Position numbers and translations under genes: made by a program | Shown here: positions 1-64,000 of the stretch, piece by piece | How positions within the stretch are numbered: position 1 is the stretch's first letter | Layout: each line of letters opens with the position of its first letter | DNA from: a virus | Lineage: Duplodnaviria; Heunggongvirae; Uroviricota; Caudoviricetes | DNA: 64,000 bases | IMG/VR virus record: IMGVR_UViG_3300038603_000024 | Coordinates: 1-64,000 of that record | Direction: 5' to 3' (one strand) | The notes under the pieces: generated by a model | The model's database searches: none | What the model was told of the DNA's origin: nothing | Seen by the model: the letters and a program-made list of their open reading frames with translations, nothing else

Positions 1-13
1 CGTTTCCTTTGCT

Positions 14-89
14 TGGACCACCCTCCGGGACTTGAACCCAGATCTGAAGCTTAGGAGGCAACTGCTCTATCCGGTTGAGCTAAGGGTGG
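14..89 (-). tRNA. tRNA-Arg(CCU)-like gene. It has a 7-bp acceptor stem, a 4-bp D-stem, the anticodon loop CUCCUAA, a 5-bp T-stem with a TTCAAGT loop, and 3' TCCA. Two U-U mismatches in the anticodon stem may mean a divergent or att-site-derived copy.
   Basis: I folded the reverse complement of positions 14-89 by hand into a cloverleaf. The anticodon CCT sits in a loop identical to the canonical tRNA-Arg(CCU) loop. The genomic CCA tail is at 14-16 on the complement. Confidence 0.55.
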
Positions 90-187
90 CTTGTCTCTCT
101 TTCCGTACACTCAGCCTAAGATTTGATCCACGGCCAGTCAACAGAAAAAGTGAAACCCGCGAAGATTTCTCAACGCGGGCCTGTTTG

Positions 188-1120
188 TTAGATGCATTTG
201 GCCTTGTATGCGTTAATGGCCTTGGCGTTTAGGCTCTTCGCCACGTCTTTCCATTCTAGCCCCATCCCAGCCAGTTCGTCAGCGCTTTCCTTCTTGACGT
301 CATTGCCGAACCACCTTGCGAAGTCACCGATGCGCTTGAAGTCAAATTCACCGTCACAAGCTTCGGACGCTGCTTGTTGGATACGTGCGTCAGTAATGAA
401 GGCATCGCAGAAGGCCAACACATTGGCAGGGATCTCTACCTTTGCAGTCGCTGCTGCTTTGGTTTTCTTGACCCGGTGAGCCTCACATTTCACCTTGCAA
501 ATCATTTTGGAATAGTCCTCACGACTTGCCCGACGTGGCGACAAAACAAATCCCTCCCCTGGTCCTGAAATATCCCACATCGCCTTAATGTATGGATCTT
601 CCTTGCCAATGCTTTCAGCTAGGTCGGACAGCTCCTGCGCTTTAGCCCCAACATCCTTGTCGTCAAAAAGGTTTAGCTCGAACTCTTTCATAATCGGCAG
701 GACTTCAACCCCATCGACATTAGGAACCATCTCACTGATAACCTCTGGGTCACTGCACACTTCACCAGTGCTTAGGTCTTGGATCGCAAAGACAAAGAAC
801 ATCTTCTTAGCAATGTTGCTTACTGCGTCACTCTTTTGGACACCCGGTCCAGCCCATTCTCCGTAAACGGCACAGTTCATCGGGAAGTCGCTTGGGTTCA
901 GAGTGTCCACAAAGCCTGCAAAGCCAAAGTTGTCGTCTCCAACCTTAATGATCCGGCTGCGAGACTGAGCGTAAAGTCCGCCCTCATCTCGAACAATTGC
1001 AGCGTTAGTCCCGTGCAGTTTGATTTTCGCAATAAAGTTTCGCTCAGTCATTCCGTATCGACGTGCATTTTTCACAAAGTGAGAAAAGCTTTCGACGCTT
1101 GGGTACTTATGAAATTCCAT
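188..1120 (-). CDS. RNA ligase, Rnl2 family (T4 Rnl2-like nucleotidyltransferase).
   Basis: Motif I KLHGTNAAI contains the lysine adenylylation site. YGEWAGPGVQK, EGFVLSP and KVKCEAH line up with Rnl2 motifs III to V. An AGGAGA ribosome-binding site precedes the ATG. Confidence 0.8.
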   Translation of the reverse strand: MEFHKYPSVESFSHFVKNARRYGMTERNFIAKIKLHGTNAAIVRDEGGLYAQSRSRIIKVGDDNFGFAGFVDTLNPSDFPMNCAVYGEWAGPGVQKSDAVSNIAKKMFFVFAIQDLSTGEVCSDPEVISEMVPNVDGVEVLPIMKEFELNLFDDKDVGAKAQELSDLAESIGKEDPYIKAMWDISGPGEGFVLSPRRASREDYSKMICKVKCEAHRVKKTKAAATAKVEIPANVLAFCDAFITDARIQQAASEACDGEFDFKRIGDFARWFGNDVKKESADELAGMGLEWKDVAKSLNAKAINAYKAKCI

Positions 1121-1172
1121 GTCAGTTCTCCTGTTTGTTAACTCTTGTCAGCTTCGGTGTAGGCGCTGGGCG

Positions 1173-1952
1173 TCATACTGAGATAGGCGCTTTAATGACT
1201 GGATGTGGGTCATATCCAATCAGCTCAAAGTCCTCATACTTGAATGCAAAGATGTCGCTGACCTCTGGGTTTGTCCACATTCCCGGAAGGGGCTTAGAGC
1301 AACGTGACAGTTGCAACTCCACTTGCTCAACATGGTTCAAGTAGATATGAGCGTCACCAATCGTGTGAATAAGCTCACCAGGCTTATACCCAGTCACTTG
1401 AGCAATCATCATTTGCAGAAGCGCATATGAGGCGATATTGAATGGAACGCCCAAGAACATATCCGCAGACCGCTGGTACAGTTGCATATGCAGCTTCTCG
1501 CCAATAATGCGAACCTGCCATAGCGTATGGCATGGGGGCAAGGCCATCTCAGGCACATCGGCAGGATTCCATGCGGATACGATTAATCGCCTACTGTTCG
1601 GTGACGAATTAATGTCCTTTACCAGCCGTGCGATTTGGTCAACCCCGCCAAAGTCACGCCATTGCTTGCCGTATACTGGCCCTAGATCTCCATTGTCATC
1701 AGCCCACTCATCCCAGATAGAAACGCTATTGTCTTGCAGGTACTTGATGTTGGTTTCGCCAGACAAGAACCACAGGAGTTCATGGATGATAGACTTTAGA
1801 TGTACGCGCTTGGTGGTGACGATTGGGAATCCATCGCTCAAATCATATCGTGACTGCATCCCGAAGTGGGATATTGTGCCCGTTCCAGTCCTATCATCGC
1901 ATACCGTCCCGTTTTCTAGAATGAACTGCAACGCATCATGATACTGTTTCAT
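1173..1952 (-). CDS. thyA: Thymidylate synthase.
   Basis: The N-terminus DRTGTGT...[27 protein letters not shown] is the canonical ThyA signature. Confidence 0.95.
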
Positions 1953-2146
1953 CCTCTAAACATCTCCTTGTGCGGCTCAAAGTCTCCACACTTGTCACTG
2001 AAGTCACTAAACGCAATCGGCGCGTTGTCTGGGTCATGTGACCACCACTTACGCGCGCCCTCTGCGACATCTGGCGAAAAGTTGCGGGGACATTTTCGGT
2101 TGACGCACTCCGCACTGCAAAACGTCTTGTCCAGATAACAGATCAT
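1949..2146 (-). CDS. Small Cys-rich protein (65 aa), possibly zinc-binding. Translationally coupled to thyA through an ATGA overlap.
   Basis: ORF listed in the track, with several Cys pairs. It overlaps thyA by 4 nt. Confidence 0.4.
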
Positions 2147-2313
2147 TCATTATCCACCCTGTCTAAAATTTCTAGCGCCTGAGATGGGAACACGTTTTCC
2201 ACCCAGTCCCTGTATTCTTCATGCAACTGCTCTGCGATAGCCCCGCTTTCCTTTACGCCCCAATGGTATAGGACTGACTCAAATCTCTCTTGCAGCGTCA
2301 AATCTTTAGCCAT
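2143..2313 (-). CDS. Hypothetical 56-aa protein (MAKDLTLQERFESVLYHWGV...). Coupled to its neighbours by TGATG and TAATG overlaps.
   Basis: Hand-translated. The ORF is below the 60-aa track cutoff and shows start/stop overlaps at both ends. Coordinates are approximate to within a few nt. Confidence 0.35.
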   Translation of the reverse strand: MAKDLTLQERFESVLYHWGVKESGAIAEQLHEEYRDWVENVFPSQALEILDRVDNE

Positions 2314-2450
2314 TAGAACACAGGCTCCCCATCCTTAATCCAGTATTGCAGATTGGCAATCACAACCCCGTTTCGGTCATACACATACGGGGCTTCCTTT
2401 GTGGACAACATTCCTTGCGCGTGCAAATCAGCGCTCATGTCTGGTGGCAT
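2313..2450 (-). CDS. Hypothetical 45-aa protein, starting at the internal Met MPPDMSADL.
   Basis: A GAGGAG ribosome-binding site lies 8 nt upstream of this internal ATG. The longer listed ORF (2313..2543) would overlap the upstream gene. Confidence 0.35.
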   Translation of the reverse strand: MPPDMSADLHAQGMLSTKEAPYVYDRNGVVIANLQYWIKDGEPVF

Positions 2451-2487
2451 TTTATTATCTCCTCTATGTAAGTGACCTAATTCATTT

Positions 2488-2763
2488 TCACTGGAGCAGG
2501 CTAATAACGTAGCCCATGCCAAAGAACATGGTGACTTTAACAACCGTGCTCAAAGTCACCATCCACAGATTGTCATTTTCGTCATCGACACTTTGGATGA
2601 CAAGCAAGGTAATAAGAGTAGTGATCCCCCATGAGTATACAAACTCAAGCTGGTGAAAGTTGAACGCCGGGACAACATGCCAGTTGAATAGCTTCATAAC
2701 TACAAACGCTTTGTACATCGACAGTGGGAACCAAAGCGCAATCGCGGTCAAAAATTTAAGCAT
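2488..2763 (-). CDS. Small integral membrane protein (91 aa, 2-3 TM segments).
   Basis: Hydrophobic segments are visible in the translation. It is the first gene of the leftward operon. Confidence 0.45.
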   Translation of the reverse strand: MLKFLTAIALWFPLSMYKAFVVMKLFNWHVVPAFNFHQLEFVYSWGITTLITLLVIQSVDDENDNLWMVTLSTVVKVTMFFGMGYVISLLQ

Positions 2764-2820
2764 CTTTTCTCTCCTAAGTGTTAGACCTACCCCATTTCTA
2801 GAGTAGGTCTGTGTTGCTGT

Positions 2821-5676
2821 CTAGGTCAAATCTACGATTTCACAAACTCCGGCGCTACAGGCTAGAGTGCTAGACCCTTTGGTCGTGTCTTCGCGCTCGA
2901 ACTCAGCTAGGCCAGACCAGTCAATCGCGCTGGGCATCTTGGCAAGCATGGCCTCGTATTCCTCGCGTGTGCAGTCCTGATATGGTGCCTGCTGGTACGT
3001 GTGATCCGAGTGAGGCAGGAAGCTAATCCCGCTAACCTCATCAAAGTGCTTGTAGACCCAAGCGCCAACTTCAAGCCACTCATGATCTCGCACAGAAACC
3101 GTAACAGACGGCTTATGCTCACACCAGTGACGCTGATATGTCAGCCAGAACTCAAGCTGTTCCAGGGCTGTCATGTCGTTGCGCGTGATAGCACCTTCTG
3201 GCGACTTCATAGGGAAGCTGAAAACCGTAGTGGTATCAGGCTTCATCACGTCAGGCTCATTGGGAATGCCCTGCGACTTCATGAACTCCGTCAGCGGATC
3301 TTTGTTGTCACCTCGAACAGTTCGGATGTAGTAGTCGCTGTGACGCGCGTGGATGCCGCTTGCGGTATCTGTTAGCTGGCTAACCGTTCCCGATGGCTTC
3401 ACACACGTGATAGCTGCCGACTGTGGAATGCCAAGGCGTTCTGCCCATTCCTTGTTGGTGTCGATTGCGGTTTGGCGGAGGGTGTCCAAAACTCGCGGCA
3501 GAGGGGGCTCTGAGTAACCGCACATGCCTACATCATTAAGTACTGAACAATCCATAATACCTGTTAGGCTTACACCAAGAAGGCGCTCCTCTTCAGTATT
3601 CTCACGCCAAATATCGCGCAGATACGGGAAGTGGGTGTAGGTGCTTTGGATGGTGCCAAGGATGGTGGCCAGTTTTACCTTTCGTTTCAGGTCTTCAAGC
3701 GTATCATCTGCACGGCATACTACCTCTGTTAGATTGCAAAAGGAATACGGGCGCAAGATAATTTCACTATTTCCTGTCACAATGCCATTAAATGTCCCGC
3801 GCGACGTTTCAGGCTCAGTGAAGCAATACGTCATCTCATAGCGGTCAAGAGGCTCAATCGAAGCAACGCGAACAAACCGACGCGCATCACGCTGAGGGCT
3901 TTTGCCATTGTGATCAAGTCGGCTCAGGTTAAGACCCATTTCCATGAGGTCGTAAGCGTCAGAGCTGTTAATCAGGATGCGCTTTGACTCTTTGCAGAAG
4001 TACTCCTTCATGCCGCCGCGACCGTCAGGCATTTCACGATAGCCAGCGGGTGCTGCAGCTACAACCTTGGCTCGGACTCCCATAGTGGTAAGCATGAGGC
4101 GAAGGCGGTCCAGAAAATCGTGGTCAACAGACGCCAACTGGAACGAAACGCCATGTGTGCTGCGTAGAATTGTTCCGTCAGCATCAAGAAGCCCAGCCAG
4201 CCAGTTCAAGCGATATTCCAGCGTTGCATCCATAGGCACGAATGACTTGTCCATCATAGGCCCGTGATTCCACACTTTGCGCTCAGTTTTCGAACCGTCT
4301 GGGTAAACTTTGCCAATCAAGCGGTCAATGCATGGATACTTAGGCTCATAGACCCAAGAGCGTGTCATGCCCTTGTTGCCATCCCCGGAGTAGAAGCCTT
4401 GAGAGTAAGCATCAATCTGGGGATCATTGTCACCTTCAACGACAGGCATATCAAACTTTTCAAGCTTGTCGCCAACTTTGATATCGCTGGTCTCGACAAA
4501 ACCCTTCCCGTCAATCACCCAGCGGTGATTCCAGGTACAATCAAGATATGATCCATCAGTCAATGTGACGCGAACAAGGTCAGCTTCACCGGCAGCATAT
4601 GGAACTACAGTGGCCCAGTTTTCACCGTTCCAGATTTCAGTTTCCTCGCCAACAGTTTCAACGATTGGCTTGTATCCGCTGGACGTCAGGATTTCGGTCT
4701 CAGGCGAGCAACAGCATGGATTTGTCCCGAAGTCCCAATCAGTATCACGGCGACCATTCTTAGCAGCCTGATTAACGCTTGCTTGCCGATTGAAGATGCC
4801 GCGCTCACCGGACTTGCTTTCCATCAGGGCCAGCCATTCACGCATAAAGCTTTCCGCGTCGGGCTTGTCGGTGAATGCAACGGAGTTGTTGGCAAGAGCG
4901 CGCTGAGGATCAGTCACCCACCACTGGCCTGACTTGGCATGGCGCATACGGTCATCACTGAGGTTGCTGAGGCTAATCATAGCAGAGCGACGAACGCCAC
5001 CCACAACCACAATCTCGCCAATCTTACACATCAGGTCGTGACACTCGATGGATGTCAGCTTGCGGCCCTGTGCTTTCTTGAATACGCCAATGGTGAAGTT
5101 AAACAGATCAACCAGCGGATCAGGGCCAGAAGCGCGACCGCCAAATGTCTTGAGCTTGGCACCTGCGGGGCGGACTGCAGACACGTCCCACGTGGGGGTA
5201 TGACCGGACCACAAGTGTTCTAGCAGTTCACGATATGATTTGGCCCATCCCTCCTTACTGTCTTCAACGACAATAACCGGCACATCACCATCCATCTTCT
5301 CAGGCACTTCTGGAAGCTTGTTTACATACTGCCGCTCAACACTGAAGCCCACGCCAGTGCCACACAGCAGGATAAACATTGCCTCATCAAACGAGCGCGG
5401 ATGATCTACTGGCAGGTATGAGCAGTTGTAGATGCAAGTATTGTCTCGATCAGCAGCAGGACCAGCGGTCATCAGTGCGCGCATCGACGGGGCAGTTTCC
5501 AGACCACGAATAGCTTGGCTCAGTTCTTCAACAGTCTCGGCATCAGCGCCAGACGGAACGACGATATTCTCAATATATCGGTCTACAGTTTCATCCCAAG
5601 TTTCTCGCCGGTTTTCTTCTGGCAGCCATCGTGCATAGCGGCTTACCGCGATAAACTTCTGATAGTCATTCATCAA
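2821..5676 (-). CDS. Ribonucleotide reductase catalytic subunit, probably class II cobalamin-dependent, interrupted by an intein.
   Basis: Removing the intein restores the active-site motif N-P-C-S-E. A C-terminal CSAGVC redox pair is present. No NrdB gene is in the window. A GAAGGA ribosome-binding site precedes the start. Confidence 0.8.
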   Translation of the reverse strand: MMNDYQKFIAVSRYARWLPEENRRETWDETVDRYIENIVVPSGADAETVEELSQAIRGLETAPSMRALMTAGPAADRDNTCIYNCSYLPVDHPRSFDEAMFILLCGTGVGFSVERQYVNKLPEVPEKMDGDVPVIVVEDSKEGWAKSYRELLEHLWSGHTPTWDVSAVRPAGAKLKTFGGRASGPDPLVDLFNFTIGVFKKAQGRKLTSIECHDLMCKIGEIVVVGGVRRSAMISLSNLSDDRMRHAKSGQWWVTDPQRALANNSVAFTDKPDAESFMREWLALMESKSGERGIFNRQASVNQAAKNGRRDTDWDFGTNPCCCSPETEILTSSGYKPIVETVGEETEIWNGENWATVVPYAAGEADLVRVTLTDGSYLDCTWNHRWVIDGKGFVETSDIKVGDKLEKFDMPVVEGDNDPQIDAYSQGFYSGDGNKGMTRSWVYEPKYPCIDRLIGKVYPDGSKTERKVWNHGPMMDKSFVPMDATLEYRLNWLAGLLDADGTILRSTHGVSFQLASVDHDFLDRLRLMLTTMGVRAKVVAAAPAGYREMPDGRGGMKEYFCKESKRILINSSDAYDLMEMGLNLSRLDHNGKSPQRDARRFVRVASIEPLDRYEMTYCFTEPETSRGTFNGIVTGNSEIILRPYSFCNLTEVVCRADDTLEDLKRKVKLATILGTIQSTYTHFPYLRDIWRENTEEERLLGVSLTGIMDCSVLNDVGMCGYSEPPLPRVLDTLRQTAIDTNKEWAERLGIPQSAAITCVKPSGTVSQLTDTASGIHARHSDYYIRTVRGDNKDPLTEFMKSQGIPNEPDVMKPDTTTVFSFPMKSPEGAITRNDMTALEQLEFWLTYQRHWCEHKPSVTVSVRDHEWLEVGAWVYKHFDEVSGISFLPHSDHTYQQAPYQDCTREEYEAMLAKMPSAIDWSGLAEFEREDTTKGSSTLACSAGVCEIVDLT
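3769..4713 (-). mobile_element. Intein (about 315 aa) with a LAGLIDADG homing-endonuclease domain, inserted directly after the catalytic Cys of the reductase.
   Basis: The element starts C-C-S-P-E-T-E-I-L, which fits Hint block A. LAGLIDADG blocks are YSQGFYSGDGNKG and LNWLAGLLDADGTI. It ends IVTGN, followed by a +1 Ser. Confidence 0.75.
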
Positions 5677-5772
5677 AGTTTCAATTCCTTCTCTATGATG
5701 TTCAAGATGGCCTTACGCGCCTGAACTTCGGGCACGACATAGTGTCGCCGTTTCAATTTCTGCGCCATCACT

Positions 5773-6249
5773 TCACAGCGCCACGAATGTTTTGAACATA
5801 AGCCACTTAGCACAGTGGTTATATGCGTCAATGCCAATGCCGTGATCTGCGTTTACAAGGAATGCGCGCTTATGATCAATCTTGACATCATCCAAAGCGA
5901 CCCAGAGCATGTTGTCTGTTTTGTTGCGGTCTAGCCACTCATTGATTGCAGTCAGCCTGTCTACATCTGGGTAGACCGTATGCATATCCTCATGTAGGTC
6001 ATCACCAAATCCAGCGGCTACAAATTGATTGATCAGCCCTGGAATCCTGCCGTGTTGATGGAGATGCCTATTGTGAGTCGTGTTGAACACAATCTTAGCG
6101 CCCGACGCATCAATGATTTTCCGCAAAACAGCGACACACCTATCGTCTAGCTCCTGCTCCCAGGAGGCCATCTTGTTGAACAGAAATGACGTGTATGGAA
6201 TCATAGGTCCATCAATGTCTAGGAATATTACTTTATCCGGCATCTTCAC
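5773..6249 (-). CDS. HAD-superfamily hydrolase, a putative nucleotide or polynucleotide phosphatase.
   Basis: The N-terminal motif VIFLDIDGP fits the DxDG nucleophile motif. It is ATGA-coupled to the dut stop. Confidence 0.65.
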   Translation of the reverse strand: MKMPDKVIFLDIDGPMIPYTSFLFNKMASWEQELDDRCVAVLRKIIDASGAKIVFNTTHNRHLHQHGRIPGLINQFVAAGFGDDLHEDMHTVYPDVDRLTAINEWLDRNKTDNMLWVALDDVKIDHKRAFLVNADHGIGIDAYNHCAKWLMFKTFVAL

Positions 6250-6680
6250 TCTCCCGTTGACCCGAAACCGCCGGTCCCGCGCTCTGTTTGTTTTTCAATC
6301 TCTTCAACCTCAACAATGTTGGTTTCGACATTCTTGACCAGCATAGCTTGTGCAATCCGCTCGCCTACTTTGGGGAAGTACAAAAAGATCCCGGCTGTGC
6401 CATCATATGTCAGCTTAACTTTGACCTCGCCAAGGTAATCCGCATCAATCACCCCAACCGCATTAGCAAGACGCATATCGCCCTTAAACCCATGCCCGCT
6501 GCGGCTGTAGATCTTCACATGGTACCCGTCCGGGATATCCATGATAAGACCGGTTCCGTATGTCGCGGTATTCCCACGGATTTCACGCGACACTGCCACC
6601 AGATCAAAGCAAGCCGCGCCATCAGTCTGGAACGCAGGAATCTCCGCGTCTTCATGAATGCGCTTAATTCGCAGATCCAT
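6246..6680 (-). CDS. dut: dUTP diphosphatase.
   Basis: dUTPase motifs are present: VIDADYLGEV, GERIAQ and C-terminal RGTGGFGSTG. I took the start at MDLRIKRI, which has a GGAG ribosome-binding site; the listed ORF extends further 5'. Confidence 0.9.
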   Translation of the reverse strand: MDLRIKRIHEDAEIPAFQTDGAACFDLVAVSREIRGNTATYGTGLIMDIPDGYHVKIYSRSGHGFKGDMRLANAVGVIDADYLGEVKVKLTYDGTAGIFLYFPKVGERIAQAMLVKNVETNIVEVEEIEKQTERGTGGFGSTGE

Positions 6681-6904
6681 ATATAGTACTCCTTTATCAG
6701 GGTGAACGCCAAATGTAGCCGAAAACAGCCAAAACGGCAAGTCATCACGCCGCGTAAAACGCACTATTAGACGTGACAAAATGTGACCTGATTGACTCTC
6801 CTCGTGCCATCACCACTACCACCGTAAATAGCGCCGGTCAACGCAAAACCGCTATACTTCCGGTTTATGTCGTGCTATCCATATAGCAGAGCAATGGAGG
6901 TCAC

Positions 6905-7135
6905 ATGACAGAAGAACAGAAGATCAATGTCCGCGTAGGTCAGAACATCCGGAACATCCGCAAGGAGCGCGGATTGAGCCAGGGGCAGACGGGCAAGCTA
7001 ATCGGGGTCAGCTTTCAGCAGATCCAGAAGTATGAGACTGGCACAAACCGTGTGAGCGCGCCGAAGCTGGTTCTACTGGCTAGGGAGTTGGACGTGTCGC
7101 TTATGGACTTGTTTGAAGGCGTGGAGGGTGTGTAA
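6905..7135 (+). CDS. XRE-family HTH transcriptional regulator (Cro/CI-like).
   Basis: HTH segment NIRNIRKERGLSQGQTGKLIGVSFQQIQKYETG. It is divergent from the metabolic operon, with a GGAGG ribosome-binding site. Confidence 0.8.
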   Translation: MTEEQKINVRVGQNIRNIRKERGLSQGQTGKLIGVSFQQIQKYETGTNRVSAPKLVLLARELDVSLMDLFEGVEGV

Positions 7136-7434
7136 TGGCTAAGATCTACCTATCAGGCCCAATGACCGGACTGCCTGAACACAACTACCCGCGCTTTCAT
7201 GAGGTGGCGGCTAAACTGCGCGATGAAGGCCATGACGTATACAACCCGGCGGAGTATGCGTGGGAGGGTGAATTTCCCATCCGTACTGCGTTTGCCGAAT
7301 ATACGTCTGTCATCTGCACGTGGGCGGACACGATTGTATTGCTGGAGGGCTGGCAAGACTCGCGCGGCGTTGCTGTTGAGCTGCTGCTGGCTGAGATTTG
7401 TGGACTAACGGTGAAGGAATGGAGCGATGACTGA
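7135..7434 (+). CDS. DUF4406 / nucleoside 2-deoxyribosyltransferase-like protein.
   Basis: The N-terminus KIYLSGPMTG...(Y)NPAE is typical of this fold. It is coupled to the regulator stop (TAATG). Confidence 0.55.
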   Translation: MAKIYLSGPMTGLPEHNYPRFHEVAAKLRDEGHDVYNPAEYAWEGEFPIRTAFAEYTSVICTWADTIVLLEGWQDSRGVAVELLLAEICGLTVKEWSDD

Positions 7435-7771
7435 GCAAAATATTTTGGCTGTCCTTTTTGCTTTCTTTTTATGTGCAGCCTACTTTTGTAGGAAGGAGAG
7501 CGAGAAAAGGGCTAGGCGAAGATCAAAAGAGCTGGCTAGAACTATACAAGAAGTTGGGAAACAGGAGATGGAACAGATGAAGACTAACAACGGTCACGGG
7601 CTTGAATGCCTGCACATGACATACGTACTGCGCGACATGCTTCACACATATGTAGAGGACACTCTGTGGGTCGGGGCGCATCCTGAACTGCGAGAAGCCA
7701 TTGACAATGCGTCTGACGCGCTGGGCGTTCTGTATCAGGAAATCGGCAAGAGTATGCCTGACGATAAGTAA
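7427..7771 (+). CDS. Hypothetical protein with an N-terminal TM helix.
   Basis: ORF from the track, hydrophobic N-terminus, followed by a terminator. Confidence 0.4.
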   Translation: MTEQNILAVLFAFFLCAAYFCRKESEKRARRRSKELARTIQEVGKQEMEQMKTNNGHGLECLHMTYVLRDMLHTYVEDTLWVGAHPELREAIDNASDALGVLYQEIGKSMPDDK

Positions 7772-7776
7772 TAAAA

Positions 7777-7808
7777 AGCCCCCGCCGATTGAGCGGGGGT
7801 TCTTCTTA
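7777..7808. terminator. Bidirectional rho-independent terminator. The hairpin is AGCCCCCGC-loop-GCGGGGGT, flanked by A-runs and T-runs.
   Basis: A 9-bp GC stem with T-rich tracts on both strands, sited between convergent transcription units. Confidence 0.55.
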
Positions 7809-8061
7809 TGCGCCTAACGTTCACTCTAGGTTACGCTATCCCGGATTAACGTTCTGTTTAAGTTACGTTAGCCGGAGTATCATGCGCATAGATCATACGC
7901 ATTTGCCTTCTAGCCAAGCGCGACCTTGTTTAGTCAGATATGCAAAGCCTAGCGCCCATCCTGTAAGGCCCTCTTGATTCAATTGGCAATACTGTGAATA
8001 CCATCGCTTGTGGCAAGCATTAGGTGATTTTGCTAGGTACAAAAGTCTACGACGCCTAGTG

Positions 8062-8331
8062 TCATTCACGACTAGCAGCCTCCCCAGCCAATGCAGCATA
8101 CGCAGCCCCATCAATAAAGCTGTCCGCCCGATAGCCGCCCTGGTTGGATCGCACCAGCTTCAGCACCTCCATAAACTGCCAGCCCTGTTGCTCTGTCATG
8201 GAAACGCCTGTGATGGCTTGGAACGCTGTGACGGTTGCCGCCATGCTGCGCTCGCCTTCAGGCTTGTCATAAGTCTTGGCTCGGTCTTCCATTTCCGATG
8301 CCGCTTGTTTCAGTACTTCATTTGCCTTCAT
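8062..8331 (-). CDS. Hypothetical small phage protein (89 aa, starting MKANEVLKQ).
   Basis: I chose the internal start because it has a GGAG ribosome-binding site. The C-terminal motif GGYRADSFIDGAAYAALAG looks like a conserved phage family, but I cannot name it. Confidence 0.45.
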   Translation of the reverse strand: MKANEVLKQAASEMEDRAKTYDKPEGERSMAATVTAFQAITGVSMTEQQGWQFMEVLKLVRSNQGGYRADSFIDGAAYAALAGEAASRE

Positions 8332-8522
8332 CTTTGATCTCCGCTTCTGCATGGTATGTTTCTGTGACCCTAAACAGGGAAGACAAGGGATATTTTTCAA
8401 CGTATCCATCCATTTGGACGCAATACATCTCACCCTTTGTATAAGTGTTTACGCAAACCCTTTTTATTGGCTGGCTAGTCTCATTTCTGTGGATGTTCAC
8501 AATCATTCTCATGTTTAATCTC

Positions 8523-9698
8523 CTAGAACCACTCTGTAAGTCTGTCTTTTTGCCCCTCGTGCGGGCAGTGAATAAATGCTTCAACCGCTTGCCGGTTAAC
8601 GTAGCCCTTCTCCATATGCCAGCTATCAGGCGAACTGGGGGACCGGATGTATTCAGCAACCATACCCTGACCCTCAACGCGCGCCGCCCCAAAGCTAACT
8701 TGAGTGAATGCCGTGTGATCTTTCTCGGACTGAAAAACATCAATGCCACGCAGCTTGCGGATTTTATGGTGAAAATGGTGAAGGTACGCATAAAGCAAAT
8801 CACATTGACCCACAAGATTCTTGCCCTGCTTCAGGAATAGGCTAGTAAGGCTTTCCTCTTTTGCCCCGTCACCGTGGGATAGCAGCAAGCCATTGCGACC
8901 GTAGCCGTAAAACTTTAGGTGTTTTTCTGACAGATTGTACGGAGTGGCGCGCACATTATCATGGTTTTTCACAGATGCAGCAATGGTTTGAGAGAGTGCC
9001 CAGCCAGAGCGCCAATCGTGGTTTGACATGCAGTGAAGCAGATCGACTTCAGCAAGTTCAGCACACTGCAGGATGGCATCAATGGAGGCGTGTTGTGCGG
9101 CCCGCCATGCGTTAAAATACGTCCCGTCCGTATCCTGTGGCGTTCCAGACGTGGTGGACTTCCCGTTATCCGTATGCAGGATGTCGTTCCCCATGACAAA
9201 CAGAATGCGCCCCACATCGTCAGAACGGCGCAGTAGCTCCCTCGTGCCCTCAATGACGCGGTGTCGGGCTGCCTCTACATTATAGTCATACCCTGTCTCT
9301 TCCGGCGTACACAGCTTGCCAAAGTGAACGTCTGCCAGATCCAAGACCATCAGCTTATCACCCTTGGCCCCGGTATTGACGCGAGGTGCGAAAAGCTTTC
9401 GGTCTAGCGGCTGGTAATCTTCTAGCGCGCTAATCAGCTTAGCCGCCATATCCTCAAAGTCTTTGCTTTTAGGCCGCAACTGGATGCTGTAGTTCTCATC
9501 CTTAATCCAGATCGTATCAGGCTCCATACCCGTTCCGACATGGTTCATCGCGGCCTGAATAGCAGGATCTTGCGCCGAAGCAGCTAGTCTCGACTTAACC
9601 TGTCGCTTGGTAAGCCCCATTTCTTCGGCAATCTCTGCGCGCGACAAGCCCTCAGCTTTAAGCCGTGCCGCTGTAATCTGTTCTTGTTTGATATCCAA
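8523..9698 (-). CDS. HTH-domain / metallophosphoesterase-domain fusion protein.
   Basis: The N-terminus GLSRAEIAEEMGLTKRQV is a sigma-4/LuxR-like HTH. Metallophosphoesterase-like motifs DLADVHFG, MGNDILHTDN, SNHDW and HHFHH follow. Confidence 0.55.
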   Translation of the reverse strand: MDIKQEQITAARLKAEGLSRAEIAEEMGLTKRQVKSRLAASAQDPAIQAAMNHVGTGMEPDTIWIKDENYSIQLRPKSKDFEDMAAKLISALEDYQPLDRKLFAPRVNTGAKGDKLMVLDLADVHFGKLCTPEETGYDYNVEAARHRVIEGTRELLRRSDDVGRILFVMGNDILHTDNGKSTTSGTPQDTDGTYFNAWRAAQHASIDAILQCAELAEVDLLHCMSNHDWRSGWALSQTIAASVKNHDNVRATPYNLSEKHLKFYGYGRNGLLLSHGDGAKEESLTSLFLKQGKNLVGQCDLLYAYLHHFHHKIRKLRGIDVFQSEKDHTAFTQVSFGAARVEGQGMVAEYIRSPSSPDSWHMEKGYVNRQAVEAFIHCPHEGQKDRLTEWF

Positions 9699-9758
9699 AG
9701 CAAACCTCCTACGTCTACACCAAAGGTTGTAGCACGATTGGCTTGCCCCGTAAACAGA

Positions 9759-10049
9759 TTAGGTCGCTGGTGGACCTACGTATTGGAAGGTGTCACCGCC
9801 GCTAACAATGCAGCTCACCCCATCCTCAACATAGGTGATAAGGACCGCCCAATAGCCGGTGATCTCATTGGCCCACTGTTCAACGTAGAAGTTCTTTTCC
9901 TTGCCAACGGTAACGCGATACATCCCAACGTCCTTCATGGCATTGTAGAACCCAGCGGATGAGCCGCAGTTATCAGGTAGCTCATTAGCATTGGCTGGGC
10001 TTGATACGATGAATAGCGCGATAAGCGCGGGTGCGAAATACTTGAGCAT
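9759..10049 (-). CDS. Small secreted protein (96 aa) with a signal peptide.
   Basis: N-terminus MLKYFAPALIALFIVSSPANA is a hydrophobic signal with an AxA cleavage site. Confidence 0.5.
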   Translation of the reverse strand: MLKYFAPALIALFIVSSPANANELPDNCGSSAGFYNAMKDVGMYRVTVGKEKNFYVEQWANEITGYWAVLITYVEDGVSCIVSGGDTFQYVGPPAT

Positions 10050-10143
10050 AACTGCCCTCCGTGTGTGGATACAGAGCGCAGGATTACGCCCGATGCCACT
10101 ATATCACAAAAGTGCAATTGTTCATAATCGGACAAGGAAAGTA

Positions 10144-10249
10144 GACCAACCGGGGATTGCAGACCGTGCATTTGACGACTAGGCCAAAGAGTGGGAACCG
10201 TCCTATCTCCGGCAATCTCTTACTTACTTGACGACAGCCGGTTGGTCTT
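10144..10249. promoter_or_regulatory. 11-bp inverted repeat AGACCAACCGG / CCGGTTGGTCT with an 84-nt spacer, 95-200 nt upstream of the 10049 start. Candidate operator or structured leader.
   Basis: Exact reverse-complement match found by eye. Flanking direct repeats TTGACGAC. Confidence 0.3.
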
Positions 10250-10460
10250 AGTACACGAAACCCGAAGGCTCGGAATCGTCAGGCAAGCCCGACCAGTTGA
10301 GCGTGGCGACCGGCGTATAGCCTAGCCCCGTGCCATTGGCAAAAACCACGCTCATGTGGTGATACAGGTTCGCATATCGGCGGCTTTGATGGCATCTCCG
10401 CACTATTGCCGATATAGGGGTGGAAACGCGCAACCTAAATGCAACCCCGCTCTGTATCAC

Positions 10461-10507
10461 CACAAAAGAGTGGACATCCCGCTTACCAGATACGGGGACA
10501 CTCTTAC
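10461..10507 (-). terminator. Terminator-like hairpin on the minus strand (GAGTG-TCCCCG...CGGGA-CACTC followed by TTTTGTGG) inside the long non-coding region.
   Basis: Imperfect stem of about 10 bp followed by a T-run on the minus strand. It sits 470 nt downstream of the SPFH gene stop. Confidence 0.3.
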
Positions 10508-10978
10508 GCGGTGCCAGTGCTCGTCGCGGTGCATTCAAGGTCGGTCCCGGATATAGGTGTCCGCGCCGCCAATTCATCGCAGAAAAGAACACACAAGTTC
10601 TGCGATATAGAACGCCGCGAGACAACTGCTGCACGTTCTAACTGTTGATCGTGGCGTAGTTCCGACTTAACGGCTTTGTGGCCTGACCCACCAGATTTTC
10701 GAGTTTGCACCCCGTCACTGGTTTACTACTCACCGCTTTGGCCACGATCATGAGGTGTGACTGCCTTATGCTAGTATTCGGCAATGACTTACGATTTCCA
10801 ACTAGCGATTGGTTCTTGTCGTCTATGTCACACCACAAAATAGCGGTTTAGCGCAGGGATCGCACACTTATGTGACGGCTTTTGCGACCCTATCCCGGCC
10901 AAGGGAAACACCGCTGCGCTATGTCTTGCCTACCACGCCATTTCAGGTAGCACAATAGGCAAATTTCAAAACCCGCGA

Positions 10979-11947
10979 TTACTTTACGCTCATCAAAACG
11001 TCAGTATCTTGACCCATCATAGTCTGGGGCAACTGCCCATTCCAGCGCTGGGCGCGGGTGTACTCAATGAACAGAGGGTTAGCAGCCAGAGCCTTTTCAA
11101 CATCACGGATGCCCTGAGCCTCAGCAGCTTTGCGCAATCGTGTTGCGTCAGCTTCTGCTTCAGCCTCTGTTCGCACCTTGTATGCGTTACCGTCGGCTTG
11201 GGCCTTCAGGGCGTCACGCTGGGCTTCTGCGGTCTGCACGGTTTGCAAGGATTCCAGCCGCTGCCGTTCAAGGTTGTACTGTTCGCGCGCGGCGTTTTCG
11301 CGGGCCTGCTCTTTTTCAAGGACAGACTTCATGTAAACCTCTGGCAGGGCTACATTCTCGATCTGTGGACTGTTGACCGATACAGGATACCCAGCCATCA
11401 GATCTGTCAGAATAGCCAGAACCTCAGCCGTTGCTGCCTGTCGATCACGGATCAGCTCATCAGCATTGAACTTGCCGATTGCAGCCTTTGCAGCTTCACG
11501 CAGCTTGGGATCAAGAATGCGCTCCTGAAACTGCCCCAGAGAGCCGTACTTCTTGTAAATATCCATCACCGCATCCGCGCTTGCAGTCCAGTTGACAGAA
11601 ACGGTTGCAGTGACAGGAAGTTGGTTCTTGGTTGCTGCCGCCAGATCCTCAACGGTCTTGCGCTCACGGATTTCGATCTTGCGAACCCCATCAATAAATG
11701 GCGCTTTAAAGTGCAGTCCAGGGCCAACCTGATACTGCGCCTCACCGAAGCGTGTAACGACACCTCGCTCACCCTCCCCAACAGTGAAGAACGAAAACCC
11801 TAGAACAACAATACTACCAATACCAATGGCAATATCTCGAATGATTGCCCCTAGCCGAATATCTGATGTCACTTTTACATCGCCATAACGATCCTTGCGG
11901 GTTTTTTCGTAAGTGTATCGTCCAGTATTCCGAATTTCTACAGCCAT
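10979..11947 (-). CDS. SPFH/band-7 (stomatin/prohibitin/HflKC-like) membrane protein.
   Basis: An N-terminal TM helix is followed by the band-7 core VVTRFGE...GPGLHFKAPFID and a long coiled-coil tail. Confidence 0.85.
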   Translation of the reverse strand: MAVEIRNTGRYTYEKTRKDRYGDVKVTSDIRLGAIIRDIAIGIGSIVVLGFSFFTVGEGERGVVTRFGEAQYQVGPGLHFKAPFIDGVRKIEIRERKTVEDLAAATKNQLPVTATVSVNWTASADAVMDIYKKYGSLGQFQERILDPKLREAAKAAIGKFNADELIRDRQAATAEVLAILTDLMAGYPVSVNSPQIENVALPEVYMKSVLEKEQARENAAREQYNLERQRLESLQTVQTAEAQRDALKAQADGNAYKVRTEAEAEADATRLRKAAEAQGIRDVEKALAANPLFIEYTRAQRWNGQLPQTMMGQDTDVLMSVK

Positions 11948-11956
11948 ATTTATCTC

Positions 11957-12106
11957 CTATTGTGTGTAGTAAATAGCCAAAGCCCACAGGGTAATGACAG
12001 CGATAATCCCGCAGACAGCGAACCAGAGACCAACAATCGGTCCGCCTTTGTCGCCATCAAGCCATTCATCAACGGCTTTCAGTTTCTTGGATAGTGGTGT
12101 TTCCAT
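11957..12106 (-). CDS. Small single-TM membrane protein (49 aa) immediately upstream of, and co-directional with, the SPFH gene. Possible NfeD-like partner.
   Basis: Hand-translated ORF METPLSKKLKAVDEWLDGDKGGPIVGLWFAVCGIIAVITLWALAIYYTQ with a strong AAGGAGAGG ribosome-binding site. It is below the track cutoff. Confidence 0.45.
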   Translation of the reverse strand: METPLSKKLKAVDEWLDGDKGGPIVGLWFAVCGIIAVITLWALAIYYTQ

Positions 12107-12572
12107 ATTTCCTCTCCTTATCCTGCTATCAACATATACGTGTAGCGCATGGTGTCAAGGGGGGATGGTGGGGTCGAGTGGTATAAGAAAATGTTATATG
12201 CCCTAGCCAGAGCTATAAGCTTAACTTATTTGACTTCCGGTTCACTATGCTATAAAAAGAAAAAAGGCCCGCAGCGCTACAACGCTCGGAAGGTAAAGCG
12301 CCAGGATTACAGCCTACGTTGGGATTTGACCTCCAATATGGCGGATTTTGGTTGACCAGCCTAGAAAATGGTCAGGCAGGCGTCAGGAAACCGGCGGGGC
12401 GAGAGCCAAAGGTAAACTAGTACTGGGCGAAAGCTGGGCGTGGTCTGCCCCCCGTGGATAGGATAGGTAGGTATCTCCACGGCAGGAAAAGGGATCAGTA
12501 TACCCAGAGTAAGGCTTGACCAATCCTCTGGCATGGTGCAGTTTGCATGAAGTAAAGAATAGGAGAGACCGA

Positions 12573-13871
12573 ATGACTAATGGTGAAATTTACGTCGGTG
12601 ATGAGCTGGTGTCCCATACCGGACGCCGTAAGCTGAGCGATATCGTTGCAGAGTATGAAGAGCGGCTTTCTAGGATTGATGATGAGTTTGAGGAATTCGA
12701 GCGGGCGCAGACAGCACTGAAAGCGGCTTGTTGTGTGTCGGGCGTGTGGCCCTACGGAAACCTTGATGTGGGCCACGTGGGTAAGCGTCAGATGAAGGAA
12801 TTTCTTCTGAGGTCCGCTTGGCGTTGCGCATATAAGGAGTACAATCTTGAGTACCTTGCAAGCGCATCCGATAAGAGTAAAATTGAGCGCATGATGGAAG
12901 ATCCGCCAGAGTTCAATATGATGAATCTCTATGAGTGGTTTGGTGATCTTGCACAGAACCCTCGTGCGTCAATCTTGCGCGGATTAGCTGAGGTGTTCGC
13001 GGATCTTGACCCGGCATTCAAATCCCATGAAAAAATGAAAGTCGGCGTCAAGGGGCTTCCCAAGCGCGTCATCCTGTCCAATGTCGGAGATTACGGGTGG
13101 GGCCGTGATAGGCTCTTGTCAATCTTGAACTCTATTGCGGCAATCAAGGGAGAGAAGCTGGCGGACTATAAGGAAACAAATGACATTTTGGATAATGGCG
13201 ACTGTTTGCGGGATACGCGAGGCGTTTGGCTGAAGCGTTTTGCAAACGGCAATGGGCACTTGTTCTTTTCACCTGATACGCTGAAGGCTGTGAACTTGGG
13301 GCTGGCGGAATATTATGGGGATGTCCTGCCTGATTGCCCTGAGGCGCGCCCTGCCAAGAAGGCCAGCACCGAAGTAGCTAAGGATCTGCAATATTTCCCA
13401 ACGCCTAAGGCTGTGATTGATAGCGTTATGAATAACGCCTATTACATGAAAGGGAAGAAGGTTCTTGAGCCATCTTGCGGCTGTGGTCGTTTTCTTGAGG
13501 CGATTGCAGTAGAGGGTGGCGATGTGTTTGGCATTGAGTACGACTCGGGCCGAGCGGCTGAGGCGCGCGCGAAAGGCTTTAAAGTTCTTCAAGCTAACTT
13601 CTTGGAGGTCGCCCCGTCTCCCGACTTTGATATGGTTGTTATGAACCCGCCCTTTTATGGCCGTCACTATGCCAAGCATGTTCGTCACGCCCTTGAGTTT
13701 CTGAAGCCCGATGGAACGCTTTGGTCTGTGCTTCCGTCTACAGCTCGATATGATCATGGGGAACTTGATGACTTGAAACCATACTGGTACGATCTTCCTG
13801 TCGGGTCGTTCCGGGAAAGCGGCACTAATATCAGCACGTCGGTTGCAAGGATCCGCAAGAAGCAAACATAA
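12573..13871 (+). CDS. Orphan N6-adenine DNA methyltransferase with a roughly 280-aa N-terminal domain of unknown function.
   Basis: Motifs QYFPTP, VLEPSCGCGRFL (SAM motif I) and MNPPF (motif IV). I took the start at MTNGEIYV, which has an AGGAGAG ribosome-binding site. Confidence 0.8.
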   Translation: MTNGEIYVGDELVSHTGRRKLSDIVAEYEERLSRIDDEFEEFERAQTALKAACCVSGVWPYGNLDVGHVGKRQMKEFLLRSAWRCAYKEYNLEYLASASDKSKIERMMEDPPEFNMMNLYEWFGDLAQNPRASILRGLAEVFADLDPAFKSHEKMKVGVKGLPKRVILSNVGDYGWGRDRLLSILNSIAAIKGEKLADYKETNDILDNGDCLRDTRGVWLKRFANGNGHLFFSPDTLKAVNLGLAEYYGDVLPDCPEARPAKKASTEVAKDLQYFPTPKAVIDSVMNNAYYMKGKKVLEPSCGCGRFLEAIAVEGGDVFGIEYDSGRAAEARAKGFKVLQANFLEVAPSPDFDMVVMNPPFYGRHYAKHVRHALEFLKPDGTLWSVLPSTARYDHGELDDLKPYWYDLPVGSFRESGTNISTSVARIRKKQT

Positions 13872-13881
13872 GGACAGACCC

Positions 13882-14145
13882 ATGGATGAAGAGTTTAACG
13901 ATTTCCACCTCACCGATATGGACTACTTTGTTGCTGCTCTGGCTCAAGCACACTTCAGCGGTATGGATCTGATTGACGTGCTAAAAGCCGCTCAGGACAG
14001 CCGTAGCGCGCAGGCGTTTGACGCTAGGATTAACAGCCTGTCAGATCACGTGCCCGACGGTGGTATCCGGTGCGCAGAGGACTTTATTGCGGTGAAAGAG
14101 CTGCTGTCCACAATCCCCGGCCTTCTGCCAGAGGGTTTGGCTTAA
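13882..14145 (+). CDS. Hypothetical acidic protein (88 aa).
   Basis: ORF in the track. I took the internal start MDEEFNDF. Confidence 0.35.
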   Translation: MDEEFNDFHLTDMDYFVAALAQAHFSGMDLIDVLKAAQDSRSAQAFDARINSLSDHVPDGGIRCAEDFIAVKELLSTIPGLLPEGLA

Positions 14146-14322
14146 AAATACCGGCGGTGCGACCTTCTACAGTGTTCGCGCCCCATCACCCTTACAAACA
14201 GCGCCCACAGCGGCCTATGCTGGTTGTGGTAGGCGTGACTGCACCAAGAGACGTTTCGCCCTGTGGCGGCCCTATGTGAGAGCCTGGACAGGTTGCAAAT
14301 CACGTCCACTAGATGGTGCATC

Positions 14323-14709
14323 CTACTTTCTCCATCGTTTGACCGTTAAGGCTCCTGCGTCTGCGATAGTAATGGCTGGCACAAGAATCATTGCCATTTC
14401 GTTTATATGTGCCGGAACATTGTGAATTGTCAGTGACAGTCCTAGTAGCGGGTTGATAATGCTGACGATGTAGATAGCGGCCCACCAGATCCCCCACGGA
14501 ACCACGATGAGCCACCTGCCAAGGCTTGTGGCTGACCACCTGTCCTGCGCTTCGATCCTCGCAATGTCCTGTGCAGCCTGAAGCGCGGCAATGCGTTGCT
14601 CTGCCTCTAGCTTGGCTTCAGTCGTCTCCGCATTCAGCTTGGCTTGGTACGCCTCTTTAAGCTGTCGGGCGATGGGTCCGCCTAGGAAACTGAGGATCGC
14701 TTGCAGCAT
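14323..14709 (-). CDS. Lysis-associated membrane protein (N-terminal coiled coil, C-terminal TM segments).
   Basis: Last gene of the lysis cassette, ATGA-coupled to the holin-like gene. Confidence 0.4.
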   Translation of the reverse strand: MLQAILSFLGGPIARQLKEAYQAKLNAETTEAKLEAEQRIAALQAAQDIARIEAQDRWSATSLGRWLIVVPWGIWWAAIYIVSIINPLLGLSLTIHNVPAHINEMAMILVPAITIADAGALTVKRWRK

Positions 14710-14921
14710 TACTCTTTCTTCTCTTTAGCGGTCCAGCTTGCCCAGAAGCCCAGCACAGCCATCAGGAGGCCGACTACAGCGGGCCAGTTCTCAAGGGCGA
14801 TTAGCGACATCAGCAGGGCTGCAGGATCGTCCACAGCGGCTAGGATCGCCAGCATAGGGCCAAGGGCGGTCAGGAGGTGACGCAGCGCGCCTTGGACTTT
14901 AGGGTTGCGAAGTTTGCTCAT
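14709..14921 (-). CDS. Holin-like protein (70 aa, two TM domains).
   Basis: Its size and topology fit a class II holin. It overlaps the endolysin stop. Confidence 0.5.
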   Translation of the reverse strand: MSKLRNPKVQGALRHLLTALGPMLAILAAVDDPAALLMSLIALENWPAVVGLLMAVLGFWASWTAKEKKE

Positions 14922-15682
14922 TTGCTTAGCGCCTCTACAATTGCTTTGACCAGTTTAACCAGCCAGTGGTCATCGGGGTATGTTGTGTTGGCTAGGGCCT
15001 TGTCTGGCTCAGTCTCTGGACCGGGCGACGGTTTGTGCAGCGTGTCAATCGCCTGCCCGCGCTTCCACTCGGTGTCCTTGATCTTGGACCACTTGTTGTA
15101 AGCCTGCCTTAGCTTCACGTCGTACTTGTTCTTCTTGTATCCAGGGCCATTGTATCCCCGTGCAAAACCTGCCCAGTCGTGGCGGCGCAACTCATCATCC
15201 AGTCCAGCCGCAATGATGAACTTAACCATTGCCTCTAGCTGACTACCTTCGCTCTCAGTGAACGCCAGAACCATTTCCTCTGCCCGGTTATATTCGCACA
15301 TCGCAAAGTTCTCGCCCAAGATCTGACCTAGACCCCAAGAGGCAGACCGCAGAGCCGCTTCCTTGTTGATCTTCATAGCTCGCTCCAGGCGGGGGTAACT
15401 GTCTTTCGGGTAGTTCCGTTTCCAATTCCGGTAAGCAAGCCCCTGTGCGACCGCCTTGTCCCGCTCTGCGCCGCTAAGGTTGCGGTAGAAGACGTGTGGC
15501 TCAAACAGCATGGCTGGCCTGCCCTGACTGTCATATCCACTCCCGCGCGCCTCTACATCAAGCACAGCGTGGATTTCATCTTCCCCCACGCCAATGGTTG
15601 CGCCCAATCGGGGGAGGTCTGTATCTTTCAGCCTGATAGCTGTGCCCTTAAAGTTCATCGGTGGTCTACCTTCAATGTGCAA
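14918..15682 (-). CDS. Endolysin, N-acetylmuramidase (DUF3380 family).
   Basis: EARGSGYDSQGRPAMLFEPHVF matches the DUF3380 muramidase signature. Confidence 0.7.
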   Translation of the reverse strand: MHIEGRPPMNFKGTAIRLKDTDLPRLGATIGVGEDEIHAVLDVEARGSGYDSQGRPAMLFEPHVFYRNLSGAERDKAVAQGLAYRNWKRNYPKDSYPRLERAMKINKEAALRSASWGLGQILGENFAMCEYNRAEEMVLAFTESEGSQLEAMVKFIIAAGLDDELRRHDWAGFARGYNGPGYKKNKYDVKLRQAYNKWSKIKDTEWKRGQAIDTLHKPSPGPETEPDKALANTTYPDDHWLVKLVKAIVEALSK

Positions 15683-15788
15683 CTAGGAGCGCTGCAGTTT
15701 TTCCCGTTGTCTTGCGGCGCGAATGATGGGAGCACCCCGTGTGCTACTGCCGCGATTAAGGCTGATGTCATAAGCATTTTCACGGTGT

Positions 15789-16031
15789 TCATTTCCCAAA
15801 ACCTGCCCACTTTGAAATTTTCTCTAGAAGGGCGCTCACTTCGGTTGACCGAAAGAGAATAAAGAAGGCTATAATCGCAGCCCATGCCTTCAGGTTGGAT
15901 ACAAAAGCATGGATTGGCTTTACCAAAGGCCACATGAGATTCACGCGCTGCATATTGCGGTGGTACTCTTGCCATTCTGCCTCACTTTCTGGAGGCGTCT
16001 TCCGGTAGCTATTGAGGTCATTGTCAGCCAT
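15789..16031 (-). CDS. Small single-TM protein (80 aa).
   Basis: ORF in the track, overlapping the upstream gene end. Confidence 0.35.
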   Translation of the reverse strand: MADNDLNSYRKTPPESEAEWQEYHRNMQRVNLMWPLVKPIHAFVSNLKAWAAIIAFFILFRSTEVSALLEKISKWAGFGK

Positions 16032-16578
16032 TTGACATTACCTCCCGCGCATACTCCGCGCCACTCGTGTTGCTAGTGTTACGATTTTCTTTGTTAACCA
16101 CAGATCCACCAGCACGGAAAGCACTATTGCCCACCATGCCACGCCCTCTAGCGCTAAGTTCAGAAAGTCTGCCAATGAATTCATGCCGCAGCGACCACCC
16201 AATGAGAAGCATCGCGGCTATCAGCAGAATGTCGCCTGACATATATGGCAACGAACCAACCACACGCGGTGCATCAGTAACCCGTGCCCACAAGCCAGTT
16301 AATCCGTTCAAGGCCAAAAACGACCGAATAAACAAAATGTGTCGCCAGAACTGACTCTGGGTGGCGGTCACTCGCGGGATTGCGGATGCCGCCACTATCC
16401 AAGTAGCAGAAATTAGAAGGATGAGTAAGTCGCTGGATATGGGGAATGCGTCGTAAAACCTGATGGATACTAGCCCAGCCAGGATGATGAGTGCTGATCG
16501 AACAAAGTGGCCGTTCCCCAGCCAATAAGACAGAGCAGCCATCGAAACAGCAAGGCCCATGAGGAACGGCCAAACCAT
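16024..16578 (-). CDS. Multi-pass membrane protein (184 aa), possibly lysis-related.
   Basis: 4-5 hydrophobic helices, located upstream of the endolysin. Confidence 0.45.
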   Translation of the reverse strand: MVWPFLMGLAVSMAALSYWLGNGHFVRSALIILAGLVSIRFYDAFPISSDLLILLISATWIVAASAIPRVTATQSQFWRHILFIRSFLALNGLTGLWARVTDAPRVVGSLPYMSGDILLIAAMLLIGWSLRHEFIGRLSELSARGRGMVGNSAFRAGGSVVNKENRNTSNTSGAEYAREVMSNG

Positions 16579-16808
16579 TACTTGCCGCCCCCAGAGCGGG
16601 TGGAGATCTGACCGTCATCGCCCCACACTTTCAGAGGACCAGCCACTGATTCAGCAGCAGCCAGATGGCTAAGGACCATACTAGCCGTGTCACGCGCTTC
16701 ACATTGGTGTGTTGCGCAGCAGTGGTCACGGATTTGAATAACCGTGTTGATGACGTCCCGCAGTTTCTTCTGTGCGTCATCCATTTTGGCTTGGGTGATT
16801 TTGCTCAT
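16578..16808 (-). CDS. Hypothetical protein (76 aa).
   Basis: ORF in the track, coupled to the downstream gene. Confidence 0.35.
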   Translation of the reverse strand: MSKITQAKMDDAQKKLRDVINTVIQIRDHCCATHQCEARDTASMVLSHLAAAESVAGPLKVWGDDGQISTRSGGGK

Positions 16809-16913
16809 CCGAATTCCCTAAGTTCAAAGGTGGTAGTTAACAAGTTAAACAGTACCACAAAAGAAAAGCCCGATCCAGAGACCGGGCGATTCAATAGACA
16901 ATGCATAGGGGTT

Positions 16914-17126
16914 TTAGCCCTTATTGCGCATCATCATTTCGGAGGGTTGGGTGTACATGCCGCCCTTGTTGGATTCAATGGGGCCGGTTTTCATGCCCAT
17001 AGGGGTGCTGTAGCGGGAGCCGTCAGGTGCGCCAGTCATCATGCCGCCCATTTTCATGTCACCGCCTTTGTTACCCATGTCGGACTTCATGCCGCCCATC
17101 ATCTTGTCGCCGTAGTGCTTTGGCAT
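16914..17126 (-). CDS. Met/Gly-rich small protein (70 aa, about 21% Met) with repeated MGGM, MGNKGG and MGMK units.
   Basis: I took the start at MPKHYG, which has an AAAGGA ribosome-binding site. Composition counted by hand. Confidence 0.45.
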   Translation of the reverse strand: MPKHYGDKMMGGMKSDMGNKGGDMKMGGMMTGAPDGSRYSTPMGMKTGPIESNKGGMYTQPSEMMMRNKG

Positions 17127-17166
17127 CTTGTTGATCCTTTCGTGTGTTGTACAACAATACGAACAT

Positions 17167-17180
17167 CTTAACATGTTAAG
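17167..17180. promoter_or_regulatory. Palindromic motif CTTAACATGTTAAG, copy 1, upstream of the Met-rich and basic-protein genes.
   Basis: Exact 12-bp palindrome TTAACATGTTAA. One of at least five near-identical copies, all 5' of leftward virion transcription units. Confidence 0.45.
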
Positions 17181-17200
17181 CTTTAGGAATCTAGTCCGTG

Positions 17201-17353
17201 CTACTTACGCTTCTTAGCAGACTTAGCCGCCTGCTTAAACGCCTTGGCTGTCGGGTATCCCTTTTCGCCCGGTCGTTTGGGACGCTTACCTGCTTTGCGC
17301 CGAGAATGTATATTTTCGTAAAGCCCCGGCTTCTTCTTCGTGCTTTTAGCCAT
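17201..17353 (-). CDS. Lysine-rich basic miniprotein A (50 aa, MAKSTKKKPGLYENIHSRRKAGKRPKRPGEKGYP...KSAKKRK).
   Basis: Hand-translated, below the track cutoff. It is co-directional with three other basic miniproteins. Confidence 0.45.
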   Translation of the reverse strand: MAKSTKKKPGLYENIHSRRKAGKRPKRPGEKGYPTAKAFKQAAKSAKKRK

Positions 17354-17373
17354 CTGCTAAGTCCTTGATTTTG

Positions 17374-17685
17374 CTACCATTTCGTGACCGAAGACCAGTG
17401 CGCCGCGCTCATTTTGCCCTTTGCAATGTTCTTTGCATGGCGCGCTTTGAAGGAAGCCCGTCGCTTTTTAGCTGCTTCGCTCTCGCCTTTCTTGGGTGGA
17501 GACCCTTTGACGTTTTGTTGGCCGAAGCGGATCGTCTTGATTTTTGACCCTTCTTTTGCTACGACAACGTGCGACTTGGTGGGGTGGTTGGGGGTGCGCT
17601 TCGGTTTGTTCACGCCCTTAACCCCCGCCCGTTTAACTGCGGCCTTGGCTTTGGCAGCGACGGATTGCTTGCCCTTCTTAGCCAT
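17374..17685 (-). CDS. Lysine-rich basic miniprotein B (103 aa).
   Basis: ORF in the track with AKKAK-type repeats. Its start overlaps the stop of miniprotein C (TAATG). Confidence 0.5.
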   Translation of the reverse strand: MAKKGKQSVAAKAKAAVKRAGVKGVNKPKRTPNHPTKSHVVVAKEGSKIKTIRFGQQNVKGSPPKKGESEAAKKRRASFKARHAKNIAKGKMSAAHWSSVTKW

Positions 17686-17810
17686 TATTTTTTCTTCTTC
17701 ATCTTTGGCTTGGCTTTGATCGGGCCTTTGCCTTTGACTGCCGGGGTCTTGCGCTTGACCGGCTTGGTGGTGGATTTGCGGTACTGAACGCGCGGGGTCT
17801 GGGTTGCCAT
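17685..17810 (-). CDS. Lysine-rich basic miniprotein C (41 aa, MATQTPRVQYRKSTTKPVKRKTPAVKGKGPIKAKPKMKKKK).
   Basis: Hand-translated. It fills exactly the gap between B and D. Confidence 0.4.
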   Translation of the reverse strand: MATQTPRVQYRKSTTKPVKRKTPAVKGKGPIKAKPKMKKKK

Positions 17811-17811
17811 G

Positions 17812-17985
17812 TTACTTCTTCCTTCTCTTGCGCTTTGCGCCTGCCTCGCTTAGTGCGATGGCCTTGGCCTGCTTTGCGCTTGTGACCTTTCGGCCTGAAC
17901 TGGATTTAAGGGTGCCGCTTTTGTACTCGCGCAGCACCTTGCTGACTTTAGCAGACTTGGCGGCTTTTGTCCTTGGCTTGGGCAT
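17812..17985 (-). CDS. Lysine-rich basic miniprotein D (57 aa, MPKPRTKAAKSAKVSK...AKRKRRKK).
   Basis: ORF in the track. I took the internal start, which has an AAAGGTGA ribosome-binding site. Confidence 0.45.
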   Translation of the reverse strand: MPKPRTKAAKSAKVSKVLREYKSGTLKSSSGRKVTSAKQAKAIALSEAGAKRKRRKK

Positions 17986-18035
17986 TATTTCACCTTTCTG
18001 GCGTTGGGGGCGCATTGGCACCATTTGTATTTAAC

Positions 18036-18893
18036 TCATATGTATGACTTTATTTTAACTCTATAGTTCAACAGGGTTGCACTTGATGTGAAACCTCCAT
18101 TTGTAGACGAACTGAATACATCTCCAACCTTTACGTCAAACAAGTATCGCTCGTTACTTCCTTGAATGAAGTTCCCTAATTCTTGCTTCAGCGCGTGGTT
18201 CTTGGTCGTACCATTTATTAGCACCCCGTTTAGAGTGTCTTGGCAGCTAACATTGCTATACGTCCCATCTGTATTTTGCGGGTCTACCCTGAATTGCGTT
18301 GTTACCTCAACTTGACCATTAAAATTGAACGTCAAGTCTCCGGACGACTGCGTAATAAGCCCAGTGAAGTCTGTGCTAGTTATTGAAAGGTTTATATCTG
18401 TTGAGTCTGTGTTTACGGATGAAGTTAAGTCTGCAGATGTAATATACTCAACGCGGCTGCGAACAGACCACGCCGCAACGGTTTGGGAGTTTACGACATC
18501 CTTGTATACGGCGAAGGTGATAGACTTATTCGGCTTGATCCTGATAGTAGATAGCCCCTGAAAAAATGAGCCGCCGCCGGATATTGATACGACAATATCA
18601 TTATCTGAGTTGCCGCTTGATGACAGGAAATCAGACAGGTTAGCGACCCTGACCTCTTTAACCACACCGTTCTCTGGCACATCAGATGGGTCTGGCAGAG
18701 TCAGTGAGAAATCGCCGGTCCCCGTCCCAGTGTCTATTGCAAGCTCTCTCGGCAAGCTGCTTCCGGAGAGAGCAGTATTGGTCCCGGTATTTATATACTG
18801 GAGATCGTGGTATCCAGACGATATAAGCTTCCCGTTTCCATCTATCTTAAAGTGGTTTTCGTGGACTCTATCGTCGTGCAAGTGGGTAGGCAT
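18036..18893 (-). CDS. Tail or fiber-associated structural protein (285 aa, Ser/Thr/Gly-rich).
   Basis: Composition and position at the distal end of the tail gene block. Confidence 0.4.
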   Translation of the reverse strand: MPTHLHDDRVHENHFKIDGNGKLISSGYHDLQYINTGTNTALSGSSLPRELAIDTGTGTGDFSLTLPDPSDVPENGVVKEVRVANLSDFLSSSGNSDNDIVVSISGGGSFFQGLSTIRIKPNKSITFAVYKDVVNSQTVAAWSVRSRVEYITSADLTSSVNTDSTDINLSITSTDFTGLITQSSGDLTFNFNGQVEVTTQFRVDPQNTDGTYSNVSCQDTLNGVLINGTTKNHALKQELGNFIQGSNERYLFDVKVGDVFSSSTNGGFTSSATLLNYRVKIKSYI

Positions 18894-21800
18894 TATGTCA
18901 CCTGTGTTGTTATAAGGGTTCCGTCAGTGCCAACGCTGAGACGCCAGCGTGTATTGTCTGAGGCAACTAGAACAAGCTCTTCGCCCAAGTTTACCGAATC
19001 GCCTTGGCTGTTTTCTGCCCTCAAAGCCACGTCAAAGGCCAGCACGGTCTCATGCGTGTAGGTGGTGCTAAACAGACCAAACTGCGGCAGGGTCGCGTGG
19101 TCTTCTAAGTTTTGCACCACGCTTGGGATTGGCTCAAAGTCTTCATAGTTGAAGAACCTCGCATTCTCATCCGCAACGGAGATATGACCGCCCAGCCCCG
19201 CGCCAAAGTAGGTTTCATATGTCCGGTTGGTGTCGATCTCCGCCCGGTCGCCAGAGATGAACAAGTTGCCATTGCTCCCCGGCTTGAAAGCGAAGACCTG
19301 CCATCCGTCAACATTGGTTCCCTCAATCTCCACCTGCCGGGTTGTTCCTGTGGTTGCGGGAACTGTGCGGGTTTCGGTGTAGCTCAGAATAACCTGAATG
19401 TCGTTGATGGTAGCCACCCCCCCGTTCACTCGCTCTGTGACGCTTACGCGGATCTCATGCTGCCCGTCTCCATTACGGTTCGGGTAGTATCGCGCCTCAA
19501 CAAACGCCTGCTCACTGCCGTCATTAAGGGTGAAGTTTGCGAAGGTCTCAACCGGTCCACCCACTCCAGTAAGCGTTGCCTGCCCTGCGCCGAACAGGTT
19601 CCCGTTGGCGTGGCCGCGATAGTCAATCGTCACCGTTGTTGATGCCGTCGGAATGTTACGGGTGAAGAACAGCTCATCCGCTTCTGGGACAGGAATGCCA
19701 TTCTGGAAAGTCAGCGTCGGGATCGTCTGCCAAATACCAGGGCCAGAGACTTGAGTCGCAGGCGCAGGATAGATGGTGTCAGTGATGGTGCTTGCTGGTT
19801 GTCCCGGAACTCGAACATTGACCGAGTAAGAGCCATTGACATAGCTGATCAGGTCTCGCCCAGTGGTGCCATCAAATGCTGTGACATAGCTCGCTTGGTT
19901 GGCGGGTTGTCCCGGCGGGATGTACAACAGCTTGCGCCGGACTTGATCTCCTGAAAGCTCAGACAGTGGCCGCGAGTTCTTTAAGCCGCCGCTTCCCGCG
20001 TTTTCATTCGGCTCATAGAACACTGATTGCGTTGTGCTGGTGGATCCGGAAATCTGGTTGTTATAGGTGGTCGGGTTGACTGTTGGGGTGCTTTCCTCAG
20101 TGACGCTGGTGTTGTTGTCCAGAACATCAATAACGGCATCTGGCAAGCTCAGCGCGGCGTGTTCCAGCTCTGCGTCAATCCGGTCAAGCGCCTCCTGATG
20201 GTTTGCAAGCTCATTGGTCCATGCACCCACCTGTTCAACCGTGGTGCGCTCCACCTCAAACACATGGCCAGAAGTGAGGCCCGTCAGCAGGTAGACGAAG
20301 TAGGTAACGCCGCCCTCTGTGAAGCTCTCGATCACGTCAACACCAAGCTGGCCCTGCATCAACGGAGTGACCGTATCAGCCGTGACGTTCTTCAAGACGT
20401 ACAGGTGCGGCTGAGCAGTTGCAACGAACATTCCGGTGTTGTTGTTTGTGAACTGCGGGTTGTTCGCCGGAACCTGAGTAAAGTCGCTAAGCTGGGTCGG
20501 GTAAGCCCCGGTGCCGTCATAAGTCGCGAACCGCGCGCTTGGGTCAGGCTCGGAGTGAGTGACGCTGATGATCGGCTCCAAGCGGTCCTCAATCTCAGCA
20601 TATGTCACGCCTTGATCGGGGATGGCTCGGTTTAGCTTCTCTTGCACAGATGCAGAGAGGCGCTCCTCTGGCAGGTTTTGCACGTTCTGCGTGACGTCAA
20701 CGGTGCTGGGGTCAAGCTGGAAGTGCTGCTGGACCTCAGTCAACCACACCTCAATCGTCGCTAGGAACGGGTAGTTGATCGATTGGGCGCGCTGATAATG
20801 GCGATAGGTGCTGTTTGTGAACGTCGCATCGTCAACAAACGTGAAGTCATTGGCAAGGTTCCAACGCTCTACAATGGCGCCGTCAGTATCCCGCAGAATG
20901 ACGTCAATCGTGCTTTCCGGGTGGCCGGTGATGAAGTTCGGCGAAACGCCAACGGTCATGTAGCTGTTGAACAGGTTATGACCAAGTTGAAAGCGCAGTT
21001 GTGCGTCTCTGTTTTCACGCCCGCCGACATAGCGGTAATTATCGCCTGCGCGTGGGTTGTTTGGATCGGTCGATGGTGTGATGAATGGGGCGGTCGTAAG
21101 TGGGTTCTCAGACAGCCATACAACGCCCTCAGAACCAAGTTGAGAAATCAGGCCCGCATCAACCCGGTTGTCGATCTCTGTGATTTCTTCATGGAAGTTG
21201 GAGGCCGCGCGGCTGGTGCGCTCAAAGCCCGTCCGCTCCCAAACAAACCAGTTGTCGCCGTCCGTCCAGCTCGTGAATGCATCGGCATCCCAGACCACGT
21301 AGTCGCCATCATTGATAACGCGGTCACTCACGCCAGCGTCAAGCAGGCCCTGCCGCAGGGTTCCATCGTTCGGGTTGGACCCGGCAACGCGGAACGCATA
21401 GCCTTTCAGTACCTCCCCGGCACCCGGCAGAAGCGATCCGTCCGCGTTATTCCAAGTGCGAGTTTGCAGAACCACCTCGCCAAAGGTGGCAACCGGATCT
21501 GTTGCCTGCTGGACAGAGATCCGCTCAATAGGTTGGATAGACCCACCAATGCGCTCAACCCTATAGGTTACAGACATGCCCTGCCCAAGCGTGGTGGGGA
21601 ACGCCCCCTCAGCGAAACCGACACTCACATTTGGCGCGGTGATTGTCAGTCGGTTGCGGGTGATGAACGTGCTGCTACCGCCGTTGTACTCAATCGTGCG
21701 AGTAAGAACCTCAGCAAGTCCACGGGCCGCAAGATCATCAAACGCCAGCGCCAGCTCTGTTGGGTTAGGGAACTCAAATGTGTAACGCCCATTTGGTTGT

Positions 21801-22249
21801 CCGCGCGCGCCAGACAGAGTTAGGCTTTGCCTACCTCCATACCAGATGTCTTGGTTTCCGCCGGGAACAACGTAGTTAGGAAAGAAGCTGCCGGTAAACG
21901 TGACAGGTTCAGAACCAAGTCCGGTGCCGTCAACGAGATCCAACGCTTCACGAACGGTATCCACAGAGGCGGCGCTAAAGATCCCCCGTGCATTGGCGTT
22001 GTCATACGAAACCATTGCGGCTGACACTGTACCAGGGGTGCCACCGTCTAGCTGGAAGCCATCAATAACAGCCGCCATCGCCTGTACTGATGCGCCAGAG
22101 GACAGACTCGCCAATGTTCCGGTAAGTGAGCCAGTGTCCAGCTGTATTTCGTCTGCATATCCTAACGTACCACTAGAGGACGTAAGCGTTACGGGAATAG
22201 AGCGATCAACCATGGAACACCTCGTAGTCGATAGGGGCTGTGCGCCCAT
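18893..22249 (-). CDS. Large tail protein (1118 aa), a host-specificity or fiber-type protein.
   Basis: Size and position. No catalytic motif recognised. Confidence 0.45.
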   Translation of the reverse strand: MGAQPLSTTRCSMVDRSIPVTLTSSSGTLGYADEIQLDTGSLTGTLASLSSGASVQAMAAVIDGFQLDGGTPGTVSAAMVSYDNANARGIFSAASVDTVREALDLVDGTGLGSEPVTFTGSFFPNYVVPGGNQDIWYGGRQSLTLSGARGQPNGRYTFEFPNPTELALAFDDLAARGLAEVLTRTIEYNGGSSTFITRNRLTITAPNVSVGFAEGAFPTTLGQGMSVTYRVERIGGSIQPIERISVQQATDPVATFGEVVLQTRTWNNADGSLLPGAGEVLKGYAFRVAGSNPNDGTLRQGLLDAGVSDRVINDGDYVVWDADAFTSWTDGDNWFVWERTGFERTSRAASNFHEEITEIDNRVDAGLISQLGSEGVVWLSENPLTTAPFITPSTDPNNPRAGDNYRYVGGRENRDAQLRFQLGHNLFNSYMTVGVSPNFITGHPESTIDVILRDTDGAIVERWNLANDFTFVDDATFTNSTYRHYQRAQSINYPFLATIEVWLTEVQQHFQLDPSTVDVTQNVQNLPEERLSASVQEKLNRAIPDQGVTYAEIEDRLEPIISVTHSEPDPSARFATYDGTGAYPTQLSDFTQVPANNPQFTNNNTGMFVATAQPHLYVLKNVTADTVTPLMQGQLGVDVIESFTEGGVTYFVYLLTGLTSGHVFEVERTTVEQVGAWTNELANHQEALDRIDAELEHAALSLPDAVIDVLDNNTSVTEESTPTVNPTTYNNQISGSTSTTQSVFYEPNENAGSGGLKNSRPLSELSGDQVRRKLLYIPPGQPANQASYVTAFDGTTGRDLISYVNGSYSVNVRVPGQPASTITDTIYPAPATQVSGPGIWQTIPTLTFQNGIPVPEADELFFTRNIPTASTTVTIDYRGHANGNLFGAGQATLTGVGGPVETFANFTLNDGSEQAFVEARYYPNRNGDGQHEIRVSVTERVNGGVATINDIQVILSYTETRTVPATTGTTRQVEIEGTNVDGWQVFAFKPGSNGNLFISGDRAEIDTNRTYETYFGAGLGGHISVADENARFFNYEDFEPIPSVVQNLEDHATLPQFGLFSTTYTHETVLAFDVALRAENSQGDSVNLGEELVLVASDNTRWRLSVGTDGTLITTQVT

Positions 22250-22718
22250 TGTTGGTTTGCATTAGCAAGTTGTATAGCTGCCCGTTGATTGTTCTGGCGC
22301 TATTGGTGCGCTGGAATGTGTCTAGGATTGGGATTCCCAAGGTCTTCTCCGTTATCCTCGTGATTGGCCTATCGGCTGGCTCTAGAATCCCTAGGATCTC
22401 AGTGGCTGGAAAGTTGACAGAAATCTCATAGCTTGACCCCGGCTGTTGGACATCAACGCTTGTCAGGTTGGCTAGGTCCACTGTCGCAAAGTCATTTGTC
22501 GCCCGGATGGCGTAGTATGCCAGCTCGTCGGGCTGCGTAGTCCTGATCTGGGTTGTTAGGGTGTTAGACATGATCGTTTGCCCGCCAGATGTTGTGCCGC
22601 GAATCTGGAACGTCACCTGACCGTCAGAGCTTGTATCAATGCCCGTCAGAGCGATCTGGACTGTATGCGTCCCGTCAGATGATGGCACAGTGATTATCTT
22701 GTCATCACCACCTGTCAC
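22206..22718 (-). CDS. Virion structural protein (170 aa).
   Basis: Sits within the contiguous leftward structural operon. Confidence 0.35.
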   Translation of the reverse strand: MTGGDDKIITVPSSDGTHTVQIALTGIDTSSDGQVTFQIRGTTSGGQTIMSNTLTTQIRTTQPDELAYYAIRATNDFATVDLANLTSVDVQQPGSSYEISVNFPATEILGILEPADRPITRITEKTLGIPILDTFQRTNSARTINGQLYNLLMQTNNGRTAPIDYEVFHG

Positions 22719-22834
22719 GACAAGGTTCAGCGCTGTAATCTGGTCTGTCGCCTGAGTGGTAAATGTGAACTGCGCATTCTCATTCAGGTTTGTGCCTGTC
22801 TCGACGCGGGATGGAACTGTGGAACTCAGCCCGC

Positions 22835-24028
22835 TTACGCCCGGATCTGGAGTGACGGGGGTGTAACGCCAGTCACGTTCAGATTGATAACCCCGTTGGT
22901 GTCGTCGTACTGAACAGTCAGGCCGTTGTGTGTGCCTCCAGTGAGCATAGCCGCGACAAGATCTTGGGTTTCCTCATCGGTTGGCAGGTCAGCCTCTGTC
23001 AGAATACGCTCATCAACAACAGTCCAGAACCGCGTCCCAAAGTACGGAACATTCTGACCCACAATAGTGAAGCCAAGTGGGTCTGCGTCTACATCTGTTT
23101 GCGTTGTGACCGAGCCAAGGATTGTGAACGGCGTTGCGTCTGGTGACAGGAGGCGAACATAAAGCTCCTGCCCTGTATCCTGAAACGCTGGCTCCAGAGA
23201 TGTATCTAGAACAAAGTCAGACGTTCCGGGGTCACCAGTCAAGTCAAATACATCACCGTCTGCAATCTGTGCTGGCGTGTGGCTTCGATAGATCACTCGT
23301 GCGTTAGCGTCTGTGCCGCCGTGAATCTGGATGTAGAATTTCCCGTTTGTCCCGCGCGTCACCCAATTATCAATGATTGCCTTAGTGATGTTGGTGAAGT
23401 TAAAGGCAAGCTCTGTGGTCGTATGCGTGGTGTCAGTTCGGCTTTGGAAAACAATCGGGCCTTGACGCGCTGTCGCAAGTTCAATCGAGAATGTGCCAGT
23501 GCCTGCTGCTGTAAGTGGCCTACTGCCAATAAGGGCATAGACCTGATTGAACATGTCATAGGCGATAAACCGCCCCTGAGACGCAGAAATCCTCAGGTTA
23601 AGGAAGTTCAGGGAGTTGTCAGGAATACCAAGAGACTTGGCGCTTTCGATAAGGTCAGAAACCTCACGCATAGAGGACGCAACAAGAGCGCCCCCCTGAA
23701 CCATTGGAATAGTCCCGTCAGGAACTCCGGGAATATTTGCCATCCCGTCACGGCCTGCAACGCCAAGCGCAGAGCTATTATCCAGCCAAGATGTGCCCGC
23801 TGAGTTTCGCACTTGATACTGTGCCACAGCATTCCCGCCATCTGTGTATTGCAGGATGATGTTGAGGCTGGTGTCGTTATTGTAGAATGTCAGGTTAGAG
23901 GGATTTGCAGAAAAATAAGAATCACGCGCACTTTCTGCCGCCGCGCGATCTGCTCCCTCAAAACGGTTCTGCGCAGGGCCTAGTGTAAAGCCGCCTCCGC
24001 CACCGCCAATCAATCCAGGATATGGCAT
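22835..24028 (-). CDS. Tail protein with a poly-Gly N-terminal linker (397 aa).
   Basis: N-terminus MPYPGLIGGGGGGF. Structural-gene context. Confidence 0.4.
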   Translation of the reverse strand: MPYPGLIGGGGGGFTLGPAQNRFEGADRAAAESARDSYFSANPSNLTFYNNDTSLNIILQYTDGGNAVAQYQVRNSAGTSWLDNSSALGVAGRDGMANIPGVPDGTIPMVQGGALVASSMREVSDLIESAKSLGIPDNSLNFLNLRISASQGRFIAYDMFNQVYALIGSRPLTAAGTGTFSIELATARQGPIVFQSRTDTTHTTTELAFNFTNITKAIIDNWVTRGTNGKFYIQIHGGTDANARVIYRSHTPAQIADGDVFDLTGDPGTSDFVLDTSLEPAFQDTGQELYVRLLSPDATPFTILGSVTTQTDVDADPLGFTIVGQNVPYFGTRFWTVVDERILTEADLPTDEETQDLVAAMLTGGTHNGLTVQYDDTNGVINLNVTGVTPPSLQIRA

Positions 24029-24474
24029 TAGCTGATAGACCTCCAGTGATCCGCAACCATGAACGTGACGCCTGTAACGCCGTTCAGGATGATGCGACTA
24101 TACTTGGCTTGGCTATTGAACGAGGGTGGGGTGTAGGTTGCCACTGCGTTAGGGGAGCCAGTCGTTGCGGAGATGATTGTATTGGCTTGGATGATGTGAG
24201 AATTTGTCTCAGATGGCATCAGCCAAAGATTTTCATATGGCCCAGCCTCAACAGTAACCGTGCCAGCAGTGGGTGTGGCTGGTACTGGATTGTCTGCCGT
24301 GCCAGAGAAAAACTGAATGAAAACATTGCCTATGTTGTAGTTCATAGACATTTCTTCAGTGAAGAACGTACCGTCAGCGACTGGAATTAGAACGCCGCCA
24401 TCGGTTGTGATAGCTGTATTGCCATCGGTTCTTTGGAATTGATAGCGCGTGGCGCGCCCTACAACGGAGGTCAT
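24028..24474 (-). CDS. Virion structural protein (148 aa).
   Basis: Coupled to the upstream gene. Confidence 0.35.
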   Translation of the reverse strand: MTSVVGRATRYQFQRTDGNTAITTDGGVLIPVADGTFFTEEMSMNYNIGNVFIQFFSGTADNPVPATPTAGTVTVEAGPYENLWLMPSETNSHIIQANTIISATTGSPNAVATYTPPSFNSQAKYSRIILNGVTGVTFMVADHWRSIS

Positions 24475-24583
24475 TACTTGTCCCTTTCCAATTACAAACG
24501 CGCGTAATTAAAGAAAAGGACGCCCCTCCCGCGAATATAACATGCATCACGGAATGGGGCAATAGTGCAAGCTGGATGGCAGG

Positions 24584-27259
24584 TTAGCCCCTGTCGTTTG
24601 TCTTCATCCCGACCACCATAGCGGCGACGTGAACCGGGTAAGGTGCCTGCGCCTGAATGCAGACGCGAGAGTCTGTGCGCCAGTCTCCGTTGAATTGCTG
24701 CATATCAACATCGTACTCTGACAAAACCGCGCCATCAGGAATGATCTGCCCGTCAGCGCCGAACCTATTCAGGCCGGTTAGATTGTTAGCGTCCCTGCCA
24801 ATGCGAACCCCATCAGGTGCCGTATCCACCATAAACAGGCCAAGGTGATCAACCTTCTTATACTGGTTCAGCGGAGTGCCAAGCGCTGCCCCGTATGCCA
24901 GTTTGGTGGACTTCCAGTTGCCGGTATAAGGTAGTCCAACTGTGACCTCGCTATATGGCGTGGTGTTGGGGATTGCCCCGCCTGATACAGTTGCCATATT
25001 GCTTTGATCGTGGATAGCCTGTCCGTCAGCCCAGACAATGACCTGTTGGCCTTCAAGGTGGTCCAGCCCGTCAATCGTGGCGCTAGGAGTGTCGTTGCTG
25101 ATGTGCACAAAGCTGTCAGCCATCCGGTTCAGTGTGCCGCCGTTTGCGTTTGTGCTTCTGGCTAGGCGCTGGAACTCATACACTGTGTCATTGTTGAACG
25201 TGCGAGCAACGGACAGGTAGACTTCATCCTCAATAGTGGATGGCAGGACTTCCACGTCCTCAATAACCCCGTTGGTAGTCACGCGAGACCACGCTACGAC
25301 ATTCTCTGTCGGCTCATATGTCAGAACCCGTGCGGTGCCATCATTGAGGACAAACCAGATACGGGTATCGGGCTGTCGCTGAACCGCGATAGACCTAATC
25401 CCTGGCTCGCAAACGCGGGTGTGTAGCTCTGTCAGATCTCTAGACGCATAGTCAACCACGCCGCTTTCTAGGGCTAGTTCAAAGACACGGGAGCCGGAAC
25501 GCTGGACAAATACCGCGTTCTTGTCGATCTCAACAGGTGCGATATTGGCGCAGCCGCGAGTAGATGCTTTACGAGGCACGAATGCGTTAGCGGTCAGAGG
25601 CTCATCAAACGAACTGGCTCGGATAGAGATTTCCGAAATGTCCGTTCCGACAACAAGGCGCTGTAGGGATTGAAGCCAGACGATACCGCGCGCAGTCTCA
25701 GCGTTGACAGTCCTAACCACTGGCCCGGAATCCCCGACCTGCGTGTCATCAAAGCTAAAGAACCTATCACTGATAGAGCCAAAAACAGTATCACCGCGAC
25801 CCCACCAGATCCTCCCATCATGAAATGCAACAGTGTTAGGCCATCCAAAACGAGCAGACCACTCCCCCCTATCCCACTGAGTAGTTGGGTTTGTGCTGCC
25901 GAAGAACTGCAAAACCTCCATAGTGGCAGAGGTTGGAGACAAAACGCGAAGAATGCGGCAAACCCCAGTTGTAGACCCGCCAGCATATCGCAACTCAACT
26001 GTTGCTGTCCCCGCCGTGTAGGCAGACACGTTAAGCCTGAAGAAAACAATCTGGTTGTCTAGGTTGTTGGTAATGCTCGCAGTTTCCGTGCCAGTGAATG
26101 TGCGCTGCGTGGTCCAGCTCCCCGGCTCAGCGATGGAACTTTCCAAATCAATGGTTCCGTTCCAGTCTTGCGACGTGTTTACGACAACGGTGAAAGTTCT
26201 GGACGTTGACCCTACACCAGTAACCCTAATGTTTTCAGTAGTTTGATTCGCACCTGAAAATGTGGATGAGACATTTTGCTCATTGTGAATAAGGCGAAGC
26301 AAAGACCCAATGTCAGAGTTGTCAAACAGTGGCCTTGATGCAGTCAGTGTGCCGTTGCCATCCGTAACTGAAGGCTGGATTGTGGTTGTTGTTGGATCTT
26401 CCACCCGGAATGGACCGTCATCAACCTGATACCTAACAACAGACCAGGAGGTATCGCCCCTCCGTTCAATCTGCCGCTGCTGAAGCCCGTCAATCCCAAG
26501 GAAGAGAATATCCCTGCTTTGGTCGTGGCTAATCCCCCTGAGATTTTCAGAGGTCCACGGCTGAGAGATAGAGAGAACACCTGCTGGCGAAACTTCGCAG
26601 GACGATAGAACAACAGTCCTGTTTTCAGGTGTTAGTAGGTCAATCCAAAAGCTGGAGGCCCCTGGTACAAATGCAATGCTGTGCTGTCCGGGTCTCAAAA
26701 CCTGACTGCTGATAAGATCGGTCCCGCCCGCTGTAGTGCCTACGTTCAGAGTTACGAGGCCACGGTTTACGACAATATCAAGCCCATGCTCTGTCTGTTG
26801 ATCTCCTACCGAAACGGAGACCTGCTGCCGTGCTACAGCCTCGCTTGCAGGTGCGCCCTCAAGGACAAGATTCCCAGCGTCAACTCCCGCAGTTGCCGTG
26901 CCAGTGCTTTGATTCGACCAGCCAGTAAATGAGTTGAAATCCCCATTCTGAACCTGTGTCGCAACAGACTCCCTGCGGACAAGCCGCCCGTTCTGCATAA
27001 CGCGCAGTTGTCCATCGCTGAGCGCGAGCATATACCGCGTGTCACTATCCACAACAAATGGAATCATAACGGTATTGGCAAGAGAGTCGTCCAGCCTTTC
27101 AAGCCCCGGCCTAAAACTCATTTGCCCAATAACTTCCGGGAACAAGTTTTCCATCCGCTCCGCTGCGAATTGAAGCCTTTGCAGATCAAATCTGGCTAGG
27201 GCTGACGGTCCGACCTCGCCGCCGTTAAGGCTGTATACTGGAGCATTTTGTCTCGGCAT
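24584..27259 (-). CDS. Large tail protein (891 aa).
   Basis: Size and context. No motif recognised. Confidence 0.4.
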   Translation of the reverse strand: MPRQNAPVYSLNGGEVGPSALARFDLQRLQFAAERMENLFPEVIGQMSFRPGLERLDDSLANTVMIPFVVDSDTRYMLALSDGQLRVMQNGRLVRRESVATQVQNGDFNSFTGWSNQSTGTATAGVDAGNLVLEGAPASEAVARQQVSVSVGDQQTEHGLDIVVNRGLVTLNVGTTAGGTDLISSQVLRPGQHSIAFVPGASSFWIDLLTPENRTVVLSSCEVSPAGVLSISQPWTSENLRGISHDQSRDILFLGIDGLQQRQIERRGDTSWSVVRYQVDDGPFRVEDPTTTTIQPSVTDGNGTLTASRPLFDNSDIGSLLRLIHNEQNVSSTFSGANQTTENIRVTGVGSTSRTFTVVVNTSQDWNGTIDLESSIAEPGSWTTQRTFTGTETASITNNLDNQIVFFRLNVSAYTAGTATVELRYAGGSTTGVCRILRVLSPTSATMEVLQFFGSTNPTTQWDRGEWSARFGWPNTVAFHDGRIWWGRGDTVFGSISDRFFSFDDTQVGDSGPVVRTVNAETARGIVWLQSLQRLVVGTDISEISIRASSFDEPLTANAFVPRKASTRGCANIAPVEIDKNAVFVQRSGSRVFELALESGVVDYASRDLTELHTRVCEPGIRSIAVQRQPDTRIWFVLNDGTARVLTYEPTENVVAWSRVTTNGVIEDVEVLPSTIEDEVYLSVARTFNNDTVYEFQRLARSTNANGGTLNRMADSFVHISNDTPSATIDGLDHLEGQQVIVWADGQAIHDQSNMATVSGGAIPNTTPYSEVTVGLPYTGNWKSTKLAYGAALGTPLNQYKKVDHLGLFMVDTAPDGVRIGRDANNLTGLNRFGADGQIIPDGAVLSEYDVDMQQFNGDWRTDSRVCIQAQAPYPVHVAAMVVGMKTNDRG

Positions 27260-27277
27260 ATTACCTTTGACCTTTTG

Positions 27278-27772
27278 TTAGAAGTTGTTGGCAAACTCAA
27301 TTACAGCTTCTGGGCATTCAGGCCAGTTTGCATCGTCATAAACGTCTGCGCCCTGCTCAGCCAGATTGTGCCACGTCTGACGCATGGAGGCGATCCAGAG
27401 AAGACCCTGAGTGTACAACCCCTTACCTGTGTCATCCAGCAGCCCAGCGGCAACCGCAGCAGCCATGTTGAGCTGTTTCGTGGTGCTTGCGACTGCGAGA
27501 ATACGGCGCTTACATTCCCTCTGCGCTTCGTCCGTGCGCTCCTCTAGCGGGATGTCGTATTCAATCCACTCTAGAGCGCCATCAACCGGCGTGTCTGAAA
27601 GCCTGTAGCGTTTGCCGGGTTTTGCCTCTGGCTGGTCTGGCACCGCAACAGGTGTCATCCCGTATTCAGCGCGCAGTTCATCAGTCAGCAACTTTGGAAA
27701 GCTAACCGTTGGATTGTCCGTGCGCAGGTCACGGTCTGTGTATGGATATTTGTCGCCGTTCTGGTATGTCAT
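27278..27772 (-). CDS. Tail-associated protein (164 aa).
   Basis: Context only. Confidence 0.3.
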   Translation of the reverse strand: MTYQNGDKYPYTDRDLRTDNPTVSFPKLLTDELRAEYGMTPVAVPDQPEAKPGKRYRLSDTPVDGALEWIEYDIPLEERTDEAQRECKRRILAVASTTKQLNMAAAVAAGLLDDTGKGLYTQGLLWIASMRQTWHNLAEQGADVYDDANWPECPEAVIEFANNF

Positions 27773-27778
27773 TGTGTT

Positions 27779-28774
27779 TTACTCCGCCCGAATTGCCATG
27801 TAGATGTAATTATCGTTGACGCTGTTTATAACACCGGAGCTGGAGGTTATTTCAAAGCCAGTAGATGTTAGGTCAGCCCAAGTTCGAGACGCTTCGCTTG
27901 TCACGTCATTAGCCTCTAGCACTGCATCGCTGCCAGAAGTTATGCCCCTAGTGGTATCAAAGATAAACCAGTCGGCGTTAGCCCCCGTAGCTCGTTTAAT
28001 CAACAGAAACTGCGGTTGCCACCCTAGGTTAATTATGGGTCCATTGCTGGACCCGTTGCCTGTATAACTTCCGCACTGAATGTTTCCGGCAGGCTCATGT
28101 GCAAAAACGTATGCTACATAGTTTTGTCCGGATGTATTGACGTCAGCGTCAGTGCCTAGGGTAAAGTTGGTTGATGTAGGGGCAGTGTCGTTAAAAGCCG
28201 TCGCGGTATCAATCCTGGCGTTGGCTTCATTGAGAAGAAGTCTGAAATCCTCTGGGGCGGTGGCGTCGACAGCCCGGTGGTATACGCTCCAGTTCCGGAA
28301 ATCTAGACGCTTAATCCAGATCATGCCCGGAACAGAACCCAAGTTATGTGTAACTGTCCTACCCGCAGTTCCGTTTCCTGTATAAGTTACGACATCAAAG
28401 AACTGAGGAGCCTTGCGAAAGGTCCACGTAACTGCACTCCCTACGTTGTCAACGATATTAGCAATGCCCAAAGAGAACCCATTCGAGTTGAAAGACGTGA
28501 GACTTTGACTATTTGTAGATTCGCCGGATGGGGCGTCTGTAGACAAATACCTAGCAGACCCCCGCTCCGTATCAAACACATGGTGGTTCGAGGAGTTTGA
28601 CCGGCTCTTAAACCACACCATGCCGCCCTCTCCCGCCAAGTCTATGCCGTTGTTTACAGTGCGGGGTTGACTGTTGGTGGTGAAGATATCTGTAGAAAAC
28701 AGGTCTGCGACTGAAGGTCCGGGCGCACCCCCCGCATTAGCCGCCGCCATCATTAGTAATTCCCAAATCTTCAT
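27779..28774 (-). CDS. Tail fiber or structural protein (331 aa).
   Basis: Context. Overlaps the tail-spike gene stop. Confidence 0.4.
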   Translation of the reverse strand: MKIWELLMMAAANAGGAPGPSVADLFSTDIFTTNSQPRTVNNGIDLAGEGGMVWFKSRSNSSNHHVFDTERGSARYLSTDAPSGESTNSQSLTSFNSNGFSLGIANIVDNVGSAVTWTFRKAPQFFDVVTYTGNGTAGRTVTHNLGSVPGMIWIKRLDFRNWSVYHRAVDATAPEDFRLLLNEANARIDTATAFNDTAPTSTNFTLGTDADVNTSGQNYVAYVFAHEPAGNIQCGSYTGNGSSNGPIINLGWQPQFLLIKRATGANADWFIFDTTRGITSGSDAVLEANDVTSEASRTWADLTSTGFEITSSSGVINSVNDNYIYMAIRAE

Positions 28775-31700
28775 GACAAGTCACTTCCCGCTTCAAATCC
28801 ATACCAAGGCGATCCGCCATTTGTGGTAAAGAACACATACGCCGCAGTCTCCCCGCTTGCTGGTGCCGATGGCGCAGTACCTCCAGGCCAGTCAACACTC
28901 GCAGGCCACGTGATAGTGTGAGTGCCACCAGCTTGAATCCTTACAGCGAACCCGTATGCGTGACCTGTTGGCGGGTTCACAAAGGAGATTGTTGTGTTTC
29001 CGGTTGTGTTAAGGCTGAAAACTTCCGCGTCTTTAAAGTCCAGACTAGGCGTAGTCCCAGTCATGACATTAAGTCTTGCCTGCGGCCCCATTACGGCATC
29101 AAAGCCCTGGCCAGAGCCACGACGATAGTAAAGACCCGGACCTGCATTACCAAGTGTTTCGGTTGTAGCTGTCCCATCAGAAACAACTAGCGCAGAACCG
29201 GGACCAGTTGGAACAGTCGCCTGCGGGATAAATCCAGAAAGACGAATGCTGATGATGTTGTTGGTCTGCATATTGAGGGTGCCGCTCATCTGGCCAGCAC
29301 CGTTGATGGTCATGAACCCGTTGGCAGTAAAGCCCCCCGGAAGCGTCAAGAATCCAGAAGACGAAATAGTTGCCTGCGTCCCGCTAGCCCCTACTGTCAG
29401 GCTATTAAAAGTTGGATCTGTCGGGATAGAACCGCCACCAGTAACAGCCCCCGCCAGAGTCCCGGTATAGCTGCTGCTTACAGTCCCGGTAGGCGAGGTG
29501 GTCACAGACGTGCTGCCCAAGACTTCCATCTCGCCAAGAGTATTGCCTGACAGGTTATTTGGACCCAGCCAGACGTTTGACACGGCGGAGTTACCTACAG
29601 ACAGACCATATCGGCTGTGGCCTGTTGATACGTTCCCAGTGACTACAATATCTCTAGTGAAGCCGGTCGCATTGGCCCGGATGTTAATGCCTGCTGTGGC
29701 GGATTGGAGAACATCATTGTCAGCGACTGTATTGTTGCCAATTATAACCCTCTGAACGTATGTGTTTGGCTGGTTAGCGGCAACCCGGATGCCAGACTGC
29801 CTAGAGCTGCGCACAACGTTGCCGGTGATTACAATGTCCTCGATAGCGTTTGCTTCGCCAGTCACATCCTGCTGGTTGACATTAATACCAATGCCAGAGG
29901 AATCCGAAGGTTGCAGACCGGACCAAATGTTTTCGTCACCAGCCCTCAGAGACAAGTTGTCAGAGCAAAGGATTCGTTTCGCAGCTTCTTCGATAAAGAT
30001 GTTGTTGCGTCGGTTCTGATCTGTCGTATTGTCAGACACAGTGATGTCAAACGAGAATGCGTCAACATCAATCCCGTCTGTTGTGTTCTGATTGCAGGTG
30101 TTGTTTGTGATCCTTCCGCGCCGTGCGTTAAATGGTCGAATGCCTGGAGCGCGACGATTGTCAGCATCAACACCGTTTTCATTTACGATGTTATTGTCAA
30201 TGGACCAATCAACACCGCTAGTTCCAGCAGATCCTTGAACCCGAATGCCATCAAATGCGCAATCGTGAACGTAGTTCCCCTCTGCCTCAAAGCCGTTACT
30301 GTTGAGGAAGTAAAGGCCGACTGTGCTTGCATCGGAAGTTGTCTGGTTTGCCTTGTTTCCGTTGAAGTTAATGCCACGGACAAAGAATCGGCCAGATGTT
30401 ACGCCGTTGTAGCGGATGATGTTTGCATTCGACGCATTGCGCAGGAAAAGCTCCGCCCCCGGCCTACCTTGAATGGAGACTGGATTAGTGACAGTAATCC
30501 CCGTTGTCTCATAGGTCTCACTGAGCAGAGTTACTGGCTGGTCAATGGAGTTTGCGTAAGTGAACGCGGCATTAAGGGCGGCTGTCATGTCAGTGCTTCC
30601 ACCAACGACATTAGCGGCAAAGTGGTTAGGGGTTACAATGTCATGCGGAATCCACCCCGGCGCGTCAGAGATAGTTGTCGCGCCAGTTTGATACCGATAC
30701 AGCACCCTCCTATCTGAGGCGAGTTGACCGTCTGTGGGGCTTAGGTTGCTGAGGTCGTTGATGAAAGCAACCCGGCCCGGATAGGTGTAAATGTTGGTAC
30801 TGCCGCTGCCAGCTTGGCCATTAATTGTCACCTCAGTGCCCGACAAGGTGCCAGTGAGCGCTGTGCCAAGGTTCAGAGACGTCACCCCGGACCCAAGAAG
30901 CGTCCCGTTGTTTCTGACAGTAATTCCACCAGACCCGCCAGCTCCAGCAACAGGAGACCAAGTGGAGCCGGTCCCGCGCCAATACAGGCCGCTGCCAGAT
31001 CCACCAAATCCATTTGTAGAGGATGTCCCGTCAGACATAGCAACAAGATAATTGCCAGTGCGGGAAGGCTCTGACGTTTGCGCTTCGAACTGAGCTGCAT
31101 CAGCGTCTAGCTGAACCACATCATTAGGAGCGCCCAAGCGTAGGCGATCACCCGCAACCCCAACATACGGCATGGAGGCTTGGGTTGTCGTCCTATCCAT
31201 CATGCCAAGGCGCGTCAGTGAGCCATTGGATGCAAACCTAAACTCTCTATTATCGTGGGCTTCCAGAGATACAGCCGCTGGCTTGGGGGAAACATCAAGA
31301 GAGAAGTTTTGCCGATTGCCATCAATAAAGGAGTTCAGGTACGCTTCAATTACATCGTAGGTGGGTGCCCATGTGTTTGATCCAGAGTTTGCAAATTCAA
31401 CAAGGCTTGCCCCGGTAGCCCACTGTCGAACCTCAACACCGCGAATGTTTGGCCGTGCCGTTACGCCTACAGCATATGCATTGAACGTCAGCGCGGTTGC
31501 AGGAACCATATCCGCCGCATCTTGAATGAGCGAGATATTGTTGATGTTTACCCGGTCTGTGGCAAATGTCGAAAACCCGTTATCATGATACAAGCCACTG
31601 ATGGTCAGCTCATTCGTCTCACTACCCTGCCAGTCAATGATTTGGTTGTTATTCCTCTGAACAACTCCGACACCGCCGTTATAGAAGTGACAGTCGTAAA

Positions 31701-32892
31701 TATCCTGAATGCCAGCGGTTGCCCTGTAGCAGCAGCGCGTCCAGCGAATAGTTGTTTCACTTACCTTACAGTCTGACCTGCGGATCTCAACGCCCGTGCC
31801 TACGTAGTTGGCATTGTCTGCAAACAGCGTCGGGTTGAAGGATACATCAAGCTCACCGATGATACATTGGTTAATCCAGACTTCAGGACCGGATGTCGTG
31901 TCAACCAGAATCCCGTGGCCAATGTATTCATAGACCTCGGTCTGAAATACTTTGACGCGGCCTGCATCAACCTGAATACCTGAGCAAAGTCGCTCACAGT
32001 GAACCTTTACGTTTTGAATCCGACCATATGCCGACTGCCAGTCGATCACAAAGTCAGAAGCCCCGCTCCAGGATGAGCCAATCGCGATAAATGTGCCATT
32101 CTTCATGACAGCCGAACGGGCCACATCGAAGGTAACAGTGGAGCTAATCCCGTATCTCTTGCCCGCTAGATCCAGTTCCCAGACAGGGCCTGTAAATCCA
32201 GCGTTAGAGCTAACTTGCGAGTTCAGGTAGTTTTTCCACGCGACAATTGCCGCCGTGTCATCTGTTACCCCATCACCAACTGCGCCGAAATGCAAAGGTG
32301 TGCAAGTGTTAATGCAGTCAAGCCCATTTAGCGATGGAAGGTGTGTAGAAACCCCATCATAGACGTACAAACTTTCTCCGGCGATGATAAGATCACCAAC
32401 CGATAGGGTCAGCCCCGGAAGTCCTGTGACAAGCTCTGCGCGCGTGGCGTAGAAGAAGTTCCCCCCGCTACCGCCTGTCTGCCCGTTAATAGTGACTTCG
32501 TTTCCAGACAGAACCCCGGTAAGTGCGGTGCCAAGGTTAAGGGAGCGAACTTCTGTGCTAAGCGTAACGCCGTTGTTTCTAACGGTAATATCGCCACTGC
32601 CACCGCCAGAGAACAGGTCTGTGAAGGTAATAGGATTCCATTGCTGAGTGGAGCCTTCAAAGATGCGCAAGACAGACGGATCATCAGGATGCGGCCTAGT
32701 GTCGAGCCAAAGCCTGCTTGTGTCTGTTGGCGGGGTGTCTTGGATCTCGATATTATCAAAGACACCCACGTCCTTTAGCGCTGACAGGATAAGGTCAGAC
32801 CACTTTTCAGAGAAATTCCGGCCATTAGTTACATCACTACCCTCGAAAAAGAGCGCGTTGTGAATCCTGTTATCAAATGTCTCAGTCGTCAT
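28771..32892 (-). CDS. Tail spike / depolymerase with two right-handed beta-helix (pectate-lyase-like) domains (1373 aa).
   Basis: HFGAVGDGVTDDTAAIVAW is the Pectate_lyase_3 tailspike signature. A second run of PbH1-like repeats spans roughly residues 700-1000. Contains an internal 48-aa duplication. Confidence 0.7.
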   Translation of the reverse strand: MTTETFDNRIHNALFFEGSDVTNGRNFSEKWSDLILSALKDVGVFDNIEIQDTPPTDTSRLWLDTRPHPDDPSVLRIFEGSTQQWNPITFTDLFSGGGSGDITVRNNGVTLSTEVRSLNLGTALTGVLSGNEVTINGQTGGSGGNFFYATRAELVTGLPGLTLSVGDLIIAGESLYVYDGVSTHLPSLNGLDCINTCTPLHFGAVGDGVTDDTAAIVAWKNYLNSQVSSNAGFTGPVWELDLAGKRYGISSTVTFDVARSAVMKNGTFIAIGSSWSGASDFVIDWQSAYGRIQNVKVHCERLCSGIQVDAGRVKVFQTEVYEYIGHGILVDTTSGPEVWINQCIIGELDVSFNPTLFADNANYVGTGVEIRRSDCKVSETTIRWTRCCYRATAGIQDIYDCHFYNGGVGVVQRNNNQIIDWQGSETNELTISGLYHDNGFSTFATDRVNINNISLIQDAADMVPATALTFNAYAVGVTARPNIRGVEVRQWATGASLVEFANSGSNTWAPTYDVIEAYLNSFIDGNRQNFSLDVSPKPAAVSLEAHDNREFRFASNGSLTRLGMMDRTTTQASMPYVGVAGDRLRLGAPNDVVQLDADAAQFEAQTSEPSRTGNYLVAMSDGTSSTNGFGGSGSGLYWRGTGSTWSPVAGAGGSGGITVRNNGTLLGSGVTSLNLGTALTGTLSGTEVTINGQAGSGSTNIYTYPGRVAFINDLSNLSPTDGQLASDRRVLYRYQTGATTISDAPGWIPHDIVTPNHFAANVVGGSTDMTAALNAAFTYANSIDQPVTLLSETYETTGITVTNPVSIQGRPGAELFLRNASNANIIRYNGVTSGRFFVRGINFNGNKANQTTSDASTVGLYFLNSNGFEAEGNYVHDCAFDGIRVQGSAGTSGVDWSIDNNIVNENGVDADNRRAPGIRPFNARRGRITNNTCNQNTTDGIDVDAFSFDITVSDNTTDQNRRNNIFIEEAAKRILCSDNLSLRAGDENIWSGLQPSDSSGIGINVNQQDVTGEANAIEDIVITGNVVRSSRQSGIRVAANQPNTYVQRVIIGNNTVADNDVLQSATAGINIRANATGFTRDIVVTGNVSTGHSRYGLSVGNSAVSNVWLGPNNLSGNTLGEMEVLGSTSVTTSPTGTVSSSYTGTLAGAVTGGGSIPTDPTFNSLTVGASGTQATISSSGFLTLPGGFTANGFMTINGAGQMSGTLNMQTNNIISIRLSGFIPQATVPTGPGSALVVSDGTATTETLGNAGPGLYYRRGSGQGFDAVMGPQARLNVMTGTTPSLDFKDAEVFSLNTTGNTTISFVNPPTGHAYGFAVRIQAGGTHTITWPASVDWPGGTAPSAPASGETAAYVFFTTNGGSPWYGFEAGSDLS
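30802..30945 (-). repeat. Copy 2 of the intragenic repeat (GSGGITVRNNGTLLGSGVTSLNLGTALTGTLSGTEVTINGQAGSGS).
   Basis: About 75% identical to copy 1. It sits at the junction between the two beta-helix domains. Confidence 0.6.
32455..32607 (-). repeat. Copy 1 of an intragenic 48-aa repeat in the tail spike (GSGDITVRNNGVTLSTEVRSLNLGTALTGVLSGNEVTINGQTGGSGG).
   Basis: Near-identical to the peptide at residues 650-697 of the same protein. Confidence 0.6.
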
Positions 32893-32924
32893 CAGCCTGT
32901 ATCCGCATCCTGTTTGCGGAAAAG

Positions 32925-32938
32925 CTTAACATGTTTAG
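32925..32938. promoter_or_regulatory. Palindromic motif copy 2 (CTTAACATGTTTAG), about 35 nt upstream of the tail-spike start.
   Basis: Matches the consensus TTAACATGTTAAG with one substitution. Confidence 0.4.
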
Positions 32939-32951
32939 CAATTGAATGCTA

Positions 32952-35456
32952 TCACCTAAACCCGCCGCCGGTCGCAACAATGCTAGATGGTGGGAGCCAG
33001 TACTCCTGATTATTTTCACGGCGAACCCGTTTTTCTGCGCGGCGCAGGTAGCCTGGATTAATTGTCTCTTGAAGTTGGAACCAGACAAGATAATCCATCG
33101 CTGACTTGGCATAGAACAGGTTGGCAAATGGCGTGTTGCTTTTGACAAGCCGTAGAAGATCACCGCTAATGTCGTCCTCTGCCCCGGTCACAATTCCTCG
33201 CGCGCGCTGCAAAAGGTCAATGGCCTCTGTTGCTGTGCCGATTGTTGGGCCAGCCAGAGTGTCCAGTGTGCCGCCACCGAAACGGTTAGCCTCACCGAAC
33301 AAGAAGTCACCGTAGATCCCAAGTCCGCCACCCTGCAACAGAGCAGCCACGAATGTCTCTGCGCTCATCTCGCGCGTCTCTCGCCCCTTTAGGATCTCTT
33401 TCGTTTGCATGACGAAATAGCCGAGAACGGTTGTGCCTACAATAGCATTGGCTAGGCCAGCATTGGCTCCGATTCCCTTGCCAAGTTGTTCACGAAACGT
33501 CCGCGACCCTGTTCCGTAAACCTGACGTCCGACAACTTTTGTAAGGCCAGTGATGCCAAAGCTTTTGAATTGCGTCGCAAACCTGATTGCTTCTCCAGCC
33601 ACAGTGCCGGGCCTGTAGCCCTGACGCAGGATTGCCCTTTCCCGCGCGCCCGCAGATGGAACCGCAAAGTCTGCCTCAGCCGACATAAGCGTAAAGAAGT
33701 TGTCAGATGCAGCATCTAGAACACGTTGATTTACCCCAGACCCTTCTAGCTGCCGGATATCACCGGGCATAATGTAGGAACGACCGTCCTCAGCCTCTCG
33801 TGTAGATTGGCGAATTACGTTCCACTGCGCCTCATCAATGCCGTAGATTCGCAGGAGGCGCTGCATGTCCTCTGGCAATTCATTAACCGTCCTGCCTGCG
33901 TTCATCGCGAAGTCACGGCTAATCATAAACGTAACGCCGCGTTTGTTTGCGTCGGACCAAGGCCCCAGAAGGTTCATCTTGAAGAAAAACGCCATCGCCT
34001 TCGAGGTGGCTCCTGGAAGATCATCAGACGCATTGGCGCGACTCATAAAATCGCCAAGCTGCCCCTCAAGACCTGCTCCAAGAAGATCTGCAAACTCGCG
34101 CTTTTCTCCCCCTTGAAGGCCCTCAATAGATGCTGTAAACGCATCCTGCCAAGCATCACCGAGACTGCGACCCTGATAAATTCGGTTAGTCGCCGTGAAT
34201 GCAATATCTGATGTGGCGGAGATTACAGCGCCACCAAGTTTTGCCATCGTCTGGATAGCGCGAATTGCAGAAGAAACGCGAGCGACCGTCGTGCCAGCGC
34301 CAAGATTGATATCCCCTGTCACTTCGTCCATTCGGTTTTGAATGTATCGGGGAACGCCCTTGCCAGCCTCAAGCTCGAACTTTTCCAGCTTTGCTTCATT
34401 GCCACGGTATTTCTCACGCGCAATTTTGACAACCCTTTCAAGCATTGCCTGCGGGTTAGTGCCGAAGTTTGAAATAATCGCAGTAGACCTAGCGTTTCGG
34501 TTCAAGTCTTGATGGAACGCCTCACGCAGAGAGCCGGTCCCAAACTGGCGGTCATAGTCAAACCAGTCGTCAACGGTCTTAAACTCCAGAACCCGCGCCG
34601 CTGCATCTTTCTTGGCTAGGTTGCCCGGACCCTTAAACGCGCGCTCAATATCAGACACGTCTTTGTCTAGGCGAATGCCAGTCTTTAGAGAGATGTAAGT
34701 CTCTGACAGGAATTTCTCAATTTGCTCAGGGCGAACACCCATCGCTTCATAATCAAGCTTTTGACGGACTGCATCTTTCCATTCTTTCTCCCCCGCAACA
34801 GCCATTTTTGCAGGATCGTGGCTTTGACGAACAACCCTGCCGGACTTTTCACGAATATGCCCGCCTTCTCGGTTGAGCCGCCGCACAGATGTGACCTGAT
34901 ACTTCTGCATGATCTTGGCAATTTCCATAGCCTCCCGGCTGACGTTAACGCCGCGCGGTTCTCGCCTATTTAGATCACCCAAAGCGTTAGCAACCTCCCG
35001 CTCGAAGTCGCCACTCATTTTGTTGTATTGCGTGTGCAGATTGGCTTTCTTCAGGTCATGAATAAGACCACCAGCATAAGAGTTCATCAAGCCATTGGTG
35101 ATTGCATCAACTGACCTCTGCGCCCCCTCAAACGGAGCATTGACGCCACTGATAGCAGCTTCCAAGCCAAGAGCAGGATTGTCCGTCATCTGGTCTGCGC
35201 GATTCATCAGGTCCAGAAGCTTATTTTCAATGACGATGTTTTTCAGCCGATTGCGGCGTTCAATCAGCGCGGCCTCTTCAGCTTGGCTGGCAATGATCTC
35301 CCCCTCTCGCAACAGGGCGGACTCAACGCTTTCCAGATTATCACTGGATTGGGCACGTTGCTTCCTGTTGTTGAGGTCTGCAAAGATATCCTCAATCTCA
35401 TCATCATCTAGCCGACCATTGTTAACTTGGTCAGCAATATTCAAACAATCAGCCAT
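32952..35456 (-). CDS. Large internal virion / ejection-type protein (834 aa).
   Basis: Gene order between the capsid genes and the tail spike. No enzymatic motif found. Confidence 0.4.
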   Translation of the reverse strand: MADCLNIADQVNNGRLDDDEIEDIFADLNNRKQRAQSSDNLESVESALLREGEIIASQAEEAALIERRNRLKNIVIENKLLDLMNRADQMTDNPALGLEAAISGVNAPFEGAQRSVDAITNGLMNSYAGGLIHDLKKANLHTQYNKMSGDFEREVANALGDLNRREPRGVNVSREAMEIAKIMQKYQVTSVRRLNREGGHIREKSGRVVRQSHDPAKMAVAGEKEWKDAVRQKLDYEAMGVRPEQIEKFLSETYISLKTGIRLDKDVSDIERAFKGPGNLAKKDAAARVLEFKTVDDWFDYDRQFGTGSLREAFHQDLNRNARSTAIISNFGTNPQAMLERVVKIAREKYRGNEAKLEKFELEAGKGVPRYIQNRMDEVTGDINLGAGTTVARVSSAIRAIQTMAKLGGAVISATSDIAFTATNRIYQGRSLGDAWQDAFTASIEGLQGGEKREFADLLGAGLEGQLGDFMSRANASDDLPGATSKAMAFFFKMNLLGPWSDANKRGVTFMISRDFAMNAGRTVNELPEDMQRLLRIYGIDEAQWNVIRQSTREAEDGRSYIMPGDIRQLEGSGVNQRVLDAASDNFFTLMSAEADFAVPSAGARERAILRQGYRPGTVAGEAIRFATQFKSFGITGLTKVVGRQVYGTGSRTFREQLGKGIGANAGLANAIVGTTVLGYFVMQTKEILKGRETREMSAETFVAALLQGGGLGIYGDFLFGEANRFGGGTLDTLAGPTIGTATEAIDLLQRARGIVTGAEDDISGDLLRLVKSNTPFANLFYAKSAMDYLVWFQLQETINPGYLRRAEKRVRRENNQEYWLPPSSIVATGGGFR

Positions 35457-35458
35457 GT

Positions 35459-38398
35459 TTAGCTCCTAGTTAGGCAGACTGCCGCAGCCTCTGCAACTTC
35501 ACGGTAAGCCCGCGCCTTTTCGTCAATCTGGTTCAGCTCGTCCAGTAATACCCTTGACTCTTCAGAAATACCGCTGGAAACATCTTTTGAAAAAGTTATT
35601 TCTGTAATCTTATTTCCAGCGTGCATACCTCTATATCCCTCATATCCTTGCGGAATATCAGTAGCTGGCTTCCAAAGTTCAAGGGGGTACAAGCCTTCTC
35701 TTGGCTCATCGAAAACAGGAACATCTGTTCCGGATGGAGACCTTCCCCATTTACCAGATACGTCATTAAATGTCAGGAGACTAGCTTTCCCATTCTTGAT
35801 AATAACCCTTGCCCCTTTTGCCCCAAGACCCTGTAAGCCTGCGGCGCTCAAGACCGCCGCATTTTCCTCAACATAAACTGTCTTTGAGCTTCTTTTTTTC
35901 TCACCAAAATCACCCTCATGACCGGCATCTTGCCTTGCAGCCTTGTCTCTCTGAGTGGTTCCGTCTCCAAACAATTTATATTTAGACCCTTTTGCTGTAG
36001 TGTATGTTGCTGCAATTTTATTTTTACCAACCGTAATGTCATTCTCAATCTGGTCAACGATCCTTTGAAGATAGTCGATATCCTCGCGCGCGCTAGCCTG
36101 AAGATCCGCATTGCCCCTACTTATTTCAGCCGCCCTTTGTGCCGCGCCAACGTCCGCGTATGGGTCTGAGGCAACGTCAGCAGATCTTGCAGCCAACTCT
36201 GATGCAACTTGCTTTTGCGCCGCAGGACCAGTTAGAGCCTCGCTAATAGGATCACTTGGGCTTGATAGTATCGATTCTTTCCTGGTGTCAATGCCACGTG
36301 GTATTTCAACCAGATCAGGATTCCTCTCAATCGAGCGAATATCAGCATCTGACATGTTGTGCGCGATAAGATATCTATTTTCACCAATCTTAACTACTTT
36401 AGAACCAGTAGGGGCAGATGTTTTTTCTTTAACGAAATCGTCCCTTGCTGGCGCGAAACTATCAACAATTGCCTCGACGTCACCGCCTTTTTCTTGAAGT
36501 TCTTCGAGAGCAATTTTAAAGTCCTCATCAGACAAGAATTCGATTTGATTTCTCTCAATGTATCCCCTTAGATCTTTTTCAATTTCAATATTAGAAAGGT
36601 TTCCGTGAACAAACTCGTATTCATCAGGGTCTATAAACAGCCTATCTTTGCGTTTGAAGTCTGCCAGATAACCACTTTTGGGCTCCAAGTCCACGTTATA
36701 CAAAAGGTTTTCTGCGTCTCTTATGATCGCACTTACTTTTTCTCGACTATTTAACCAATTACTATCGCCCTCAACATCCCTCTTAATCAGGTCGATGAAG
36801 CCATCTGGATCTAAATAGAATTCTGACCTAGACGTACCTGTGGCTTCTATGATTCCCGGAAACTCTTTTTCAAACTCGTTGGCGACAAGGTTGTCAAAGT
36901 CTTTTCTTCCACGCCTAGAAAAGAGGCCCGGCGCTGACCTTGGGGTAATTCCTTTAGATCGCAGCTCATCTGCCGCCCTACCTTCTGGGTGGACCTGCAA
37001 TGTCGCCCCGTCAACTTCAGGGCTCCTCCTAATAAATTCAACAAGCGGCTTCACAAAACGTGAATCGTCTTTTTGAGCCTGCTCTAAGCTATCTAAAATT
37101 GCGGCGCTTAGATCAATTCCTTCACTCTCTACGCCTGTTAGCCTTGAAGAATTTACAAAATCATCCGCCCTGCCAAGCTCCGAGAACTCAACTGGCTTTC
37201 CTGACGGCGTCCTAATGAAGTCGCCATCAGATGTAATCCTTACTGCAAATCCATCACGAATATGAACAACAGTTCCGCCGTTTTTATTCGCAAAATCATT
37301 AGCTTTTTGCTGTGAGTCAAACGCTAGTGGGGTTCCACTATCATCTCCTGCGAGATATGACGGTCTAGAGATGTATCCCACCCTATCTTGAACTGGCTCC
37401 TGGAATTCGACTCCAGAGGACCGGAATATAGGCGCTTGACTGCGCACATCGCGACCATCAAAAAATCTTGTTACATCAACAGACTGATCTGTGGCGAATT
37501 GCCTGAATGAAATTTCAGCGGCGTCTTTTTCTAGCTTTGGGTCAAGTCGCGCTCTTTGCGCCCTGCGACCGAGAACTCCAGCCACCGCGCCAACGCCGCC
37601 ACCGAACAACAGGCCAAATCCAACATTGGTAAGGGCATCGGCCATTGTGTAATCAAGCTGCTGCTGCTTGGATAGCCCGTAGTAGATAGGCTCCACAAGC
37701 GCTTGCCCTACAGCGCCTTCTGTTGCACCGATAGCAACCCTGCCACCTACCTGACCCAATCGGGATACAGCCCGCGCCTTCAATGCTGGACCGGCAACAG
37801 GAATGAATGTGGTTGCGACCTCAAGAGGGTCTGTTGCCATAGCCGCAAGTCCCGCGCCGAACTTCAGAAGACCCGCGCCAAGTCCTTGCGGGCTTTTCTC
37901 AATCAGAGCATTTCTGATAATTTCCGCACGTTTGTTGTCTGCAAGAATGCGAGCCTGTTCATTCGTCATTGGACGATCAAACGTCAGGCCAAGCTCCCCG
38001 TATTCCTCAGTTAGCGCTTCAGGTGGTTGCAGCCTGCCTTGCTCAATCGCATCTTGTGTGAGCGCGTTGATTTGTGTTTGCTTTTCACTTTGCAGCGCTT
38101 GGATCTCAGCCAGTGCGTCATCGCGCTCCTGGCCGTCTTGCAGAAATTCAACATTTGCTTCAAGCGCACGAATGCGACGTTGCCGCTCAAATTCAGCTTC
38201 CCTGACGCGGTTCTTTTCTTCCTCAGTGAATGCGTCAGTAGTATTGCCAAGCTCCCAGCTTTTAGCCGCAAGCTCGCCCATGGTTGGGGTTTCATAGACT
38301 GCCCGCAGACCTGTGCCTAGTGAGACAGTAAGGTCTGGGCCACTGACTTCACGCAAAAGCCGGTGATTTGCAAGTGGCCTGTTTAGTGGTTCTGCCAT
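35459..38398 (-). CDS. Large internal virion protein with coiled coils and a Gly-rich hydrophobic segment (979 aa).
   Basis: Long coiled-coil stretches and a GxxxG-rich membrane-like segment, as seen in ejection proteins and tape-measure-like proteins. Confidence 0.4.
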   Translation of the reverse strand: MAEPLNRPLANHRLLREVSGPDLTVSLGTGLRAVYETPTMGELAAKSWELGNTTDAFTEEEKNRVREAEFERQRRIRALEANVEFLQDGQERDDALAEIQALQSEKQTQINALTQDAIEQGRLQPPEALTEEYGELGLTFDRPMTNEQARILADNKRAEIIRNALIEKSPQGLGAGLLKFGAGLAAMATDPLEVATTFIPVAGPALKARAVSRLGQVGGRVAIGATEGAVGQALVEPIYYGLSKQQQLDYTMADALTNVGFGLLFGGGVGAVAGVLGRRAQRARLDPKLEKDAAEISFRQFATDQSVDVTRFFDGRDVRSQAPIFRSSGVEFQEPVQDRVGYISRPSYLAGDDSGTPLAFDSQQKANDFANKNGGTVVHIRDGFAVRITSDGDFIRTPSGKPVEFSELGRADDFVNSSRLTGVESEGIDLSAAILDSLEQAQKDDSRFVKPLVEFIRRSPEVDGATLQVHPEGRAADELRSKGITPRSAPGLFSRRGRKDFDNLVANEFEKEFPGIIEATGTSRSEFYLDPDGFIDLIKRDVEGDSNWLNSREKVSAIIRDAENLLYNVDLEPKSGYLADFKRKDRLFIDPDEYEFVHGNLSNIEIEKDLRGYIERNQIEFLSDEDFKIALEELQEKGGDVEAIVDSFAPARDDFVKEKTSAPTGSKVVKIGENRYLIAHNMSDADIRSIERNPDLVEIPRGIDTRKESILSSPSDPISEALTGPAAQKQVASELAARSADVASDPYADVGAAQRAAEISRGNADLQASAREDIDYLQRIVDQIENDITVGKNKIAATYTTAKGSKYKLFGDGTTQRDKAARQDAGHEGDFGEKKRSSKTVYVEENAAVLSAAGLQGLGAKGARVIIKNGKASLLTFNDVSGKWGRSPSGTDVPVFDEPREGLYPLELWKPATDIPQGYEGYRGMHAGNKITEITFSKDVSSGISEESRVLLDELNQIDEKARAYREVAEAAAVCLTRS

Positions 38399-38401
38399 GT
38401 A

Positions 38402-41400
38402 TTATCCCCCAAATAGGCCGCTAAAGAATCCACCTGATGTGGCTGGTCGCGTTGCGGCCCGCGAATCCCTGACAGCCCCGCCGCCGTATTGCTCAAATGC
38501 TGCTGGCGCTTCAGTGCGAACATCGGTGATGTCGCCAAACAAGACCTCGTATTCATCGCCGTCTTTGTTTGTGACAGGCAAGAAAAAGCCACCAACTTCA
38601 ATATTGAGAACAGCACCGTCACCAGTTGAATTATTTAACCAGATACCATCTTTTGCAGCCTGGATAAACACTTCAAGGTCTGCAAATTCAGGAAGTCTTG
38701 GATCATCCAGAGGAGCAGGGTCAAAGTCTCGCAAGGCTTGCTCTGCTGTTGCCGCTTCTAAGCCAAGTGACACTTGCGTTTCCGTGAACTCATTGGGAAC
38801 AATCACCTTTACATTCGGCTCATCAACCACGACTTCGGGGAAGATCTGTTCAAACGCACGTGCTGATGCGGCGCTAGCGTCCTCGCCACGTCGAATGTAT
38901 GTCATGGCTAGGCGTTGTGCGACATCAAAATTCCTGTTGAAAGTCTGAGCGGCCTGACCTGACAAGTCGCCAATCTCGAACACTTGGCGGTATTCCTGCG
39001 CTTCATCAAAGATTGCCTCATTCATCTCTGTATAGGAGATAGTCGGAACAGACTTCTTGAGGTCAGAAAGCTTTTCCCCGCGCAGTCCAAGGATCTCGGT
39101 CGCTAGGGCTGGATTGTCAGCATGGCGCAGTGCCACGGTGTATTCTGGGTCAAGGCCCGCTCGCTCAAGGTCTTGGATTACTTGCCCACGACGATTACCC
39201 CACGGGGCAAGCAAGGATTGAAGCTGTTGAGCCGTAACATCCTGCTCACCTTCTTCAAGTGATCCAACAATCTGTGTCGCAACGCCAGCGGGCAACACTT
39301 TGCGCAACGGGCCACGAACTCCGATACTGTCATAGATCTCATTCTGGCGCTGAGTATATGCGCTTGCAGCCGCAATAGCCTCTTGCGGGCTTATCGCCCC
39401 AGCCACGCGGGAATACAACCCCTCAAGATCTTGGTTGGTCCTCTGGATGTATCCAGCCGCATCTTCGCGCAGCGCTTCATTGCGAGCGTTCACGGCCCCT
39501 ACATAGTTCGCATATTTCTGCTGATCCCTGACGGTATTGCCGGGACGCTGCACAGCCTCTGCTAGTTGAGTGACCGTAGATTCAATCTCATCTGGCGTTT
39601 GCGTCCGAACCCTATTGGTTAGCTCTGCATCCTCTAGCGCCTGTCGGAACTGGCGTTGGAGTTGCTCGCCTGCCTTTTGATCTGTTTGATACAGGTCTGC
39701 AATCTGACGCTCAATCTCTGTCTGATTTTCCAGTCCCTCGCCAGTAGCAGCATAGAACGCAACCGTCTCTGTGATGTTCTCAGCCAGAATGCCACGGTCA
39801 ATCGCAACTTGCTCTTTGTACTTACGCTCTCCCTCTTTCAGGAGGGTCTGACGGGTGTCATAGTCCAGCACATCATAGCGCGCATCAGTTGGGCCTTGAC
39901 GGGCGAATGTAACGCCACGGCTTGCAAGACCTTGGTTGATGCCCTCAGAGAACCACTTCCCGCCCTCAGTGTATGGCTGGTTTTTATTATACCACAGAGC
40001 CAGACCGCCGGGGCCTTTGCCTCCCTTACTGCGGAAGTCAACGTGAATGGTGCCGTTGTCATAGTGTCCGACACCCCGCGCGCCCGATGCAACGAACAGG
40101 GAGATAAGCTGCTCTTTCTCAGCGTCATTGTAGCCAGACACATCAATATCAAATGCATCGCCGTGAGTGTGGCGGCTATCGGTCGAGAAGCTTGTTTTGT
40201 TATTGTGGTCCTGACTGCGGAAGCCACTGGTGATCCTCAGTGCGCCCTTGCCAAATGCAGCGGTCACATCATCCAGCACGTTAACTGCAGCTTGGTCAAC
40301 CTTCGCATCCTGAAAGCGGTCATTGCGGAAGTCAGCCCAATTGTAGAACTGAGATTCCATATCTTGCGGGCCAACCATCGCCTCGCCAAACTTGTACTGG
40401 TTGACAGCGGTTGTGCCAGAAATCCCGCCAAGGATATTGCGCACATATGGCTCAGTCTCGGAACGCTTAGGCAAGACAGAATAATCGCGTCCAGCTTCAA
40501 GCCATTTTTTAGCATTGGCTGGGCCTGCATTATACGCAATCAGAGCGGCCTCAATATCTCCATCAAACGCATCGAGTTGCTTATTCATGTAGTATTGGCC
40601 GTACTGGCGACCAATCTCAGGATCTTGCAGATAGGCTTGCTGTTCGGAGATTGACCCGTTTGTCGGATAGTTCGCGTCTCCGATCTCTTTAGCAATGTCA
40701 GCACCAGTGGCAGGTATGACTTGCATAATTCCTGCTGCGCCCTTGGGGGAAATAGCCAACGGATTGCCCCCGCTCTCTTGCTTTTCCATAGCAGAGAACA
40801 GAGTGCCACGTTGTGCATCAATGCGCTGTTGCTCTGTACCGCCACCAAGGGCAAGCACAGCATTCAGCGGGTTATTGTTAAACTCATTCCGCCACAGGGC
40901 CGCCGCTGCATCCTTACGCCATCCGCGTTCAAGCTGACGTTTCTCTTGACGGGACAAGCCAGATTCAGCAATCAAGGAACGTCCAGTTGCCAGTGCCTCA
41001 TCAAAGGATATATCCCCGTCAATGATCCGGGTGCGCAGGTTCTCCGCCTGAGACCCGATTTCATCGCGATAAAACGTGGTCCGGGCTTTGTACTCAACGT
41101 CGTCAGCCGCGCCAAGGAATTGGTTCTCAAACCCAATCAGCTTGGCATTGTACTGCGCCTTTTGTTCCTCTGGAAGTTCGTTAAAGAAATTGTCCGCGTT
41201 CTGCTTGAAGGTTTTAAGCGCGTTTTCAGTCAGGCCAAATGCTCCAGGCTCTGCATCCCTACTGGCTTGGGTCAGTTGGCGAAGCTGCTCACCTTTGAAG
41301 CGCTCAAAGTCAGCCGCTGTCTTGAACTTCTTGGCCTCATCTTCTTCTTGCTTGATCTGGGCAGAAATACGTTCCGCCCCCTGACTAATGGAAGCAAGAC

Positions 41401-41506
41401 CACGTGCGATAGGCGATGCGTCAACCACGCCGCCACGGAACTGAGAGCCGGGGCTTGCTGGTGCAGGCTGGCGAATTGTTTCTTGTGCTGTAGGAATTCG
41501 AGCCAT
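38402..41506 (-). CDS. Internal virion protein carrying lytic transglycosylase (SLT) and M15 zinc D-Ala-D-Ala carboxypeptidase-like domains (1034 aa).
   Basis: SLT motif ...ES..NPLAISPKGAAGIMQV. M15-like motif ITSGFRSQDHN...HTHGDAFDIDV. Confidence 0.65.
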   Translation of the reverse strand: MARIPTAQETIRQPAPASPGSQFRGGVVDASPIARGLASISQGAERISAQIKQEEDEAKKFKTAADFERFKGEQLRQLTQASRDAEPGAFGLTENALKTFKQNADNFFNELPEEQKAQYNAKLIGFENQFLGAADDVEYKARTTFYRDEIGSQAENLRTRIIDGDISFDEALATGRSLIAESGLSRQEKRQLERGWRKDAAAALWRNEFNNNPLNAVLALGGGTEQQRIDAQRGTLFSAMEKQESGGNPLAISPKGAAGIMQVIPATGADIAKEIGDANYPTNGSISEQQAYLQDPEIGRQYGQYYMNKQLDAFDGDIEAALIAYNAGPANAKKWLEAGRDYSVLPKRSETEPYVRNILGGISGTTAVNQYKFGEAMVGPQDMESQFYNWADFRNDRFQDAKVDQAAVNVLDDVTAAFGKGALRITSGFRSQDHNNKTSFSTDSRHTHGDAFDIDVSGYNDAEKEQLISLFVASGARGVGHYDNGTIHVDFRSKGGKGPGGLALWYNKNQPYTEGGKWFSEGINQGLASRGVTFARQGPTDARYDVLDYDTRQTLLKEGERKYKEQVAIDRGILAENITETVAFYAATGEGLENQTEIERQIADLYQTDQKAGEQLQRQFRQALEDAELTNRVRTQTPDEIESTVTQLAEAVQRPGNTVRDQQKYANYVGAVNARNEALREDAAGYIQRTNQDLEGLYSRVAGAISPQEAIAAASAYTQRQNEIYDSIGVRGPLRKVLPAGVATQIVGSLEEGEQDVTAQQLQSLLAPWGNRRGQVIQDLERAGLDPEYTVALRHADNPALATEILGLRGEKLSDLKKSVPTISYTEMNEAIFDEAQEYRQVFEIGDLSGQAAQTFNRNFDVAQRLAMTYIRRGEDASAASARAFEQIFPEVVVDEPNVKVIVPNEFTETQVSLGLEAATAEQALRDFDPAPLDDPRLPEFADLEVFIQAAKDGIWLNNSTGDGAVLNIEVGGFFLPVTNKDGDEYEVLFGDITDVRTEAPAAFEQYGGGAVRDSRAATRPATSGGFFSGLFGG

Positions 41507-41510
41507 CTAG

Positions 41511-42008
41511 TTAGCCTCCATACCTGTAAGGGCCGCTAGGCGCTGTTGCCCCGCCACCGCCACTTCCTCCAAATCTCTGAAATGCAGACTTAGCGCCTGC
41601 ACTGCCCGCGATCTCTCCGATACCACCAAGTAAAGACCCAAACGCACTAACCTTGCCCTGCTTTCTAGCCACTTGGCCTCTATACCTTGCGCCCTGCGCT
41701 GCTCCACGCCCAGCCGACAACTCAGTAGCCGCCGCTCGCTCTGTCTCTGCTGCGGTTTCACCGAACAACCTTACAACAGATGGGTCTGCCGCGCCACCTT
41801 GCGCCGCCGCAATAGCCCTTTGTCGGGACTCCAGAAGCGCCCCCTCTTTACGTCGCTCAAGCGCCCTGCGCTGGGACTGTGCCTCAATTTCACGGGCCTC
41901 AGCTTCAGCCTGTTGCTGCTGTGCCTTGCCAGCACTTAGAGCGCCTGCGGTGCTAACCACCGTACTTGCGAGCGCCGATCCCAGAGCAATAGCCTCTAGA
42001 CCTGTCAT
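41511..42008 (-). CDS. Gly/Ala-rich internal virion protein (165 aa).
   Basis: Low-complexity Gly-rich C-terminus, coupled to the downstream gene. Confidence 0.35.
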   Translation of the reverse strand: MTGLEAIALGSALASTVVSTAGALSAGKAQQQQAEAEAREIEAQSQRRALERRKEGALLESRQRAIAAAQGGAADPSVVRLFGETAAETERAAATELSAGRGAAQGARYRGQVARKQGKVSAFGSLLGGIGEIAGSAGAKSAFQRFGGSGGGGATAPSGPYRYGG

Positions 42009-42397
42009 TGTTTTTCTCCGTGTTTTTCTGCTCGCCAGATCCAGACCTGCCGCCCTGCTTCTTCCCTGTCCGTTGGCTTGAACCCAAGACGGGACAGGAA
42101 CTCACTTGCACGTGGAATGCGTTTGTCGCAGCTTGTCACCACTTCATCACATCCGCGAGATTTCATCTCATTGATTAGCCGAAAGGCGTATTTGTAAACA
42201 GAGGGTTTACGTGCCCATTTGCGCAGATCCAGAAACGCGACAACTTCACCAGCCTCATTTGCATAAACGCCGCCCATGCCAACAATCTGATTGCCAATCT
42301 TTGCAACCAGCCCCTCCCAAGGGTTTTGCAGGCGAGCGCCGTAGAACTGGAACATGTCCCGATCTGTTGCTTCTGATACAGTGAAGTGCTGCCCCAT
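42005..42397 (-). CDS. Hypothetical virion-module protein (130 aa), possibly with an acetyltransferase-like fold.
   Basis: ORF in the track. Weak GNAT-like impression only. Confidence 0.3.
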   Translation of the reverse strand: MGQHFTVSEATDRDMFQFYGARLQNPWEGLVAKIGNQIVGMGGVYANEAGEVVAFLDLRKWARKPSVYKYAFRLINEMKSRGCDEVVTSCDKRIPRASEFLSRLGFKPTDREEAGRQVWIWRAEKHGEKQ

Positions 42398-43074
42398 TAG
42401 ATCCGGCCCTGACGTGTGCTAATAGATCCGCCAAGAGCTGTCCGTTGACGATTCTGACGGACGCCAAACCCACGCTGTGCCCGGTTCCAACTGCCGCTGC
42501 GAACCCGTGCCTCTTTCTCATCACGCGCATCACGGCTCTTAGCCTTGGCTAGGCGCATCCGGGCTTCTCTCTCAATCTTATCCCTGTCAGTGGATGACTG
42601 GTTGAGCCGCTGGACAATATCCAAAGCAAGCGCTGCGCTGATGTATCGGGCGAACAGGTGCGACCATGCTGCAATCCCCGCCTCTTCCGCAAAGTCAGTG
42701 GAGATGTATTCGAGATAGAGCGTATCAGTGTCAGAGTGCAGAAGACCTGCGCTGTCCTTAAACAGATCCTCAAACTCATAGACATAAGCGTCCCGGATAT
42801 CAGGATACTCAGACGCCGCAATAGTAGCGATCCAGTCGTCAGGCTTTTGGAATGCGAACTGATACCCAATGGCGGGTGTTGCTGCAGGGTCAGCGTTGAT
42901 TTGAACGGTCTTGATTGCAAAGTTCCACGGCGTCAATGAAAGCGCATCCAACACCACATCGGTGAAGGATTCATTCAAAGCCTGTACTTGCGGAATGTTG
43001 TCAGTGAGGGCTGCAATTGGCTGTGATCCAATGAGCCTCAAAGCGTCGTTATATACTGAAAGGCGAGTTGCCAT
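42397..43074 (-). CDS. Putative head-tail adaptor or neck protein (225 aa).
   Basis: Position downstream of the capsid gene. Confidence 0.35.
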   Translation of the reverse strand: MATRLSVYNDALRLIGSQPIAALTDNIPQVQALNESFTDVVLDALSLTPWNFAIKTVQINADPAATPAIGYQFAFQKPDDWIATIAASEYPDIRDAYVYEFEDLFKDSAGLLHSDTDTLYLEYISTDFAEEAGIAAWSHLFARYISAALALDIVQRLNQSSTDRDKIEREARMRLAKAKSRDARDEKEARVRSGSWNRAQRGFGVRQNRQRTALGGSISTRQGRI

Positions 43075-43118
43075 GCGTGAACCTCGGACGTTTGTTTCCA
43101 GTAGTATACACGCAATCA

Positions 43119-43132
43119 GTTAACATGTTAAG
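43119..43132. promoter_or_regulatory. Palindromic motif copy 3 (GTTAACATGTTAAG), about 50 nt upstream of the 43074 start.
   Basis: Exact match to the core palindrome. Confidence 0.45.
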
Positions 43133-43181
43133 CGGAAAGGATACAGACACCCTTCCCGCTCATCTCATTGGTCTGCGCTGC

Positions 43182-43667
43182 TTAGAGTGCTAGTTCTTTG
43201 GCGCGTTCTTCAGCCATAGCTTTGGACGTAAAGCCGTATTCCATGACTTCTTTCGACGCCTTATTGACAACGCGCCACTTGTGAGCGCCACCCCAAGTCA
43301 CTTCAAGACCTTCGGGAAGCCCATCCTCGCCAATCTCATTGGTCGGGCCGCTGCCTTCTTCCAGCTCATCAAAGTACTCATCAGCATCCGGCGCAGCATA
43401 CACGTTTAGAATCCGAATGTGAGCTTGGAAATTGTCAAATGCCAAGACGCGCAGGCGAACATCAAGTTCTTTACAGTCCGACAGAATGCTAAGTTCCATG
43501 CCTTCGCGAAAAGAGTTGAGATAGTTCGCGAAATACTGGGGATGCATGATTTCTTTGAGGGTGGTTCCTGCTTCCGGCCACAGCGCCATGCGGGCAATCT
43601 TGTAATCTGCTGGTTCGGAGCGTCCGCCGCCAAGTTTGCGGATATGCTTTTTGGCTTGTTCGGTCAT
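43182..43667 (-). CDS. Virion protein (161 aa).
   Basis: Context only. Confidence 0.3.
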   Translation of the reverse strand: MTEQAKKHIRKLGGGRSEPADYKIARMALWPEAGTTLKEIMHPQYFANYLNSFREGMELSILSDCKELDVRLRVLAFDNFQAHIRILNVYAAPDADEYFDELEEGSGPTNEIGEDGLPEGLEVTWGGAHKWRVVNKASKEVMEYGFTSKAMAEERAKELAL

Positions 43668-43731
43668 TTCTTCGGTTCCCTAAACTAAATAAAGGTGGGC
43701 AAAGCGGGAGCCGAAGCCCCCGCCAAGTATC

Positions 43732-44043
43732 TTAGTCAGTGTCAGTGACGCTGATTGCAGTGCCGTCAGTCAGGTCTGCAGAGCCGTCGGCGGCGATAGA
43801 AGCAACCACCATCAACTGTGCAGCCAGAACCGGGCCGGTGCGGGTATACTGGTCAGTGAACGAGGTCCACTGGCGCAGGGTCACGAGGTCGCCCACGCGC
43901 ATACCCTTTTCATCTGCATCGGTGATGTAACCAGCAACGCGAGCGGTTGCCGGAGCATCTTCACCGTCAAGCAGCCAGTGCTGCCAGTTTTGGCCGCTAA
44001 AGCCGCTCTCGATTACCGAAAGACCGTTTGGAATATAAACCAT
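43732..44043 (-). CDS. Small capsid-associated or decoration protein (103 aa).
   Basis: Immediately downstream of the capsid gene. Confidence 0.3.
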   Translation of the reverse strand: MVYIPNGLSVIESGFSGQNWQHWLLDGEDAPATARVAGYITDADEKGMRVGDLVTLRQWTSFTDQYTRTGPVLAAQLMVVASIAADGSADLTDGTAISVTDTD

Positions 44044-44057
44044 AACTTACCCTTTCC

Positions 44058-44906
44058 TTACGCGATGGCCTGAGTGTCATCGTGGATGATCTGCAGGACG
44101 CCGGGCTGCTGAAGCAGACGTGCACCCTGGAAGATCGTGTGGCGGGCATAGGAGTAGTCCTGCTCACCATCATAACCAACGTTGACGTGGATCATGTCGT
44201 TGTTGACCGCGTGACCAACTGCACCGCGAGCAAACGCATAACACTGAGCGTTGTTGCCGCCGATGTTAGGCAGGCCAGTGTGCGGCATGTGAGTTGCGCC
44301 AGCCCAGCGAACGGGGCGTTCTTTACCAGCAACACCACCAGCCAGAGGCTTTTCATCCACGTAGTCCGCGCTAGTGAACTCATCAAAGGTCTTGATGCGC
44401 GCCCAAGCTTTCGGTGTCCACAGGATGGTAATGTCGTCCGAAGAGTAGACGTCCTGCTCGTTCAGCTCAGAGATAATGTCAACCACGTTACCGAAGGTCA
44501 GGGTGATTGCGTTACCGTTGTTGAACTGGTTGGTTGCGGTCGAGAGAGCGTCATCAATGATGATCTGGTCAATCTCACGCGCGGCGGTCAGTGCGCCAGC
44601 CTGTTGCATCGCCATACGCAGATCGGACTGCGAGGTGAAGATGTTGAAGCTGGACTGGGTTTCCAGAGAGTGGAATTCTTCCAGAGGCACGTTGACCTGC
44701 GAGTCGGTACGCTGGCGGGACGGGATAAGGCCGTTAACGCCACGACGGACCATGCGAGGTGCAGAGCCTTGAATCGGGAAGACAGCGGTGTCGCCTTTAA
44801 AGACGAGTTCGCGGGTTACGGCGTCTTTCAGGTAGGTCTCGCCGCGCTGGAACTGCAGAACCCATTCGTCTCGGTACTGCTGTTCTACGATCTGATAACC
44901 GGACAT
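44058..44906 (-). CDS. Major capsid protein (282 aa).
   Basis: It follows the scaffolding gene, has a long 5' UTR with the conserved motif, and is of a size typical for a major capsid protein. Confidence 0.55.
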   Translation of the reverse strand: MSGYQIVEQQYRDEWVLQFQRGETYLKDAVTRELVFKGDTAVFPIQGSAPRMVRRGVNGLIPSRQRTDSQVNVPLEEFHSLETQSSFNIFTSQSDLRMAMQQAGALTAAREIDQIIIDDALSTATNQFNNGNAITLTFGNVVDIISELNEQDVYSSDDITILWTPKAWARIKTFDEFTSADYVDEKPLAGGVAGKERPVRWAGATHMPHTGLPNIGGNNAQCYAFARGAVGHAVNNDMIHVNVGYDGEQDYSYARHTIFQGARLLQQPGVLQIIHDDTQAIA

Positions 44907-45040
44907 AGGTTATCCTCCATAGTGTTTGATATAACGATGTGGGGTTGGTCGCAGTTTCTCTTGGGTGGCCGCAGATGCGGGGCAAGACAAAGCGAATGCG
45001 CGGGGCCGAAAAGACGGGGTAGCCGCGTTATGCAAATAAG

Positions 45041-45056
45041 ATAACATGTTAAGTAT
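45041..45056. promoter_or_regulatory. Palindromic motif copy 4 (ATAACATGTTAAGTATTAC), about 140 nt upstream of the capsid gene.
   Basis: Shares the extended 15-mer CATGTTAAGTATTAC with copy 5. Confidence 0.45.
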
Positions 45057-45149
45057 TACGACGCAACCCTATGGGGTGTTAAGATTTCACAAAGAAAAAC
45101 CCCGACACTTGGCCGGGGTCTTCTTCAATGTTCAGCTATGTAAAGTGGC

Positions 45150-46301
45150 TTAGAGCTTGCCGAGTTTCGCCAGCTTTTCGTTGATTTCTCGGATCTCCAT
45201 TTGCACCCGGTCAGACTTGTATTCTTCCTTGTCTGTCAGGATGAGACCCATCAACTCTTTCTTGCGATCCTCAAGACCTCGCATACCAGCGGCGGTATCG
45301 CCAGCATACATTGCCACGCCGCCCAGTTGGTCAACAGCAGGCCCAGCCAGAAGGCGCAACAGGTTAGCGTTGTCCATCAGATAAGACCCGTCAGCCATAC
45401 GCGCAGACCGCAGTTCCTTCGCGCCATCACCGCCAATCGTGTTATCCAGCAGCGCCCGGATAGCATTCAGGTTGCCATCGTATTCCTTGCCCCACTCATT
45501 GGTCAGGGATGCGACTGTTTCAGCCTGGGTTTCGTCGGCAGTCTGGTTCATCGCCTGCCGCTGGCTTTCGGCAAAGGACTCGTACCACTCAATAGTTTTC
45601 TGCGCATACTGAGGCGGCACATGGTTTTCATGCATGAACTCGCGGTAGGTATCCAGAACCGGCGCGTCTGCATCGGAGGATTCAAAGCTTTCGCCAAACT
45701 CTACCTTATAATCAGATACGTCCTCTGGAATGTTCAAGCGCTTGCGATATTCAGCCAGCTCTTCATCCGTGGGATTGTCTGGCAGTTCAGGTGCCATCTG
45801 GTTTTCTTTTTGCAGGCGGCTAATCTCTTGGCGTTGCTTTGCAAATGCATTGGCTAGGGCTTGTGCGGAACGGTAGCGTCCGAGAAGCTTCTGCAGCATC
45901 TCGTTATCACCAGCCATGAAGTCACGAATGTCGGTCCACTCTAGGGACGGCGCTGCTGCCTCTTCAGGTTCAGCTTCTTCCGCCTTTGATTCGGCTTCTT
46001 CCTCGGATACTTGTTCTTCCGTTTCAGCTTCCGGCTCCTTTTCAGGTTCAGCTTCAGTCGTATCTTCAAGTGTGCCGGTATCGTCGCCTGTGTCAACAAC
46101 CTTATCAGCTTCAGCCGCTTCGGATTCTACTGCCTCAGCTTCCGGCTCAGGCTCTGGTGCTTTCTGTGGTTGGTTCAGCAGGGATGCGCGCTCAGGTGCC
46201 GCCTCTGGTGCTGGGGCGGTTTCAGTGGATACAGGTGCTTCTGTCGAAACCTGTGCTTCTGCCTGCGGTGCGTCCGCTACTGCTTGTGTTGCTTCTGTCA
46301 T
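45150..46301 (-). CDS. Scaffolding protein (383 aa, highly acidic, Ala/Glu/Pro-rich N-terminus, helical C-terminus).
   Basis: Composition and its position between the portal and capsid genes. Confidence 0.55.
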   Translation of the reverse strand: MTEATQAVADAPQAEAQVSTEAPVSTETAPAPEAAPERASLLNQPQKAPEPEPEAEAVESEAAEADKVVDTGDDTGTLEDTTEAEPEKEPEAETEEQVSEEEAESKAEEAEPEEAAAPSLEWTDIRDFMAGDNEMLQKLLGRYRSAQALANAFAKQRQEISRLQKENQMAPELPDNPTDEELAEYRKRLNIPEDVSDYKVEFGESFESSDADAPVLDTYREFMHENHVPPQYAQKTIEWYESFAESQRQAMNQTADETQAETVASLTNEWGKEYDGNLNAIRALLDNTIGGDGAKELRSARMADGSYLMDNANLLRLLAGPAVDQLGGVAMYAGDTAAGMRGLEDRKKELMGLILTDKEEYKSDRVQMEIREINEKLAKLGKL

Positions 46302-46326
46302 GTGTCTTACCTCAAACTAAAGAAAC

Positions 46327-46746
46327 TTAGGATTTTGATGATGGGAGTTTGTTGGCGGGTTTACGGCGTGGCCCTTTAATTTCGGGCTTGGGCGCAACGC
46401 TGGATCGTTCAGTTGTGATCCGCTGAATTGTCACGTCCGCAAAGTCGCTGTGGTGTAGGATCTGCGAACCAACATGCCGCATTCCTTGGCAGAAGTCGGA
46501 TTCCCTACGTCCATCCTCGCCATCCAAATAAAAGCCATTGTCAGGCAGTCGGGCGATGCTATAAACGATTGCGTCAATAGCTTGCTTCTGCTGCTCTGGG
46601 TTTGCGATGCCCTTCCGACAATTGGCGATTGCCCGAACATCGGAAATGCTGAGTTGCCCCACAACGCGAACACGCACAGGGTCATCAACAACCGATACCG
46701 GCTCTGAAGGTCGTCTGAGAGTTGGTTTCTGTTTCGTCATATTCAC
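46327..46746 (-). CDS. Hypothetical head-module protein (139 aa).
   Basis: ORF in the track, between portal and scaffold. Confidence 0.3.
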   Translation of the reverse strand: MNMTKQKPTLRRPSEPVSVVDDPVRVRVVGQLSISDVRAIANCRKGIANPEQQKQAIDAIVYSIARLPDNGFYLDGEDGRRESDFCQGMRHVGSQILHHSDFADVTIQRITTERSSVAPKPEIKGPRRKPANKLPSSKS

Positions 46747-46764
46747 CCCTAAAACAAAATTGGG

Positions 46765-48456
46765 TTACTGGATTCCACCGCCCCCGGTGACTTGCTGGAG
46801 CTGCTGAGCCACGCCAACAGCTTCACTTGCGACTTGCGCGCCTTGCTGGAGCTGCTGAAGGGCCTGCTGCTGTTGTTGCAGTTGCGCTTCGTCCTGCTTG
46901 ATCTTGTCCGCTTCCTCTTTGGTGAACAGCCATTCGGGGTTAGCTGTAACCTTGAAGGTGTCACGGAACATCCGGTCAACGTTCACATTAGCAACCACGC
47001 CAGGGTCAAGCTGTGCCATCGCCCCGATAATCGCCATAGACTCCTCAAACTTGCCAACAACCTGCTGTTCCCGTGCATCCCTCAGAGGGTTCTGGAACTC
47101 AAAGCTGGTATCCATATCCTGCAAGATTTCAGGGAAGCTCTCAGCGGTGCCGTATGCGCCAAGTTTGATCAGGCGATTGACGACAAGATCCAGCTCAGGC
47201 GCGATGACCTCGTTTTCCAGAGGCTCAAAGATTGGCAGGGTGCTACGGATGAACTCCTGCTGAAGAATCCGAACCTCTGTCGCTGTCCTGTTGCGGGTGT
47301 CAGGAAGGTTGATCTTGTCCAGATAGAAGCTGGATGTCAGATCTGCCACCTTGCGATCCATGAGCGCTTGCCCGACGCCGGGGTTCTTGCCCAGATCCAG
47401 AGGCACAAGAGGCGCGCCAAGTCGCTCATCGTACTGCGCGTCAACGTAAGTGACCCCGCCAGCAGTGACATCAATCGGGCCTTGGATAGCCTCAGACGTT
47501 GCAATCAGCGGCGGCTCAGTTGCCTTTTCCGTTGCCTCAATAATCGAGACAGCCATACGCTGAATGAGACGCGCGTCAGGCAGGGCAGTCATAGCAGCAG
47601 GGGAGTAGCCATAGGACCACCCCTGAACAGTGCGCCAGCGGGAAACGATATAGGGGAATACGGTCTCAGGCTCTTCTTTCAGAACCGTGCCATCTTCAAA
47701 CAGATAGACCGATGCGAACTCTGTGCCTTTCGGGAAGCTCTTGCGCATAACCGGCTCATACTGGTCAACAGGCAAGGCCACGTGGCGAACATCAAACTTG
47801 TCGTTACGGTCTCCCCGCTTCAGCGCGCCCTTAACCGCACTTGGCAGGTTTCTCTCTCCGAATTTCTTCTCAATACCACCCGCTGTCATCTTCATCTTGC
47901 GGTGCAGGTGGTCAACAATACCCCAGTCATTCTCCATCCAAGCGCAGTCTTTCAGGTGCCACGTCTTGAAGAAAATGCCGTTGTTGTCTTTGTTATTCGT
48001 TACGGATTTGACAGAGCAGCCGAATACCGCAAAGTCAATATCAGCCTCTGAGTTGGCCCGCGTGTATTTAGCGTCTGCCGCATAGATAGCCGCGCGGGTA
48101 ATGCGGGTCATCGCGTCAAGTTTACGCCGTGCCTCAGTGTCGTTCTTCACCTCTTCGTCGGGAACGGTGACAGCAAACCAATCCTGGTCAGCAGGGCGCA
48201 ACATAGTGTTAAACAGGTTGGCTAGGTCTCGTGCGACCCTGACAGTATCAGCGTCTGACAGGTGGTCTGCAAATTCCTCGCCAAGTGTGATTTCGTTGGT
48301 GAAGTCTGCCTTCTCTGGAGCAAACCAGTATGCCAGTTCTTGATTCAACTGGTCGAAGTTTTGCTTGTCGGAAAACAGCTTGTCGCCGAGAGCGATCAAT
48401 TCACTCCCGACCTTGCACGGATAGCCGCGTGTATGGTTCTCGTTATTGTCAGCCAT
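46765..48456 (-). CDS. Portal (head-to-tail connector) protein (563 aa).
   Basis: Size and gene order upstream of the scaffold and capsid genes, with a Gln-rich C-terminal tail. No diagnostic motif; assigned by synteny. Confidence 0.55.
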   Translation of the reverse strand: MADNNENHTRGYPCKVGSELIALGDKLFSDKQNFDQLNQELAYWFAPEKADFTNEITLGEEFADHLSDADTVRVARDLANLFNTMLRPADQDWFAVTVPDEEVKNDTEARRKLDAMTRITRAAIYAADAKYTRANSEADIDFAVFGCSVKSVTNNKDNNGIFFKTWHLKDCAWMENDWGIVDHLHRKMKMTAGGIEKKFGERNLPSAVKGALKRGDRNDKFDVRHVALPVDQYEPVMRKSFPKGTEFASVYLFEDGTVLKEEPETVFPYIVSRWRTVQGWSYGYSPAAMTALPDARLIQRMAVSIIEATEKATEPPLIATSEAIQGPIDVTAGGVTYVDAQYDERLGAPLVPLDLGKNPGVGQALMDRKVADLTSSFYLDKINLPDTRNRTATEVRILQQEFIRSTLPIFEPLENEVIAPELDLVVNRLIKLGAYGTAESFPEILQDMDTSFEFQNPLRDAREQQVVGKFEESMAIIGAMAQLDPGVVANVNVDRMFRDTFKVTANPEWLFTKEEADKIKQDEAQLQQQQQALQQLQQGAQVASEAVGVAQQLQQVTGGGGIQ

Positions 48457-48475
48457 TAGCAGCCCCGTGTGTTAA

Positions 48476-48661
48476 TCAGCCGAGAGTGGTTCGGCTAAAC
48501 TCTGCGGCACCCTGAGACGGGCGATCTACAAGAGTTGTTTGGCGGGTTCCGCTCTGGGATACTGCCCGCTGTTGCGCGCGACGGCGAACCTTCTCAAGCT
48601 CTGCCTCATCCGGCAGCGGCGCGGGCTTGGGAGGTGGTGGAGTTTTGAAAAGACCAGACAT
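48476..48661 (-). CDS. Small Pro-rich protein (61 aa).
   Basis: Starts about 20 nt downstream of motif copy 5. Confidence 0.3.
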   Translation of the reverse strand: MSGLFKTPPPPKPAPLPDEAELEKVRRRAQQRAVSQSGTRQTTLVDRPSQGAAEFSRTTLG

Positions 48662-48679
48662 AAGATTTCCCGAATTTAC

Positions 48680-48699
48680 TTGTCATGTTAAGTATTACC
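48680..48699. promoter_or_regulatory. Palindromic motif copy 5 (TTGTCATGTTAAGTATTACC), immediately downstream of a terminator.
   Basis: The terminator-then-motif arrangement suggests a promoter for the portal and capsid operon. Confidence 0.45.
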
Positions 48700-48700
48700 A

Positions 48701-48741
48701 TAAAAAAAGGCCCCAATCCAGTGGAAAGGGGCTGTAAGTAC
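48701..48741 (-). terminator. Rho-independent terminator on the minus strand (GCCCC-loop-GGGGC followed by TTTTTTT).
   Basis: 5-bp GC stem plus a 7-T run when read on the minus strand. It closes the packaging-region transcript. Confidence 0.5.
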
Positions 48742-48758
48742 ATTAGAGGCAGTCAGGC

Positions 48759-49100
48759 TTAGTCGGTATGGCTTTCGTTAAGACCAAGAGCAGATAGGAC
48801 GCGACGGGCGTAGTCTTTTTGAGCGGCGGCTTTGGCGGCTTCCTTTGTTTCGTGTTCAGATACTTGCTCCATGCCAACCAATACACCGCCAAGCATCCAT
48901 TTGCCGTAGGCATTTTCATACATACGGTATTCTGCATTGGCTGCAGATGTGGGATCTTTTGCGAACGTACCGTATTTGTCGGTGCACCATTCTAGATCCA
49001 TGCTTTCAGCGATAACTGAGAGGATAGCGTCGGCGGCCTCGGATGGGTGATGATTGCGGTATTCTCTAATGGTTTGTTCTATTTTGTCACGTAGGTTCAT
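48759..49100 (-). CDS. Hypothetical protein (113 aa, MNLRDKIEQTIREYR...).
   Basis: I took the internal start, which has a GGAGGT ribosome-binding site. The longer listed ORF overlaps the upstream gene. Confidence 0.4.
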   Translation of the reverse strand: MNLRDKIEQTIREYRNHHPSEAADAILSVIAESMDLEWCTDKYGTFAKDPTSAANAEYRMYENAYGKWMLGGVLVGMEQVSEHETKEAAKAAAQKDYARRVLSALGLNESHTD

Positions 49101-49104
49101 TTTG

Positions 49105-49509
49105 TTACCTCCACGGCGTGTCATTAGTGAAGAAGCAGTTGCCGCCGATACATCCGTCAAACTCATACTCACTTTCCCAGAATTGAGGCTTTCCCTCAGT
49201 CCGAAAGTGCGTTGACGTGATCTCCAGCCCATTGCCTGACAGCGCGTCCTCTGCCACGGCAACCGCTGCGTCCCATGCCCATTCGTCAGGTGCGCCATTA
49301 GTCTTTGGCTTGGGCGCAGTCTTGTCAACGATAGAGGCCCAAGGGAACTGATTATCCGCAAACACAACCCCGCAGGCTGTATCCGCATAGCGCTCATCCT
49401 CAACCCGGTTCTGAACAACAGCGACAACAGCCGCCATTGCGTCAGGGGTTTGGTAGTGTTCGCGTGACTCGAAGAAAGCCGCCAAGGCCAAACAGGTAAG
49501 AGGTGTCAT
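49105..49509 (-). CDS. Cell-wall hydrolase, SleB-like (Hydrolase_2 fold).
   Basis: AMAAVVAVVQNRVEDERYADTACGVVFADNQF matches the SleB-family core. Confidence 0.5.
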   Translation of the reverse strand: MTPLTCLALAAFFESREHYQTPDAMAAVVAVVQNRVEDERYADTACGVVFADNQFPWASIVDKTAPKPKTNGAPDEWAWDAAVAVAEDALSGNGLEITSTHFRTEGKPQFWESEYEFDGCIGGNCFFTNDTPWR

Positions 49510-50003
49510 GCTCGCTCGCTTTCTCTGTGTGCAGTGCCGCCGAAGTTCATCAGATTGTAATAGTCGCGCAAGTACTGCTCGTTGTCAGTTTTCGTGATGT
49601 AGCAACCAAACCTAGCGCCACTCCGAAAGAAACGTTTATCTACCGTAGTGGTTTCTGACCACTTATAGCCAAACACCTCAAACTTATCCTCAAGGTACAT
49701 TTGCACGGCGTTCATTCGCTGCTGACCGTCAATAAGAAGGTTGTTGTACTTGCTGCCGTATAGGCGATTGAAGGTGTAGGTGCCTACTGGCAATCCAAGC
49801 CAGAGGCTTTCAATCAGTCTGACGTTTTGATCTTTTGTCCATACAAGCCCGCGCTGCCAGTCCGGAAGAAAATACCCCATGACGCTTCGCAGTCCCTGAG
49901 TATTTTCCTCTTCTTGATCCTCATAATGCATCATTGCCTCGCCAATACATGCATCAAATCTATGACCTAGATCCATTGTTTTAGGCATCACGCGCTTGCT
50001 CAT
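49506..50003 (-). CDS. DUF262 / ParB-like (DGQQR motif) domain protein.
   Basis: NLLIDGQQRMNA is the conserved DUF262 motif. Lies downstream of the large terminase. Confidence 0.55.
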   Translation of the reverse strand: MSKRVMPKTMDLGHRFDACIGEAMMHYEDQEEENTQGLRSVMGYFLPDWQRGLVWTKDQNVRLIESLWLGLPVGTYTFNRLYGSKYNNLLIDGQQRMNAVQMYLEDKFEVFGYKWSETTTVDKRFFRSGARFGCYITKTDNEQYLRDYYNLMNFGGTAHRESERA

Positions 50004-50058
50004 CTCATCTCTCCTTTTCCTGCATCCAACATACATCCTCAAGTGGTGGCGTCAACAC

Positions 50059-52908
50059 TTATTTGCGACCTTTCCCGCGCAGTCTGTCCAATCGGTTGTT
50101 GCCCTTGCGTAGATTGGACGTGCCACCAAGGATGCGTTGGGGCTGATGTGCCGCCATCTGCTCCCGCATTTGTGCAACCCGTGGCTTCCTCAGTCCTACC
50201 GCGTGTGAGTAGTGCAGCATGATTGTGGTGTCTGCTTTGTCAGGGGACCGGCCAAGGCGTTCCTTGACTTTATCCTTCGGCTCTAGCTCAACCACCTGCT
50301 GCGCCACAGACGATGCGCCAGACTTCCATTCTTTGACACGGAAAGCACACAGTTCAACCAGCAATTCAGGATCTGGGGGGAGGGCAATATCATCGCCATT
50401 GTTCGGATCAAGCGCGTCACGCAGCGCCCACAGTGCCTCAGCTTTGAAGTTGCGGAATTTGTACAGCCCGTTGCGAGAGGGTCGCGTTGACTTGGTGGAT
50501 GATACAAAGCCGTAGCATTCAATCCCAGCCTCTGCCAGCTTGGTAAGGGCATCACCACCGTAACCGCCACCAGCATCGACAACCACCCGGCACTGTCCTT
50601 TGACCTGCTTCATGATCTCAGAAGCGGCTGTCATTCCGTCTGGGGTTTGCGATCCTGGAACAGTGTGGAAATGTCCGAACCATGCCCCGTGCCGTGCTTG
50701 TACAACAGTCCTATCTGCACCGCCCTGTGCGATGTCAGAGGCAACGGCAGTCATCGGAATATCGTCAGGCGGAGTGTCGATCCACCGGGCCTGTGCCAAG
50801 CGTACCCACTCGGAGGGGATGACTTGTTTCTCATCGTCTTCTTGGTCTGCGGTAAAGTCGCCATACAGCAGCTGGGAACGCAGAGGCTCAGGCAACGCCA
50901 TGACGCGCGCCTTGTAGCCCTTGTCATTGGCTAGGTACGGATTGTCAGCAACAAGAGACGGGATGAATGTTCGGCTCATGGCAATATACGGCTCACCGTC
51001 TACGATATGCTCACCGGGGCCATCAACCCAAACCGTCTTGCCCCTTACGATAATAGACCACCGCAGTTCACCCGGTTGTGCGCGCTGCGTCCGCTCCGCC
51101 TTGATCCACGGGTCAAACTCTTCTAACAGCCATTGCCCGTCACCACCTCGCGGCGGGTTGGTGCCTAGGATAATTCGGCATCGTTGGTCTGGTCGAGTAG
51201 TACGAAGCCAAGCAAACAGGGAGAACACCTGCTCTTTTAGGAACTCGCCAGCCTCATCAAACGCCATATAGTCCCGCGCGTTACCGGCGTGTTTTCGCCA
51301 GTCGTCGGCTTGCTGAAGGCCCGCAAACTTTAGGCTTTTCCCATCCCCCCATGTCCAAAGCTTCTCGACTTTGTTGTAACTTGCATCGGGAATTTTTTCA
51401 AAGACCTCATGAGAGAACGCAATCAGACCATCAAGCTGCGTGGCTTCACGGCGGAAGATGATGCCAGTGTGATGATACAGGGACGGACACCCGACCTCAA
51501 GCGCACTATTGTGAGTGACGATGAAGCTATCGCCCAAGCAATAACTGTGATCAGCGTTATCAACTTGGATACACTGCATAGGGACAGGCTCAACCGGCTG
51601 CACGTCTGCGATGTACCGGCGCAAAACGTACTCAGGTTTCGGCGTCAGGTTCTGCAACTTCGCCTTCCTCGGCAGGTTAAAAACCCTCTTGTCAGTGTTG
51701 AATTTCAGTCTGTAGTGATCATTGTGTCTGCTGTTCTTTTTGCTCAGCTCTTTCACTTTGATCGTGCTTTTAATTCCAAGCGTTCCAAGAAGTCTGTGGA
51801 CATCCTCAATAAGATCCTTGTCTGAAAAGGACACCTCACAATCACCTCTGCCACGGCAGGCGGTTCCGTCTGTATCCATAAGCCCGCGAAGCAAGTTGAG
51901 CCTCTGCTCATGCGAAGAGCTGAAATATACTTCCGGGATTCTCTTTATGACGAACTCGTTTTCTGACTTACTCCAATCTGTCTCCAGCAAACGGAACAGA
52001 TCTTTCCCTAAGTCTTTAGAATGCGCGGCCAGCATTTTCCTTCCTGGACGTTTCATCTCCTTGTATGAAAAGTCATAGACGTCTAGGTATGGCTTAAGCA
52101 CTTGCAAGTCGTCATCCAGCATGGCGATTCTAGAGTGGTATTTATCACCATCTCCGAGCCAGATGCCAAACACATATGGATCAATTGGCAAGTCAGCGCT
52201 TGGAAGCTGAATAGGCTTCATCACTTGAACGCTATGATTTTTCTCACCCCTTTTAGACGTAAGGGTTTCAAAAATCTCTTGCGTGGTTCGCGCCGATGGC
52301 CTTGGAGGCTCACTGTAGTTATATTTCCTCAGTGAGTTATTTTTCTTTGTAGTGTCGCTTTGCAACTTCCCCTTTGATGGGTTGGACTTCGCACGGCTCG
52401 GGCGGCTAGCCTTTCTAGCTTCCCTAAACTCAGGAGTTTTTCTAGATGCGCTTTTGCGCTCTGCGCTGGTCATTGTGATCCACTCGTGGCGAGCATCACA
52501 AATGAAGCTTTCACCCGTGTTGAATGTAACACGATATGCAACGTCTGGGGTGAACACCTCAGATTTAGCAACGACATTTGTTGGAAGCCCATCCGAGCCA
52601 AACACCACGTCACCGACCTTCAAAGTCTCCATGGTTTGCGGGCCTCGATTCGCTGTGTTGATTTTTGTGTTTAAAATCAAGGCCTTGCCGCCACCACTAC
52701 CCCCGCCAAAGAGGAGAATATCCGCCTCACTCAGCAACGCATCTGTCTGCGCTCCGGGGTTTGGGATAAACGGCGCTGTTCCGATAGCTGCGTCTACCGT
52801 CTCCTCAAGCTCTTTTCTGGCTTCGGGCGGCATTGCGTCGAGGATTTTCAGGAGTTCATCAATATCCATGTAGGGCCTGCAAACAAAGAAATAGGTTGCT
52901 TGGACCAT
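50059..52908 (-). CDS. terL: Terminase large subunit interrupted by an intein.
   Basis: Excising the intein restores the Walker A motif GGGSGGGK-S. The Walker B motif is YMAFDEAGEF, and a C-terminal nuclease region is present. Confidence 0.8.
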   Translation of the reverse strand: MVQATYFFVCRPYMDIDELLKILDAMPPEARKELEETVDAAIGTAPFIPNPGAQTDALLSEADILLFGGGSGGGKALILNTKINTANRGPQTMETLKVGDVVFGSDGLPTNVVAKSEVFTPDVAYRVTFNTGESFICDARHEWITMTSAERKSASRKTPEFREARKASRPSRAKSNPSKGKLQSDTTKKNNSLRKYNYSEPPRPSARTTQEIFETLTSKRGEKNHSVQVMKPIQLPSADLPIDPYVFGIWLGDGDKYHSRIAMLDDDLQVLKPYLDVYDFSYKEMKRPGRKMLAAHSKDLGKDLFRLLETDWSKSENEFVIKRIPEVYFSSSHEQRLNLLRGLMDTDGTACRGRGDCEVSFSDKDLIEDVHRLLGTLGIKSTIKVKELSKKNSRHNDHYRLKFNTDKRVFNLPRKAKLQNLTPKPEYVLRRYIADVQPVEPVPMQCIQVDNADHSYCLGDSFIVTHNSALEVGCPSLYHHTGIIFRREATQLDGLIAFSHEVFEKIPDASYNKVEKLWTWGDGKSLKFAGLQQADDWRKHAGNARDYMAFDEAGEFLKEQVFSLFAWLRTTRPDQRCRIILGTNPPRGGDGQWLLEEFDPWIKAERTQRAQPGELRWSIIVRGKTVWVDGPGEHIVDGEPYIAMSRTFIPSLVADNPYLANDKGYKARVMALPEPLRSQLLYGDFTADQEDDEKQVIPSEWVRLAQARWIDTPPDDIPMTAVASDIAQGGADRTVVQARHGAWFGHFHTVPGSQTPDGMTAASEIMKQVKGQCRVVVDAGGGYGGDALTKLAEAGIECYGFVSSTKSTRPSRNGLYKFRNFKAEALWALRDALDPNNGDDIALPPDPELLVELCAFRVKEWKSGASSVAQQVVELEPKDKVKERLGRSPDKADTTIMLHYSHAVGLRKPRVAQMREQMAAHQPQRILGGTSNLRKGNNRLDRLRGKGRK
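51508..52683 (-). mobile_element. Intein (about 392 aa) with a LAGLIDADG homing endonuclease, inserted in the terminase P-loop between the Walker lysine and Ser.
   Basis: It starts ALILNTKI (block A, with an apparent Ala1). The Hint core is KVGDVVFGSDG...VAYRVTFNTGESFICDARHEW. LAGLIDADG blocks are FGIWLGDGDK and LLRGLMDTDGT. It ends FIVTHN, with +1 Ser. Confidence 0.7.
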
Positions 52909-53221
52909 ACCAGATATTGTTGTGGATGTTAAGAGAAAGCCCGGACCATTAGCCGCCAGGGTCCGGGTACTGGCATCATCAAGCCTGCGGAGAGGAGAGG
53001 AGGAGAGACGCAGGCGATAGCTATGAAGTTACAATAGGTGTTTGTCAGGTCGAGTGCAACACCTATTTGATCCGCGCACTTCCCCAAACGCTTGCAGCCG
53101 TACTGGCTAGGAGGCCGGACTTAACGCTAGGCCATTGCAGCCAGTCTGGCAGCTTCAGGATGAGCGGCTTGGCGTTGGGTTTCATGTGGTATTTAATTCT
53201 GTCTTCTGTCGTAACCATTGA

Positions 53222-53704
53222 TTATTTCTCCAGTGATGTAAAAACTGCGCCTAGACTTTTAGCTTTCATTAGCGCCAATTTCGCTTTGTATCCCGCTGCT
53301 AGTAGTGTTGTTCCCGTTCCAGGTGATTGACCAACAGATCCGTCTGGTCGTTCAAACTTTATCTTTGGAGACATAAACAAGACTGCATCTGCCATCGGTG
53401 CAAACTCCTGCCACCACGGCGCTGATGTTCGATCAGGGAGCAAGGCAATGCCGTTGCCGTGATCAAAAAACTTGCTCAGCCAAAGCCGCTTGGTGGACTG
53501 GTGTCCAAATGGAGGGTTCATCCAGACAAAGCCGGTCCATTCCCGTTCCAACGATTTCTCCGAATAAAAGGAGTTGGCCGGGACGTACCGTGGCCCTTCG
53601 GGTGGACTGGCAACATCCAGATCAAAACGCACACCTAGCGCATGAAAGATATATGCCGGGGTGTACCATTCGTCGCTTTCTCCTGCTTTCTCATATGCTG
53701 CCAT
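53222..53704 (-). CDS. Phage Dam-type N6-adenine DNA methyltransferase (small, 160 aa).
   Basis: Motifs DEWYTP and MNPPFG. Confidence 0.7.
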   Translation of the reverse strand: MAAYEKAGESDEWYTPAYIFHALGVRFDLDVASPPEGPRYVPANSFYSEKSLEREWTGFVWMNPPFGHQSTKRLWLSKFFDHGNGIALLPDRTSAPWWQEFAPMADAVLFMSPKIKFERPDGSVGQSPGTGTTLLAAGYKAKLALMKAKSLGAVFTSLEK

Positions 53705-53716
53705 ATTTAAAGACCT

Positions 53717-53980
53717 TCATTCACCCAGCCCCTCTTTAGCAACAGCCACCATCCGTTTCCCGATGTGCGCCATGTTTGGTGTTTCCATTGCAACGATCTC
53801 GCGCAGTTTATTATGCGCCGCTGCAGCCACTTCCCAGCCCTTAGACGACTCGCGTGCACTTGCCACGTAGTCAGCTTTTGTCTGCAGGTACAACTTTTGC
53901 CACTCTTCGGACAGACGGAAAGCTCGTGACAATTCCCCGCCGCTAATCACGTCCACTAGTTTCTCTCGAAATGTCATCAC
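53717..53980 (-). CDS. Hypothetical protein (87 aa).
   Basis: ORF in the track, coupled to its neighbour. Confidence 0.3.
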   Translation of the reverse strand: MMTFREKLVDVISGGELSRAFRLSEEWQKLYLQTKADYVASARESSKGWEVAAAAHNKLREIVAMETPNMAHIGKRMVAVAKEGLGE

Positions 53981-54696
53981 ACTTCCTCCATGACAATCAC
54001 GTCACCGTTTTCGTTGGTGAATGTCCCGGTTGCTGGCTTGCCGTCTGTCCGAGTGTAGCTAATCACCACGTCATCGGTGCCATTCTCTGACCACATAGCG
54101 CCAGTGGTCCTGTCACGCTTCAGCGTTACCGTTTCGCGCACAGGATTAGGCTTGATGCGGTAGGCGAACTCGTCCTTCCACAGGTTTTCAGGTGAAAGCT
54201 CACCCCATCCTGACGGAGCAGGCGGGTACTCCCATTCAATAACTTTACCCTCATGGTGAGCAAACAACAGCTCTCCCTTTTCCTCTTCGGTCATTTCTCC
54301 CCACGTCTTAGTCCCGCCAAGTTCACCCACAACAGATTTAGTTTTCCCGTATTTTTCTGTGTAACTGGAGTAGGGAAAAACAAACGCTTTAATAGGTCCC
54401 GCCACACCCCTCATCTTCACGACAAGGTCGGCAAGCGTTCCGGTTTTAGGTTCACGCACAAAAGGACCGTCTTGACGCTCATCGCAGATTGCGTTCAGCT
54501 CGTCGTCTTCGATCCACTCGGAGATGAGGTCAGTTTCAGGATGATTAAGATTTTGGCGCTTGCCATATTTAGACCAGTATCCCTTTATTACATTGCAAGT
54601 AAATGGGTACCCGTCATAGCAGATGCCATCATCTACCATAGGTCCGACTTTTTCCCCACTGCGTGTCCGGTAGCATTTCCCAACTTTAATTTCCAT
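53977..54696 (-). CDS. Hypothetical protein (239 aa).
   Basis: ORF in the track. Confidence 0.35.
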   Translation of the reverse strand: MEIKVGKCYRTRSGEKVGPMVDDGICYDGYPFTCNVIKGYWSKYGKRQNLNHPETDLISEWIEDDELNAICDERQDGPFVREPKTGTLADLVVKMRGVAGPIKAFVFPYSSYTEKYGKTKSVVGELGGTKTWGEMTEEEKGELLFAHHEGKVIEWEYPPAPSGWGELSPENLWKDEFAYRIKPNPVRETVTLKRDRTTGAMWSENGTDDVVISYTRTDGKPATGTFTNENGDVIVMEEV

Positions 54697-54705
54697 AACT
54701 TCCTC

Positions 54706-55116
54706 CTATAGCCAAATCGGCTTTTTGCGACCAATCTTTGCCCAACCCTCATCGGTGAGCAGGATGTTTGCGGCTGCATCTTCAGCCTTTATAACCTGTA
54801 ATTGCACCAAGCCAATATCAATTAGCCCGCTCAAAATACTTCCGCCCTGATTGCGACTACACGGCATCGGCACTGACTTCTCTAGCCGGATCATCATATC
54901 CAAAGCGCTGCTCATGTGGCTCAGGTTTTCCTGCGACTTTGCAATCAGCTCAAGGATCTGTGTCGCGTGTCCGTCCTCGTTCAGCCGGTCAAACAGGTCT
55001 GGCAGTTCACGGCTGCGGATTTCTGCCCCGCCTAGCCGTTGCCCCTCGAAATAGTCCATGATCTCTCCTTCGTATCTCTCTGAACCTTGAACCGTGCCAA
55101 TAGTGTTGTCAACCAT
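54706..55116 (-). CDS. Hypothetical protein (136 aa).
   Basis: ORF in the track. Confidence 0.35.
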   Translation of the reverse strand: MVDNTIGTVQGSERYEGEIMDYFEGQRLGGAEIRSRELPDLFDRLNEDGHATQILELIAKSQENLSHMSSALDMMIRLEKSVPMPCSRNQGGSILSGLIDIGLVQLQVIKAEDAAANILLTDEGWAKIGRKKPIWL

Positions 55117-56062
55117 TATTCACCACCGATAGTCTCGCTTGAGACAAGTGTATGTCATTCCAATCAATACCCACAGTGTCTGGAATGTGTACGCTTACCT
55201 CGTAATCCCTGACTGCCAGCCGGTGCGCCAAGAGAAACGCTGCTGCTTGCCCGCCGTACTTTGGGTCATTGTCTGCAAAGATTGCGATCTGCTTGCATCC
55301 CTCTGGCGGCAACCATTTCTTGAGTAGCGCCGTATTGATAGCAGACCACACAGGCAGGCCGTACATGGCTGATGCGCTCATTGCAGTCTCAATCCCTTCG
55401 GCAATCCCAAGAGCGCCACCAGGAACGTACTCAGAAAGTCTAACGCATGATCCTTCTGGCAATTCCCCCGGCATGATCTTGCGCGGGCATTCCATCTCAG
55501 CTTTTGCTCTGCCATCGGGTCGCAAGAATGTCCGGTGCATAGATACTGGCTTTCCTGTTCGATCCACAATCATTGCCACCATCGCGGGCCTAATGCCCCC
55601 GTCACCGTCTCGAATGGATGGCGCAAACCGCAGTGAGTCTGGATAGGTCACTTCACCCACCCCGCGCGCAGTCAAATAACGGTCAACCAAATCACCGGAC
55701 TGCAAAGGCTGGGTTGCCTTGTACGTGGCGCGAAGGGCATTGCGCTTTTGCTCTGCTGTCATGCCGGATTGTTCATTCGGCGCGTCGTACTTCACATTGC
55801 CCACCATGTTGTCAATCTCATTTGCGATTTCATAAAACGGCTTGCCTGTGAACTCCATGGCTAGGTTAATCCCGTCACCTGATCCGCATGTGCAGATCCA
55901 AGTCCCTCTGCCTTCCTTGTCATCAAATCGAAAGTTCTTATCAGAATTACACAGGGGGCATGGCCCGTGTTTATTTTTCAGGAACTCTTCTGGCAACCCA
56001 AGGGACATTAGGATTCCACGCCACTTGCCCCGTGCAACGTTGGCAGTTCTATCACTCAGCAT
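55109..56062 (-). CDS. DNA primase (zinc-binding domain plus Toprim domain).
   Basis: CPLC...C-T-C zinc cluster. Toprim motifs IAEGIETAMS and FADNDPKYGGQ. Confidence 0.65.
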   Translation of the reverse strand: MLSDRTANVARGKWRGILMSLGLPEEFLKNKHGPCPLCNSDKNFRFDDKEGRGTWICTCGSGDGINLAMEFTGKPFYEIANEIDNMVGNVKYDAPNEQSGMTAEQKRNALRATYKATQPLQSGDLVDRYLTARGVGEVTYPDSLRFAPSIRDGDGGIRPAMVAMIVDRTGKPVSMHRTFLRPDGRAKAEMECPRKIMPGELPEGSCVRLSEYVPGGALGIAEGIETAMSASAMYGLPVWSAINTALLKKWLPPEGCKQIAIFADNDPKYGGQAAAFLLAHRLAVRDYEVSVHIPDTVGIDWNDIHLSQARLSVVNNG

Positions 56063-57541
56063 TTAGCTTCCTCTCCGTTTGCTGTTTTTCTTGGCCCAAG
56101 CGATCCGGCATGATTTCTCATAGTTCAAGAAACTTTGGTCTCCGGGCTTCATTACTTCTTCTAGGCTACGTGGCCACACTCCGAACTTCTTGCGATACAG
56201 GTTAGCAGCCCATCCGTGCTTATAGCCCCTCTTCATAGCCAGCCAAAGAGCCATGCTGTAGAAGTCCTGCTTCTCCTGTTTGGTCGGAACCTTGCGCTCG
56301 CCCTCGGTGATTTCAATCAGTTCACCGTCTTCTGTCTCCACCCCCGGAATAGGTTTGCGCTCATGTCCGCAGAACGGGCAGACCAAGCCAGTAATAAGAG
56401 TGCCACAATTTCCACACGCTTTCGGCAGCTTCTCTTTCTTCTCAGCCTTCTGACGTTGCTTCGGCGGGGTCTTGTCCAGCTCTTCGTGGTGAATATCCGT
56501 AACCAAGCCTAGTCGCAAACTATTCCCTGCATGGTCAAAGACTTTCAGGTCTTCTGTGCCAGGATTAACCCTCAATCCTCGCCCGATTTTTTGCAAGTGT
56601 AAAATCTCACTTTGAGTTGGGGCGGCGTCCACGATACAAGACACAGGCCAGTCAACGCCAGTTGTAAGCGTCCGAACAGAGCAGGCAACCTTGATTTCAC
56701 CGGACCTAAACTTGCGCTCAATCTGCTGTCGTTCCACAACATCTGTGAATGCATCAATATATGCAGTGGCTACCCCGGCGCGCTGGAAGTCCTCAGCGAT
56801 ACTTGCCGCGTGTGCCCTGTTCACTCCGAAGACAAGCGTTGGCCTATTCTCTCCGTTGCGCAGCCAGTTCTCAACGATAGATCCCATGATGGATTTACCG
56901 CTCATCACCCCTTCCGCCTGCTTGCTGTCGTAGTCGCCAGCAACGGTTTTGACGCCATCAAGATCCGGGATGTCAGGTGCGAACACTTGGAACTTGGACA
57001 AGAATCCCTGCTGGATCAACTCGCTCACAGTACAGGCGCAAATCAAATCATCCCACAGAAGCCCCATGCCCTTAGCCCACGGCGTAGCGGATAGGCCGAT
57101 GAAAAAGATATCATCCCGCTGCTGCATCAGGTCTTCAACAACCTTAGCTCTGATATGAGCCTCATCCACAATCACCAGATCCACTGGTGGCATATCGCGC
57201 CGTGCCAATGTCTGTACGGATGCAACCTGAACCCGTGCGTCTGGATTGGTCCGTGGGTGGCTTGCCTGCAAAACGCCGATATCCGTGATGCCCTCGTTTT
57301 CAAACGCTGACACGCTCTGGTCGATCAAGCTAACGGCAGGTGCGGTGAACATAACCCGCTTGCCCTTTTCCAGCGCACCCTCAATGAACCGTGACGCCAG
57401 AACAGTTTTGCCTGCTCCTGTTGCCAACTGACATACGATCTTTCGGTTGCCAGCGGCTGCGGAATCGCGAACCATTTTGAGAGCTTTGACCTGATGCGGG
57501 CGTAGGGTTTTGCGCTGAGGCGTAACCAACATATCCTTCAT
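56063..57541 (-). CDS. SF2 DEAH-box helicase with a C-terminal zinc ribbon.
   Basis: Walker A QLATGAGKT, VIVDEAH and C-terminal CGNCG...CPFCGH. I took the start at MKDMLV so that it abuts the upstream stop. Confidence 0.8.
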   Translation of the reverse strand: MKDMLVTPQRKTLRPHQVKALKMVRDSAAAGNRKIVCQLATGAGKTVLASRFIEGALEKGKRVMFTAPAVSLIDQSVSAFENEGITDIGVLQASHPRTNPDARVQVASVQTLARRDMPPVDLVIVDEAHIRAKVVEDLMQQRDDIFFIGLSATPWAKGMGLLWDDLICACTVSELIQQGFLSKFQVFAPDIPDLDGVKTVAGDYDSKQAEGVMSGKSIMGSIVENWLRNGENRPTLVFGVNRAHAASIAEDFQRAGVATAYIDAFTDVVERQQIERKFRSGEIKVACSVRTLTTGVDWPVSCIVDAAPTQSEILHLQKIGRGLRVNPGTEDLKVFDHAGNSLRLGLVTDIHHEELDKTPPKQRQKAEKKEKLPKACGNCGTLITGLVCPFCGHERKPIPGVETEDGELIEITEGERKVPTKQEKQDFYSMALWLAMKRGYKHGWAANLYRKKFGVWPRSLEEVMKPGDQSFLNYEKSCRIAWAKKNSKRRGS

Positions 57542-58407
57542 CACGAATAGCTCCCGGAATATCCCCAGCCAAGGCAAGGATCAACCGGGTTGTATGTCCC
57601 ATTGGGGTCTGATTCGACGGGTTCATACTCCATCAGCCAGTCAACAGCTCGTGACATCCAAGAACTCGAACGGTTTTCCTGCTCAGGTTCGGTGGTTTTG
57701 ACCATGCCAACGGATTGATCATCACGTGTTTGGTGATTGATTGGTACGTCAGAGGGTTTATCAACCGGGTTTTCCCAGCCAGAAGATGAAACCTGCGGGT
57801 ATGTGACCTCAGATTGTTTATGCTTTGGCTTGGGCTTTGCTACCTCAGTGTCTTTCGGTGCGGTCGAAACCTCGTGAGTGCTATGATTGTTAGTCTTACC
57901 CTTGGCTAGGTTATACGAATTATCCTTACAGGTGGACTCCCGTTCCAGCTTTTTGATGAAGCGGCTGGTGAAGCAACCCTCTGAAACTGCTCGCAAAAAC
58001 CGTTTTACCCAGCACAATCCGCACATACGGAAAATGGCCTCATGATCCACGCGATATTGGGTGGCGATATTACGCCCGCCGCGCATGTGAGAGACAGGAA
58101 TTAGAACGCCAGCTTCACGCAGGATGCTGAAGACTTTGGTAACGGTCCTCTCCGACACCCTTGCCTTGCGAGCAATCAACTTGCGGCTGGGGTGAATGTA
58201 ATCTTTGGGGCCAGACTTGTGGTGAAACCAATGATTGACGATTGTCATGATGACATCACGGTGGCATCGGTTATCAATCCCGCTTCTAATCGCTTGGCGC
58301 GTCAGTCGGCGGAATGCATTTTCCTGGCTGTCTTTAAAGTCTATCAAGGCTCGATCCCTATATACAGTGCCGAGCCAGTTGAACATCATAATCTGTTGTG
58401 TTACCAC
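57541..58407 (-). CDS. Putative replication-initiator / winged-HTH DNA-binding protein (288 aa).
   Basis: HTH-like segment KARVSERTVTKVFSILREAGVL. Sits immediately upstream of the helicase and primase. Confidence 0.4.
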   Translation of the reverse strand: MVTQQIMMFNWLGTVYRDRALIDFKDSQENAFRRLTRQAIRSGIDNRCHRDVIMTIVNHWFHHKSGPKDYIHPSRKLIARKARVSERTVTKVFSILREAGVLIPVSHMRGGRNIATQYRVDHEAIFRMCGLCWVKRFLRAVSEGCFTSRFIKKLERESTCKDNSYNLAKGKTNNHSTHEVSTAPKDTEVAKPKPKHKQSEVTYPQVSSSGWENPVDKPSDVPINHQTRDDQSVGMVKTTEPEQENRSSSWMSRAVDWLMEYEPVESDPNGTYNPVDPCLGWGYSGSYS

Positions 58408-58495
58408 TGAACTTGGCTTTTCGCTGATGCCACTTTAGCCTAACCGGCTGATAAATGCAAGGCCCCGCTTGTCTCCTTGGCGGGGCCTTCAATAT

Positions 58496-58864
58496 TTAGT
58501 CGGGCAGTTTGTACAGGAAAGTGTTTTTCTGCTTCCTTCGGACAACCTCGCCATCTGCAGCCAGTGCCTTTAGCACCTCGCGGCTAACTTTCTCGCTCAT
58601 GTCAGTAAACGTCGAAACGCGCTTGGCACACGCCCAGTCATCAATATTGGCTAGGACACTCTTAACATCATCCCTCCGGAAACGTCGCAGCCTCGCCTTG
58701 GCCTGAGACACGCTCTCATCAATTGGGATATGACCCATTCGCTCTGATGGCTTTTCCTTCGCGTACCCAGACAGGTAGTGGGACACCAGCGCGTCATTCT
58801 CTGCTTGCGTATACCGCGCCAGCCACGGCATGTCTCTGGATGTATTGCTTGTAGGCAGGTTCAT
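58496..58864 (-). CDS. Hypothetical protein with a C-terminal winged-helix-like region (122 aa).
   Basis: I took the internal start, which has a GGAGAG ribosome-binding site. Confidence 0.35.
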   Translation of the reverse strand: MNLPTSNTSRDMPWLARYTQAENDALVSHYLSGYAKEKPSERMGHIPIDESVSQAKARLRRFRRDDVKSVLANIDDWACAKRVSTFTDMSEKVSREVLKALAADGEVVRRKQKNTFLYKLPD

Positions 58865-58915
58865 GTGTTTCTCTCCATGTTTGATACGTAACGAATACCA
58901 CGCCAGATACACGTG

Positions 58916-59236
58916 TCAATTAAAAGTTGATCCGCCCTCGGTGTCTTCATCAATCGCCCCAATGGCTATCAGAGCCTCTGTCACGCTCTTAACGACGTAG
59001 ACAGTACCCAGCCAGGCGCAATGCCATGTTTCTTGATCTGGGGTTAGCTTACGCGCGCTAGGCGGCTTCTTTCCGTCCTTCACCTCTAACAGATAGTTGC
59101 CACCCCTAAACCCTACCAACAGATCGGGACAGCCTTTACCAACAGCGTGTAGGTGTTCGACTGACGCCCCTACCTTGCGCAAGGCTTTGACGATTTCTTT
59201 CTGATTGCGGTCCACCCGCGCGGCGTATTTGGGCAT
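58916..59236 (-). CDS. VRR-NUC domain nuclease.
   Basis: RVDRNQKEIVKAL...GCPDLLV...LLEVKDGK fits the VRR-NUC pattern. Confidence 0.6.
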   Translation of the reverse strand: MPKYAARVDRNQKEIVKALRKVGASVEHLHAVGKGCPDLLVGFRGGNYLLEVKDGKKPPSARKLTPDQETWHCAWLGTVYVVKSVTEALIAIGAIDEDTEGGSTFN

Positions 59237-59379
59237 ATCTATCTCCTGGATTGTTTCCCCACAAGATACCACAGGCCGCCGAAAAAGGAAAAGGGCCAGC
59301 GGTTAAGCCAGCCCAGTTCGGTGTTGCGTGTCAGTGTTAGCCGTGCTATATGTGCATTTGTCAGGCTAAGCCATTGATA

Positions 59380-59853
59380 TTAGAAGAGAATTTCCGATTC
59401 GTCCAGATTATGAGGGACAGCCGCTGGCGCTTGGAAATTCTGCTGGCCCTGGTTGTAGCCGCCTTGTTGCGCTCCATTATTGGCTTGGGCTTGTCCGCCA
59501 TTCGGGCCATCGAGCATAACCAGCTGAGAGCCGGGGCCTTGCAGCACCACTTCTGTCGAGTAACGGTCTTGCCCGTTTTGGTCCTGCCACTTACGTGTTT
59601 GCAGCTTACCCTCGATGTAAACCTTGGATCCTTTACGCAGGTACTGTTGCGCCACTCGAACAAGCCCTTCACCGAAAATGGTGATATTCACCCATTCTGT
59701 TTTCTCTTTGCGCTCTCCGGTGTTTCGATCCTTCCAGCTTTCGGAGCAGGCAATACTAAAACTGCAAGCTTGCCCGCCATTTTGAAAACTCCGAACTTCA
59801 GGATCTCGGCCAAGGTTGCCGATAAAGATGCACTTATTTACTGATCCGCTCAT
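59380..59853 (-). CDS. ssb: Single-stranded DNA-binding protein.
   Basis: OB-fold N-terminus [15 protein letters not shown], a Gly/Gln-rich linker and an acidic tail DESEILF. Confidence 0.9.
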
Positions 59854-59855
59854 GT

Positions 59856-60059
59856 TTATTCTCCTGTGTTTACTGTAATCAGGTGGTGGGTTGTTCCGTA
59901 CTCATCTACCCGCGCGGCGTTGGCTTCACTTGCCTCAACCTCTTTGCGGATGCAATGGCGCACGGCTTCATTGATGGTTTCGATTCCCTCGCGCTCCATC
60001 ATTGCGCGCAGCCTGTCCCACAATACGCGGGGCGCGGCAATCTTTTTCTCTTGGTTCAT
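59856..60059 (-). CDS. Small RHH/Arc-like putative regulator (67 aa).
   Basis: First gene of the leftward replication operon. I took the internal start, which has a GGAGAG ribosome-binding site. Confidence 0.35.
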
Positions 60060-60098
60060 GGTGTCTCTCCATCTGCGATAACCTGAACCTACCCCCAT

Positions 60099-60172
60099 TG
60101 CGGGTTACGATCAAGGGTTGACTGCGTTGTTTTTGGTGTTTATTGTGGTTTGCGAGGATAAGGAGAAACGAC
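60099..60172. promoter_or_regulatory. Divergent early control region, with a candidate rightward promoter TTGACT-N15-TTTATT.
   Basis: This is the point where the strand switches between the leftward replication operon and the rightward early operon. The -35 and -10 elements are recognised by eye only. Confidence 0.3.
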
Positions 60173-60496
60173 ATGGACTGCCTGCACTGCAATGACACTG
60201 GACTATTTCTCAACGGATCGGGCCACCGTTCTCGCGGCTATCCGTTTGGGGAGTCATCTTTTGAGGACTACTGCTCCTGCTCGCATGGTCGAGATCTGAA
60301 GCAAGAGGAACTGGCGCACGATACCGCTCCTGCATTCCCGTCTAGTGTTCTTGTCGATGCGTCCATTGATGCACACGACAAAAAGATGAAAGCGGCAGGC
60401 AAACATCAGTGCAAGGGATTTATTGGGGCTGAATGCACGATGTGGATTGATGAGCCTGGTCGGTGCCATGACTGCGAGGCGGAGTACAACCGATGA
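60173..60496 (+). CDS. Cys-rich putative zinc-finger protein (107 aa).
   Basis: Multiple CxxC, CxC and HxC pairs. GGAGAA ribosome-binding site. Confidence 0.45.
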   Translation: MDCLHCNDTGLFLNGSGHRSRGYPFGESSFEDYCSCSHGRDLKQEELAHDTAPAFPSSVLVDASIDAHDKKMKAAGKHQCKGFIGAECTMWIDEPGRCHDCEAEYNR

Positions 60497-60642
60497 AAGA
60501 GAGAAAGTTTATCGAGCGCGAGATTTGGGGTTGGCTTATCGTCGGTTCTATGATCTTGCTGATTGCACTCTGGGCCGTTCCCGCCGCGTATGGCGTGATT
60601 GTAGACCAGATCAACGTAAACCCAATGGAGACTTTTGACTGA
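60493..60642 (+). CDS. 49-aa single-TM protein.
   Basis: Hand-translated MKERKFIEREIWGWLIVGSMILLIALWAV..., with ATGA coupling at both ends. Confidence 0.35.
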   Translation: MKERKFIEREIWGWLIVGSMILLIALWAVPAAYGVIVDQINVNPMETFD

Positions 60643-60848
60643 TGGCACAGCCGACACCCGCACAAATCAAAGCCGCAATCTACACCGCCATTCGTGAGCA
60701 TGAGGCGCGTGTACGAGTAGAGCGCAAAGGTGATCCTTCTGGCTTGGTGGCTGGCCTGTTCCCCGCTACCGCATATTCGATCATTGAAGACGCAATCACA
60801 AAAGCCTGCGACGAACGCGCAGCACAGACAGAGGAAGTTGCAGCATGA
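60642..60848 (+). CDS. Hypothetical protein (68 aa).
   Basis: ORF in the track, coupled to its neighbours. Confidence 0.35.
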   Translation: MAQPTPAQIKAAIYTAIREHEARVRVERKGDPSGLVAGLFPATAYSIIEDAITKACDERAAQTEEVAA

Positions 60849-61444
60849 ACTGGCAAGACGTAGCGAAGGAACTTGCAAAGCCGCTTAGCCCCGATGCAAT
60901 CAAGCCCCCGCCACAGGGCAAGTATGGCGAGTATGTGGAGGCTCTGCATGTTATCCGGGAGGCTAACCGCATCTTTGGATTTGACGGGTGGAGCTATGAT
61001 GTGCGCAGCATCAACCTGACTAATGCCACTAGCGACAACGGTAAGCATCGTGTCGGGTATATGGCAGTTGTGTGCGTGACTATTGATGGCGTCAACCGTA
61101 CCGACGTTGGGCACGGTCAGGGCTTCGGTAAGAGTGAGGGTGACGCGCATGATAGCGCTGTTAAGGAGGCGGTTACGGATGGCTTGAAGCGGGCGCTGCG
61201 GACATTCGGTAATACCTTTGGTTTGGCTCTGTATGAAAAAGATCTTGCGGCACGTGAGGTCGGGTATTCCCTAAGCCAGGATCAGATCGACAGCGCGACC
61301 AGTGCCCTAGCCAAGTGTGAGACACTCAAGGCTCTGCAGGAAACCTACGTTGACATGTACCGGCGCAACAAGGCACTTGCCGAACATCAGGATGTTGTGG
61401 CTGCGAAGGACAAGCGCAAGGCTGAACTTGAGGCCGCATCATGA
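60845..61444 (+). CDS. Rad52-family single-strand annealing protein.
   Basis: Rad52/Sak-like core LHVIREANRIFGFDGWSYDV...GHGQGFG. Confidence 0.55.
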   Translation: MNWQDVAKELAKPLSPDAIKPPPQGKYGEYVEALHVIREANRIFGFDGWSYDVRSINLTNATSDNGKHRVGYMAVVCVTIDGVNRTDVGHGQGFGKSEGDAHDSAVKEAVTDGLKRALRTFGNTFGLALYEKDLAAREVGYSLSQDQIDSATSALAKCETLKALQETYVDMYRRNKALAEHQDVVAAKDKRKAELEAAS

Positions 61445-61578
61445 GTAAGGGACTAACCCCAGTTGAAACGCGGGTGGCGACGTATCTCAAAGCTATCTTA
61501 AAGTCTAACGATATTGAGACTATACATCGCGAAGCCCGTATGGCATTACGTATCTGTGAAGAGGAGAAAGCAAAATGA
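61441..61578 (+). CDS. Hypothetical 45-aa protein.
   Basis: Hand-translated, with ATGA coupling at both ends. Confidence 0.3.
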   Translation: MSKGLTPVETRVATYLKAILKSNDIETIHREARMALRICEEEKAK

Positions 61579-61688
61579 CAACCGCTGACAAACTGAACAA
61601 GCTGGCTGACACCATTGAGCGCCAGCATGGTCGTAAACTAGTAGCTGGCTTACGTGAGCTGGCTGATAAGATGAGCAAGGAGAAGTGA
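61575..61688 (+). CDS. Hypothetical 37-aa protein.
   Basis: Hand-translated small ORF that fills the gap exactly. Confidence 0.25.
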   Translation: MTTADKLNKLADTIERQHGRKLVAGLRELADKMSKEK

Positions 61689-61689
61689 G

Positions 61690-61965
61690 ATGAAATTTAC
61701 CTACGACATCAAGCAAGACGACCGCGAGTGTGTGGCTTACCTGCACAGCTGCGGTGCCTTGTTCTTTAGTGCTAAATCTACGTATTCAGAACATGGTTTG
61801 AAGCAAGGGACTATTAGTCTAGGCGGCAGATACAACTGTACATCAAAGGCATGTCCCAACGGAACTGCAACGCTTTGTGAGGTTATAAGAAACGATGGTA
61901 ATAGTGGTACCAAATTCTACCCCGGCGACAGCGTGACTATCACTTTTGAGGAGACCAAACAATGA
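61690..61965 (+). CDS. Hypothetical Cys-containing protein (91 aa).
   Basis: ORF in the track, coupled to the GapR-like gene. Confidence 0.35.
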   Translation: MKFTYDIKQDDRECVAYLHSCGALFFSAKSTYSEHGLKQGTISLGGRYNCTSKACPNGTATLCEVIRNDGNSGTKFYPGDSVTITFEETKQ

Positions 61966-62216
61966 CTGACCAAACTACCGAAAGCTACCGCGTAACAGCA
62001 GGCGAACTGCGCCAATTCATCGAGCGTTTCGAGACACTGGACGCTGAGAAGAAAGAGCTGGCCGAACAACAGAAAGAAGTCATGGCGGAGGCTAAGGCCC
62101 GTGGGTATGACACCGCCGTGATGCGCAAGATCATCGCTCTGCGTAAGCGTGACAAGGATGATATCGCTGAGGAAGAGGCCGTTCTGGCGATGTATCTTGA
62201 CGCGTTGGGGATGTAA
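61962..62216 (+). CDS. GapR-like nucleoid-associated protein (DUF2312 / UPF0335).
   Basis: LRQFIERFETLDAEKKELAEQQKEVMAEAKARGYDTAVMRKIIALRKRD...LAMYLDALGM matches the DUF2312 family along its full length. Confidence 0.7.
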   Translation: MTDQTTESYRVTAGELRQFIERFETLDAEKKELAEQQKEVMAEAKARGYDTAVMRKIIALRKRDKDDIAEEEAVLAMYLDALGM

Positions 62217-62246
62217 GTCTTAACCATTGGCTAGGGAGAATCCGTT

Positions 62247-62705
62247 ATGGCAGATGTGCATATGGTCAAAGCCCTTGGCGGGTTCGTCCCTGCTGATGTA
62301 AACGCGCAAGAGTGGATGGATAAAGTCAAGATGGGTCAGGTTGTCAAGGCAGAGATCCGGTTGATGCGCAACGGCGGCTTTCACCGCCGGTTTTTTTGCA
62401 TGTTGAACACAGCATACCAGAACCACGAATGGCCGGAGATTGAAACCAAGTGGGGCAAGGGAAAGACATCCTTTGACATGTTCCGCAAATGGGTGACGGT
62501 TAAAGCTGGTCACTATGAGGTAGACTTTACCCCAGACGGAGAGGTCCGCGTTATCCCTAAGTCTATCTCCTGGGCATCAATGGATCAGGCAGAGTTTGAG
62601 AAGCTATACAGCGACGTGCTGGACGTTATCCTGATGCACTTCCTGACGAACTGGACAACGGGTGACATGGATCACGCGGTTGAGCAGATGATGGGGTATT
62701 CGTAA
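62247..62705 (+). CDS. DUF1367-like phage protein (152 aa).
   Basis: General resemblance to the DUF1367 family. Weak. Confidence 0.35.
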   Translation: MADVHMVKALGGFVPADVNAQEWMDKVKMGQVVKAEIRLMRNGGFHRRFFCMLNTAYQNHEWPEIETKWGKGKTSFDMFRKWVTVKAGHYEVDFTPDGEVRVIPKSISWASMDQAEFEKLYSDVLDVILMHFLTNWTTGDMDHAVEQMMGYS

Positions 62706-62773
62706 ACTACGCGCCCGTGGTACACTAGAGAATATTTGCAATGACGCCCGGATGAGGGCAAAGGAGGGAATAA

Positions 62774-63373
62774 ATGACTGACACAAGCAAAGAAAAGGTG
62801 GAGCGGTTTCGTCCTGCCAAAACCGACATGGCGCACTACGAGACAGATGCAGACATGAAGAATGACCCAGATGGCTCTTGGGTTAGATACGAGGATTATG
62901 ACGCCCTCCGCGCCAAGCTGCAGTCGGCACGGGATGAGGCGCAACACGGCGACGACATTGCGGTTGACCAATTTGCCGCCGCGATGAAAGCCAAGCTTAA
63001 AGACGCACGTGAAAATAAAGGTCGATCAGGCTGGGACGATCCGAAGCGCTGCAGCGACATGTTCTTGGCCTCTGCCCTCCTGCGTCATGCTTATAAACAC
63101 AACGCTGGAACGTTTGAGGACATCGCCAACTTTGCCATGATGCTGCACCAGCGTGGGGTGAGCCCCGCAATTATGAAAGAAGCAAACGCAGCGTTTGACG
63201 CTGAATTCCGAGATGAGGCGCTGGAAGAGGCGGCACAAGCAGTGGAAAGTGTTCGGCATATCGAGAAAGACCACTGGTCCCCAGAGTACCGTCAAGGCGG
63301 ACAGGCTATGAACATCGGTGCGTGTGGTGTAATCCGCGCCCTCAAGTCCACCAGCAATGAGGGGGAAGGGTGA
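62774..63373 (+). CDS. Hypothetical protein (199 aa).
   Basis: ORF in the track with a GGAGGG ribosome-binding site. Confidence 0.35.
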   Translation: MTDTSKEKVERFRPAKTDMAHYETDADMKNDPDGSWVRYEDYDALRAKLQSARDEAQHGDDIAVDQFAAAMKAKLKDARENKGRSGWDDPKRCSDMFLASALLRHAYKHNAGTFEDIANFAMMLHQRGVSPAIMKEANAAFDAEFRDEALEEAAQAVESVRHIEKDHWSPEYRQGGQAMNIGACGVIRALKSTSNEGEG

Positions 63374-63579
63374 TGGTCAAACGCAGAAACACCGTTGAAA
63401 GATGGATCGCAGAAATTTTCCCAACAAAGGAAACCAATCGCAGGGCAGACCTTCGCGACCGAGAAATTGACAAGATGGTTGGCGCTCAAAAGAGAAAGGC
63501 GTCCGACAAAAGCCCTCATACAGATTGGCGATCATTGCTCAAGATTGCACAGGAGACCCCCAATGACCGATCTGATTAA
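63370..63579 (+). CDS. Hypothetical protein (69 aa).
   Basis: ORF in the track, coupled. Confidence 0.3.
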   Translation: MMVKRRNTVERWIAEIFPTKETNRRADLRDREIDKMVGAQKRKASDKSPHTDWRSLLKIAQETPNDRSD

Positions 63580-63601
63580 AGCAGCGCTGGAGTAGCGTCC
63601 T

Positions 63602-63994
63602 GTGAAGAGAACAGGGTTTAAGTCACGCGGCAAACCGTTACGCCGAACTGCTCTAGGCAAGAAGCCCAAGCCAATGAAGCAGATCAGCGACAGCCGCAAG
63701 AAGTACCGTAATAGCGCAGAGGGTAAAGCCGCCGCCGAATACATGGCTAAGGTCAAGCAGCTCCCCTGTGCTATTACTGGCAAGGCAGGCCCGTCAGACG
63801 TCCATCACTGTATTAGCGGTAGATACGGCTCACGCAAGGCCAGCGACTGGGACGTTATCCCCCTGTGCGTTGAACTACACCGCCACCCGTACCCTGACGC
63901 CATCCACACGAACAAGCGCGCATGGGAAGAGAAGCACGGGCCGGATACGGATTACATAGAGCAGACACGCAAGCTAGTAGAGGATATGGATTGA
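63602..63994 (+). CDS. HNH-like / DUF968-like endonuclease-family protein (130 aa).
   Basis: Cys/His cluster CAITG...DVHHCISG...LCVELHRH. Confidence 0.4.
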   Translation: MKRTGFKSRGKPLRRTALGKKPKPMKQISDSRKKYRNSAEGKAAAEYMAKVKQLPCAITGKAGPSDVHHCISGRYGSRKASDWDVIPLCVELHRHPYPDAIHTNKRAWEEKHGPDTDYIEQTRKLVEDMD

Positions 63995-64000
63995 GATGTT

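Follow-up and report, generated by a model that had tools for sequence, protein, structure and literature searches.

What are four short, strongly basic proteins doing side by side in a tailed phage, and does the methionine- and glycine-rich protein encoded next to them belong to the same system? The question arises from five small open reading frames (ORFs) on the minus strand at positions 16914–18024 of a roughly 80-kb phage, of which we analyzed a stretch of 64,000 nucleotides (the window). We call the ORFs A, B, C, D, and E. An earlier, sequence-only reading had described them as an operon of four histone-H1-like miniproteins plus a Met/Gly-rich protein, and as something other than a standard tailed-phage module. 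Its coordinates and strand were borne out for all five ORFs, as was its placement of the cluster, which is flanked by tail-fiber genes on one side and a lysis cassette on the other. This cassette comprises a 76-aa protein, membrane proteins of 184 and 80 aa, a PF11860 muramidase, and two further membrane proteins.

Five genuine late genes

Genes A (57 aa, 17812..17985), B (41 aa, 17685..17810), C (103 aa, 17374..17685), and D (50 aa, 17201..17353) are followed on the same strand by E (70 aa, 16914..17126). The computed isoelectric points were 11.8 for A, B, and C, 11.3 for D, and 9.6 for E, so that the expectation of values above 11 was satisfied by A–D. Lysine and arginine make up 28–39% of A–D, with the highest share (39%) in B, and when the 81 non-overlapping ORFs of the window were ranked by K+R content, the top four were exactly these neighbors. 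Their net charges range from +16 to +26 and their GRAVY values from −0.95 to −1.66.

Tight coupling had been noted for three of the four basic genes and was confirmed for two junctions. A and B are separated by a one-base gap, and B and C share a TAATG in which the stop of B and the start of C overlap by one base, but 20 nt lie between C and D. It had also been expected that the shortest genes would escape routine annotation. This was partly true: two public gene calls miss either A or both A and B, but one has all five. The start of A is most likely the internal ATG at 17985 (57 aa) rather than position 18024 (70-aa form), because the upstream extension contains a TAA in the relative L085, while in a second relative, L179, the A homologue starts immediately with MPKPRT and overlaps the stop of the gene ahead of it. 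The ATG at 17985 is preceded by AAGGTGA.

To assess coding status, we counted substitutions per reading frame against L085 and L179, which are roughly 5–10% diverged. All five frames are kept in both relatives, and synonymous changes exceeded non-synonymous changes solely in the proposed frames. Against L085, we counted 7 synonymous and 3 non-synonymous changes in A, 28 and 3 in C, and 18 and 4 in D, while the 18 nucleotide changes in E altered only 3 residues, including an AGC to TCG switch between serine codons. Against L179, B showed 9 synonymous and 2 non-synonymous changes in frame (other frames, 0–1 synonymous), and E showed 4 and 0. This pattern indicates that A–E are all under purifying selection, and we conclude that the region holds five genuine late genes. 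The idea that the ORFs are fragments of one frameshifted larger gene, or chance ORFs in a non-coding spacer, might draw on the very tight junctions (one-base gap, one-base overlap) and on the short, low-complexity B, but we consider it virtually untenable: the same five separate frames and their junctions are conserved in both relatives with changes clustering at synonymous sites in each frame, A, C, and D have homologues of comparable size (45–107 aa) that stand alone, with their own starts and stops, in hundreds of phages, and no Rfam family matches the region. An antisense ORF of 168 aa opposite E was rejected, as it is broken in L085. A megablast search with 8 kb of sequence surrounding the locus found no match among cultured phages, and an NCBIfam search of A–E returned no family for any of them.

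Gene E looks like a separate unit

Gene E consists of 21.4% Met and 21.4% Gly over its 70 aa, in agreement with the composition first noted, whereas the most Met-rich of the 81 non-overlapping ORFs reaches 7.9% Met. Its supposed repeat units are present as sequence motifs (MGGM twice, MGMK once), but Tandem Repeats Finder found no tandem repeat at the DNA level. The sole match to E among 5.8 billion sequences and among 1.84 billion representatives was a 99% identical protein (P0001) from the same lineage, and E had no Pfam, PHROG, or NCBIfam match. An N-terminal motif, MP(G/K)HYG, that seemed common to E and some proteins of the D family was discarded, since among all the loci analyzed only E and its close relatives have it. 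E is, by these searches, a Met/Gly-rich orphan gene unrelated to A–D.

The 74-nt spacer between D and E contains a palindrome, CTTAACATGTTAAG (17167..17180), which sits 40 nt upstream of the E start codon. The motif, already pointed out in the sequence-only reading, is real: a search allowing ≤2 mismatches gave five matches against 0.15 expected. Of the remaining matches, one each is found ahead of the major head protein, tail tube A, a 1373-aa fiber-like protein, and the portal unit. The copy at E is identical in L085, whereas 7 of the 20 nt preceding it differ there. We propose CTTAACATGTTAAG as a possible promoter or regulatory site of the late structural genes. A weaker copy, TTAACTTGTTAA (16837..16848), found as a regular-expression match, precedes the 76-aa gene, the first of the lysis-side block, and L085 has TTAACATGTTAA there.

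On the other side of E, 27 nt after its stop, lies a terminator-like hairpin on the minus strand with TTTTCTTTTG (16858..16887). It has 8 pairs, 6 of them G-C, and was the only hairpin of that strength in a scan of 14500–19000. Because the palindrome lies in the D/E spacer and a strong hairpin and T-run follow E, E looks like a separate unit, and a single operon spanning the four basic genes and the Met/Gly-rich gene was not supported. E itself may be a strongly expressed late protein, possibly also virion-associated.

Family assignments of genes A to D

Gene A scored 31.7 bits against Pfam DUF6496 (PF20106; gathering cutoff 24; E = 2e-7) over profile positions 7–50 of 58, which places it in this family. 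In an alignment with viral relatives, the K, E, G-T-L, S, and KQA-AIA-SEA positions were invariant. Cellular DUF6496 genes lie near genes for UDG, Ku, hemerythrin, DUF892, and DJ-1/PfpI proteins. Among 80 bacterial loci, a UDG-superfamily gene lay within 3 kb in 16 and a Ku gene in 13, but these counts are not independent because the loci come largely from related Acidobacteriota. In two Vibrio phages, a DUF6496-like gene overlaps the start of the portal gene. A literature search on DUF6496 and DUF6321 found no paper.

Gene C matched phrog_7595 over its full length (E = 3.9e-37; residues 11–103 on profile positions 3–96 of 96). This family comprises at least 8000 clusters at 90% identity, and C is 60–93% identical to thousands of proteins, with 60–80% identity across phages of cyanobacteria, alphaproteobacteria, and gammaproteobacteria. 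The core, at about residues 21–103, is nearly invariant, including its His, Trp, and Phe positions. The AF2 model of C had a pLDDT of 55, with no confident fold by itself. We rejected C as a member of DUF6321 (PF19846): it reached 15.5 bits (E = 0.028) against a gathering cutoff of 28.5 bits, whereas a true member, HTVC168P gp31, scores 94 bits, and hhalign to a true member aligned 13 columns with a probability of 7.5%. What C and DUF6321 have in common is only a 13-residue RRASFxAR motif.

Gene D matched phrog_16028, also over its full length (E = 4.6e-11; residues 7–49 on profile positions 2–49 of 50), and retains the conserved GLYxNI...R...PG.KG.PT.KAF core. Its AF2 model (pLDDT 81) is a predicted helix-loop-helix, with helices at residues 11–20 and 36–48. 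The model matched no fold in the PDB, including no DNA-binding fold, and its matches in BFVD were only sequence-related segments within larger phage proteins. The D segment likewise matches inside larger PHROGs, and D-like segments are appended to large proteins such as the "cytidyltransferase" of MED4-213. D homologues are mislabeled "ribonucleotide reductase A subunit" in several records.

Gene B had no Pfam, PHROG, or NCBIfam match, and no tblastn match in 83 C-family loci. It is conserved in L085 and L179 and, by these searches, occurs in this lineage only; it is the fourth protein of the basic run.

Recurrence in aquatic phages

By these profile and database matches, A, C, and D each belong to a very large family of small, polycationic proteins; within phages, these families are almost confined to aquatic viruses. 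A collection of cultured phages held 43 records of the C family, 123 of the D family (found by tblastn with L004, a close homologue less Lys-rich than D), and 538 of DUF6321, and nearly all came from cyanophages, pelagiphages, roseophages, or Vibrio or freshwater phages. The C family was also found in more than 600 IMG/VR stretches.

In phage genomes, the genes of these families sit in head-morphogenesis and packaging modules or at their borders, frequently several in a row. The neighbors of C lie on the same strand in 83% of cases, and the ten most recurrent neighbor clusters are all terminase, portal, head-morphogenesis, scaffold, major head, adaptor, or fiber genes. C lies directly 5′ of scaffold and coat genes in S-H1 and MED4-184. 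In HTVC168P, D separates scaffold from capsid, and in P-SCSP1u it stands between capsid and tail tube. In the cobaviruses SIO1, P12053L, and ICBM2, by contrast, the late genes end with C, which comes after the lysis genes and outside the head block. The SIO1 homologue of C lacks annotation in its record.

Runs of two to five basic miniproteins occur in pelagiphage HTVC168P, MED4-184, CRP-810, S-H1, and others, and such runs recur across pelagiphages, cyanophages, and roseophages. Within 83 loci around C, 14 contained A-like and 10 contained D-like genes, and the order C then D, as here, is found in CRP-810, CRP-4, and CRP-5. D adjoins DUF6321 in S-SBP1, KBS-P-1A, P-SCSP1, and HTVC168P, and phrog_11180 and phrog_28131 contain fusions of the two. 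The gene order around the families is mosaic. They are found in podovirus-, siphovirus-, and myovirus-type genomes and are therefore not bound to one capsid architecture. The assertion that such arrays are not a standard module of tailed phages thus fails for aquatic phages, given the at least 8000 clusters of C, the 123 cultured records of D, and the recurring runs. The cluster in the window is one more case of a recurrent pattern, not a unique system.

Possible functions of genes A to D

We tentatively favor the view that A–D are late polycationic nucleic-acid-binding proteins that act on phage DNA at head filling and are probably co-packaged. The co-packaged reading draws on gene context, as the genes are co-oriented with head-morphogenesis and packaging genes, as expected of packaged internal proteins. 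A–D would be made together with the structural proteins, bind nucleic acid via their high positive charge, and act on the genome during head filling, most probably as co-packaged counter-ions or DNA-condensing internal proteins. If co-packaged, they would presumably be carried along with the DNA into the next host. A role on DNA at head assembly is supported by module placement, charge, near-invariance, the adjacency and fusion of the families, and the bacterial DUF6496 genes found with Ku and UDG. Several observations count against this view, namely the near-invariance of C, the varied capsid types, the position of C in cobaviruses, the non-independence of the bacterial counts, and the absence of a DNA-binding fold in the D model. 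Near-invariance that includes His, Trp, and Phe speaks for a specific partner more than for generic neutralization of charge. In the literature on relevant phages, we found no virion proteomes or structures covering these proteins.

A broader version of this proposal strikes us as possible but rather unlikely. DUF6496, phrog_7595, phrog_16028, DUF6321, and several further families may form a shared mobile toolkit of aquatic phages from many lineages, loaded into capsids along with the genome as "phage protamines" and entering the next host bound to DNA, with cellular DUF6496 proteins as the bacterial counterpart. Such counter-ions would take the place of polyamines and Mg2+ or add to them, and the DUF6496 proteins encoded next to Ku and UDG genes would coat DNA in dormant or stressed cells. 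The four-gene run and the separately driven, Met-rich E would then be an unusually full set.

Alternatively, A–D could act inside the cell and stay out of the virion, as late nucleic-acid-binding factors whose task would be to bind RNA or ribosomes, to compact the host nucleoid or push it aside, or to chaperone substrates of replication and packaging. We give this only a minor chance, although several features fit it. The proteins are small, very basic, and, as the low pLDDT of C indicates, lack a confident fold, like ribosomal and RNA-binding proteins, and the 60–80% identity of C across phages of diverse hosts suits a universally conserved target. DUF6496 is cellular, in stress and DNA-repair neighborhoods, and D-like segments occur on large proteins that do not look structural, such as that of MED4-213. 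However, the genes sit inside head and packaging modules, not in early or replication modules, and no family of ribosomal or RNA-binding proteins was matched at E ≤ 1. Searching the PDB by sequence returned nothing for A or C and only noise for D; the weak matches to L15e (E = 1.2) were noise of this kind.

The location of the cluster, which directly abuts the lysis cassette, raises a further alternative, in which A–D are cationic lysis accessories that would make the outer membrane permeable as infection ends. Coliphage phiKT reportedly has a cationic peptide-like protein of this sort (gp28 type). C also follows the lysis genes in CRP-9 and CRP-810, as it does in cobaviruses, and in a cursory look at the locus no lipoprotein-type outer-membrane spanin was noticed. 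Yet A–D almost lack a hydrophobic face: hydrophobic residues (ILVFWMC) make up 8–17%, and the best 18-residue windows have mean hydrophobicities of −0.29 to −0.62 with hydrophobic moments of 0.34–0.59. Moreover, many phages carry the same families between scaffold and capsid or by the portal, far from lysis genes. We therefore find this alternative improbable.

It is very improbable that A–D are selfish or hitch-hiking cargo, spread by adjoining homing endonucleases and contributing little to the phage. An HNH endonuclease gene is inserted directly after C in L085, altering its C-terminus, and C variants of 137–139 aa from several samples carry the same read-through tail. A related HNH gene lies right behind the C homologue in S-CBS2, another lies beside a DUF6496-like gene in S-CBS4, and the mosaic gene order around the families would also suit such spread. 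Against this stand the strong purifying selection, exemplified by the substitution counts for C, and a core that is nearly invariant over thousands of clusters. Homing endonucleases typically target conserved, useful genes, and the HNH association therefore argues for the importance of the cluster.

Implications and comparison with known systems

The families of A, C, and D are among the most widespread uncharacterized small-protein families of marine and freshwater phages, and the pelagiphages, cyanophages, and roseophages that carry them rank among the ocean's most abundant viruses. If A–D and their relatives are packaged, as we tentatively favor, this would alter views of DNA charge neutralization and genome delivery in marine phages. 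Corrections to the annotation of the D homologues and the SIO1 C homologue also follow.

Gene E had been suggested to bind Cu(I) or scavenge oxidants. Met-rich Cu(I)-binding motifs occur in the periplasmic copper proteins CopA/PcoA, CusF, and CopC, and E resembles these in its clustered MxxM and MGGM-type spacings and 21% Met. However, E has no His or Cys partners and no signal peptide-like start, as its N-terminus, MPKHYGDKMMGG, is without a hydrophobic leader. The combination of a known copper domain and export was not found in E, and the idea stands on composition, with neither a family nor a relative outside the lineage behind it.

The description of A–D as histone-H1-like likewise holds for composition only. 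As in linker histone H1 and bacterial H1-like proteins, A–D are rich in Lys, Ala, and Pro, with pI values above 11, but A, C, and D have conserved non-repetitive cores of their own. No linker histone H1 or histone-like domain was detected in A–D, with no linker-histone match in Pfam and no histone-like Pfam or NCBIfam match at E ≤ 1. Gene A shares with DUF6496 the conserved core E(F/Y)KxGTLxS...RKQA(I/V)AIA(L/M)SEA and has homologues that are single-domain proteins of about 50–70 aa. Still, that family is mainly cellular (Acidobacteriota, Alphaproteobacteria, Bacteroidota), whereas A is a phage late gene among basic miniproteins.

The T4 internal proteins IPI–III, phiX174 protein J, and adenovirus proteins VII and mu are basic proteins packaged with viral DNA, and they offer an analogy to A–D: small, strongly basic, produced late with head genes, and thought to neutralize or organize DNA. 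By contrast with these proteins, A–D are only putatively packaged, and we found no relationship between the two groups in sequence or fold. A further comparison is with the aquatic phages that encode phrog_7595, phrog_16028, and DUF6321, all of which are annotated "unknown function." Compared to these, the phage described here has four such genes in a row, including the lineage-specific B.

Five small genes between the tail and lysis genes

The window covers most of a tailed-phage genome, with its genes on the minus strand, and a 79.7-kb ENA contig contains a stretch identical to it. PHROG matches name genes for large terminase (50059-52908), T7-type portal (46765-48456), major head protein (44058-44906), tail tube A (42397-43074), a virion structural protein (32952-35456), and tail tube B (24584-27259), all on the minus strand. 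In minus-strand order, tail tube B is followed by fibre-like proteins, proteins of 1118 and 285 aa, and then five small ORFs, A to E. After E come a 76-aa protein, membrane proteins of 184 and 80 aa, a PF11860 muramidase (14918-15658, minus), and two more membrane proteins. This order agrees with the sequence-only reading, which had set the cluster between tail and lysis genes, and all five ORFs were located where it had placed them. At the window edge lies a tRNA-Arg (CCT) gene (14-89, minus). The 949-aa large terminase ORF is unusually long, with two separate stretches matching terminase profiles and a weak primase-like match near the N-terminus, and it may carry an insertion, either an intein or an extra domain.

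All five genes are on the minus strand: A, with an ATG at 17985 giving 57 aa (70 aa from an alternative start at 18024); B, 17685-17810, 41 aa; C, 17374-17685, 103 aa; D, 17201-17353, 50 aa; and E, 16914-17126, 70 aa. The computed pI is 11.8 for A, B, and C, 11.3 for D, and 9.6 for E, so that the value above 11 expected for the basic miniproteins was borne out for A-D. Lysine and arginine make up 28-39% of residues in A-D, and the four ORFs richest in K+R among the window's 81 non-overlapping ORFs are exactly these neighbors. Met and Gly each account for 21.4% of E, against a highest Met content of at most 7.9% among those 81 ORFs. Neither the adjacency of the four most K+R-rich ORFs nor the Met excess of E is a matter of chance.

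Coding evidence from two relatives

We counted substitutions against the loci of two diverged relatives, L085 (a Logan assembly, ~93-95% identical) and L179 (slightly more diverged). Changes concentrate at positions that are synonymous in the proposed frames; the other frames show no such pattern. Against L085, synonymous and non-synonymous changes number 7 and 3 in A, 28 and 3 in C, and 18 and 4 in D. For E, the 18 nucleotide changes (11 synonymous, 7 non-synonymous) alter only three residues and include a Ser-to-Ser codon switch, AGC to TCG. Against L179, the counts are 9 and 2 in B and 4 and 0 in E. This pattern upholds A-E as separate genes. A single frameshifted larger gene is refuted, as A, C, and D have free-standing homologs of similar length in other genomes and substitutions follow each proposed frame. 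Because L085 has a stop codon inside the upstream extension of A, and A in L179 begins at MPKPRT, overlapping the stop of the gene before, we take A to be 57 aa. A 168-aa antisense ORF (16665-17171, plus) over E and the 76-aa gene is spurious, being interrupted in L085; a simple longest-ORF annotation would pick it instead of E. No Rfam family matched in the region.

E looks like its own transcription unit

One base separates A and B, B and C share TAATG, and 20 nt lie between C and D, which is preceded by AAGGA. The D-E spacer of 74 nt contains the palindrome CTTAACATGTTAAG at 17167-17180, confirming a motif already noticed near the cluster. Allowing up to two mismatches, it occurs five times in the window, vs. 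0.15 expected: at 17167-17180 before E, 32925-32938 before a 1373-aa fibre-like gene, 43119-43132 before tail tube A, 45040-45053 before the major head protein, and 48679-48692 before the portal unit. The four copies other than that of E lie 18-134 nt upstream of their genes. In L085, the sequence from the motif through to the start codon of E is identical, and seven of the 20 nt ahead of it have changed. The palindrome may be a late promoter or a site bound by a regulator; a search of 14500-19000 gave no sigma-70-like promoter.

An eight-pair hairpin with a T-run lies 27 nt past the stop of E, and a weaker palindrome copy (16837-16848) precedes the next gene. With its own motif copy and hairpin/T-run, E appears to form a separate unit, in the regulatory class of the main structural genes, and not to end an operon that begins with A-D. 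The single operon originally proposed for all five genes is therefore not supported. The 76-aa protein after this terminator-like hairpin (16578-16808, minus) matches no family and contains the Cys-rich patch DHCCATHQCE; its gene is the first of a block with the membrane proteins and muramidase.

Protein families

A belongs to Pfam DUF6496 (31.7 bits vs. a cut-off of 24), and C is a full-length member of phrog_7595 (E-value 3.9e-37). C has matches in 43 cultured phage records, including SIO1 and other cobaviruses, CRP roseophages, a SAR116 phage, a Vibrio phage, and the cyanophages S-CBS2, KBS-S-2A, S-H1, and MED4-184. It also matches more than 600 IMG/VR stretches, its 90%-identity clusters in a large protein collection number at least 8000, and its core is nearly invariant. 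The SIO1 homolog (59% identity; NC_002519 24065-24277, minus) is unannotated in the reference record. Membership of C in DUF6321 was rejected, with only an RRASFxAR motif in common. D falls in phrog_16028, and a close homolog from locus L004, used as query, found 123 cultured phage records, mainly of T7-like cyanopodoviruses, pelagiphages, and roseophages. Several phage records in GenBank (CRP-810 gp49, L091 2501-2659; S-B28, 7B11-B, and WH11-B) give ~50-aa homologs of D the label “ribonucleotide reductase A subunit”, which looks like a propagated mis-annotation.

B had no family match and was not found beside C in other lineages. For E, a word-indexed search of 5.8 billion sequences returned only P0001, a 99% identical protein of the same lineage, and HMMER, run in full over 1.84 billion representatives, again gave P0001 alone. 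E is a real, lineage-specific late protein and is probably strongly expressed. Its N-terminus (17103-17126) reads MPKHYGDK, and metagenomic D-family proteins (P0007, P0016, P0021, P0025, and P0027) have MPGHYGG, MPGHYGD, or MPGHYGS before a Lys-rich stretch; going by these residues, the starts may be a shared motif or a remnant of common origin. No such start was found in the other loci compared.

AlphaFold modeled C with low confidence (pLDDT 55) and D as a helix-loop-helix (pLDDT 81) with no PDB counterpart. A-E showed no histone, ribosomal-protein, or copper-binding-protein matches. The histone-H1-like label describes composition only, and Cu(I) binding or oxidant scavenging by E is a speculative idea drawn from its composition.

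Basic miniprotein runs recur in aquatic phages

Of 83 loci with a C homolog, 14 also carry an A-like gene and 10 a D-like gene, often directly adjacent, and clustering of small basic ORFs near C yielded about ten more recurrent basic-miniprotein families. Pelagiphage HTVC168P has a run of basic genes (gp29-31) between scaffold and capsid, MED4-184 has four in succession ahead of scaffold and coat, and consecutive basic genes also occur in S-H1, P-GSP1, and CRP-9. In CRP-810, C is followed by D and another basic gene. D adjoins a true DUF6321 gene in S-SBP1, KBS-P-1A, P-SCSP1, and HTVC168P and is fused to DUF6321 in phrog_11180 and phrog_28131. Given these recurring runs and family linkages, the sequence-only view that such arrays are not a standard tailed-phage module is wrong for aquatic phages. 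DUF6321 also forms the C-terminal 70 residues of the 591-aa gp114 of cyanomyovirus S-RIM8 (L184 2444-4219), whose gene sits between those for the small terminase and a virion structural protein. More broadly in T4-like cyanomyoviruses, DUF6321 and a D-like segment are C-terminal or internal modules of 141-928-aa proteins encoded between small terminase and virion structural genes.

Across 80 IMG/VR loci, 83% of larger neighbors of C are on the same strand, and each of its ten most recurrent neighbor clusters is of head, packaging, or structural type: large terminase (16 loci), head-morphogenesis protein (12), portal (10 and 6), tail fibre (10), major head protein (7, 6, and 6), scaffold (7), and head-tail adaptor (7). 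Two Vibrio phages have a DUF6496-like gene of 51 aa that overlaps the portal gene start, and in cobaviruses C ends the late unit, after the lysis genes. Bacterial DUF6496 is common on chromosomal contigs, with a UDG-superfamily gene within 3 kb in 16/80 loci and Ku in 13/80, non-independent counts as many loci come from related Acidobacteriota. Hemerythrin, DUF892, DJ-1/PfpI, DUF4142, and pyrophosphatase genes also occur nearby, and this neighborhood suggests a stress or DNA-repair role for the family.

In L085, a 131-aa HNH-type homing endonuclease gene (938-1333) is inserted between C and D, relative to window 17354-17373, replacing the stop of C and extending it to 141 aa. The read-through tail (WTIGPIGA...) also occurs in 137-139-aa C variants from several samples. 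A related HNH gene directly follows the C homolog in S-CBS2 (gp047, L003 3286-3735), and one lies beside a DUF6496-like gene in S-CBS4 (gp017, L178 1906-2421). As a conserved gene, C may be targeted by homing.

Possible roles and analogies

A-D sit in the late module, carry an extreme positive charge with little hydrophobicity, are under strong constraint, and come from families linked to one another. Our tentative reading from this is that they would be nucleic-acid-binding proteins that work on the phage genome during head filling, most probably as co-packaged counter-ion or condensing proteins. The main rival, which we consider doubtful, is that A-D stay inside the cell and bind RNA, ribosomes, or the nucleoid without packaging; in its favor, C is very highly conserved even among phages whose hosts are unrelated. 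That A-D are lysis peptides is unlikely, as they have almost no hydrophobic face and their families are often far from lysis genes. A purely selfish nature is also unlikely given the purifying selection.

Overall, the original observation stands with small corrections, and its interpretation is supported in part. For the co-packaging reading, T4 internal proteins, phiX174 J, and adenovirus VII/mu serve as analogies to A-D rather than as relatives. Some of the commonest small proteins of ocean phages belong to these families, and the present cluster adds another instance of known, uncharacterized families, together with two orphan genes, rather than a new kind of system.

Follow-up and report, generated by a model that had tools for sequence, protein, structure and literature searches.

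A dyad-symmetric motif at the 5' ends of late units in an ~80-kb roseobacter phage, a predicted operator for a dimeric repressor

Results

The phage in this report carries a short palindrome in the 5' regions of its leftward late units, which we read, tentatively, as the predicted operator of a homodimeric MarR-type winged-helix repressor acting on host-type late promoters, with an HpaR-like protein of the host as the likeliest binder. The motif is a non-random dyad, and it is confined to those 5' regions. The window (the whole stretch of DNA that was analyzed) spans 64,000 nucleotides of the ~80-kb genome. The phage is new and appears to be a roseobacter (Phaeobacter) phage; Phaeobacter italicus is taken to be its host or source. 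The ~80-kb contig is found in many assemblies and also under a RefSeq protein accession assigned to Phaeobacter italicus.

A window scan with the 12-mer TTAACATGTTAA, allowing at most one mismatch, gave 5 matches compared to 0.11 expected, and 0 of 100 shuffles reached five. A 13-mer with at most two mismatches matched six sites, all on the minus strand, while matches with three mismatches occurred at chance level only. The sites are S1b at 16836 to 16849 (TTAACTTGTTAAC; 13-mer at 16836 to 16848), S1 at 17167 to 17180 (13-mer TTAACATGTTAAG at 17167 to 17179), S2 at 32925 to 32938 (TAAACATGTTAAG; 32925 to 32937), S3 at 43119 to 43132 (TTAACATGTTAAC; 43119 to 43131), S4 at 45040 to 45053 (TTAACATGTTATC; 45040 to 45052), and S5 at 48679 to 48692 (TTAACATGACAAG; 48679 to 48691). 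The preliminary description's claim of a conserved palindromic motif in at least five copies is thus confirmed, and S1b is a new copy absent from its list. Perfect dyad symmetry, which it had also claimed, holds only for the 12-bp palindromes at 17168 to 17179 and 43120 to 43131 (at S1, CTTAACATGTTAAG is a perfect 14-bp palindrome); the remaining copies have 1 or 2 mismatches. All 12 positions of the dyad core are nonetheless conserved, in both halves. The spacing TTAA-N4-TTAA is exact in three copies and 1 or 2 bases off in the other three, and every occurrence of it in the 64-kb window is a motif copy. The extension GTAATACTTAACATG, described as common to S4 and S5, is present at both.

None of the six copies overlaps a called gene, and with an intergenic fraction of 8.8% in the window the probability that all six would be intergenic is about 4.6e-7, which bears out the proposed location 5' of leftward virion units. 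Comparable copies in the coding DNA of the window, which had been set beforehand as grounds for refutation, were not found. The ~15.6 kb of genome beyond the window contain one more copy with a single mismatch, TTAACACGTTAA, which overlaps a start codon.

The six copies, dispersed singly over 32 kb of the phage late region, lie 5' of the lysis cassette, a small-protein gene, and the tail fiber, internal/tail protein, capsid, and portal-scaffold units. S1b is 27 nt upstream of the ATG of a 76-aa gene whose unit continues with the muramidase and holin genes of the lysis cassette, and S1 is 41 nt upstream of the ATG of a 70-aa Gly/Met-rich gene (16914 to 17126). S2 lies 32 nt upstream of a 1373-aa tail fiber gene, and S3 lies 44 nt upstream of a 225-aa gene heading the internal-virion/tail unit. 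S4 is at the start of the ~135-nt leader of the capsid gene (44058 to 44906; PF19821 in relatives). S5 is 17 nt upstream of the ATG of a 61-aa gene that is conserved in relatives and heads the portal-scaffold unit. The earlier assignment of these units to leftward late genes therefore stands, with corrections to individual labels: the basic proteins lie upstream of S1, the true capsid gene is 44058 to 44906, and the 383-aa open reading frame is the scaffold gene.

Promoter-like elements and hairpins beside the copies

A TANNNT hexamer resembling a -10 element ends 0 to 8 nt upstream of five of the six copies (background, 0.137 per site; P=2.6e-4), and in several cases the TG of an extended -10 element is present as well. 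All are on the minus strand. The extended element TGgTACTGT (16849 to 16857) adjoins S1b with a 0-nt gap, TAGATT (17188 to 17193) lies 8 nt upstream of S1, TGaTAGCAT (32946 to 32954) lies 8 nt upstream of S2, TATCCT (43138 to 43143) lies 6 nt upstream of S3, and TATGGT (48697 to 48702) lies 5 nt upstream of S5, where an alternative, TGgTAATAC, adjoins the motif. The sixth copy, S4, is adjoined instead by TAATAC (45053 to 45058), with TTAACA 18 nt further upstream. These hexamers would place the palindrome on the predicted start site, at roughly -6 to +13. At two copies other minus-strand assignments are available. The best sigma-70 match of the S3 region is TTAACA-N17-TATACT (43103 to 43131), in which the -35 element is the left half of S3, and TTGCGT-N17-(TGt)TATCTT overlaps the motif at 45038 to 45046, so that the S4 palindrome covers the spacer and -10 element of this match, which aligns with the -10 elements of three motif-free relatives. 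Such variation in register against the best promoter match fits an operator rather than a fixed promoter element. At the syntenic positions of the motif-free relatives, the promoters are plain sigma-70 or extended -10 ones; together with the ordinary hexamers beside the copies, this suggests that the palindrome overlies a host-type promoter or start site and replaces none, contrary to the earlier proposal of a phage-specific element in place of a plain sigma-70 promoter.

Hairpins precede four of the six copies (S1b, S3, S4, and S5), again on the minus strand. Terminator-like hairpins with a U-run are found at 48703 to 48732 (-14.5 kcal/mol), ending 11 nt before S5 as had been noted; at 45090 to 45123 (-22.2 kcal/mol), after the scaffold gene and upstream of S4; and at 16858 to 16887 (-17.4 kcal/mol; z, -3.3), ending 9 to 11 nt before S1b. 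The hairpin at 43132 to 43159 has a 12-bp stem without a clear U-run (-16.8 kcal/mol; z, -4.0) and ends where S3 begins. In L004, a 98%-identical relative, the terminator-motif-gene block at S5 is identical while the upstream genes are different.

It is improbable, on balance, that the motif itself is a core promoter element for host RNA polymerase, with the right half, TG-T-TAAGnT, serving as an extended -10 element and the 12-mer defining a late promoter class, perhaps together with an unrecognised phage factor. TGnTAnnnT does occur inside S1, S2, and S4, the same phage has it at motif-free sites (e.g., 59263, 24534, 10098, and 52904), the TATCTT inside S4 aligns with the -10 elements of the relatives' capsid promoters, and leaders of at least 10 nt would result, which is a workable length. 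Phage promoters with a single element are also known, as for gp36 of phiEco32 (PMC8948821). However, conservation of the left half, TTAACA, equals or exceeds that of the right half, and polymerase contacts explain no dyad; a conserved dyad core suits a dimer. Three of the six internal hexamers (TAACTG, CAAGTA, and TAACTA) lack the T at -7, independent TANNNT hexamers lie just upstream of five copies, and the ~80-kb genome has no sigma factor or RNA polymerase gene. In marine phages, furthermore, the same 12-mer occurs in tandem pairs 11 to 100 nt upstream of clear -35/-10 promoters, where it is not the promoter.

Those marine phages offer an argument for a late activator site, either replacing the -35 region or acting as a class I/II site (Mu C, P2 Ogr), which we nevertheless regard as very unlikely here. 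Their palindromes lie 11 to 30 nt upstream of the -35 hexamers, centered at about -52 to -62, a typical activator position, and an activator is usually required by the late genes of phages that lack an RNA polymerase of their own. In the window, however, the distance from the palindrome to a -10-like hexamer downstream is not constant (1, 8, or 11 nt, or no hexamer at all), and at S5 and S1b a downstream promoter would start inside or at the open reading frame. The 17 nt between S5 and the ATG of a conserved gene leave no room for a downstream promoter, which argues that the site overlaps the promoter or start. Of the dimeric activator or repressor proposed earlier, the dimeric regulator is retained as the best reading and the activator is not. 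The P1 Lpa late promoter combines a palindrome at about -22 with a -10 hexamer; an Lpa-type promoter was rejected for want of such a hexamer at a constant distance.

A non-transcriptional role seems unlikely, whether as a signal for translation or stability in the 5' leader of late mRNAs or as a site of DNA packaging, replication, nicking, or methylation. With the upstream hexamers as -10 elements, every late mRNA would begin with the ~12 nt of the palindrome. CATG, TTAA, and GTTAAC sites occur within the motif, and the phage encodes two DNA methyltransferases. In lambdoid Stx prophages, the HNH-terS spacer near cos contains GTTAACATGTTAAC once. Against an RNA structure, the sequence is conserved without covariation and would form an AU-only stem of 4 or 5 bp, and dyad symmetry in any case belongs to the DNA. 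A cos, pac, or ori site would not be expected in six dispersed copies, all of them at 5' gene ends, and for a nick site no strand bias can be defined in a palindrome.

Identity of the operator sequence and candidate binders

HpaR, of the MarR family, has been footprinted on 15-bp sites with TTAA-N4-TTAA, one of them centered at -8 over the -10 element and read as an RNA polymerase block (PMC7180172). HpaR/MarR-family repressors are the only experimentally documented binders of this sequence (PMC7180172); they were absent from the regulators considered in the preliminary description. A scan of genomes found exact copies of TTAACATGTTAA in tandem pairs between hpaR and hpaG/E/H in at least a dozen proteobacterial loci, including loci of Pseudomonas, Marinobacterium, Marinobacter, Photobacterium, and Steroidobacteraceae; one such intergenic promoter reads TTGACActcgTTAACATGTTAAaTATAACgTTAACATGTTAA. 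The regulators beside the pairs pass the TIGR02337 HpaR cut-off, and a Bradyrhizobium sequence provides an alphaproteobacterial example (PMC4023998). In other genomes, tandem copies also lie beside GntR, XRE, and archaeal HTH genes, so that MarR may not be the sole possible reader.

Given the match to the HpaR/MarR binding site, the start sites of the virion and lysis genes are probably occupied by a dimeric repressor, which the host may supply; both an HpaR-like host protein and a protein of the phage are candidates for the binder. No MarR gene was detected with Pfam or PHROG over the window and the rest of the ~80-kb genome, and the HpaR HMM and hhalign were also negative. Since the sequence is a canonical HpaR box, a MarR repressor of the host resembling HpaR would be the likeliest binder. 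Two points stand against this choice: host HpaR operators are cooperative pairs while the phage sites are single, and it is not obvious why late genes should be under a host catabolic repressor. No phage promoter has a second operator, the nearest pair, S1 and S1b, being 331 bp apart and in different units.

The same operator geometry with a phage-encoded dimeric regulator of another fold is somewhat less probable than a host protein, though a serious alternative. Such a regulator would delay the late genes or silence late operons in a carrier or episomal state, in a manner analogous to the stoperators of mycobacteriophage L5 or the C1 operators of P1. The candidates are the RHH-like first early product (59856 to 60059), an XRE protein (6905 to 7135), and a 122-aa protein with a C-terminal winged helix (58496 to 58864), and the early genes encode several small putative DNA-binding proteins. 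Persistence in cultures would agree with the presence of the contig in many assemblies and under the P. italicus accession. The ~80-kb genome yielded neither integrase nor partition genes, which speaks against a phage-encoded regulator of this kind. No candidate has a documented TTAA-N4-TTAA specificity, and the promoters of the phage's own regulators carry no motif copy, which argues against autoregulation. None of the three regulators named previously gained support: the RHH-like protein has no family match and no motif at its promoter, and the XRE gene has no copy in its control region, nor do its homologs co-occur with the motif across 27 other motif-rich viral loci. The third, a supposed HTH-phosphoesterase fusion (8523 to 9698), is an SbcD-like DNA-repair exonuclease (PHROG 704; 1.5e-52) that contains the sole sigma-r4-like HTH in the genome.

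The distribution of the motif among phages bears on the same choice. The exact 12-mer recurs in multiple copies in uncultured phages of unrelated lineages, at no fewer than 22 further viral loci, while a composition-matched control palindrome gave no viral locus with three or more copies. Close structural relatives (57 to 63% portal identity) are without the motif, as are relatives of the marine motif-rich phages, and this patchiness is the pattern expected of a phage-encoded, swappable regulator. At the same positions, the N4-like phages L072 and StenR_269, which are related, have palindromes that resemble each other but differ (TTAACATGTTAA and TTAACGTTAA), suggesting that specificity is determined by the phage there and weakening the argument for a shared host factor. 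Two unrelated viral loci, L019 and L095, have XRE-like genes next to the motif. On the other hand, this phage and the other motif-rich phages have no protein family in common, except for weak matches of the XRE and Dam-like methyltransferase kinds.

Discussion

In the arrangement that we favor, each of the six late units would have an ordinary promoter of the host type, in many cases an extended -10 one, with one palindrome per unit on the core promoter or start site (about -6 to +13) or, in the alternative assignment at one site, over the -35 element and spacer. At all late units at once, the bound repressor would occlude RNA polymerase or block the initial steps of transcription. The terminators close upstream would insulate the units, so that expression would rely on each unit's own operator-controlled promoter, and release could come through the repressor's ligand or through titration by replicating phage DNA. 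To our knowledge, a MarR-type box on phage late promoters has not been described.

Dispersed repressor sites are known from the stoperators of mycobacteriophage L5, the C1 operators of P1, and the KorA operators of RK2, the last a 12-bp palindrome (GTTTAGCTAAAC) over the -10 elements of seven promoters, and in each case one protein provides coordinated silencing. The phage motif resembles them as one short site present in many copies at promoters or intergenic gaps of a mobile genome. Stoperators and C1 operators are, however, asymmetric and their repressor genes are known and carried by the element, whereas the phage sites are dyads for which no cognate gene has been identified. Stoperator-like sites were rejected, as the phage sites are symmetric and restricted to the 5' ends of units, not inside operons.

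Late promoters of phiEco32-like phages have a single element, tAATGTAtA, used by the gp36 sigma factor, with starts 6 to 8 bp downstream (PMC8948821). That element is likewise short, immediately upstream of late genes, and often preceded by a terminator, and it is partially similar in its ATGT core, but it is not a dyad and it needs a phage sigma factor. No RNA_pol or Sigma70 family match was found by Pfam or PHROG in the ~80-kb genome, and phage-polymerase and phage-sigma promoters (T7-like, N4-like, or phiEco32 gp36-like) were rejected on these grounds.

Phages also recruit boxes of host transcription factors, namely LexA boxes and, in phages of Alphaproteobacteria, CtrA boxes (PMC9437464). 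A CtrA box was rejected here, its TTAA-N7-TTAA spacing having 0 occurrences in the 64 kb. If read by the host, the palindrome would similarly tie phage development to host physiology, and in an alphaproteobacterial host as well. The closest comparison is with the HpaR operators of the hpa-meta (homoprotocatechuate/4-hydroxyphenylacetate) operon. There, a cooperative pair serves one catabolic promoter, in contrast to the six dispersed single sites of the phage, which has no hpaR gene near them or anywhere else. The two share a TTAA-N4-TTAA palindrome of the same sequence type and, in the phage by prediction, a position over the -10 element or start, from which HpaR represses by occluding RNA polymerase (PMC7180172).

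Palindrome copies and the transcription units they head

The 12-mer TTAACATGTTAA has five matches in the window at up to one mismatch, compared to 0.11 expected, and a search with the 13-mer at up to two mismatches recovers six sites, all on the minus strand: S1b (16836-48, TTAACTTGTTAAC), S1 (17167-79, TTAACATGTTAAG), S2 (32925-37, TAAACATGTTAAG), S3 (43119-31, TTAACATGTTAAC), S4 (45040-52, TTAACATGTTATC), and S5 (48679-91, TTAACATGACAAG). The palindrome reported in the preliminary description upstream of at least five leftward units is thus borne out, and it gains a sixth copy, S1b, which was absent from that list. None of the six sites overlaps a called gene, in a window of which 8.8% is intergenic (P≈4.6e-7), and matches at three mismatches occur at chance level. 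Conservation is equal in the left and the right half of the dyad; the palindrome extends to 14 bp at S1 and, near-perfectly, to 16 bp at S2. An apparent "TTGGCTTGG" repeat was a counting artefact and is really a dispersed codon-bias k-mer.

The units headed by these sites cover virion and lysis functions. S5 precedes a 61-aa gene, the portal, and the scaffold; S4 precedes the capsid; S3 heads a unit running from a 225-aa gene through the internal virion proteins; S2 precedes the tail fiber and S1 a 70-aa protein; and the S1b unit ends in a muramidase and a holin. Terminator-like hairpins with U-runs end 9 to 45 nt upstream of S5, S4, and S1b, and S3 is abutted by a hairpin with a 12-bp stem. 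The scaffold protein (45150-46301), first taken for the capsid, has no relatives in IMG/VR.

Other elements lie close to these sites. A second perfect palindrome of 12 bp, TGTTGTACAACA (TGTT-N4-AACA), sits at 17145-17156, within the leader of the 70-aa gene and 10 nt downstream of S1. The capsid leader of about 135 nt (44907-45040, minus strand) shares C-rich blocks (ACCCC...GGCCCC...) with the corresponding leaders of three relatives (L001 14936-15170, L002 12943-13107, and L003 12908-13128), and these blocks may represent a conserved 5'-UTR element. Outside the window, a seventh copy of the motif with one mismatch, TTAACACGTTAA, is found at 14330-14341 of contig L274, where it overlaps codons 3 to 6 of a 141-aa gene directly after the Shine-Dalgarno sequence and ATG; the CACG/CGTG variant seen in this copy was found again in contigs L072 and L011.

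Position relative to promoters

A TANNNT hexamer ends 0 to 8 nt upstream of five of the six copies (background, 0.137 per site; P=2.6e-4). The upstream hexamers are TGgTACTGT at S1b, TAGATT at S1, TGaTAGCAT at S2, TATCCT at S3, and TATGGT at S5; at S4, TAATAC directly abuts the motif. If these hexamers are taken as -10 elements, the palindrome is predicted to span about -6 to +13. Two sites allow an alternative assignment. At S3, the left half of the motif would be the -35 of TTAACA-N17-TATACT (10 of 12 matches), a promoter syntenic with a terminator-promoter in the relative L003, and at S4 the motif would overlie the spacer and -10 of TTGCGT-N17-TATCTT, a promoter whose -10 lines up with the capsid promoters in three relatives that lack the motif. 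Both alternatives likewise overlap the core promoter.

The extended -10 type TGnTAnnnT also occurs at motif-free promoters elsewhere in the phage, and so, judged by sequence, the palindrome appears to be superimposed on ordinary host-type promoters in a register that varies from site to site, as a repressor operator would be. A promoter element proper, with an extended -10 inside the motif, is less likely, since it leaves the equally conserved left half unexplained. Only 17 nt separate the end of S5 from the downstream ATG of a gene conserved among relatives, which leaves no room for a promoter downstream of the site, and upstream-activator models therefore fail; P1-type and class I/II activation are ruled out by the distances. 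An RNA hairpin was also rejected, given its AU-only stem and the lack of covariation.

Relation to HpaR operators

A full-text search with the 12-mer brought up an intergenic sequence from Bradyrhizobium that carries TTAACATGTTAAG (PMC4023998), and the quoted N-terminus of the gene downstream of it resembles the HpaR proteins recovered in a genome scan. In that scan, 185,579 species genomes were searched for two exact 12-mer copies 1 to 30 bp apart, with 35 loci found, of which nine have a MarR-family gene (detected by HMM) flanking the pair. Among the MarR-flanked loci, the proteobacterial pairs sit in the promoter between hpaR and hpaG, hpaE, or hpaH. Four of the scan-locus regulators pass the curated TIGR02337 cut-off for HpaR, and the neighbors of these regulators include HpaG, HpaH, and HpaE equivalogs; an example of a tandem pair, from Pseudomonas (L267), is TTGACActcgTTAACATGTTAAaTATAACgTTAACATGTTAA. 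DNase I footprints of Yersinia HpaR cover 15-bp sites with TTAA-N4-TTAA, described as "similar to E. coli W," and one of these sites is centered at -8 over the -10, an arrangement interpreted as RNAP occlusion (PMC7180172).

On the strength of these footprints and of the pairs at hpa loci, we infer that the window motif is a canonical operator sequence of the HpaR/MarR type. Of the two functions suggested earlier, the dimeric regulator site is retained, and the phage-specific promoter gives way to predicted plain promoters overlain by an operator of this type. Other tandem loci adjoin GntR, XRE, or archaeal HTH genes, so that MarR proteins are the documented readers of the sequence and not the sole conceivable ones.

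Two other known sites were considered and set aside. A CtrA box is ruled out by its spacing. The canonical site of CceR, a LacI-family regulator of Rhodobacter, shares the half-site TAACATG, but its GTTA-N4-TAAC arrangement is everted relative to the motif. CceR controls pckA, and in a roseobacter genome (Planktomarina MAG L270, 5574-5601) an octamer repeat, (TTAACATG)x3 plus TTAA, is observed upstream of pckA.

Relatives and other phages with the motif

Three contigs with 57 to 63% portal identity contain neither the motif at up to two mismatches nor an equivalent palindrome, and the motif is thus lineage-specific. L004, the sole close relative (98% identical), has an identical S5 and offers no information on covariation, and within the population 24 of 24 contigs with the capsid gene collapse to one sequence. 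Compared to the window (48759-50042), L004 (2480-3000) is missing two genes between terL and S5, namely a GmrSD_N/DUF262-like gene (49506-50042) and a 113-aa ORF (48759-49100); the terminator-motif-gene block that follows is the same in both, and the difference looks like a moron-type insertion or deletion.

IMG/VR was scanned for exact matches to two 14-mer versions of the motif. Most matches are single and at chance level. Three or more copies are present at 12 of the 115 loci from the first scan and at 10 of the 117 from the second, compared to none of the 120 loci obtained with a composition-matched control palindrome. When one mismatch is allowed, 27 loci have three or more copies, and these form three groups. 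The first consists of marine podovirus contigs of 32 to 40% GC, whose TerL shares 59 to 62% identity with its counterparts in pelagiphage HTVC027P, phage 023Pt_psg01, and phage DSL-LC04; their copies are paired 15 to 31 bp apart and lie 11 to 100 nt upstream of clear -35/-10 promoters. No motif was found in the first 50 kb of the cultured relatives HTVC027P and 023Pt_psg01, and the motif is missing from close relatives of the window phage and of the marine phages alike. In the marine contigs (L106 7680-7850, L082, L063, and others), palindrome arrays are interleaved with other repeats (iteron-like ACGGTCA(T) units and TCGCAGGACGCAGG) and adjoin a GGGGGAGGGGG element beside terL; this region may be an origin or terminus.

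The second group comprises L011 and L029, with the motif 5 nt after a TATAGT hexamer. The third is a contig of 61% GC (L072/L049) with nine copies of CCTTAACATGTTAAGG, placed 9 to 24 nt before start codons. L072 is N4-like, and its DNA polymerase shares 44% identity with the enzyme of Stenotrophomonas phage StenR_269, a phage with a virion RNAP. This cultured phage (L281, OR838459.1) carries ten copies of a related palindrome, TTTAACGTTAAA, within 160-24577, most of them directly ahead of a terminator or a Shine-Dalgarno sequence; the pre-Shine-Dalgarno positions match those of L072, and the pattern mirrors that of the nine copies there. In the N4-like lineage the reader of the palindrome may be a factor determined by the phage, and the copies may represent an undescribed class of promoter or operator.

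No protein common to the window phage, L072/L049, and the marine loci was found by BLASTP, phmmer, family clustering, XRE and HpaR HMMs, or hhalign, and a regulator shared among the motif-rich phages was accordingly rejected. A conserved single copy of GTTAACATGTTAAC also lies between the HNH endonuclease gene and terS in many lambdoid Stx-converting prophages, in a cos-proximal position (among L121-L237; e.g., L122 3958-3971), a use of the palindrome that looks unrelated.

The phage genome

The window is 64 kb of a genome of about 79.6 to 80.8 kb that is present in nearly the same form in at least 23 assemblies; the whole genome was taken as the window plus L274 11121-20933 or L277 11228-20600. 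The GapR-like protein of the phage has the same sequence as RefSeq WP_333846899.1 (Phaeobacter italicus) and shares 85% identity with the chromosomal GapR of Phaeobacter, and so the host, or failing that the source, is a roseobacter. A DNA-level comparison found no related phage in GenBank. The structural genes resemble those of podoviruses, and the T7-type portal is less than 30% identical to that of any GenBank phage. The genome encodes a primase, a helicase, SSB, Rad52, an O-like initiator, a VRR-NUC nuclease, two DNA methyltransferases, and an XRE protein. TerL (949 aa; 50059-52908, minus strand) and the ribonucleotide reductase (951 aa; 2821-5676, minus strand) are each split into two homology stretches, with LAGLIDADG matches in identical or related contigs, and each probably contains a LAGLIDADG intein.

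No DNA polymerase, RNA polymerase, sigma factor, integrase, or MarR protein was found in the ~80-kb genome, which makes this an abundant Phaeobacter-linked phage without an RNA or DNA polymerase of its own. The lack of polymerases and integrase, the recurrence in at least 23 assemblies, and the RefSeq P. italicus accession raise the question of whether it persists in a carrier state or as an episome. A tRNA-Arg (anticodon CCT) lies at the left edge (14-89, minus strand; ARAGORN and Rfam). In this otherwise tightly packed genome two gene-free stretches are unusually long, 10050-10978 (929 nt) and 12107-12572 (466 nt); neither has an Rfam match at the gathering threshold.

Possible control of the late genes

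The function that we infer for the motif, from sequence, is that of an operator at which a homodimeric winged-helix (MarR-type) repressor would bind once per late promoter, at the start region, and block the host RNAP, with the upstream terminators tying expression of each unit to its own promoter. In the favored version the binder would be a host HpaR-like protein, as suggested by the absence of a MarR gene from the phage, by the lack of motif copies at the promoters of the phage's own regulators, and by the conservation of the box across alpha-, beta-, and gammaproteobacterial hpa loci. The main rival is a phage-encoded protein of another fold, to which the patchy presence of the motif among relatives and the variation of the palindrome by lineage in the N4-like pair both point; candidates are the RHH-like product of the first early gene (59856-60059), a wHTH protein (58496-58864), and the XRE protein (6905-7135). 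The three regulators named in the preliminary description (XRE, RHH-like, and HTH-phosphoesterase) gained no support.

To return to a host HpaR-like repressor, its most far-reaching form, which we regard as improbable, is that a MarR-family aromatic-acid sensor of the host directly gates the whole late program (virion and lysis) of a roseobacter phage, that lysis is conditional on exposure of the host to phenolic or aromatic metabolites, such as those derived from algae, and that unrelated phage lineages acquired the same multi-copy HpaR box by convergence. Because unrelated uncultured phages also carry the exact 12-mer, tests of the question need not be confined to a single system.

Were the palindrome to act as a repressor operator at every late promoter, one protein-DNA interaction would govern both virion production and lysis. 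Should the repressor be a host MarR-type metabolite sensor, a catabolic repressor of the host would link the timing of lysis to small molecules in the environment, and the inducer compound would provide a simple handle for a marine model host. Such a sensor would join the few host regulators known to be exploited by phages (LexA, CtrA, and quorum-sensing receptors).

Follow-up and report, generated by a model that had tools for sequence, protein, structure and literature searches.

Class 3 inteins carry a non-nucleophilic residue at position 1, a WCT triplet at B:12, F:4 and G:5, and Ser or Thr at +1 (PMC2807308). They lie mostly in the ATPase P-loops of helicase-like proteins, the phage large terminase (TerL) included (PMC2807308; PMC5050341), and have been known in phage terminase P-loops since 2010 (PMC2807308). 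Their splicing proceeds through a thiol-labile branched intermediate at block F and is lost when the block F Cys is mutated (PMC2807308; PMC5222942). In the structures 6BS8 and 6RIX this residue is the catalytic Cys118 and Cys124, respectively (PMC6195587; PMC7664689). Class 2 inteins are without the WCT triplet and have Asp at F:4 and Cys at +1 (PMC2807308). Among the TerL insertion sites, TerL1-a is the "classic" P-loop site, at which the intein separates the invariant Lys from the nucleophilic Thr (PMC5050341), and TerL is a common host of class 3 inteins that carry LAGLIDADG endonucleases (PMC5050341; 2025 PhagesDB survey, bioRxiv 10.1101/2025.01.02.630785).

The locus described here lies in a window of 64,000 nucleotides, taken from the IMG/VR virus record IMGVR_UViG_3300038603_000024. 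The insert that it holds is very probably a large (392-aa) class 3 intein with a LAGLIDADG homing endonuclease, splitting a phage terminase. It is a new example of a well-described intein type and leaves the understanding of the mechanism unchanged. A first-pass annotation had taken the apparent Ala start to imply either a class 2/3-like mechanism or a mis-called boundary. Since Ala1, the WCT triplet, Ser or Thr at +1, a P-loop site and a terminase host make up the published definition and habitat of class 3, such a start is expected rather than anomalous. Class 3 is the part of that proposal that has held, while class 2 and the mis-called boundary have fallen away.

The interrupted terminase gene

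The gene is read from the minus strand as ...LFGGGSGGGK/ALILNTKI...DSFIVTHN/SALEVGCP..., where the slashes mark the intein borders. Its parts are the following.

50059..52908, minus strand: large terminase precursor including the intein, an uninterrupted ORF of 949 codons plus stop
52870..52908, minus strand: first 13 codons of the ORF, probably untranslated
52867..52869, minus strand: probable true start codon, Met14 of the ORF, based on the N-termini of P0001, P0002 and homologues
52684..52869, minus strand: N-extein, 62 aa from Met14, closing with the first part of Walker A
52684..52707, minus strand: GGGSGGGK, the first part of Walker A
51508..52683, minus strand: intein, 392 aa, Ala1 to Asn392 (ORF residues 76-467), missing from intein-free homologues
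51505..51507, minus strand: Ser+1, doubling as the Walker A Ser/Thr
50062..51507, minus strand: C-extein, 482 aa, the remaining ATPase domain and the RNase-H-like nuclease domain
51244..51270, minus strand: Walker B, YMAFDEAGE, in the C-extein
50059..50061, minus strand: terminase stop codon

Translation probably starts at Met14 (52869) and not at the first ATG (52908), which would give a precursor of 936 aa. MDIDELL is the N-terminus both of P0001, a 100% identical NCBI protein of 936 aa, and of the 81%-identical P0002, and the N-termini of homologues align from Met14 onward. Plus-strand ORFs also lie within the region, 51409..51825 and 52352..52873 among them, and were regarded as shadows of the minus-strand terminase.

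The exteins are a phage large terminase, with ATPase and nuclease domains and with portal and capsid genes as neighbours, and the gene had thus been correctly named at first pass. Four "terminase large subunit" families of PHROGs match the ORF (1e-23 to 3.5e-37), and phrog_979 covers ORF residues 481-728, in the C-extein. The Pfam family Terminase_6N matches weakly over residues 483-588. Foldseek, used with an AF2 model of the precursor (mean pLDDT 83), retrieves the TerL proteins Sf6 gp2 (4e-16), D6E, T4 gp17 and HK97, and the isolated TerL nuclease domains 5c12 and 8dkr also match the C-extein. The DE of Walker B and the nuclease Asp residues are invariant in the homologue alignments. The portal (PF12236) and capsid genes are located downstream. 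GC content is 0.45-0.49 over the intein versus 0.55-0.57 in the C-extein.

Insertion point and empty alleles

Intein-free relatives were found, as the first-pass annotation had proposed looking for. The TerL of Acidovorax phage AP1 reads GGSAGGGK/TDLLLG and Bbp25 of BPP-1 reads GGAAGGGK/TDLIAG, where the slash marks the position that is occupied by the intein here. P0009-P0013 and P0018 (55-58% identity, 527-552 aa) read GGxAGGGK/[S/T]ALEVGC[P/A/M] with no insert, and in P0014 and others GGGK is likewise joined straight to [S/T]ALEVGC at the protein level. At the DNA level, the IMG/VR loci L009-L011, L013, L014 and L019 are empty alleles with an unbroken P-loop. In these alleles the motif GxxxxGK[ST] is restored and the insert is absent from the orthologues, as in an intein. 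Judged from this comparison, the Walker A loop GGGSGGGK/S is split exactly between Lys and Ser, the position first proposed. Because the intein-free relatives show precisely the predicted spliced junction, the Ala1 boundary is real and not mis-called.

No intein-free allele more than about 59% identical was found in a 5.8-billion-protein set, IMG/VR and GTDB genomes, the nearest being 55-59% identical. The search thus gave no sign of recent homing. Among GTDB species-representative genomes the search gave a single distant locus, in an Acetobacteraceae MAG, so that the element is not in a representative Phaeobacter genome.

Splicing blocks and the class 3 signature

The splicing blocks and the endonuclease motifs are placed as follows.

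52642..52683, minus strand: block A, ALILNTKINTANRG; residue 1 is Ala (52681..52683), with no N-terminal nucleophile
52471..52515, minus strand: block B, GESFICDARHEWITM; DxxH with His66 (B:10), and Trp68 (B:12, 52480..52482), the "W" of WCT
51709..52470 (approximate), minus strand: basic linker and LAGLIDADG homing-endonuclease domain, intein residues ~72-325
52138..52179, minus strand: LAGLIDADG motif 1, PYVFGIWLGDGDKY; family consensus DPYxxGxWLGDG
51859..51900, minus strand: LAGLIDADG motif 2, LNLLRGLMDTDGTA
51523..51585, minus strand: block F, VPMQCIQVDNADHSYCLGDSF; Cys371 (F:4, 51571..51573) is the predicted initiating nucleophile
51505..51525, minus strand: block G plus the +1 residue, FIVTHN/S; Thr390 (G:5), His391, Asn392 and Ser+1

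All the sequence features by which Tori et al. (2010) define class 3 are present: Ala1, Trp at B:12, Cys at F:4, Thr-His-Asn at G:5 and Ser+1. The top-ranked phmmer matches in the PDB are 6RIX/6RIY (Mch DnaB1; 2.5e-13) and 6BS8 (Msm DnaBi1; 4.4e-13). The alignments run from residue 1 to the terminal Asn, and in them H, W, C and T fall on the catalytic residues of the crystal structures. In block A, ALILNTKI aligns with ALALDTPL of a crystallised class 3 intein. DARH66-E-W68 of block B aligns with DAQHQW (6BS8) and DAAHQW (6RIX), and VPMQC371IQVDN of block F with VPVRCVEVDN of both. The HN end and its Ser+1, seen at first pass, are read in the ORF as His391-Asn392/Ser+1. That Ala is the first residue, an earlier reading too, is borne out by the empty alleles and by alignment to Ala1 of 6BS8.

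The same signature, H-W-C-T-N with a penultimate His, occurs in 103 of 103 intein-bearing homologues. Residue 1 is mostly Ala (76), otherwise L (8), D (6), G (5), R (3), M (2) or Q, P and E (1 each); Cys, Ser or Thr is found there in none of the 103. The +1 residue is Ser in 74, Thr in 28 and Cys in a single case, and the dipeptide before the intein is GK in 90. Alignment to intein families, another check proposed at first pass, thus matches the class 3 DnaB inteins residue for residue.

The endonuclease domain

A two-motif LAGLIDADG endonuclease domain sits between the splicing halves, a Hint plus LAGLIDADG arrangement that had been recognised from the start and is now joined by a fold match to PI-SceI. 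The linker and endonuclease region is rich in Lys, Arg and Ser over its first ~95 residues. Both motifs carry an acidic residue (Asp) at position 8, in WLGDGD and LMDTDG. Pfam reports LAGLIDADG_3 (4e-11) and Hom_end (8.6e-5, above the cut-off), with a weak Hom_end_hint match over ORF residues 81-156. The AF2 model has pLDDT values mostly of 85-98 over the domain. The best Foldseek match of the model is PI-SceI (E 1.8e-17, TM on target 0.61), and PI-PfuI, TliVMA, I-DmoI and 6RIX are further intein or endonuclease matches. Of these, PI-SceI, TliVMA, PI-PfuI and 6RIX indicate the Hint fold of the splicing domain. Pfam, the motifs and the fold matches to I-DmoI and to the endonuclease domain of PI-SceI all agree with a two-motif LAGLIDADG enzyme.

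Selection on the intein

Substitution rates were measured against P0002 (locus L007), the 81%-identical relative. The dN/dS ratio is 0.07 for blocks A-B and 0.10 for the extein, while blocks F-G have a dN of 0.000 with a dS of 0.37. The splice blocks, with their dN/dS of 0.00-0.07 and numerous synonymous changes, are under purifying selection. Divergence is fastest in the endonuclease domain, at 50% amino acid identity and a dN of 0.45, and the flanks of the two phages are ~95% identical in DNA. This fast divergence could reflect relaxed constraint or decay of the endonuclease, though its motifs and acidic residues are retained.

A separate question is whether P0002 acquired its endonuclease from another intein lineage by a cassette swap. 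This was rejected, as the endonuclease domains of P0001 and P0002 are mutually closest (56%) among the 120 hits.

Alternative readings

Most inteins start with Cys or Ser, and a Ser stands five residues upstream of Ala1. One could therefore suppose that the upstream boundary is mis-called and that a class 1 intein begins at a nearby Ser or Cys, such as the Ser of GGGSGGGK. An intein starting at this Ser, however, would remove GGGK from the P-loop, whereas in all intein-free homologues GGxxGGGK is intact and runs straight on into [S/T]ALEVG or TDL. Moreover, the alignments with the crystallised class 3 inteins begin at Ala1, and the 103 homologues lack C, S or T at that position. The likelihood left to a shifted boundary is next to nil, the empty alleles having effectively refuted it already. 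An Ala1 is also common to class 2 (KlbA-like) inteins, in which the +1 residue itself makes the attack on the N-terminal junction, with no block F thioester. This mechanism is extremely unlikely here, as the insert differs from class 2 in its Cys at F:4, Trp at B:12, Thr at G:5 and Ser+1, and its sequence neighbours in the PDB are class 3 inteins and not KlbA.

A class 3 intein might still have lost one or both of its activities. Splicing is predicted here from the sequence signature, the NCBI name of the protein is that of a homing endonuclease only, and the endonuclease domain diverges fast. These points would suit a fixed, non-splicing or decayed insertion, with the terminase either a pseudogene or carrying the insert as a domesticated, permanent domain. 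However, an unspliced protein could not package DNA, because the insert separates the ATP- and Mg-binding Lys and Ser of Walker A, and no second terminase was seen in the subset of window ORFs examined. The ORF is unbroken, all catalytic splice residues are intact, the splice blocks have a low dN/dS, and the phage genome recurs across many assemblies. We consider this loss of splicing very unlikely. A weightier possibility, albeit one that we would not favour, is that splicing is kept and mobility lost, the LAGLIDADG domain being dead or drifted and the intein persisting by vertical inheritance only. The endonuclease has 50% amino acid identity (dN 0.45) between phages whose flanks are ~95% identical in DNA, and the searches gave no closely related empty allele as a candidate homing target. 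On the other hand, the present intein, P0002 and the terminase intein family as a whole keep both motifs with their position-8 Asp. The model is of high confidence over the domain, which resembles the active enzymes PI-SceI and I-DmoI, and empty alleles show well-conserved target DNA at the junction.

The phage and its occurrence

The phage is marine, ~80 kb in length and linked to Phaeobacter italicus. The same terminase-intein protein is found on at least 24 contigs, many of them of ~80 kb, and this recurrence, together with the intact host gene, fits a viable circulating phage. A megablast search with positions 49000-54000 against 50,697 phage records gave no match. The phage is without a close cultured relative, and its portal shares at most 28% identity with those of HTVC010P-type podoviruses. 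The ORFs scanned included no integrase. The same phage carries a second intein, of class 1 type, in its NrdJ ribonucleotide reductase.

The identical protein already present in NCBI is titled only "LAGLIDADG family homing endonuclease", a title that hides the terminase of the phage. The practical value of the finding is thus one of annotation, as terminases split in the P-loop escape gene callers and family models. With its defined empty sites, the locus is also a natural construct for the study of class 3 splicing at a Ser+1 P-loop junction and of LAGLIDADG homing in roseophages.

Proposed splicing and homing pathway

We infer the splicing path of the terminase intein from experiments on the class 3 inteins MP-Be DnaB, Msm DnaBi1 and Mch DnaB1, the splicing domains being ~40% identical to the homologues that supply the mechanism. 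The newly translated precursor, its P-loop interrupted, would be an inactive ATPase. The thiol of Cys371 in block F would attack the Lys(-1)-Ala1 peptide bond, with His66 activating and Trp68 and Thr390 in support, to give a thioester branched intermediate on the intein. The N-extein would then be handed to the hydroxyl of Ser+1, forming a second branched intermediate. Cyclisation of Asn392, helped by His391, would release the intein, and an O-to-N shift would bring back the peptide bond, leaving a terminase of 544 aa whose P-loop, GGGSGGGKS, is whole again.

During co-infection the free intein endonuclease may cut intein-free terminase alleles at ...GGxGGxAAR/AGYGCxYTxGAGGTxGG..., and repair from the intein-bearing copy would spread the element. 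The DNA around the junction is well conserved among empty alleles. The candidate fused target site of this phage is GGTGGCGGCAAG joined to AGTGCGCTTGAGGTCGGGTGT or to AGTGCGCTTGAGGTCGGGTGTCCG.

Splicing might also be conditional rather than constitutive, oxidation trapping the precursor by a disulfide. As the predicted initiating nucleophile, Cys371, is an internal thiol and other cysteines are present, oxidation could act in this way; the extra residues are Cys62, directly before the DxxH of block B, and Cys382, within block F. Disulfide trapping has been shown for the class 3 intein Msm DnaBi1, between Cys48 and Cys118 (PMC6195587). Redox control of the terminase intein nevertheless seems unlikely to us. 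If true, it would mean that DNA packaging, and hence the timing of virion maturation, follows redox conditions in the Roseobacter-group host, and that the ribonucleotide reductase intein puts dNTP supply under post-translational control as well.

Comparison with known systems

PI-SceI (the yeast VMA1 intein) and PI-PfuI resemble the intein in having a Hint domain interrupted by a two-motif LAGLIDADG endonuclease (TM ~0.6). Unlike it, PI-SceI belongs to class 1, with Cys1, Cys+1 and Asp at F:4, and sequence identity is ~15%.

The class 3 DnaB P-loop inteins are those of mycobacteriophage Bethlehem (the prototype), M. smegmatis (DnaBi1, 6BS8) and M. chimaera (DnaB1, 6RIX/6RIY). They share with the present intein Ala1, DxxH-x-W, the block F xxxC, T-H-N and Ser or Thr at +1 (PMC2807308; PMC6195587; PMC7664689), as well as an insertion site that follows the GK of Walker A in an ATPase. 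Their host, however, is a replicative helicase and not a terminase, and the identity of ~40% extends over the splice blocks only. The crystallised DnaB inteins are mini-inteins of 139-146 aa without endonuclease, whereas the 392 aa here include a basic linker and a full LAGLIDADG domain.

Allelic inteins occur in the related terminases of Aphanizomenon phage vB_AphaS-CL131 (gp059), Thiohalocapsa phage LS06-2018-MD04 (gene 11) and in the metagenomic proteins P0002-P0008 and P0015-P0022 (though P0018 is also listed as intein-free). The terminase clade, the site GGGK/...THN/S, the WCT triplet and the LAGLIDADG architecture are all as here. Residue 1 can be A, D, G, Q, L, R or M, and overall identity is 30-47%, P0002 excepted at 81%. 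These alleles seem never to have been annotated as inteins; that of CL131 is called "terminase large subunit" and the Thiohalocapsa gene "DarB-like antirestriction".

The TerL inteins of actinobacteriophages and mycobacteriophages (Kelley et al. 2016; sites TerL1-a to -e) also lie in the TerL ATPase domain (PMC5050341), and in a tblastn search with the terminase-intein protein ~300 Mycobacterium phage records match. Compared with these, the present terminase belongs to a BPP-1/AP1/CL131-like clade and its phage to an alphaproteobacterial (Roseobacter-group) host. At 392 aa the intein exceeds the range of 225-359 aa reported for actinophage class 3 inteins (bioRxiv 10.1101/2025.01.02.630785). 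Class 3 inteins are known mostly from actinobacteria and their phages, and the locus adds to them a well-delimited, endonuclease-bearing member carried by a marine phage of an alphaproteobacterial host. This is consistent with the phage origin and reservoir of class 3 inteins that have been proposed, as cited in PMC5050341.

The terminase gene and the limits of its insert

The large terminase (TerL) gene is a single uninterrupted reading frame of 949 codons, within which an intein splits the Walker A loop:

50059..52908, minus strand: terminase plus intein reading frame
51508..52683, minus strand: intein, residues 76-467 of the frame; Ala first, His-Asn last, then Ser

Around the insert the translation reads ...SEADILLFGGGSGGGK ALILNTKINT... 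DSFIVTHN SALEVGCPSLYHH... The start codon is taken as 52867..52869, since the identical public protein (P0001, 936 amino acids) and a relative with 81% identity (P0002) both begin at Met14 of the frame. Public names are misleading here: P0001 is called only 'LAGLIDADG family homing endonuclease [Phaeobacter italicus]', which hides the terminase, and the intein-bearing homologue of Thiohalocapsa phage LS06-2018-MD04 (L002:1423-4281) is labelled 'DarB-like antirestriction'. Pfam detects LAGLIDADG_3 (residues 334-404, 4e-11) and Hom_end (8.6e-5), with Hom_end_hint (81-156) and Terminase_6N (483-588) below threshold, while PHROGs returns four 'terminase large subunit' families (1e-23 to 3.5e-37). 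The terminase is otherwise intact, its Walker B DE and nuclease aspartates being invariant in homologue alignments. GC content is lower over the insert (0.45-0.49) than in the gene's C-terminal part (0.55-0.57).

Searches of phage genomes with tblastn recovered relatives that bear the insert (Aphanizomenon phage CL131 TerL and a Thiohalocapsa phage gene) and others that lack it, including Acidovorax phage AP1 TerL, Bordetella phage BPP-1 Bbp25 and Caulobacter phages. AP1 and BPP-1 run unbroken (GGSAGGGK-TDLLLG and GGAAGGGK-TDLIAG) where the protein studied here has 392 additional residues. In closer intein-free homologues from a large protein collection (P0009-P0013 and P0018, 55-58% identity), which read GGxAGGGK-[S/T]ALEVGC[P/A/M], the junction is exactly the end of our N-extein fused to the start of our C-extein. 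The junction is also continuous in the DNA of IMG/VR contigs, one of which (L010) has GGTGGAGGTAAG joined to AGTGCTTTGGAGGTCGGTTGC, compared with our fused flanks GGTGGCGGCAAG and AGTGCGCTTGAGGTCGGGTGT. Because such homologues run straight through the junction in both protein and DNA, the intein is placed at residues 76-467. The first-pass annotation, which put an intein apparently beginning with Ala inside the P-loop and suggested a search for empty alleles, is thus borne out, as are the terminal His-Asn and the Ser at +1; the mis-called upstream boundary that it offered as an alternative is excluded by the same alleles. Ser+1 is itself the Ser/Thr of the Walker A GxxxxGK[S/T]. The nearest empty allele found in the protein collection, IMG/VR or GTDB genomes is only about 59% identical.

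Intein class

Tori et al. define class 3 inteins by a non-nucleophilic residue 1, a co-varying triplet (Trp at block B position 12, Cys at block F position 4, Thr at block G position 5) and Ser or Thr at +1 (PMC2807308). Kelley et al. repeat this definition and describe a 'classic' TerL P-loop insertion that separates the invariant Lys from the nucleophilic Thr (PMC5050341). In intein numbering, the present element has Ala1, FICD63ARH66EW68, VPMQC371IQVDN and IVT390H391N392 followed by Ser. Its best PDB matches in a sequence search of all chains are crystallised class 3 inteins, Mycobacterium chimaera DnaB1 (6RIX/6RIY, 2.5e-13) and M. smegmatis DnaBi1 (6BS8, 4.4e-13). These alignments span residue 1 (ALALDTPL against ALILNTKI) to the terminal Asn, and the H-x-W, block F Cys and T-H-N superpose. 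Across 103 intein-bearing homologues the His, Trp, Cys, Thr, Asn and penultimate His are kept in all, and residue 1 is never Cys, Ser or Thr (A in 76, L 8, D 6, G 5, R 3, M 2, and Q, P and E 1 each). At +1, 74 have Ser, 28 Thr and one Cys, and GK directly precedes the intein in 90.

The first-pass annotation had left the mechanism as 'class 2/3-like'. Class 2 (KlbA-type) inteins lack the Trp-Cys-Thr triplet and carry Cys at +1 (PMC2807308), which does not fit an element with the triplet and Ser+1. The residues and the PDB matches support assignment to class 3, not class 2.

Predicted structure and endonuclease

An AlphaFold2 model of the 936-residue precursor, built on a 44-sequence alignment, has a mean pLDDT of 83; the endonuclease core reaches 90-98, and confidence is lowest at the two splice junctions. 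Foldseek against the PDB matches the model to PI-SceI first (E 1.8e-17, TM 0.61 on target) and then to Sf6 gp2 large terminase (4e-16). Further matches are the TliVMA, PhoVMA and PI-PfuI inteins, the D6E, T4 gp17 and HK97 terminases, isolated TerL nuclease domains, I-DmoI and 6RIX. The two LAGLIDADG motifs noted at first pass are indeed present (WLGDGD and LMDTDG), each with its catalytic acidic residue. A basic segment separates block B from the endonuclease core:

52186..52470, minus strand: Lys/Arg/Ser-rich segment, intein residues ~72-166 (~95 residues), RKSASRKTPEFREARKASRPSRAKSNPSKGKLQSDTTKKNNSLRK...

Short helices are predicted for it, and the CL131 and Thiohalocapsa inteins have comparable basic stretches. 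That it contacts DNA is only a guess.

Selection, predicted splicing and divergence

In a gap-free comparison with P0002 (locus L007), blocks A-B have a dN/dS of 0.07 and blocks F-G show no amino-acid change at a dS of 0.37, which indicates that selection preserves the splicing residues. The exteins have a dN/dS of 0.10. The endonuclease part is far more diverged (50% amino-acid identity, dN 0.45, dS saturated) and may no longer be active in homing. As the insert splits the ATP-binding loop, unspliced terminase should be inactive; the same has been argued for P-loop inteins (PMC6195587). No second terminase was found among the subset of window ORFs examined, and at least 24 contigs, many of about 80 kb, encode the same protein. 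Together with the intact host gene and the selection on the splice blocks, these observations argue for splicing.

As in its homologues, the MP-Be DnaB, Msm DnaBi1 and Mch DnaB1 inteins (PMC2807308, PMC5222942, PMC6195587, PMC7664689), splicing would begin with an attack by Cys371 on the Lys-Ala1 peptide bond, assisted by His66, Trp68 and Thr390. Ser+1 would then receive the N-extein, cyclisation of Asn392 would free the intein, and an O-to-N shift would restore GGGSGGGK-S. During co-infection the endonuclease of the freed intein would cut intein-free alleles, the element being copied in by repair.

DNA identity to P0002 is sharply mosaic (50059..52869, minus strand, against L007:2967-5777, no indels): ~93-98% at the N-extein start, intein blocks F-G and nuclease domain, ~65-75% in the P-loop and block A region, ~40-60% in the endonuclease domain and ~60-85% in the ATPase C-extein. 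This pattern points to recombination tracts within the gene, possibly linked to homing. A swap of the endonuclease cassette from another lineage was not detected, the two endonuclease domains being mutual nearest relatives.

Genome context and a second intein

The window comes from a phage-like genome of ~80 kb (contigs of 79.6-80.2 kb from several assemblies, L005/L006). Upstream of the terminase lie Rad52, SSB, DEAD helicase, primase and Dam genes. On the downstream side, genes for a GmrSD_N/DUF262 protein and a Hydrolase_2 cell-wall hydrolase come before those for a T7-type portal (PF12236), a capsid protein and a large SLT and M15 peptidase protein. ThyA, dUTPase, RNA ligase, muramidase and a class II ribonucleotide reductase are also encoded. 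Since the portal is at most 28% identical to those of HTVC010P-type podoviruses, the phage has no close cultured relative that we could find; it was also not found in GTDB species-representative genomes.

The GmrSD_N/DUF262 (ParB-like nuclease-type) and Hydrolase_2 genes (49506..50042 and 49105..49509, minus strand) directly follow the terminase, an unusual site before the portal that is kept in the P0002 contig. No small terminase gene is recognisable upstream of TerL (52909..53221), where there are only the Dam methylase (53222..53704) and ORFs of 51-52 amino acids. A GC-rich hairpin just before the terminase start (~52930..52965, minus strand; CCCGGACCC...GGTCCGGGC then TTTCTCTT) looks like an intrinsic terminator. 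A tRNA-Arg(CCT) gene adjoins an RNA-ligase-family gene, with a gene for a 'Swiss Army Knife RNA repair' HAD-domain protein close by (14..89, 188..1120 and 5773..6249, all minus strand), amid the nucleotide-metabolism genes ThyA, dUTPase and NrdJ; the three may form a tRNA-repair module.

The reductase is itself interrupted:

2821..5676, minus strand: class II (B12-dependent) ribonucleotide reductase NrdJ, split at its active-site motif by an intein
3769..4713, minus strand: NrdJ intein, 315 amino acids, with a LAGLIDADG_3 domain

Its junctions read GTNPC/CCSPETEIL...FNGIVTGN/SEIILRP, and NrdJ of Lentibacter phage ICBM2 (~72% identical), like that of many Roseobacter CRP phages, lacks the insert. 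This intein begins with Cys (class-1 type) and has Gly, not His, as its penultimate residue and Ser at +1. Judged by these residues, two mechanistic classes of intein share one phage genome, the terminase element being of class 3.

Relation to known terminase inteins

The terminase intein matters chiefly for annotation and as a case for experimental work. Its type, a class 3 LAGLIDADG intein in the P-loop of a phage terminase, has been on record since 2010. Related inteins occupy the same terminase site in cyanophage CL131 and many metagenomic phages, and K64-1-type Klebsiella jumbo phages carry matching terminase inteins.
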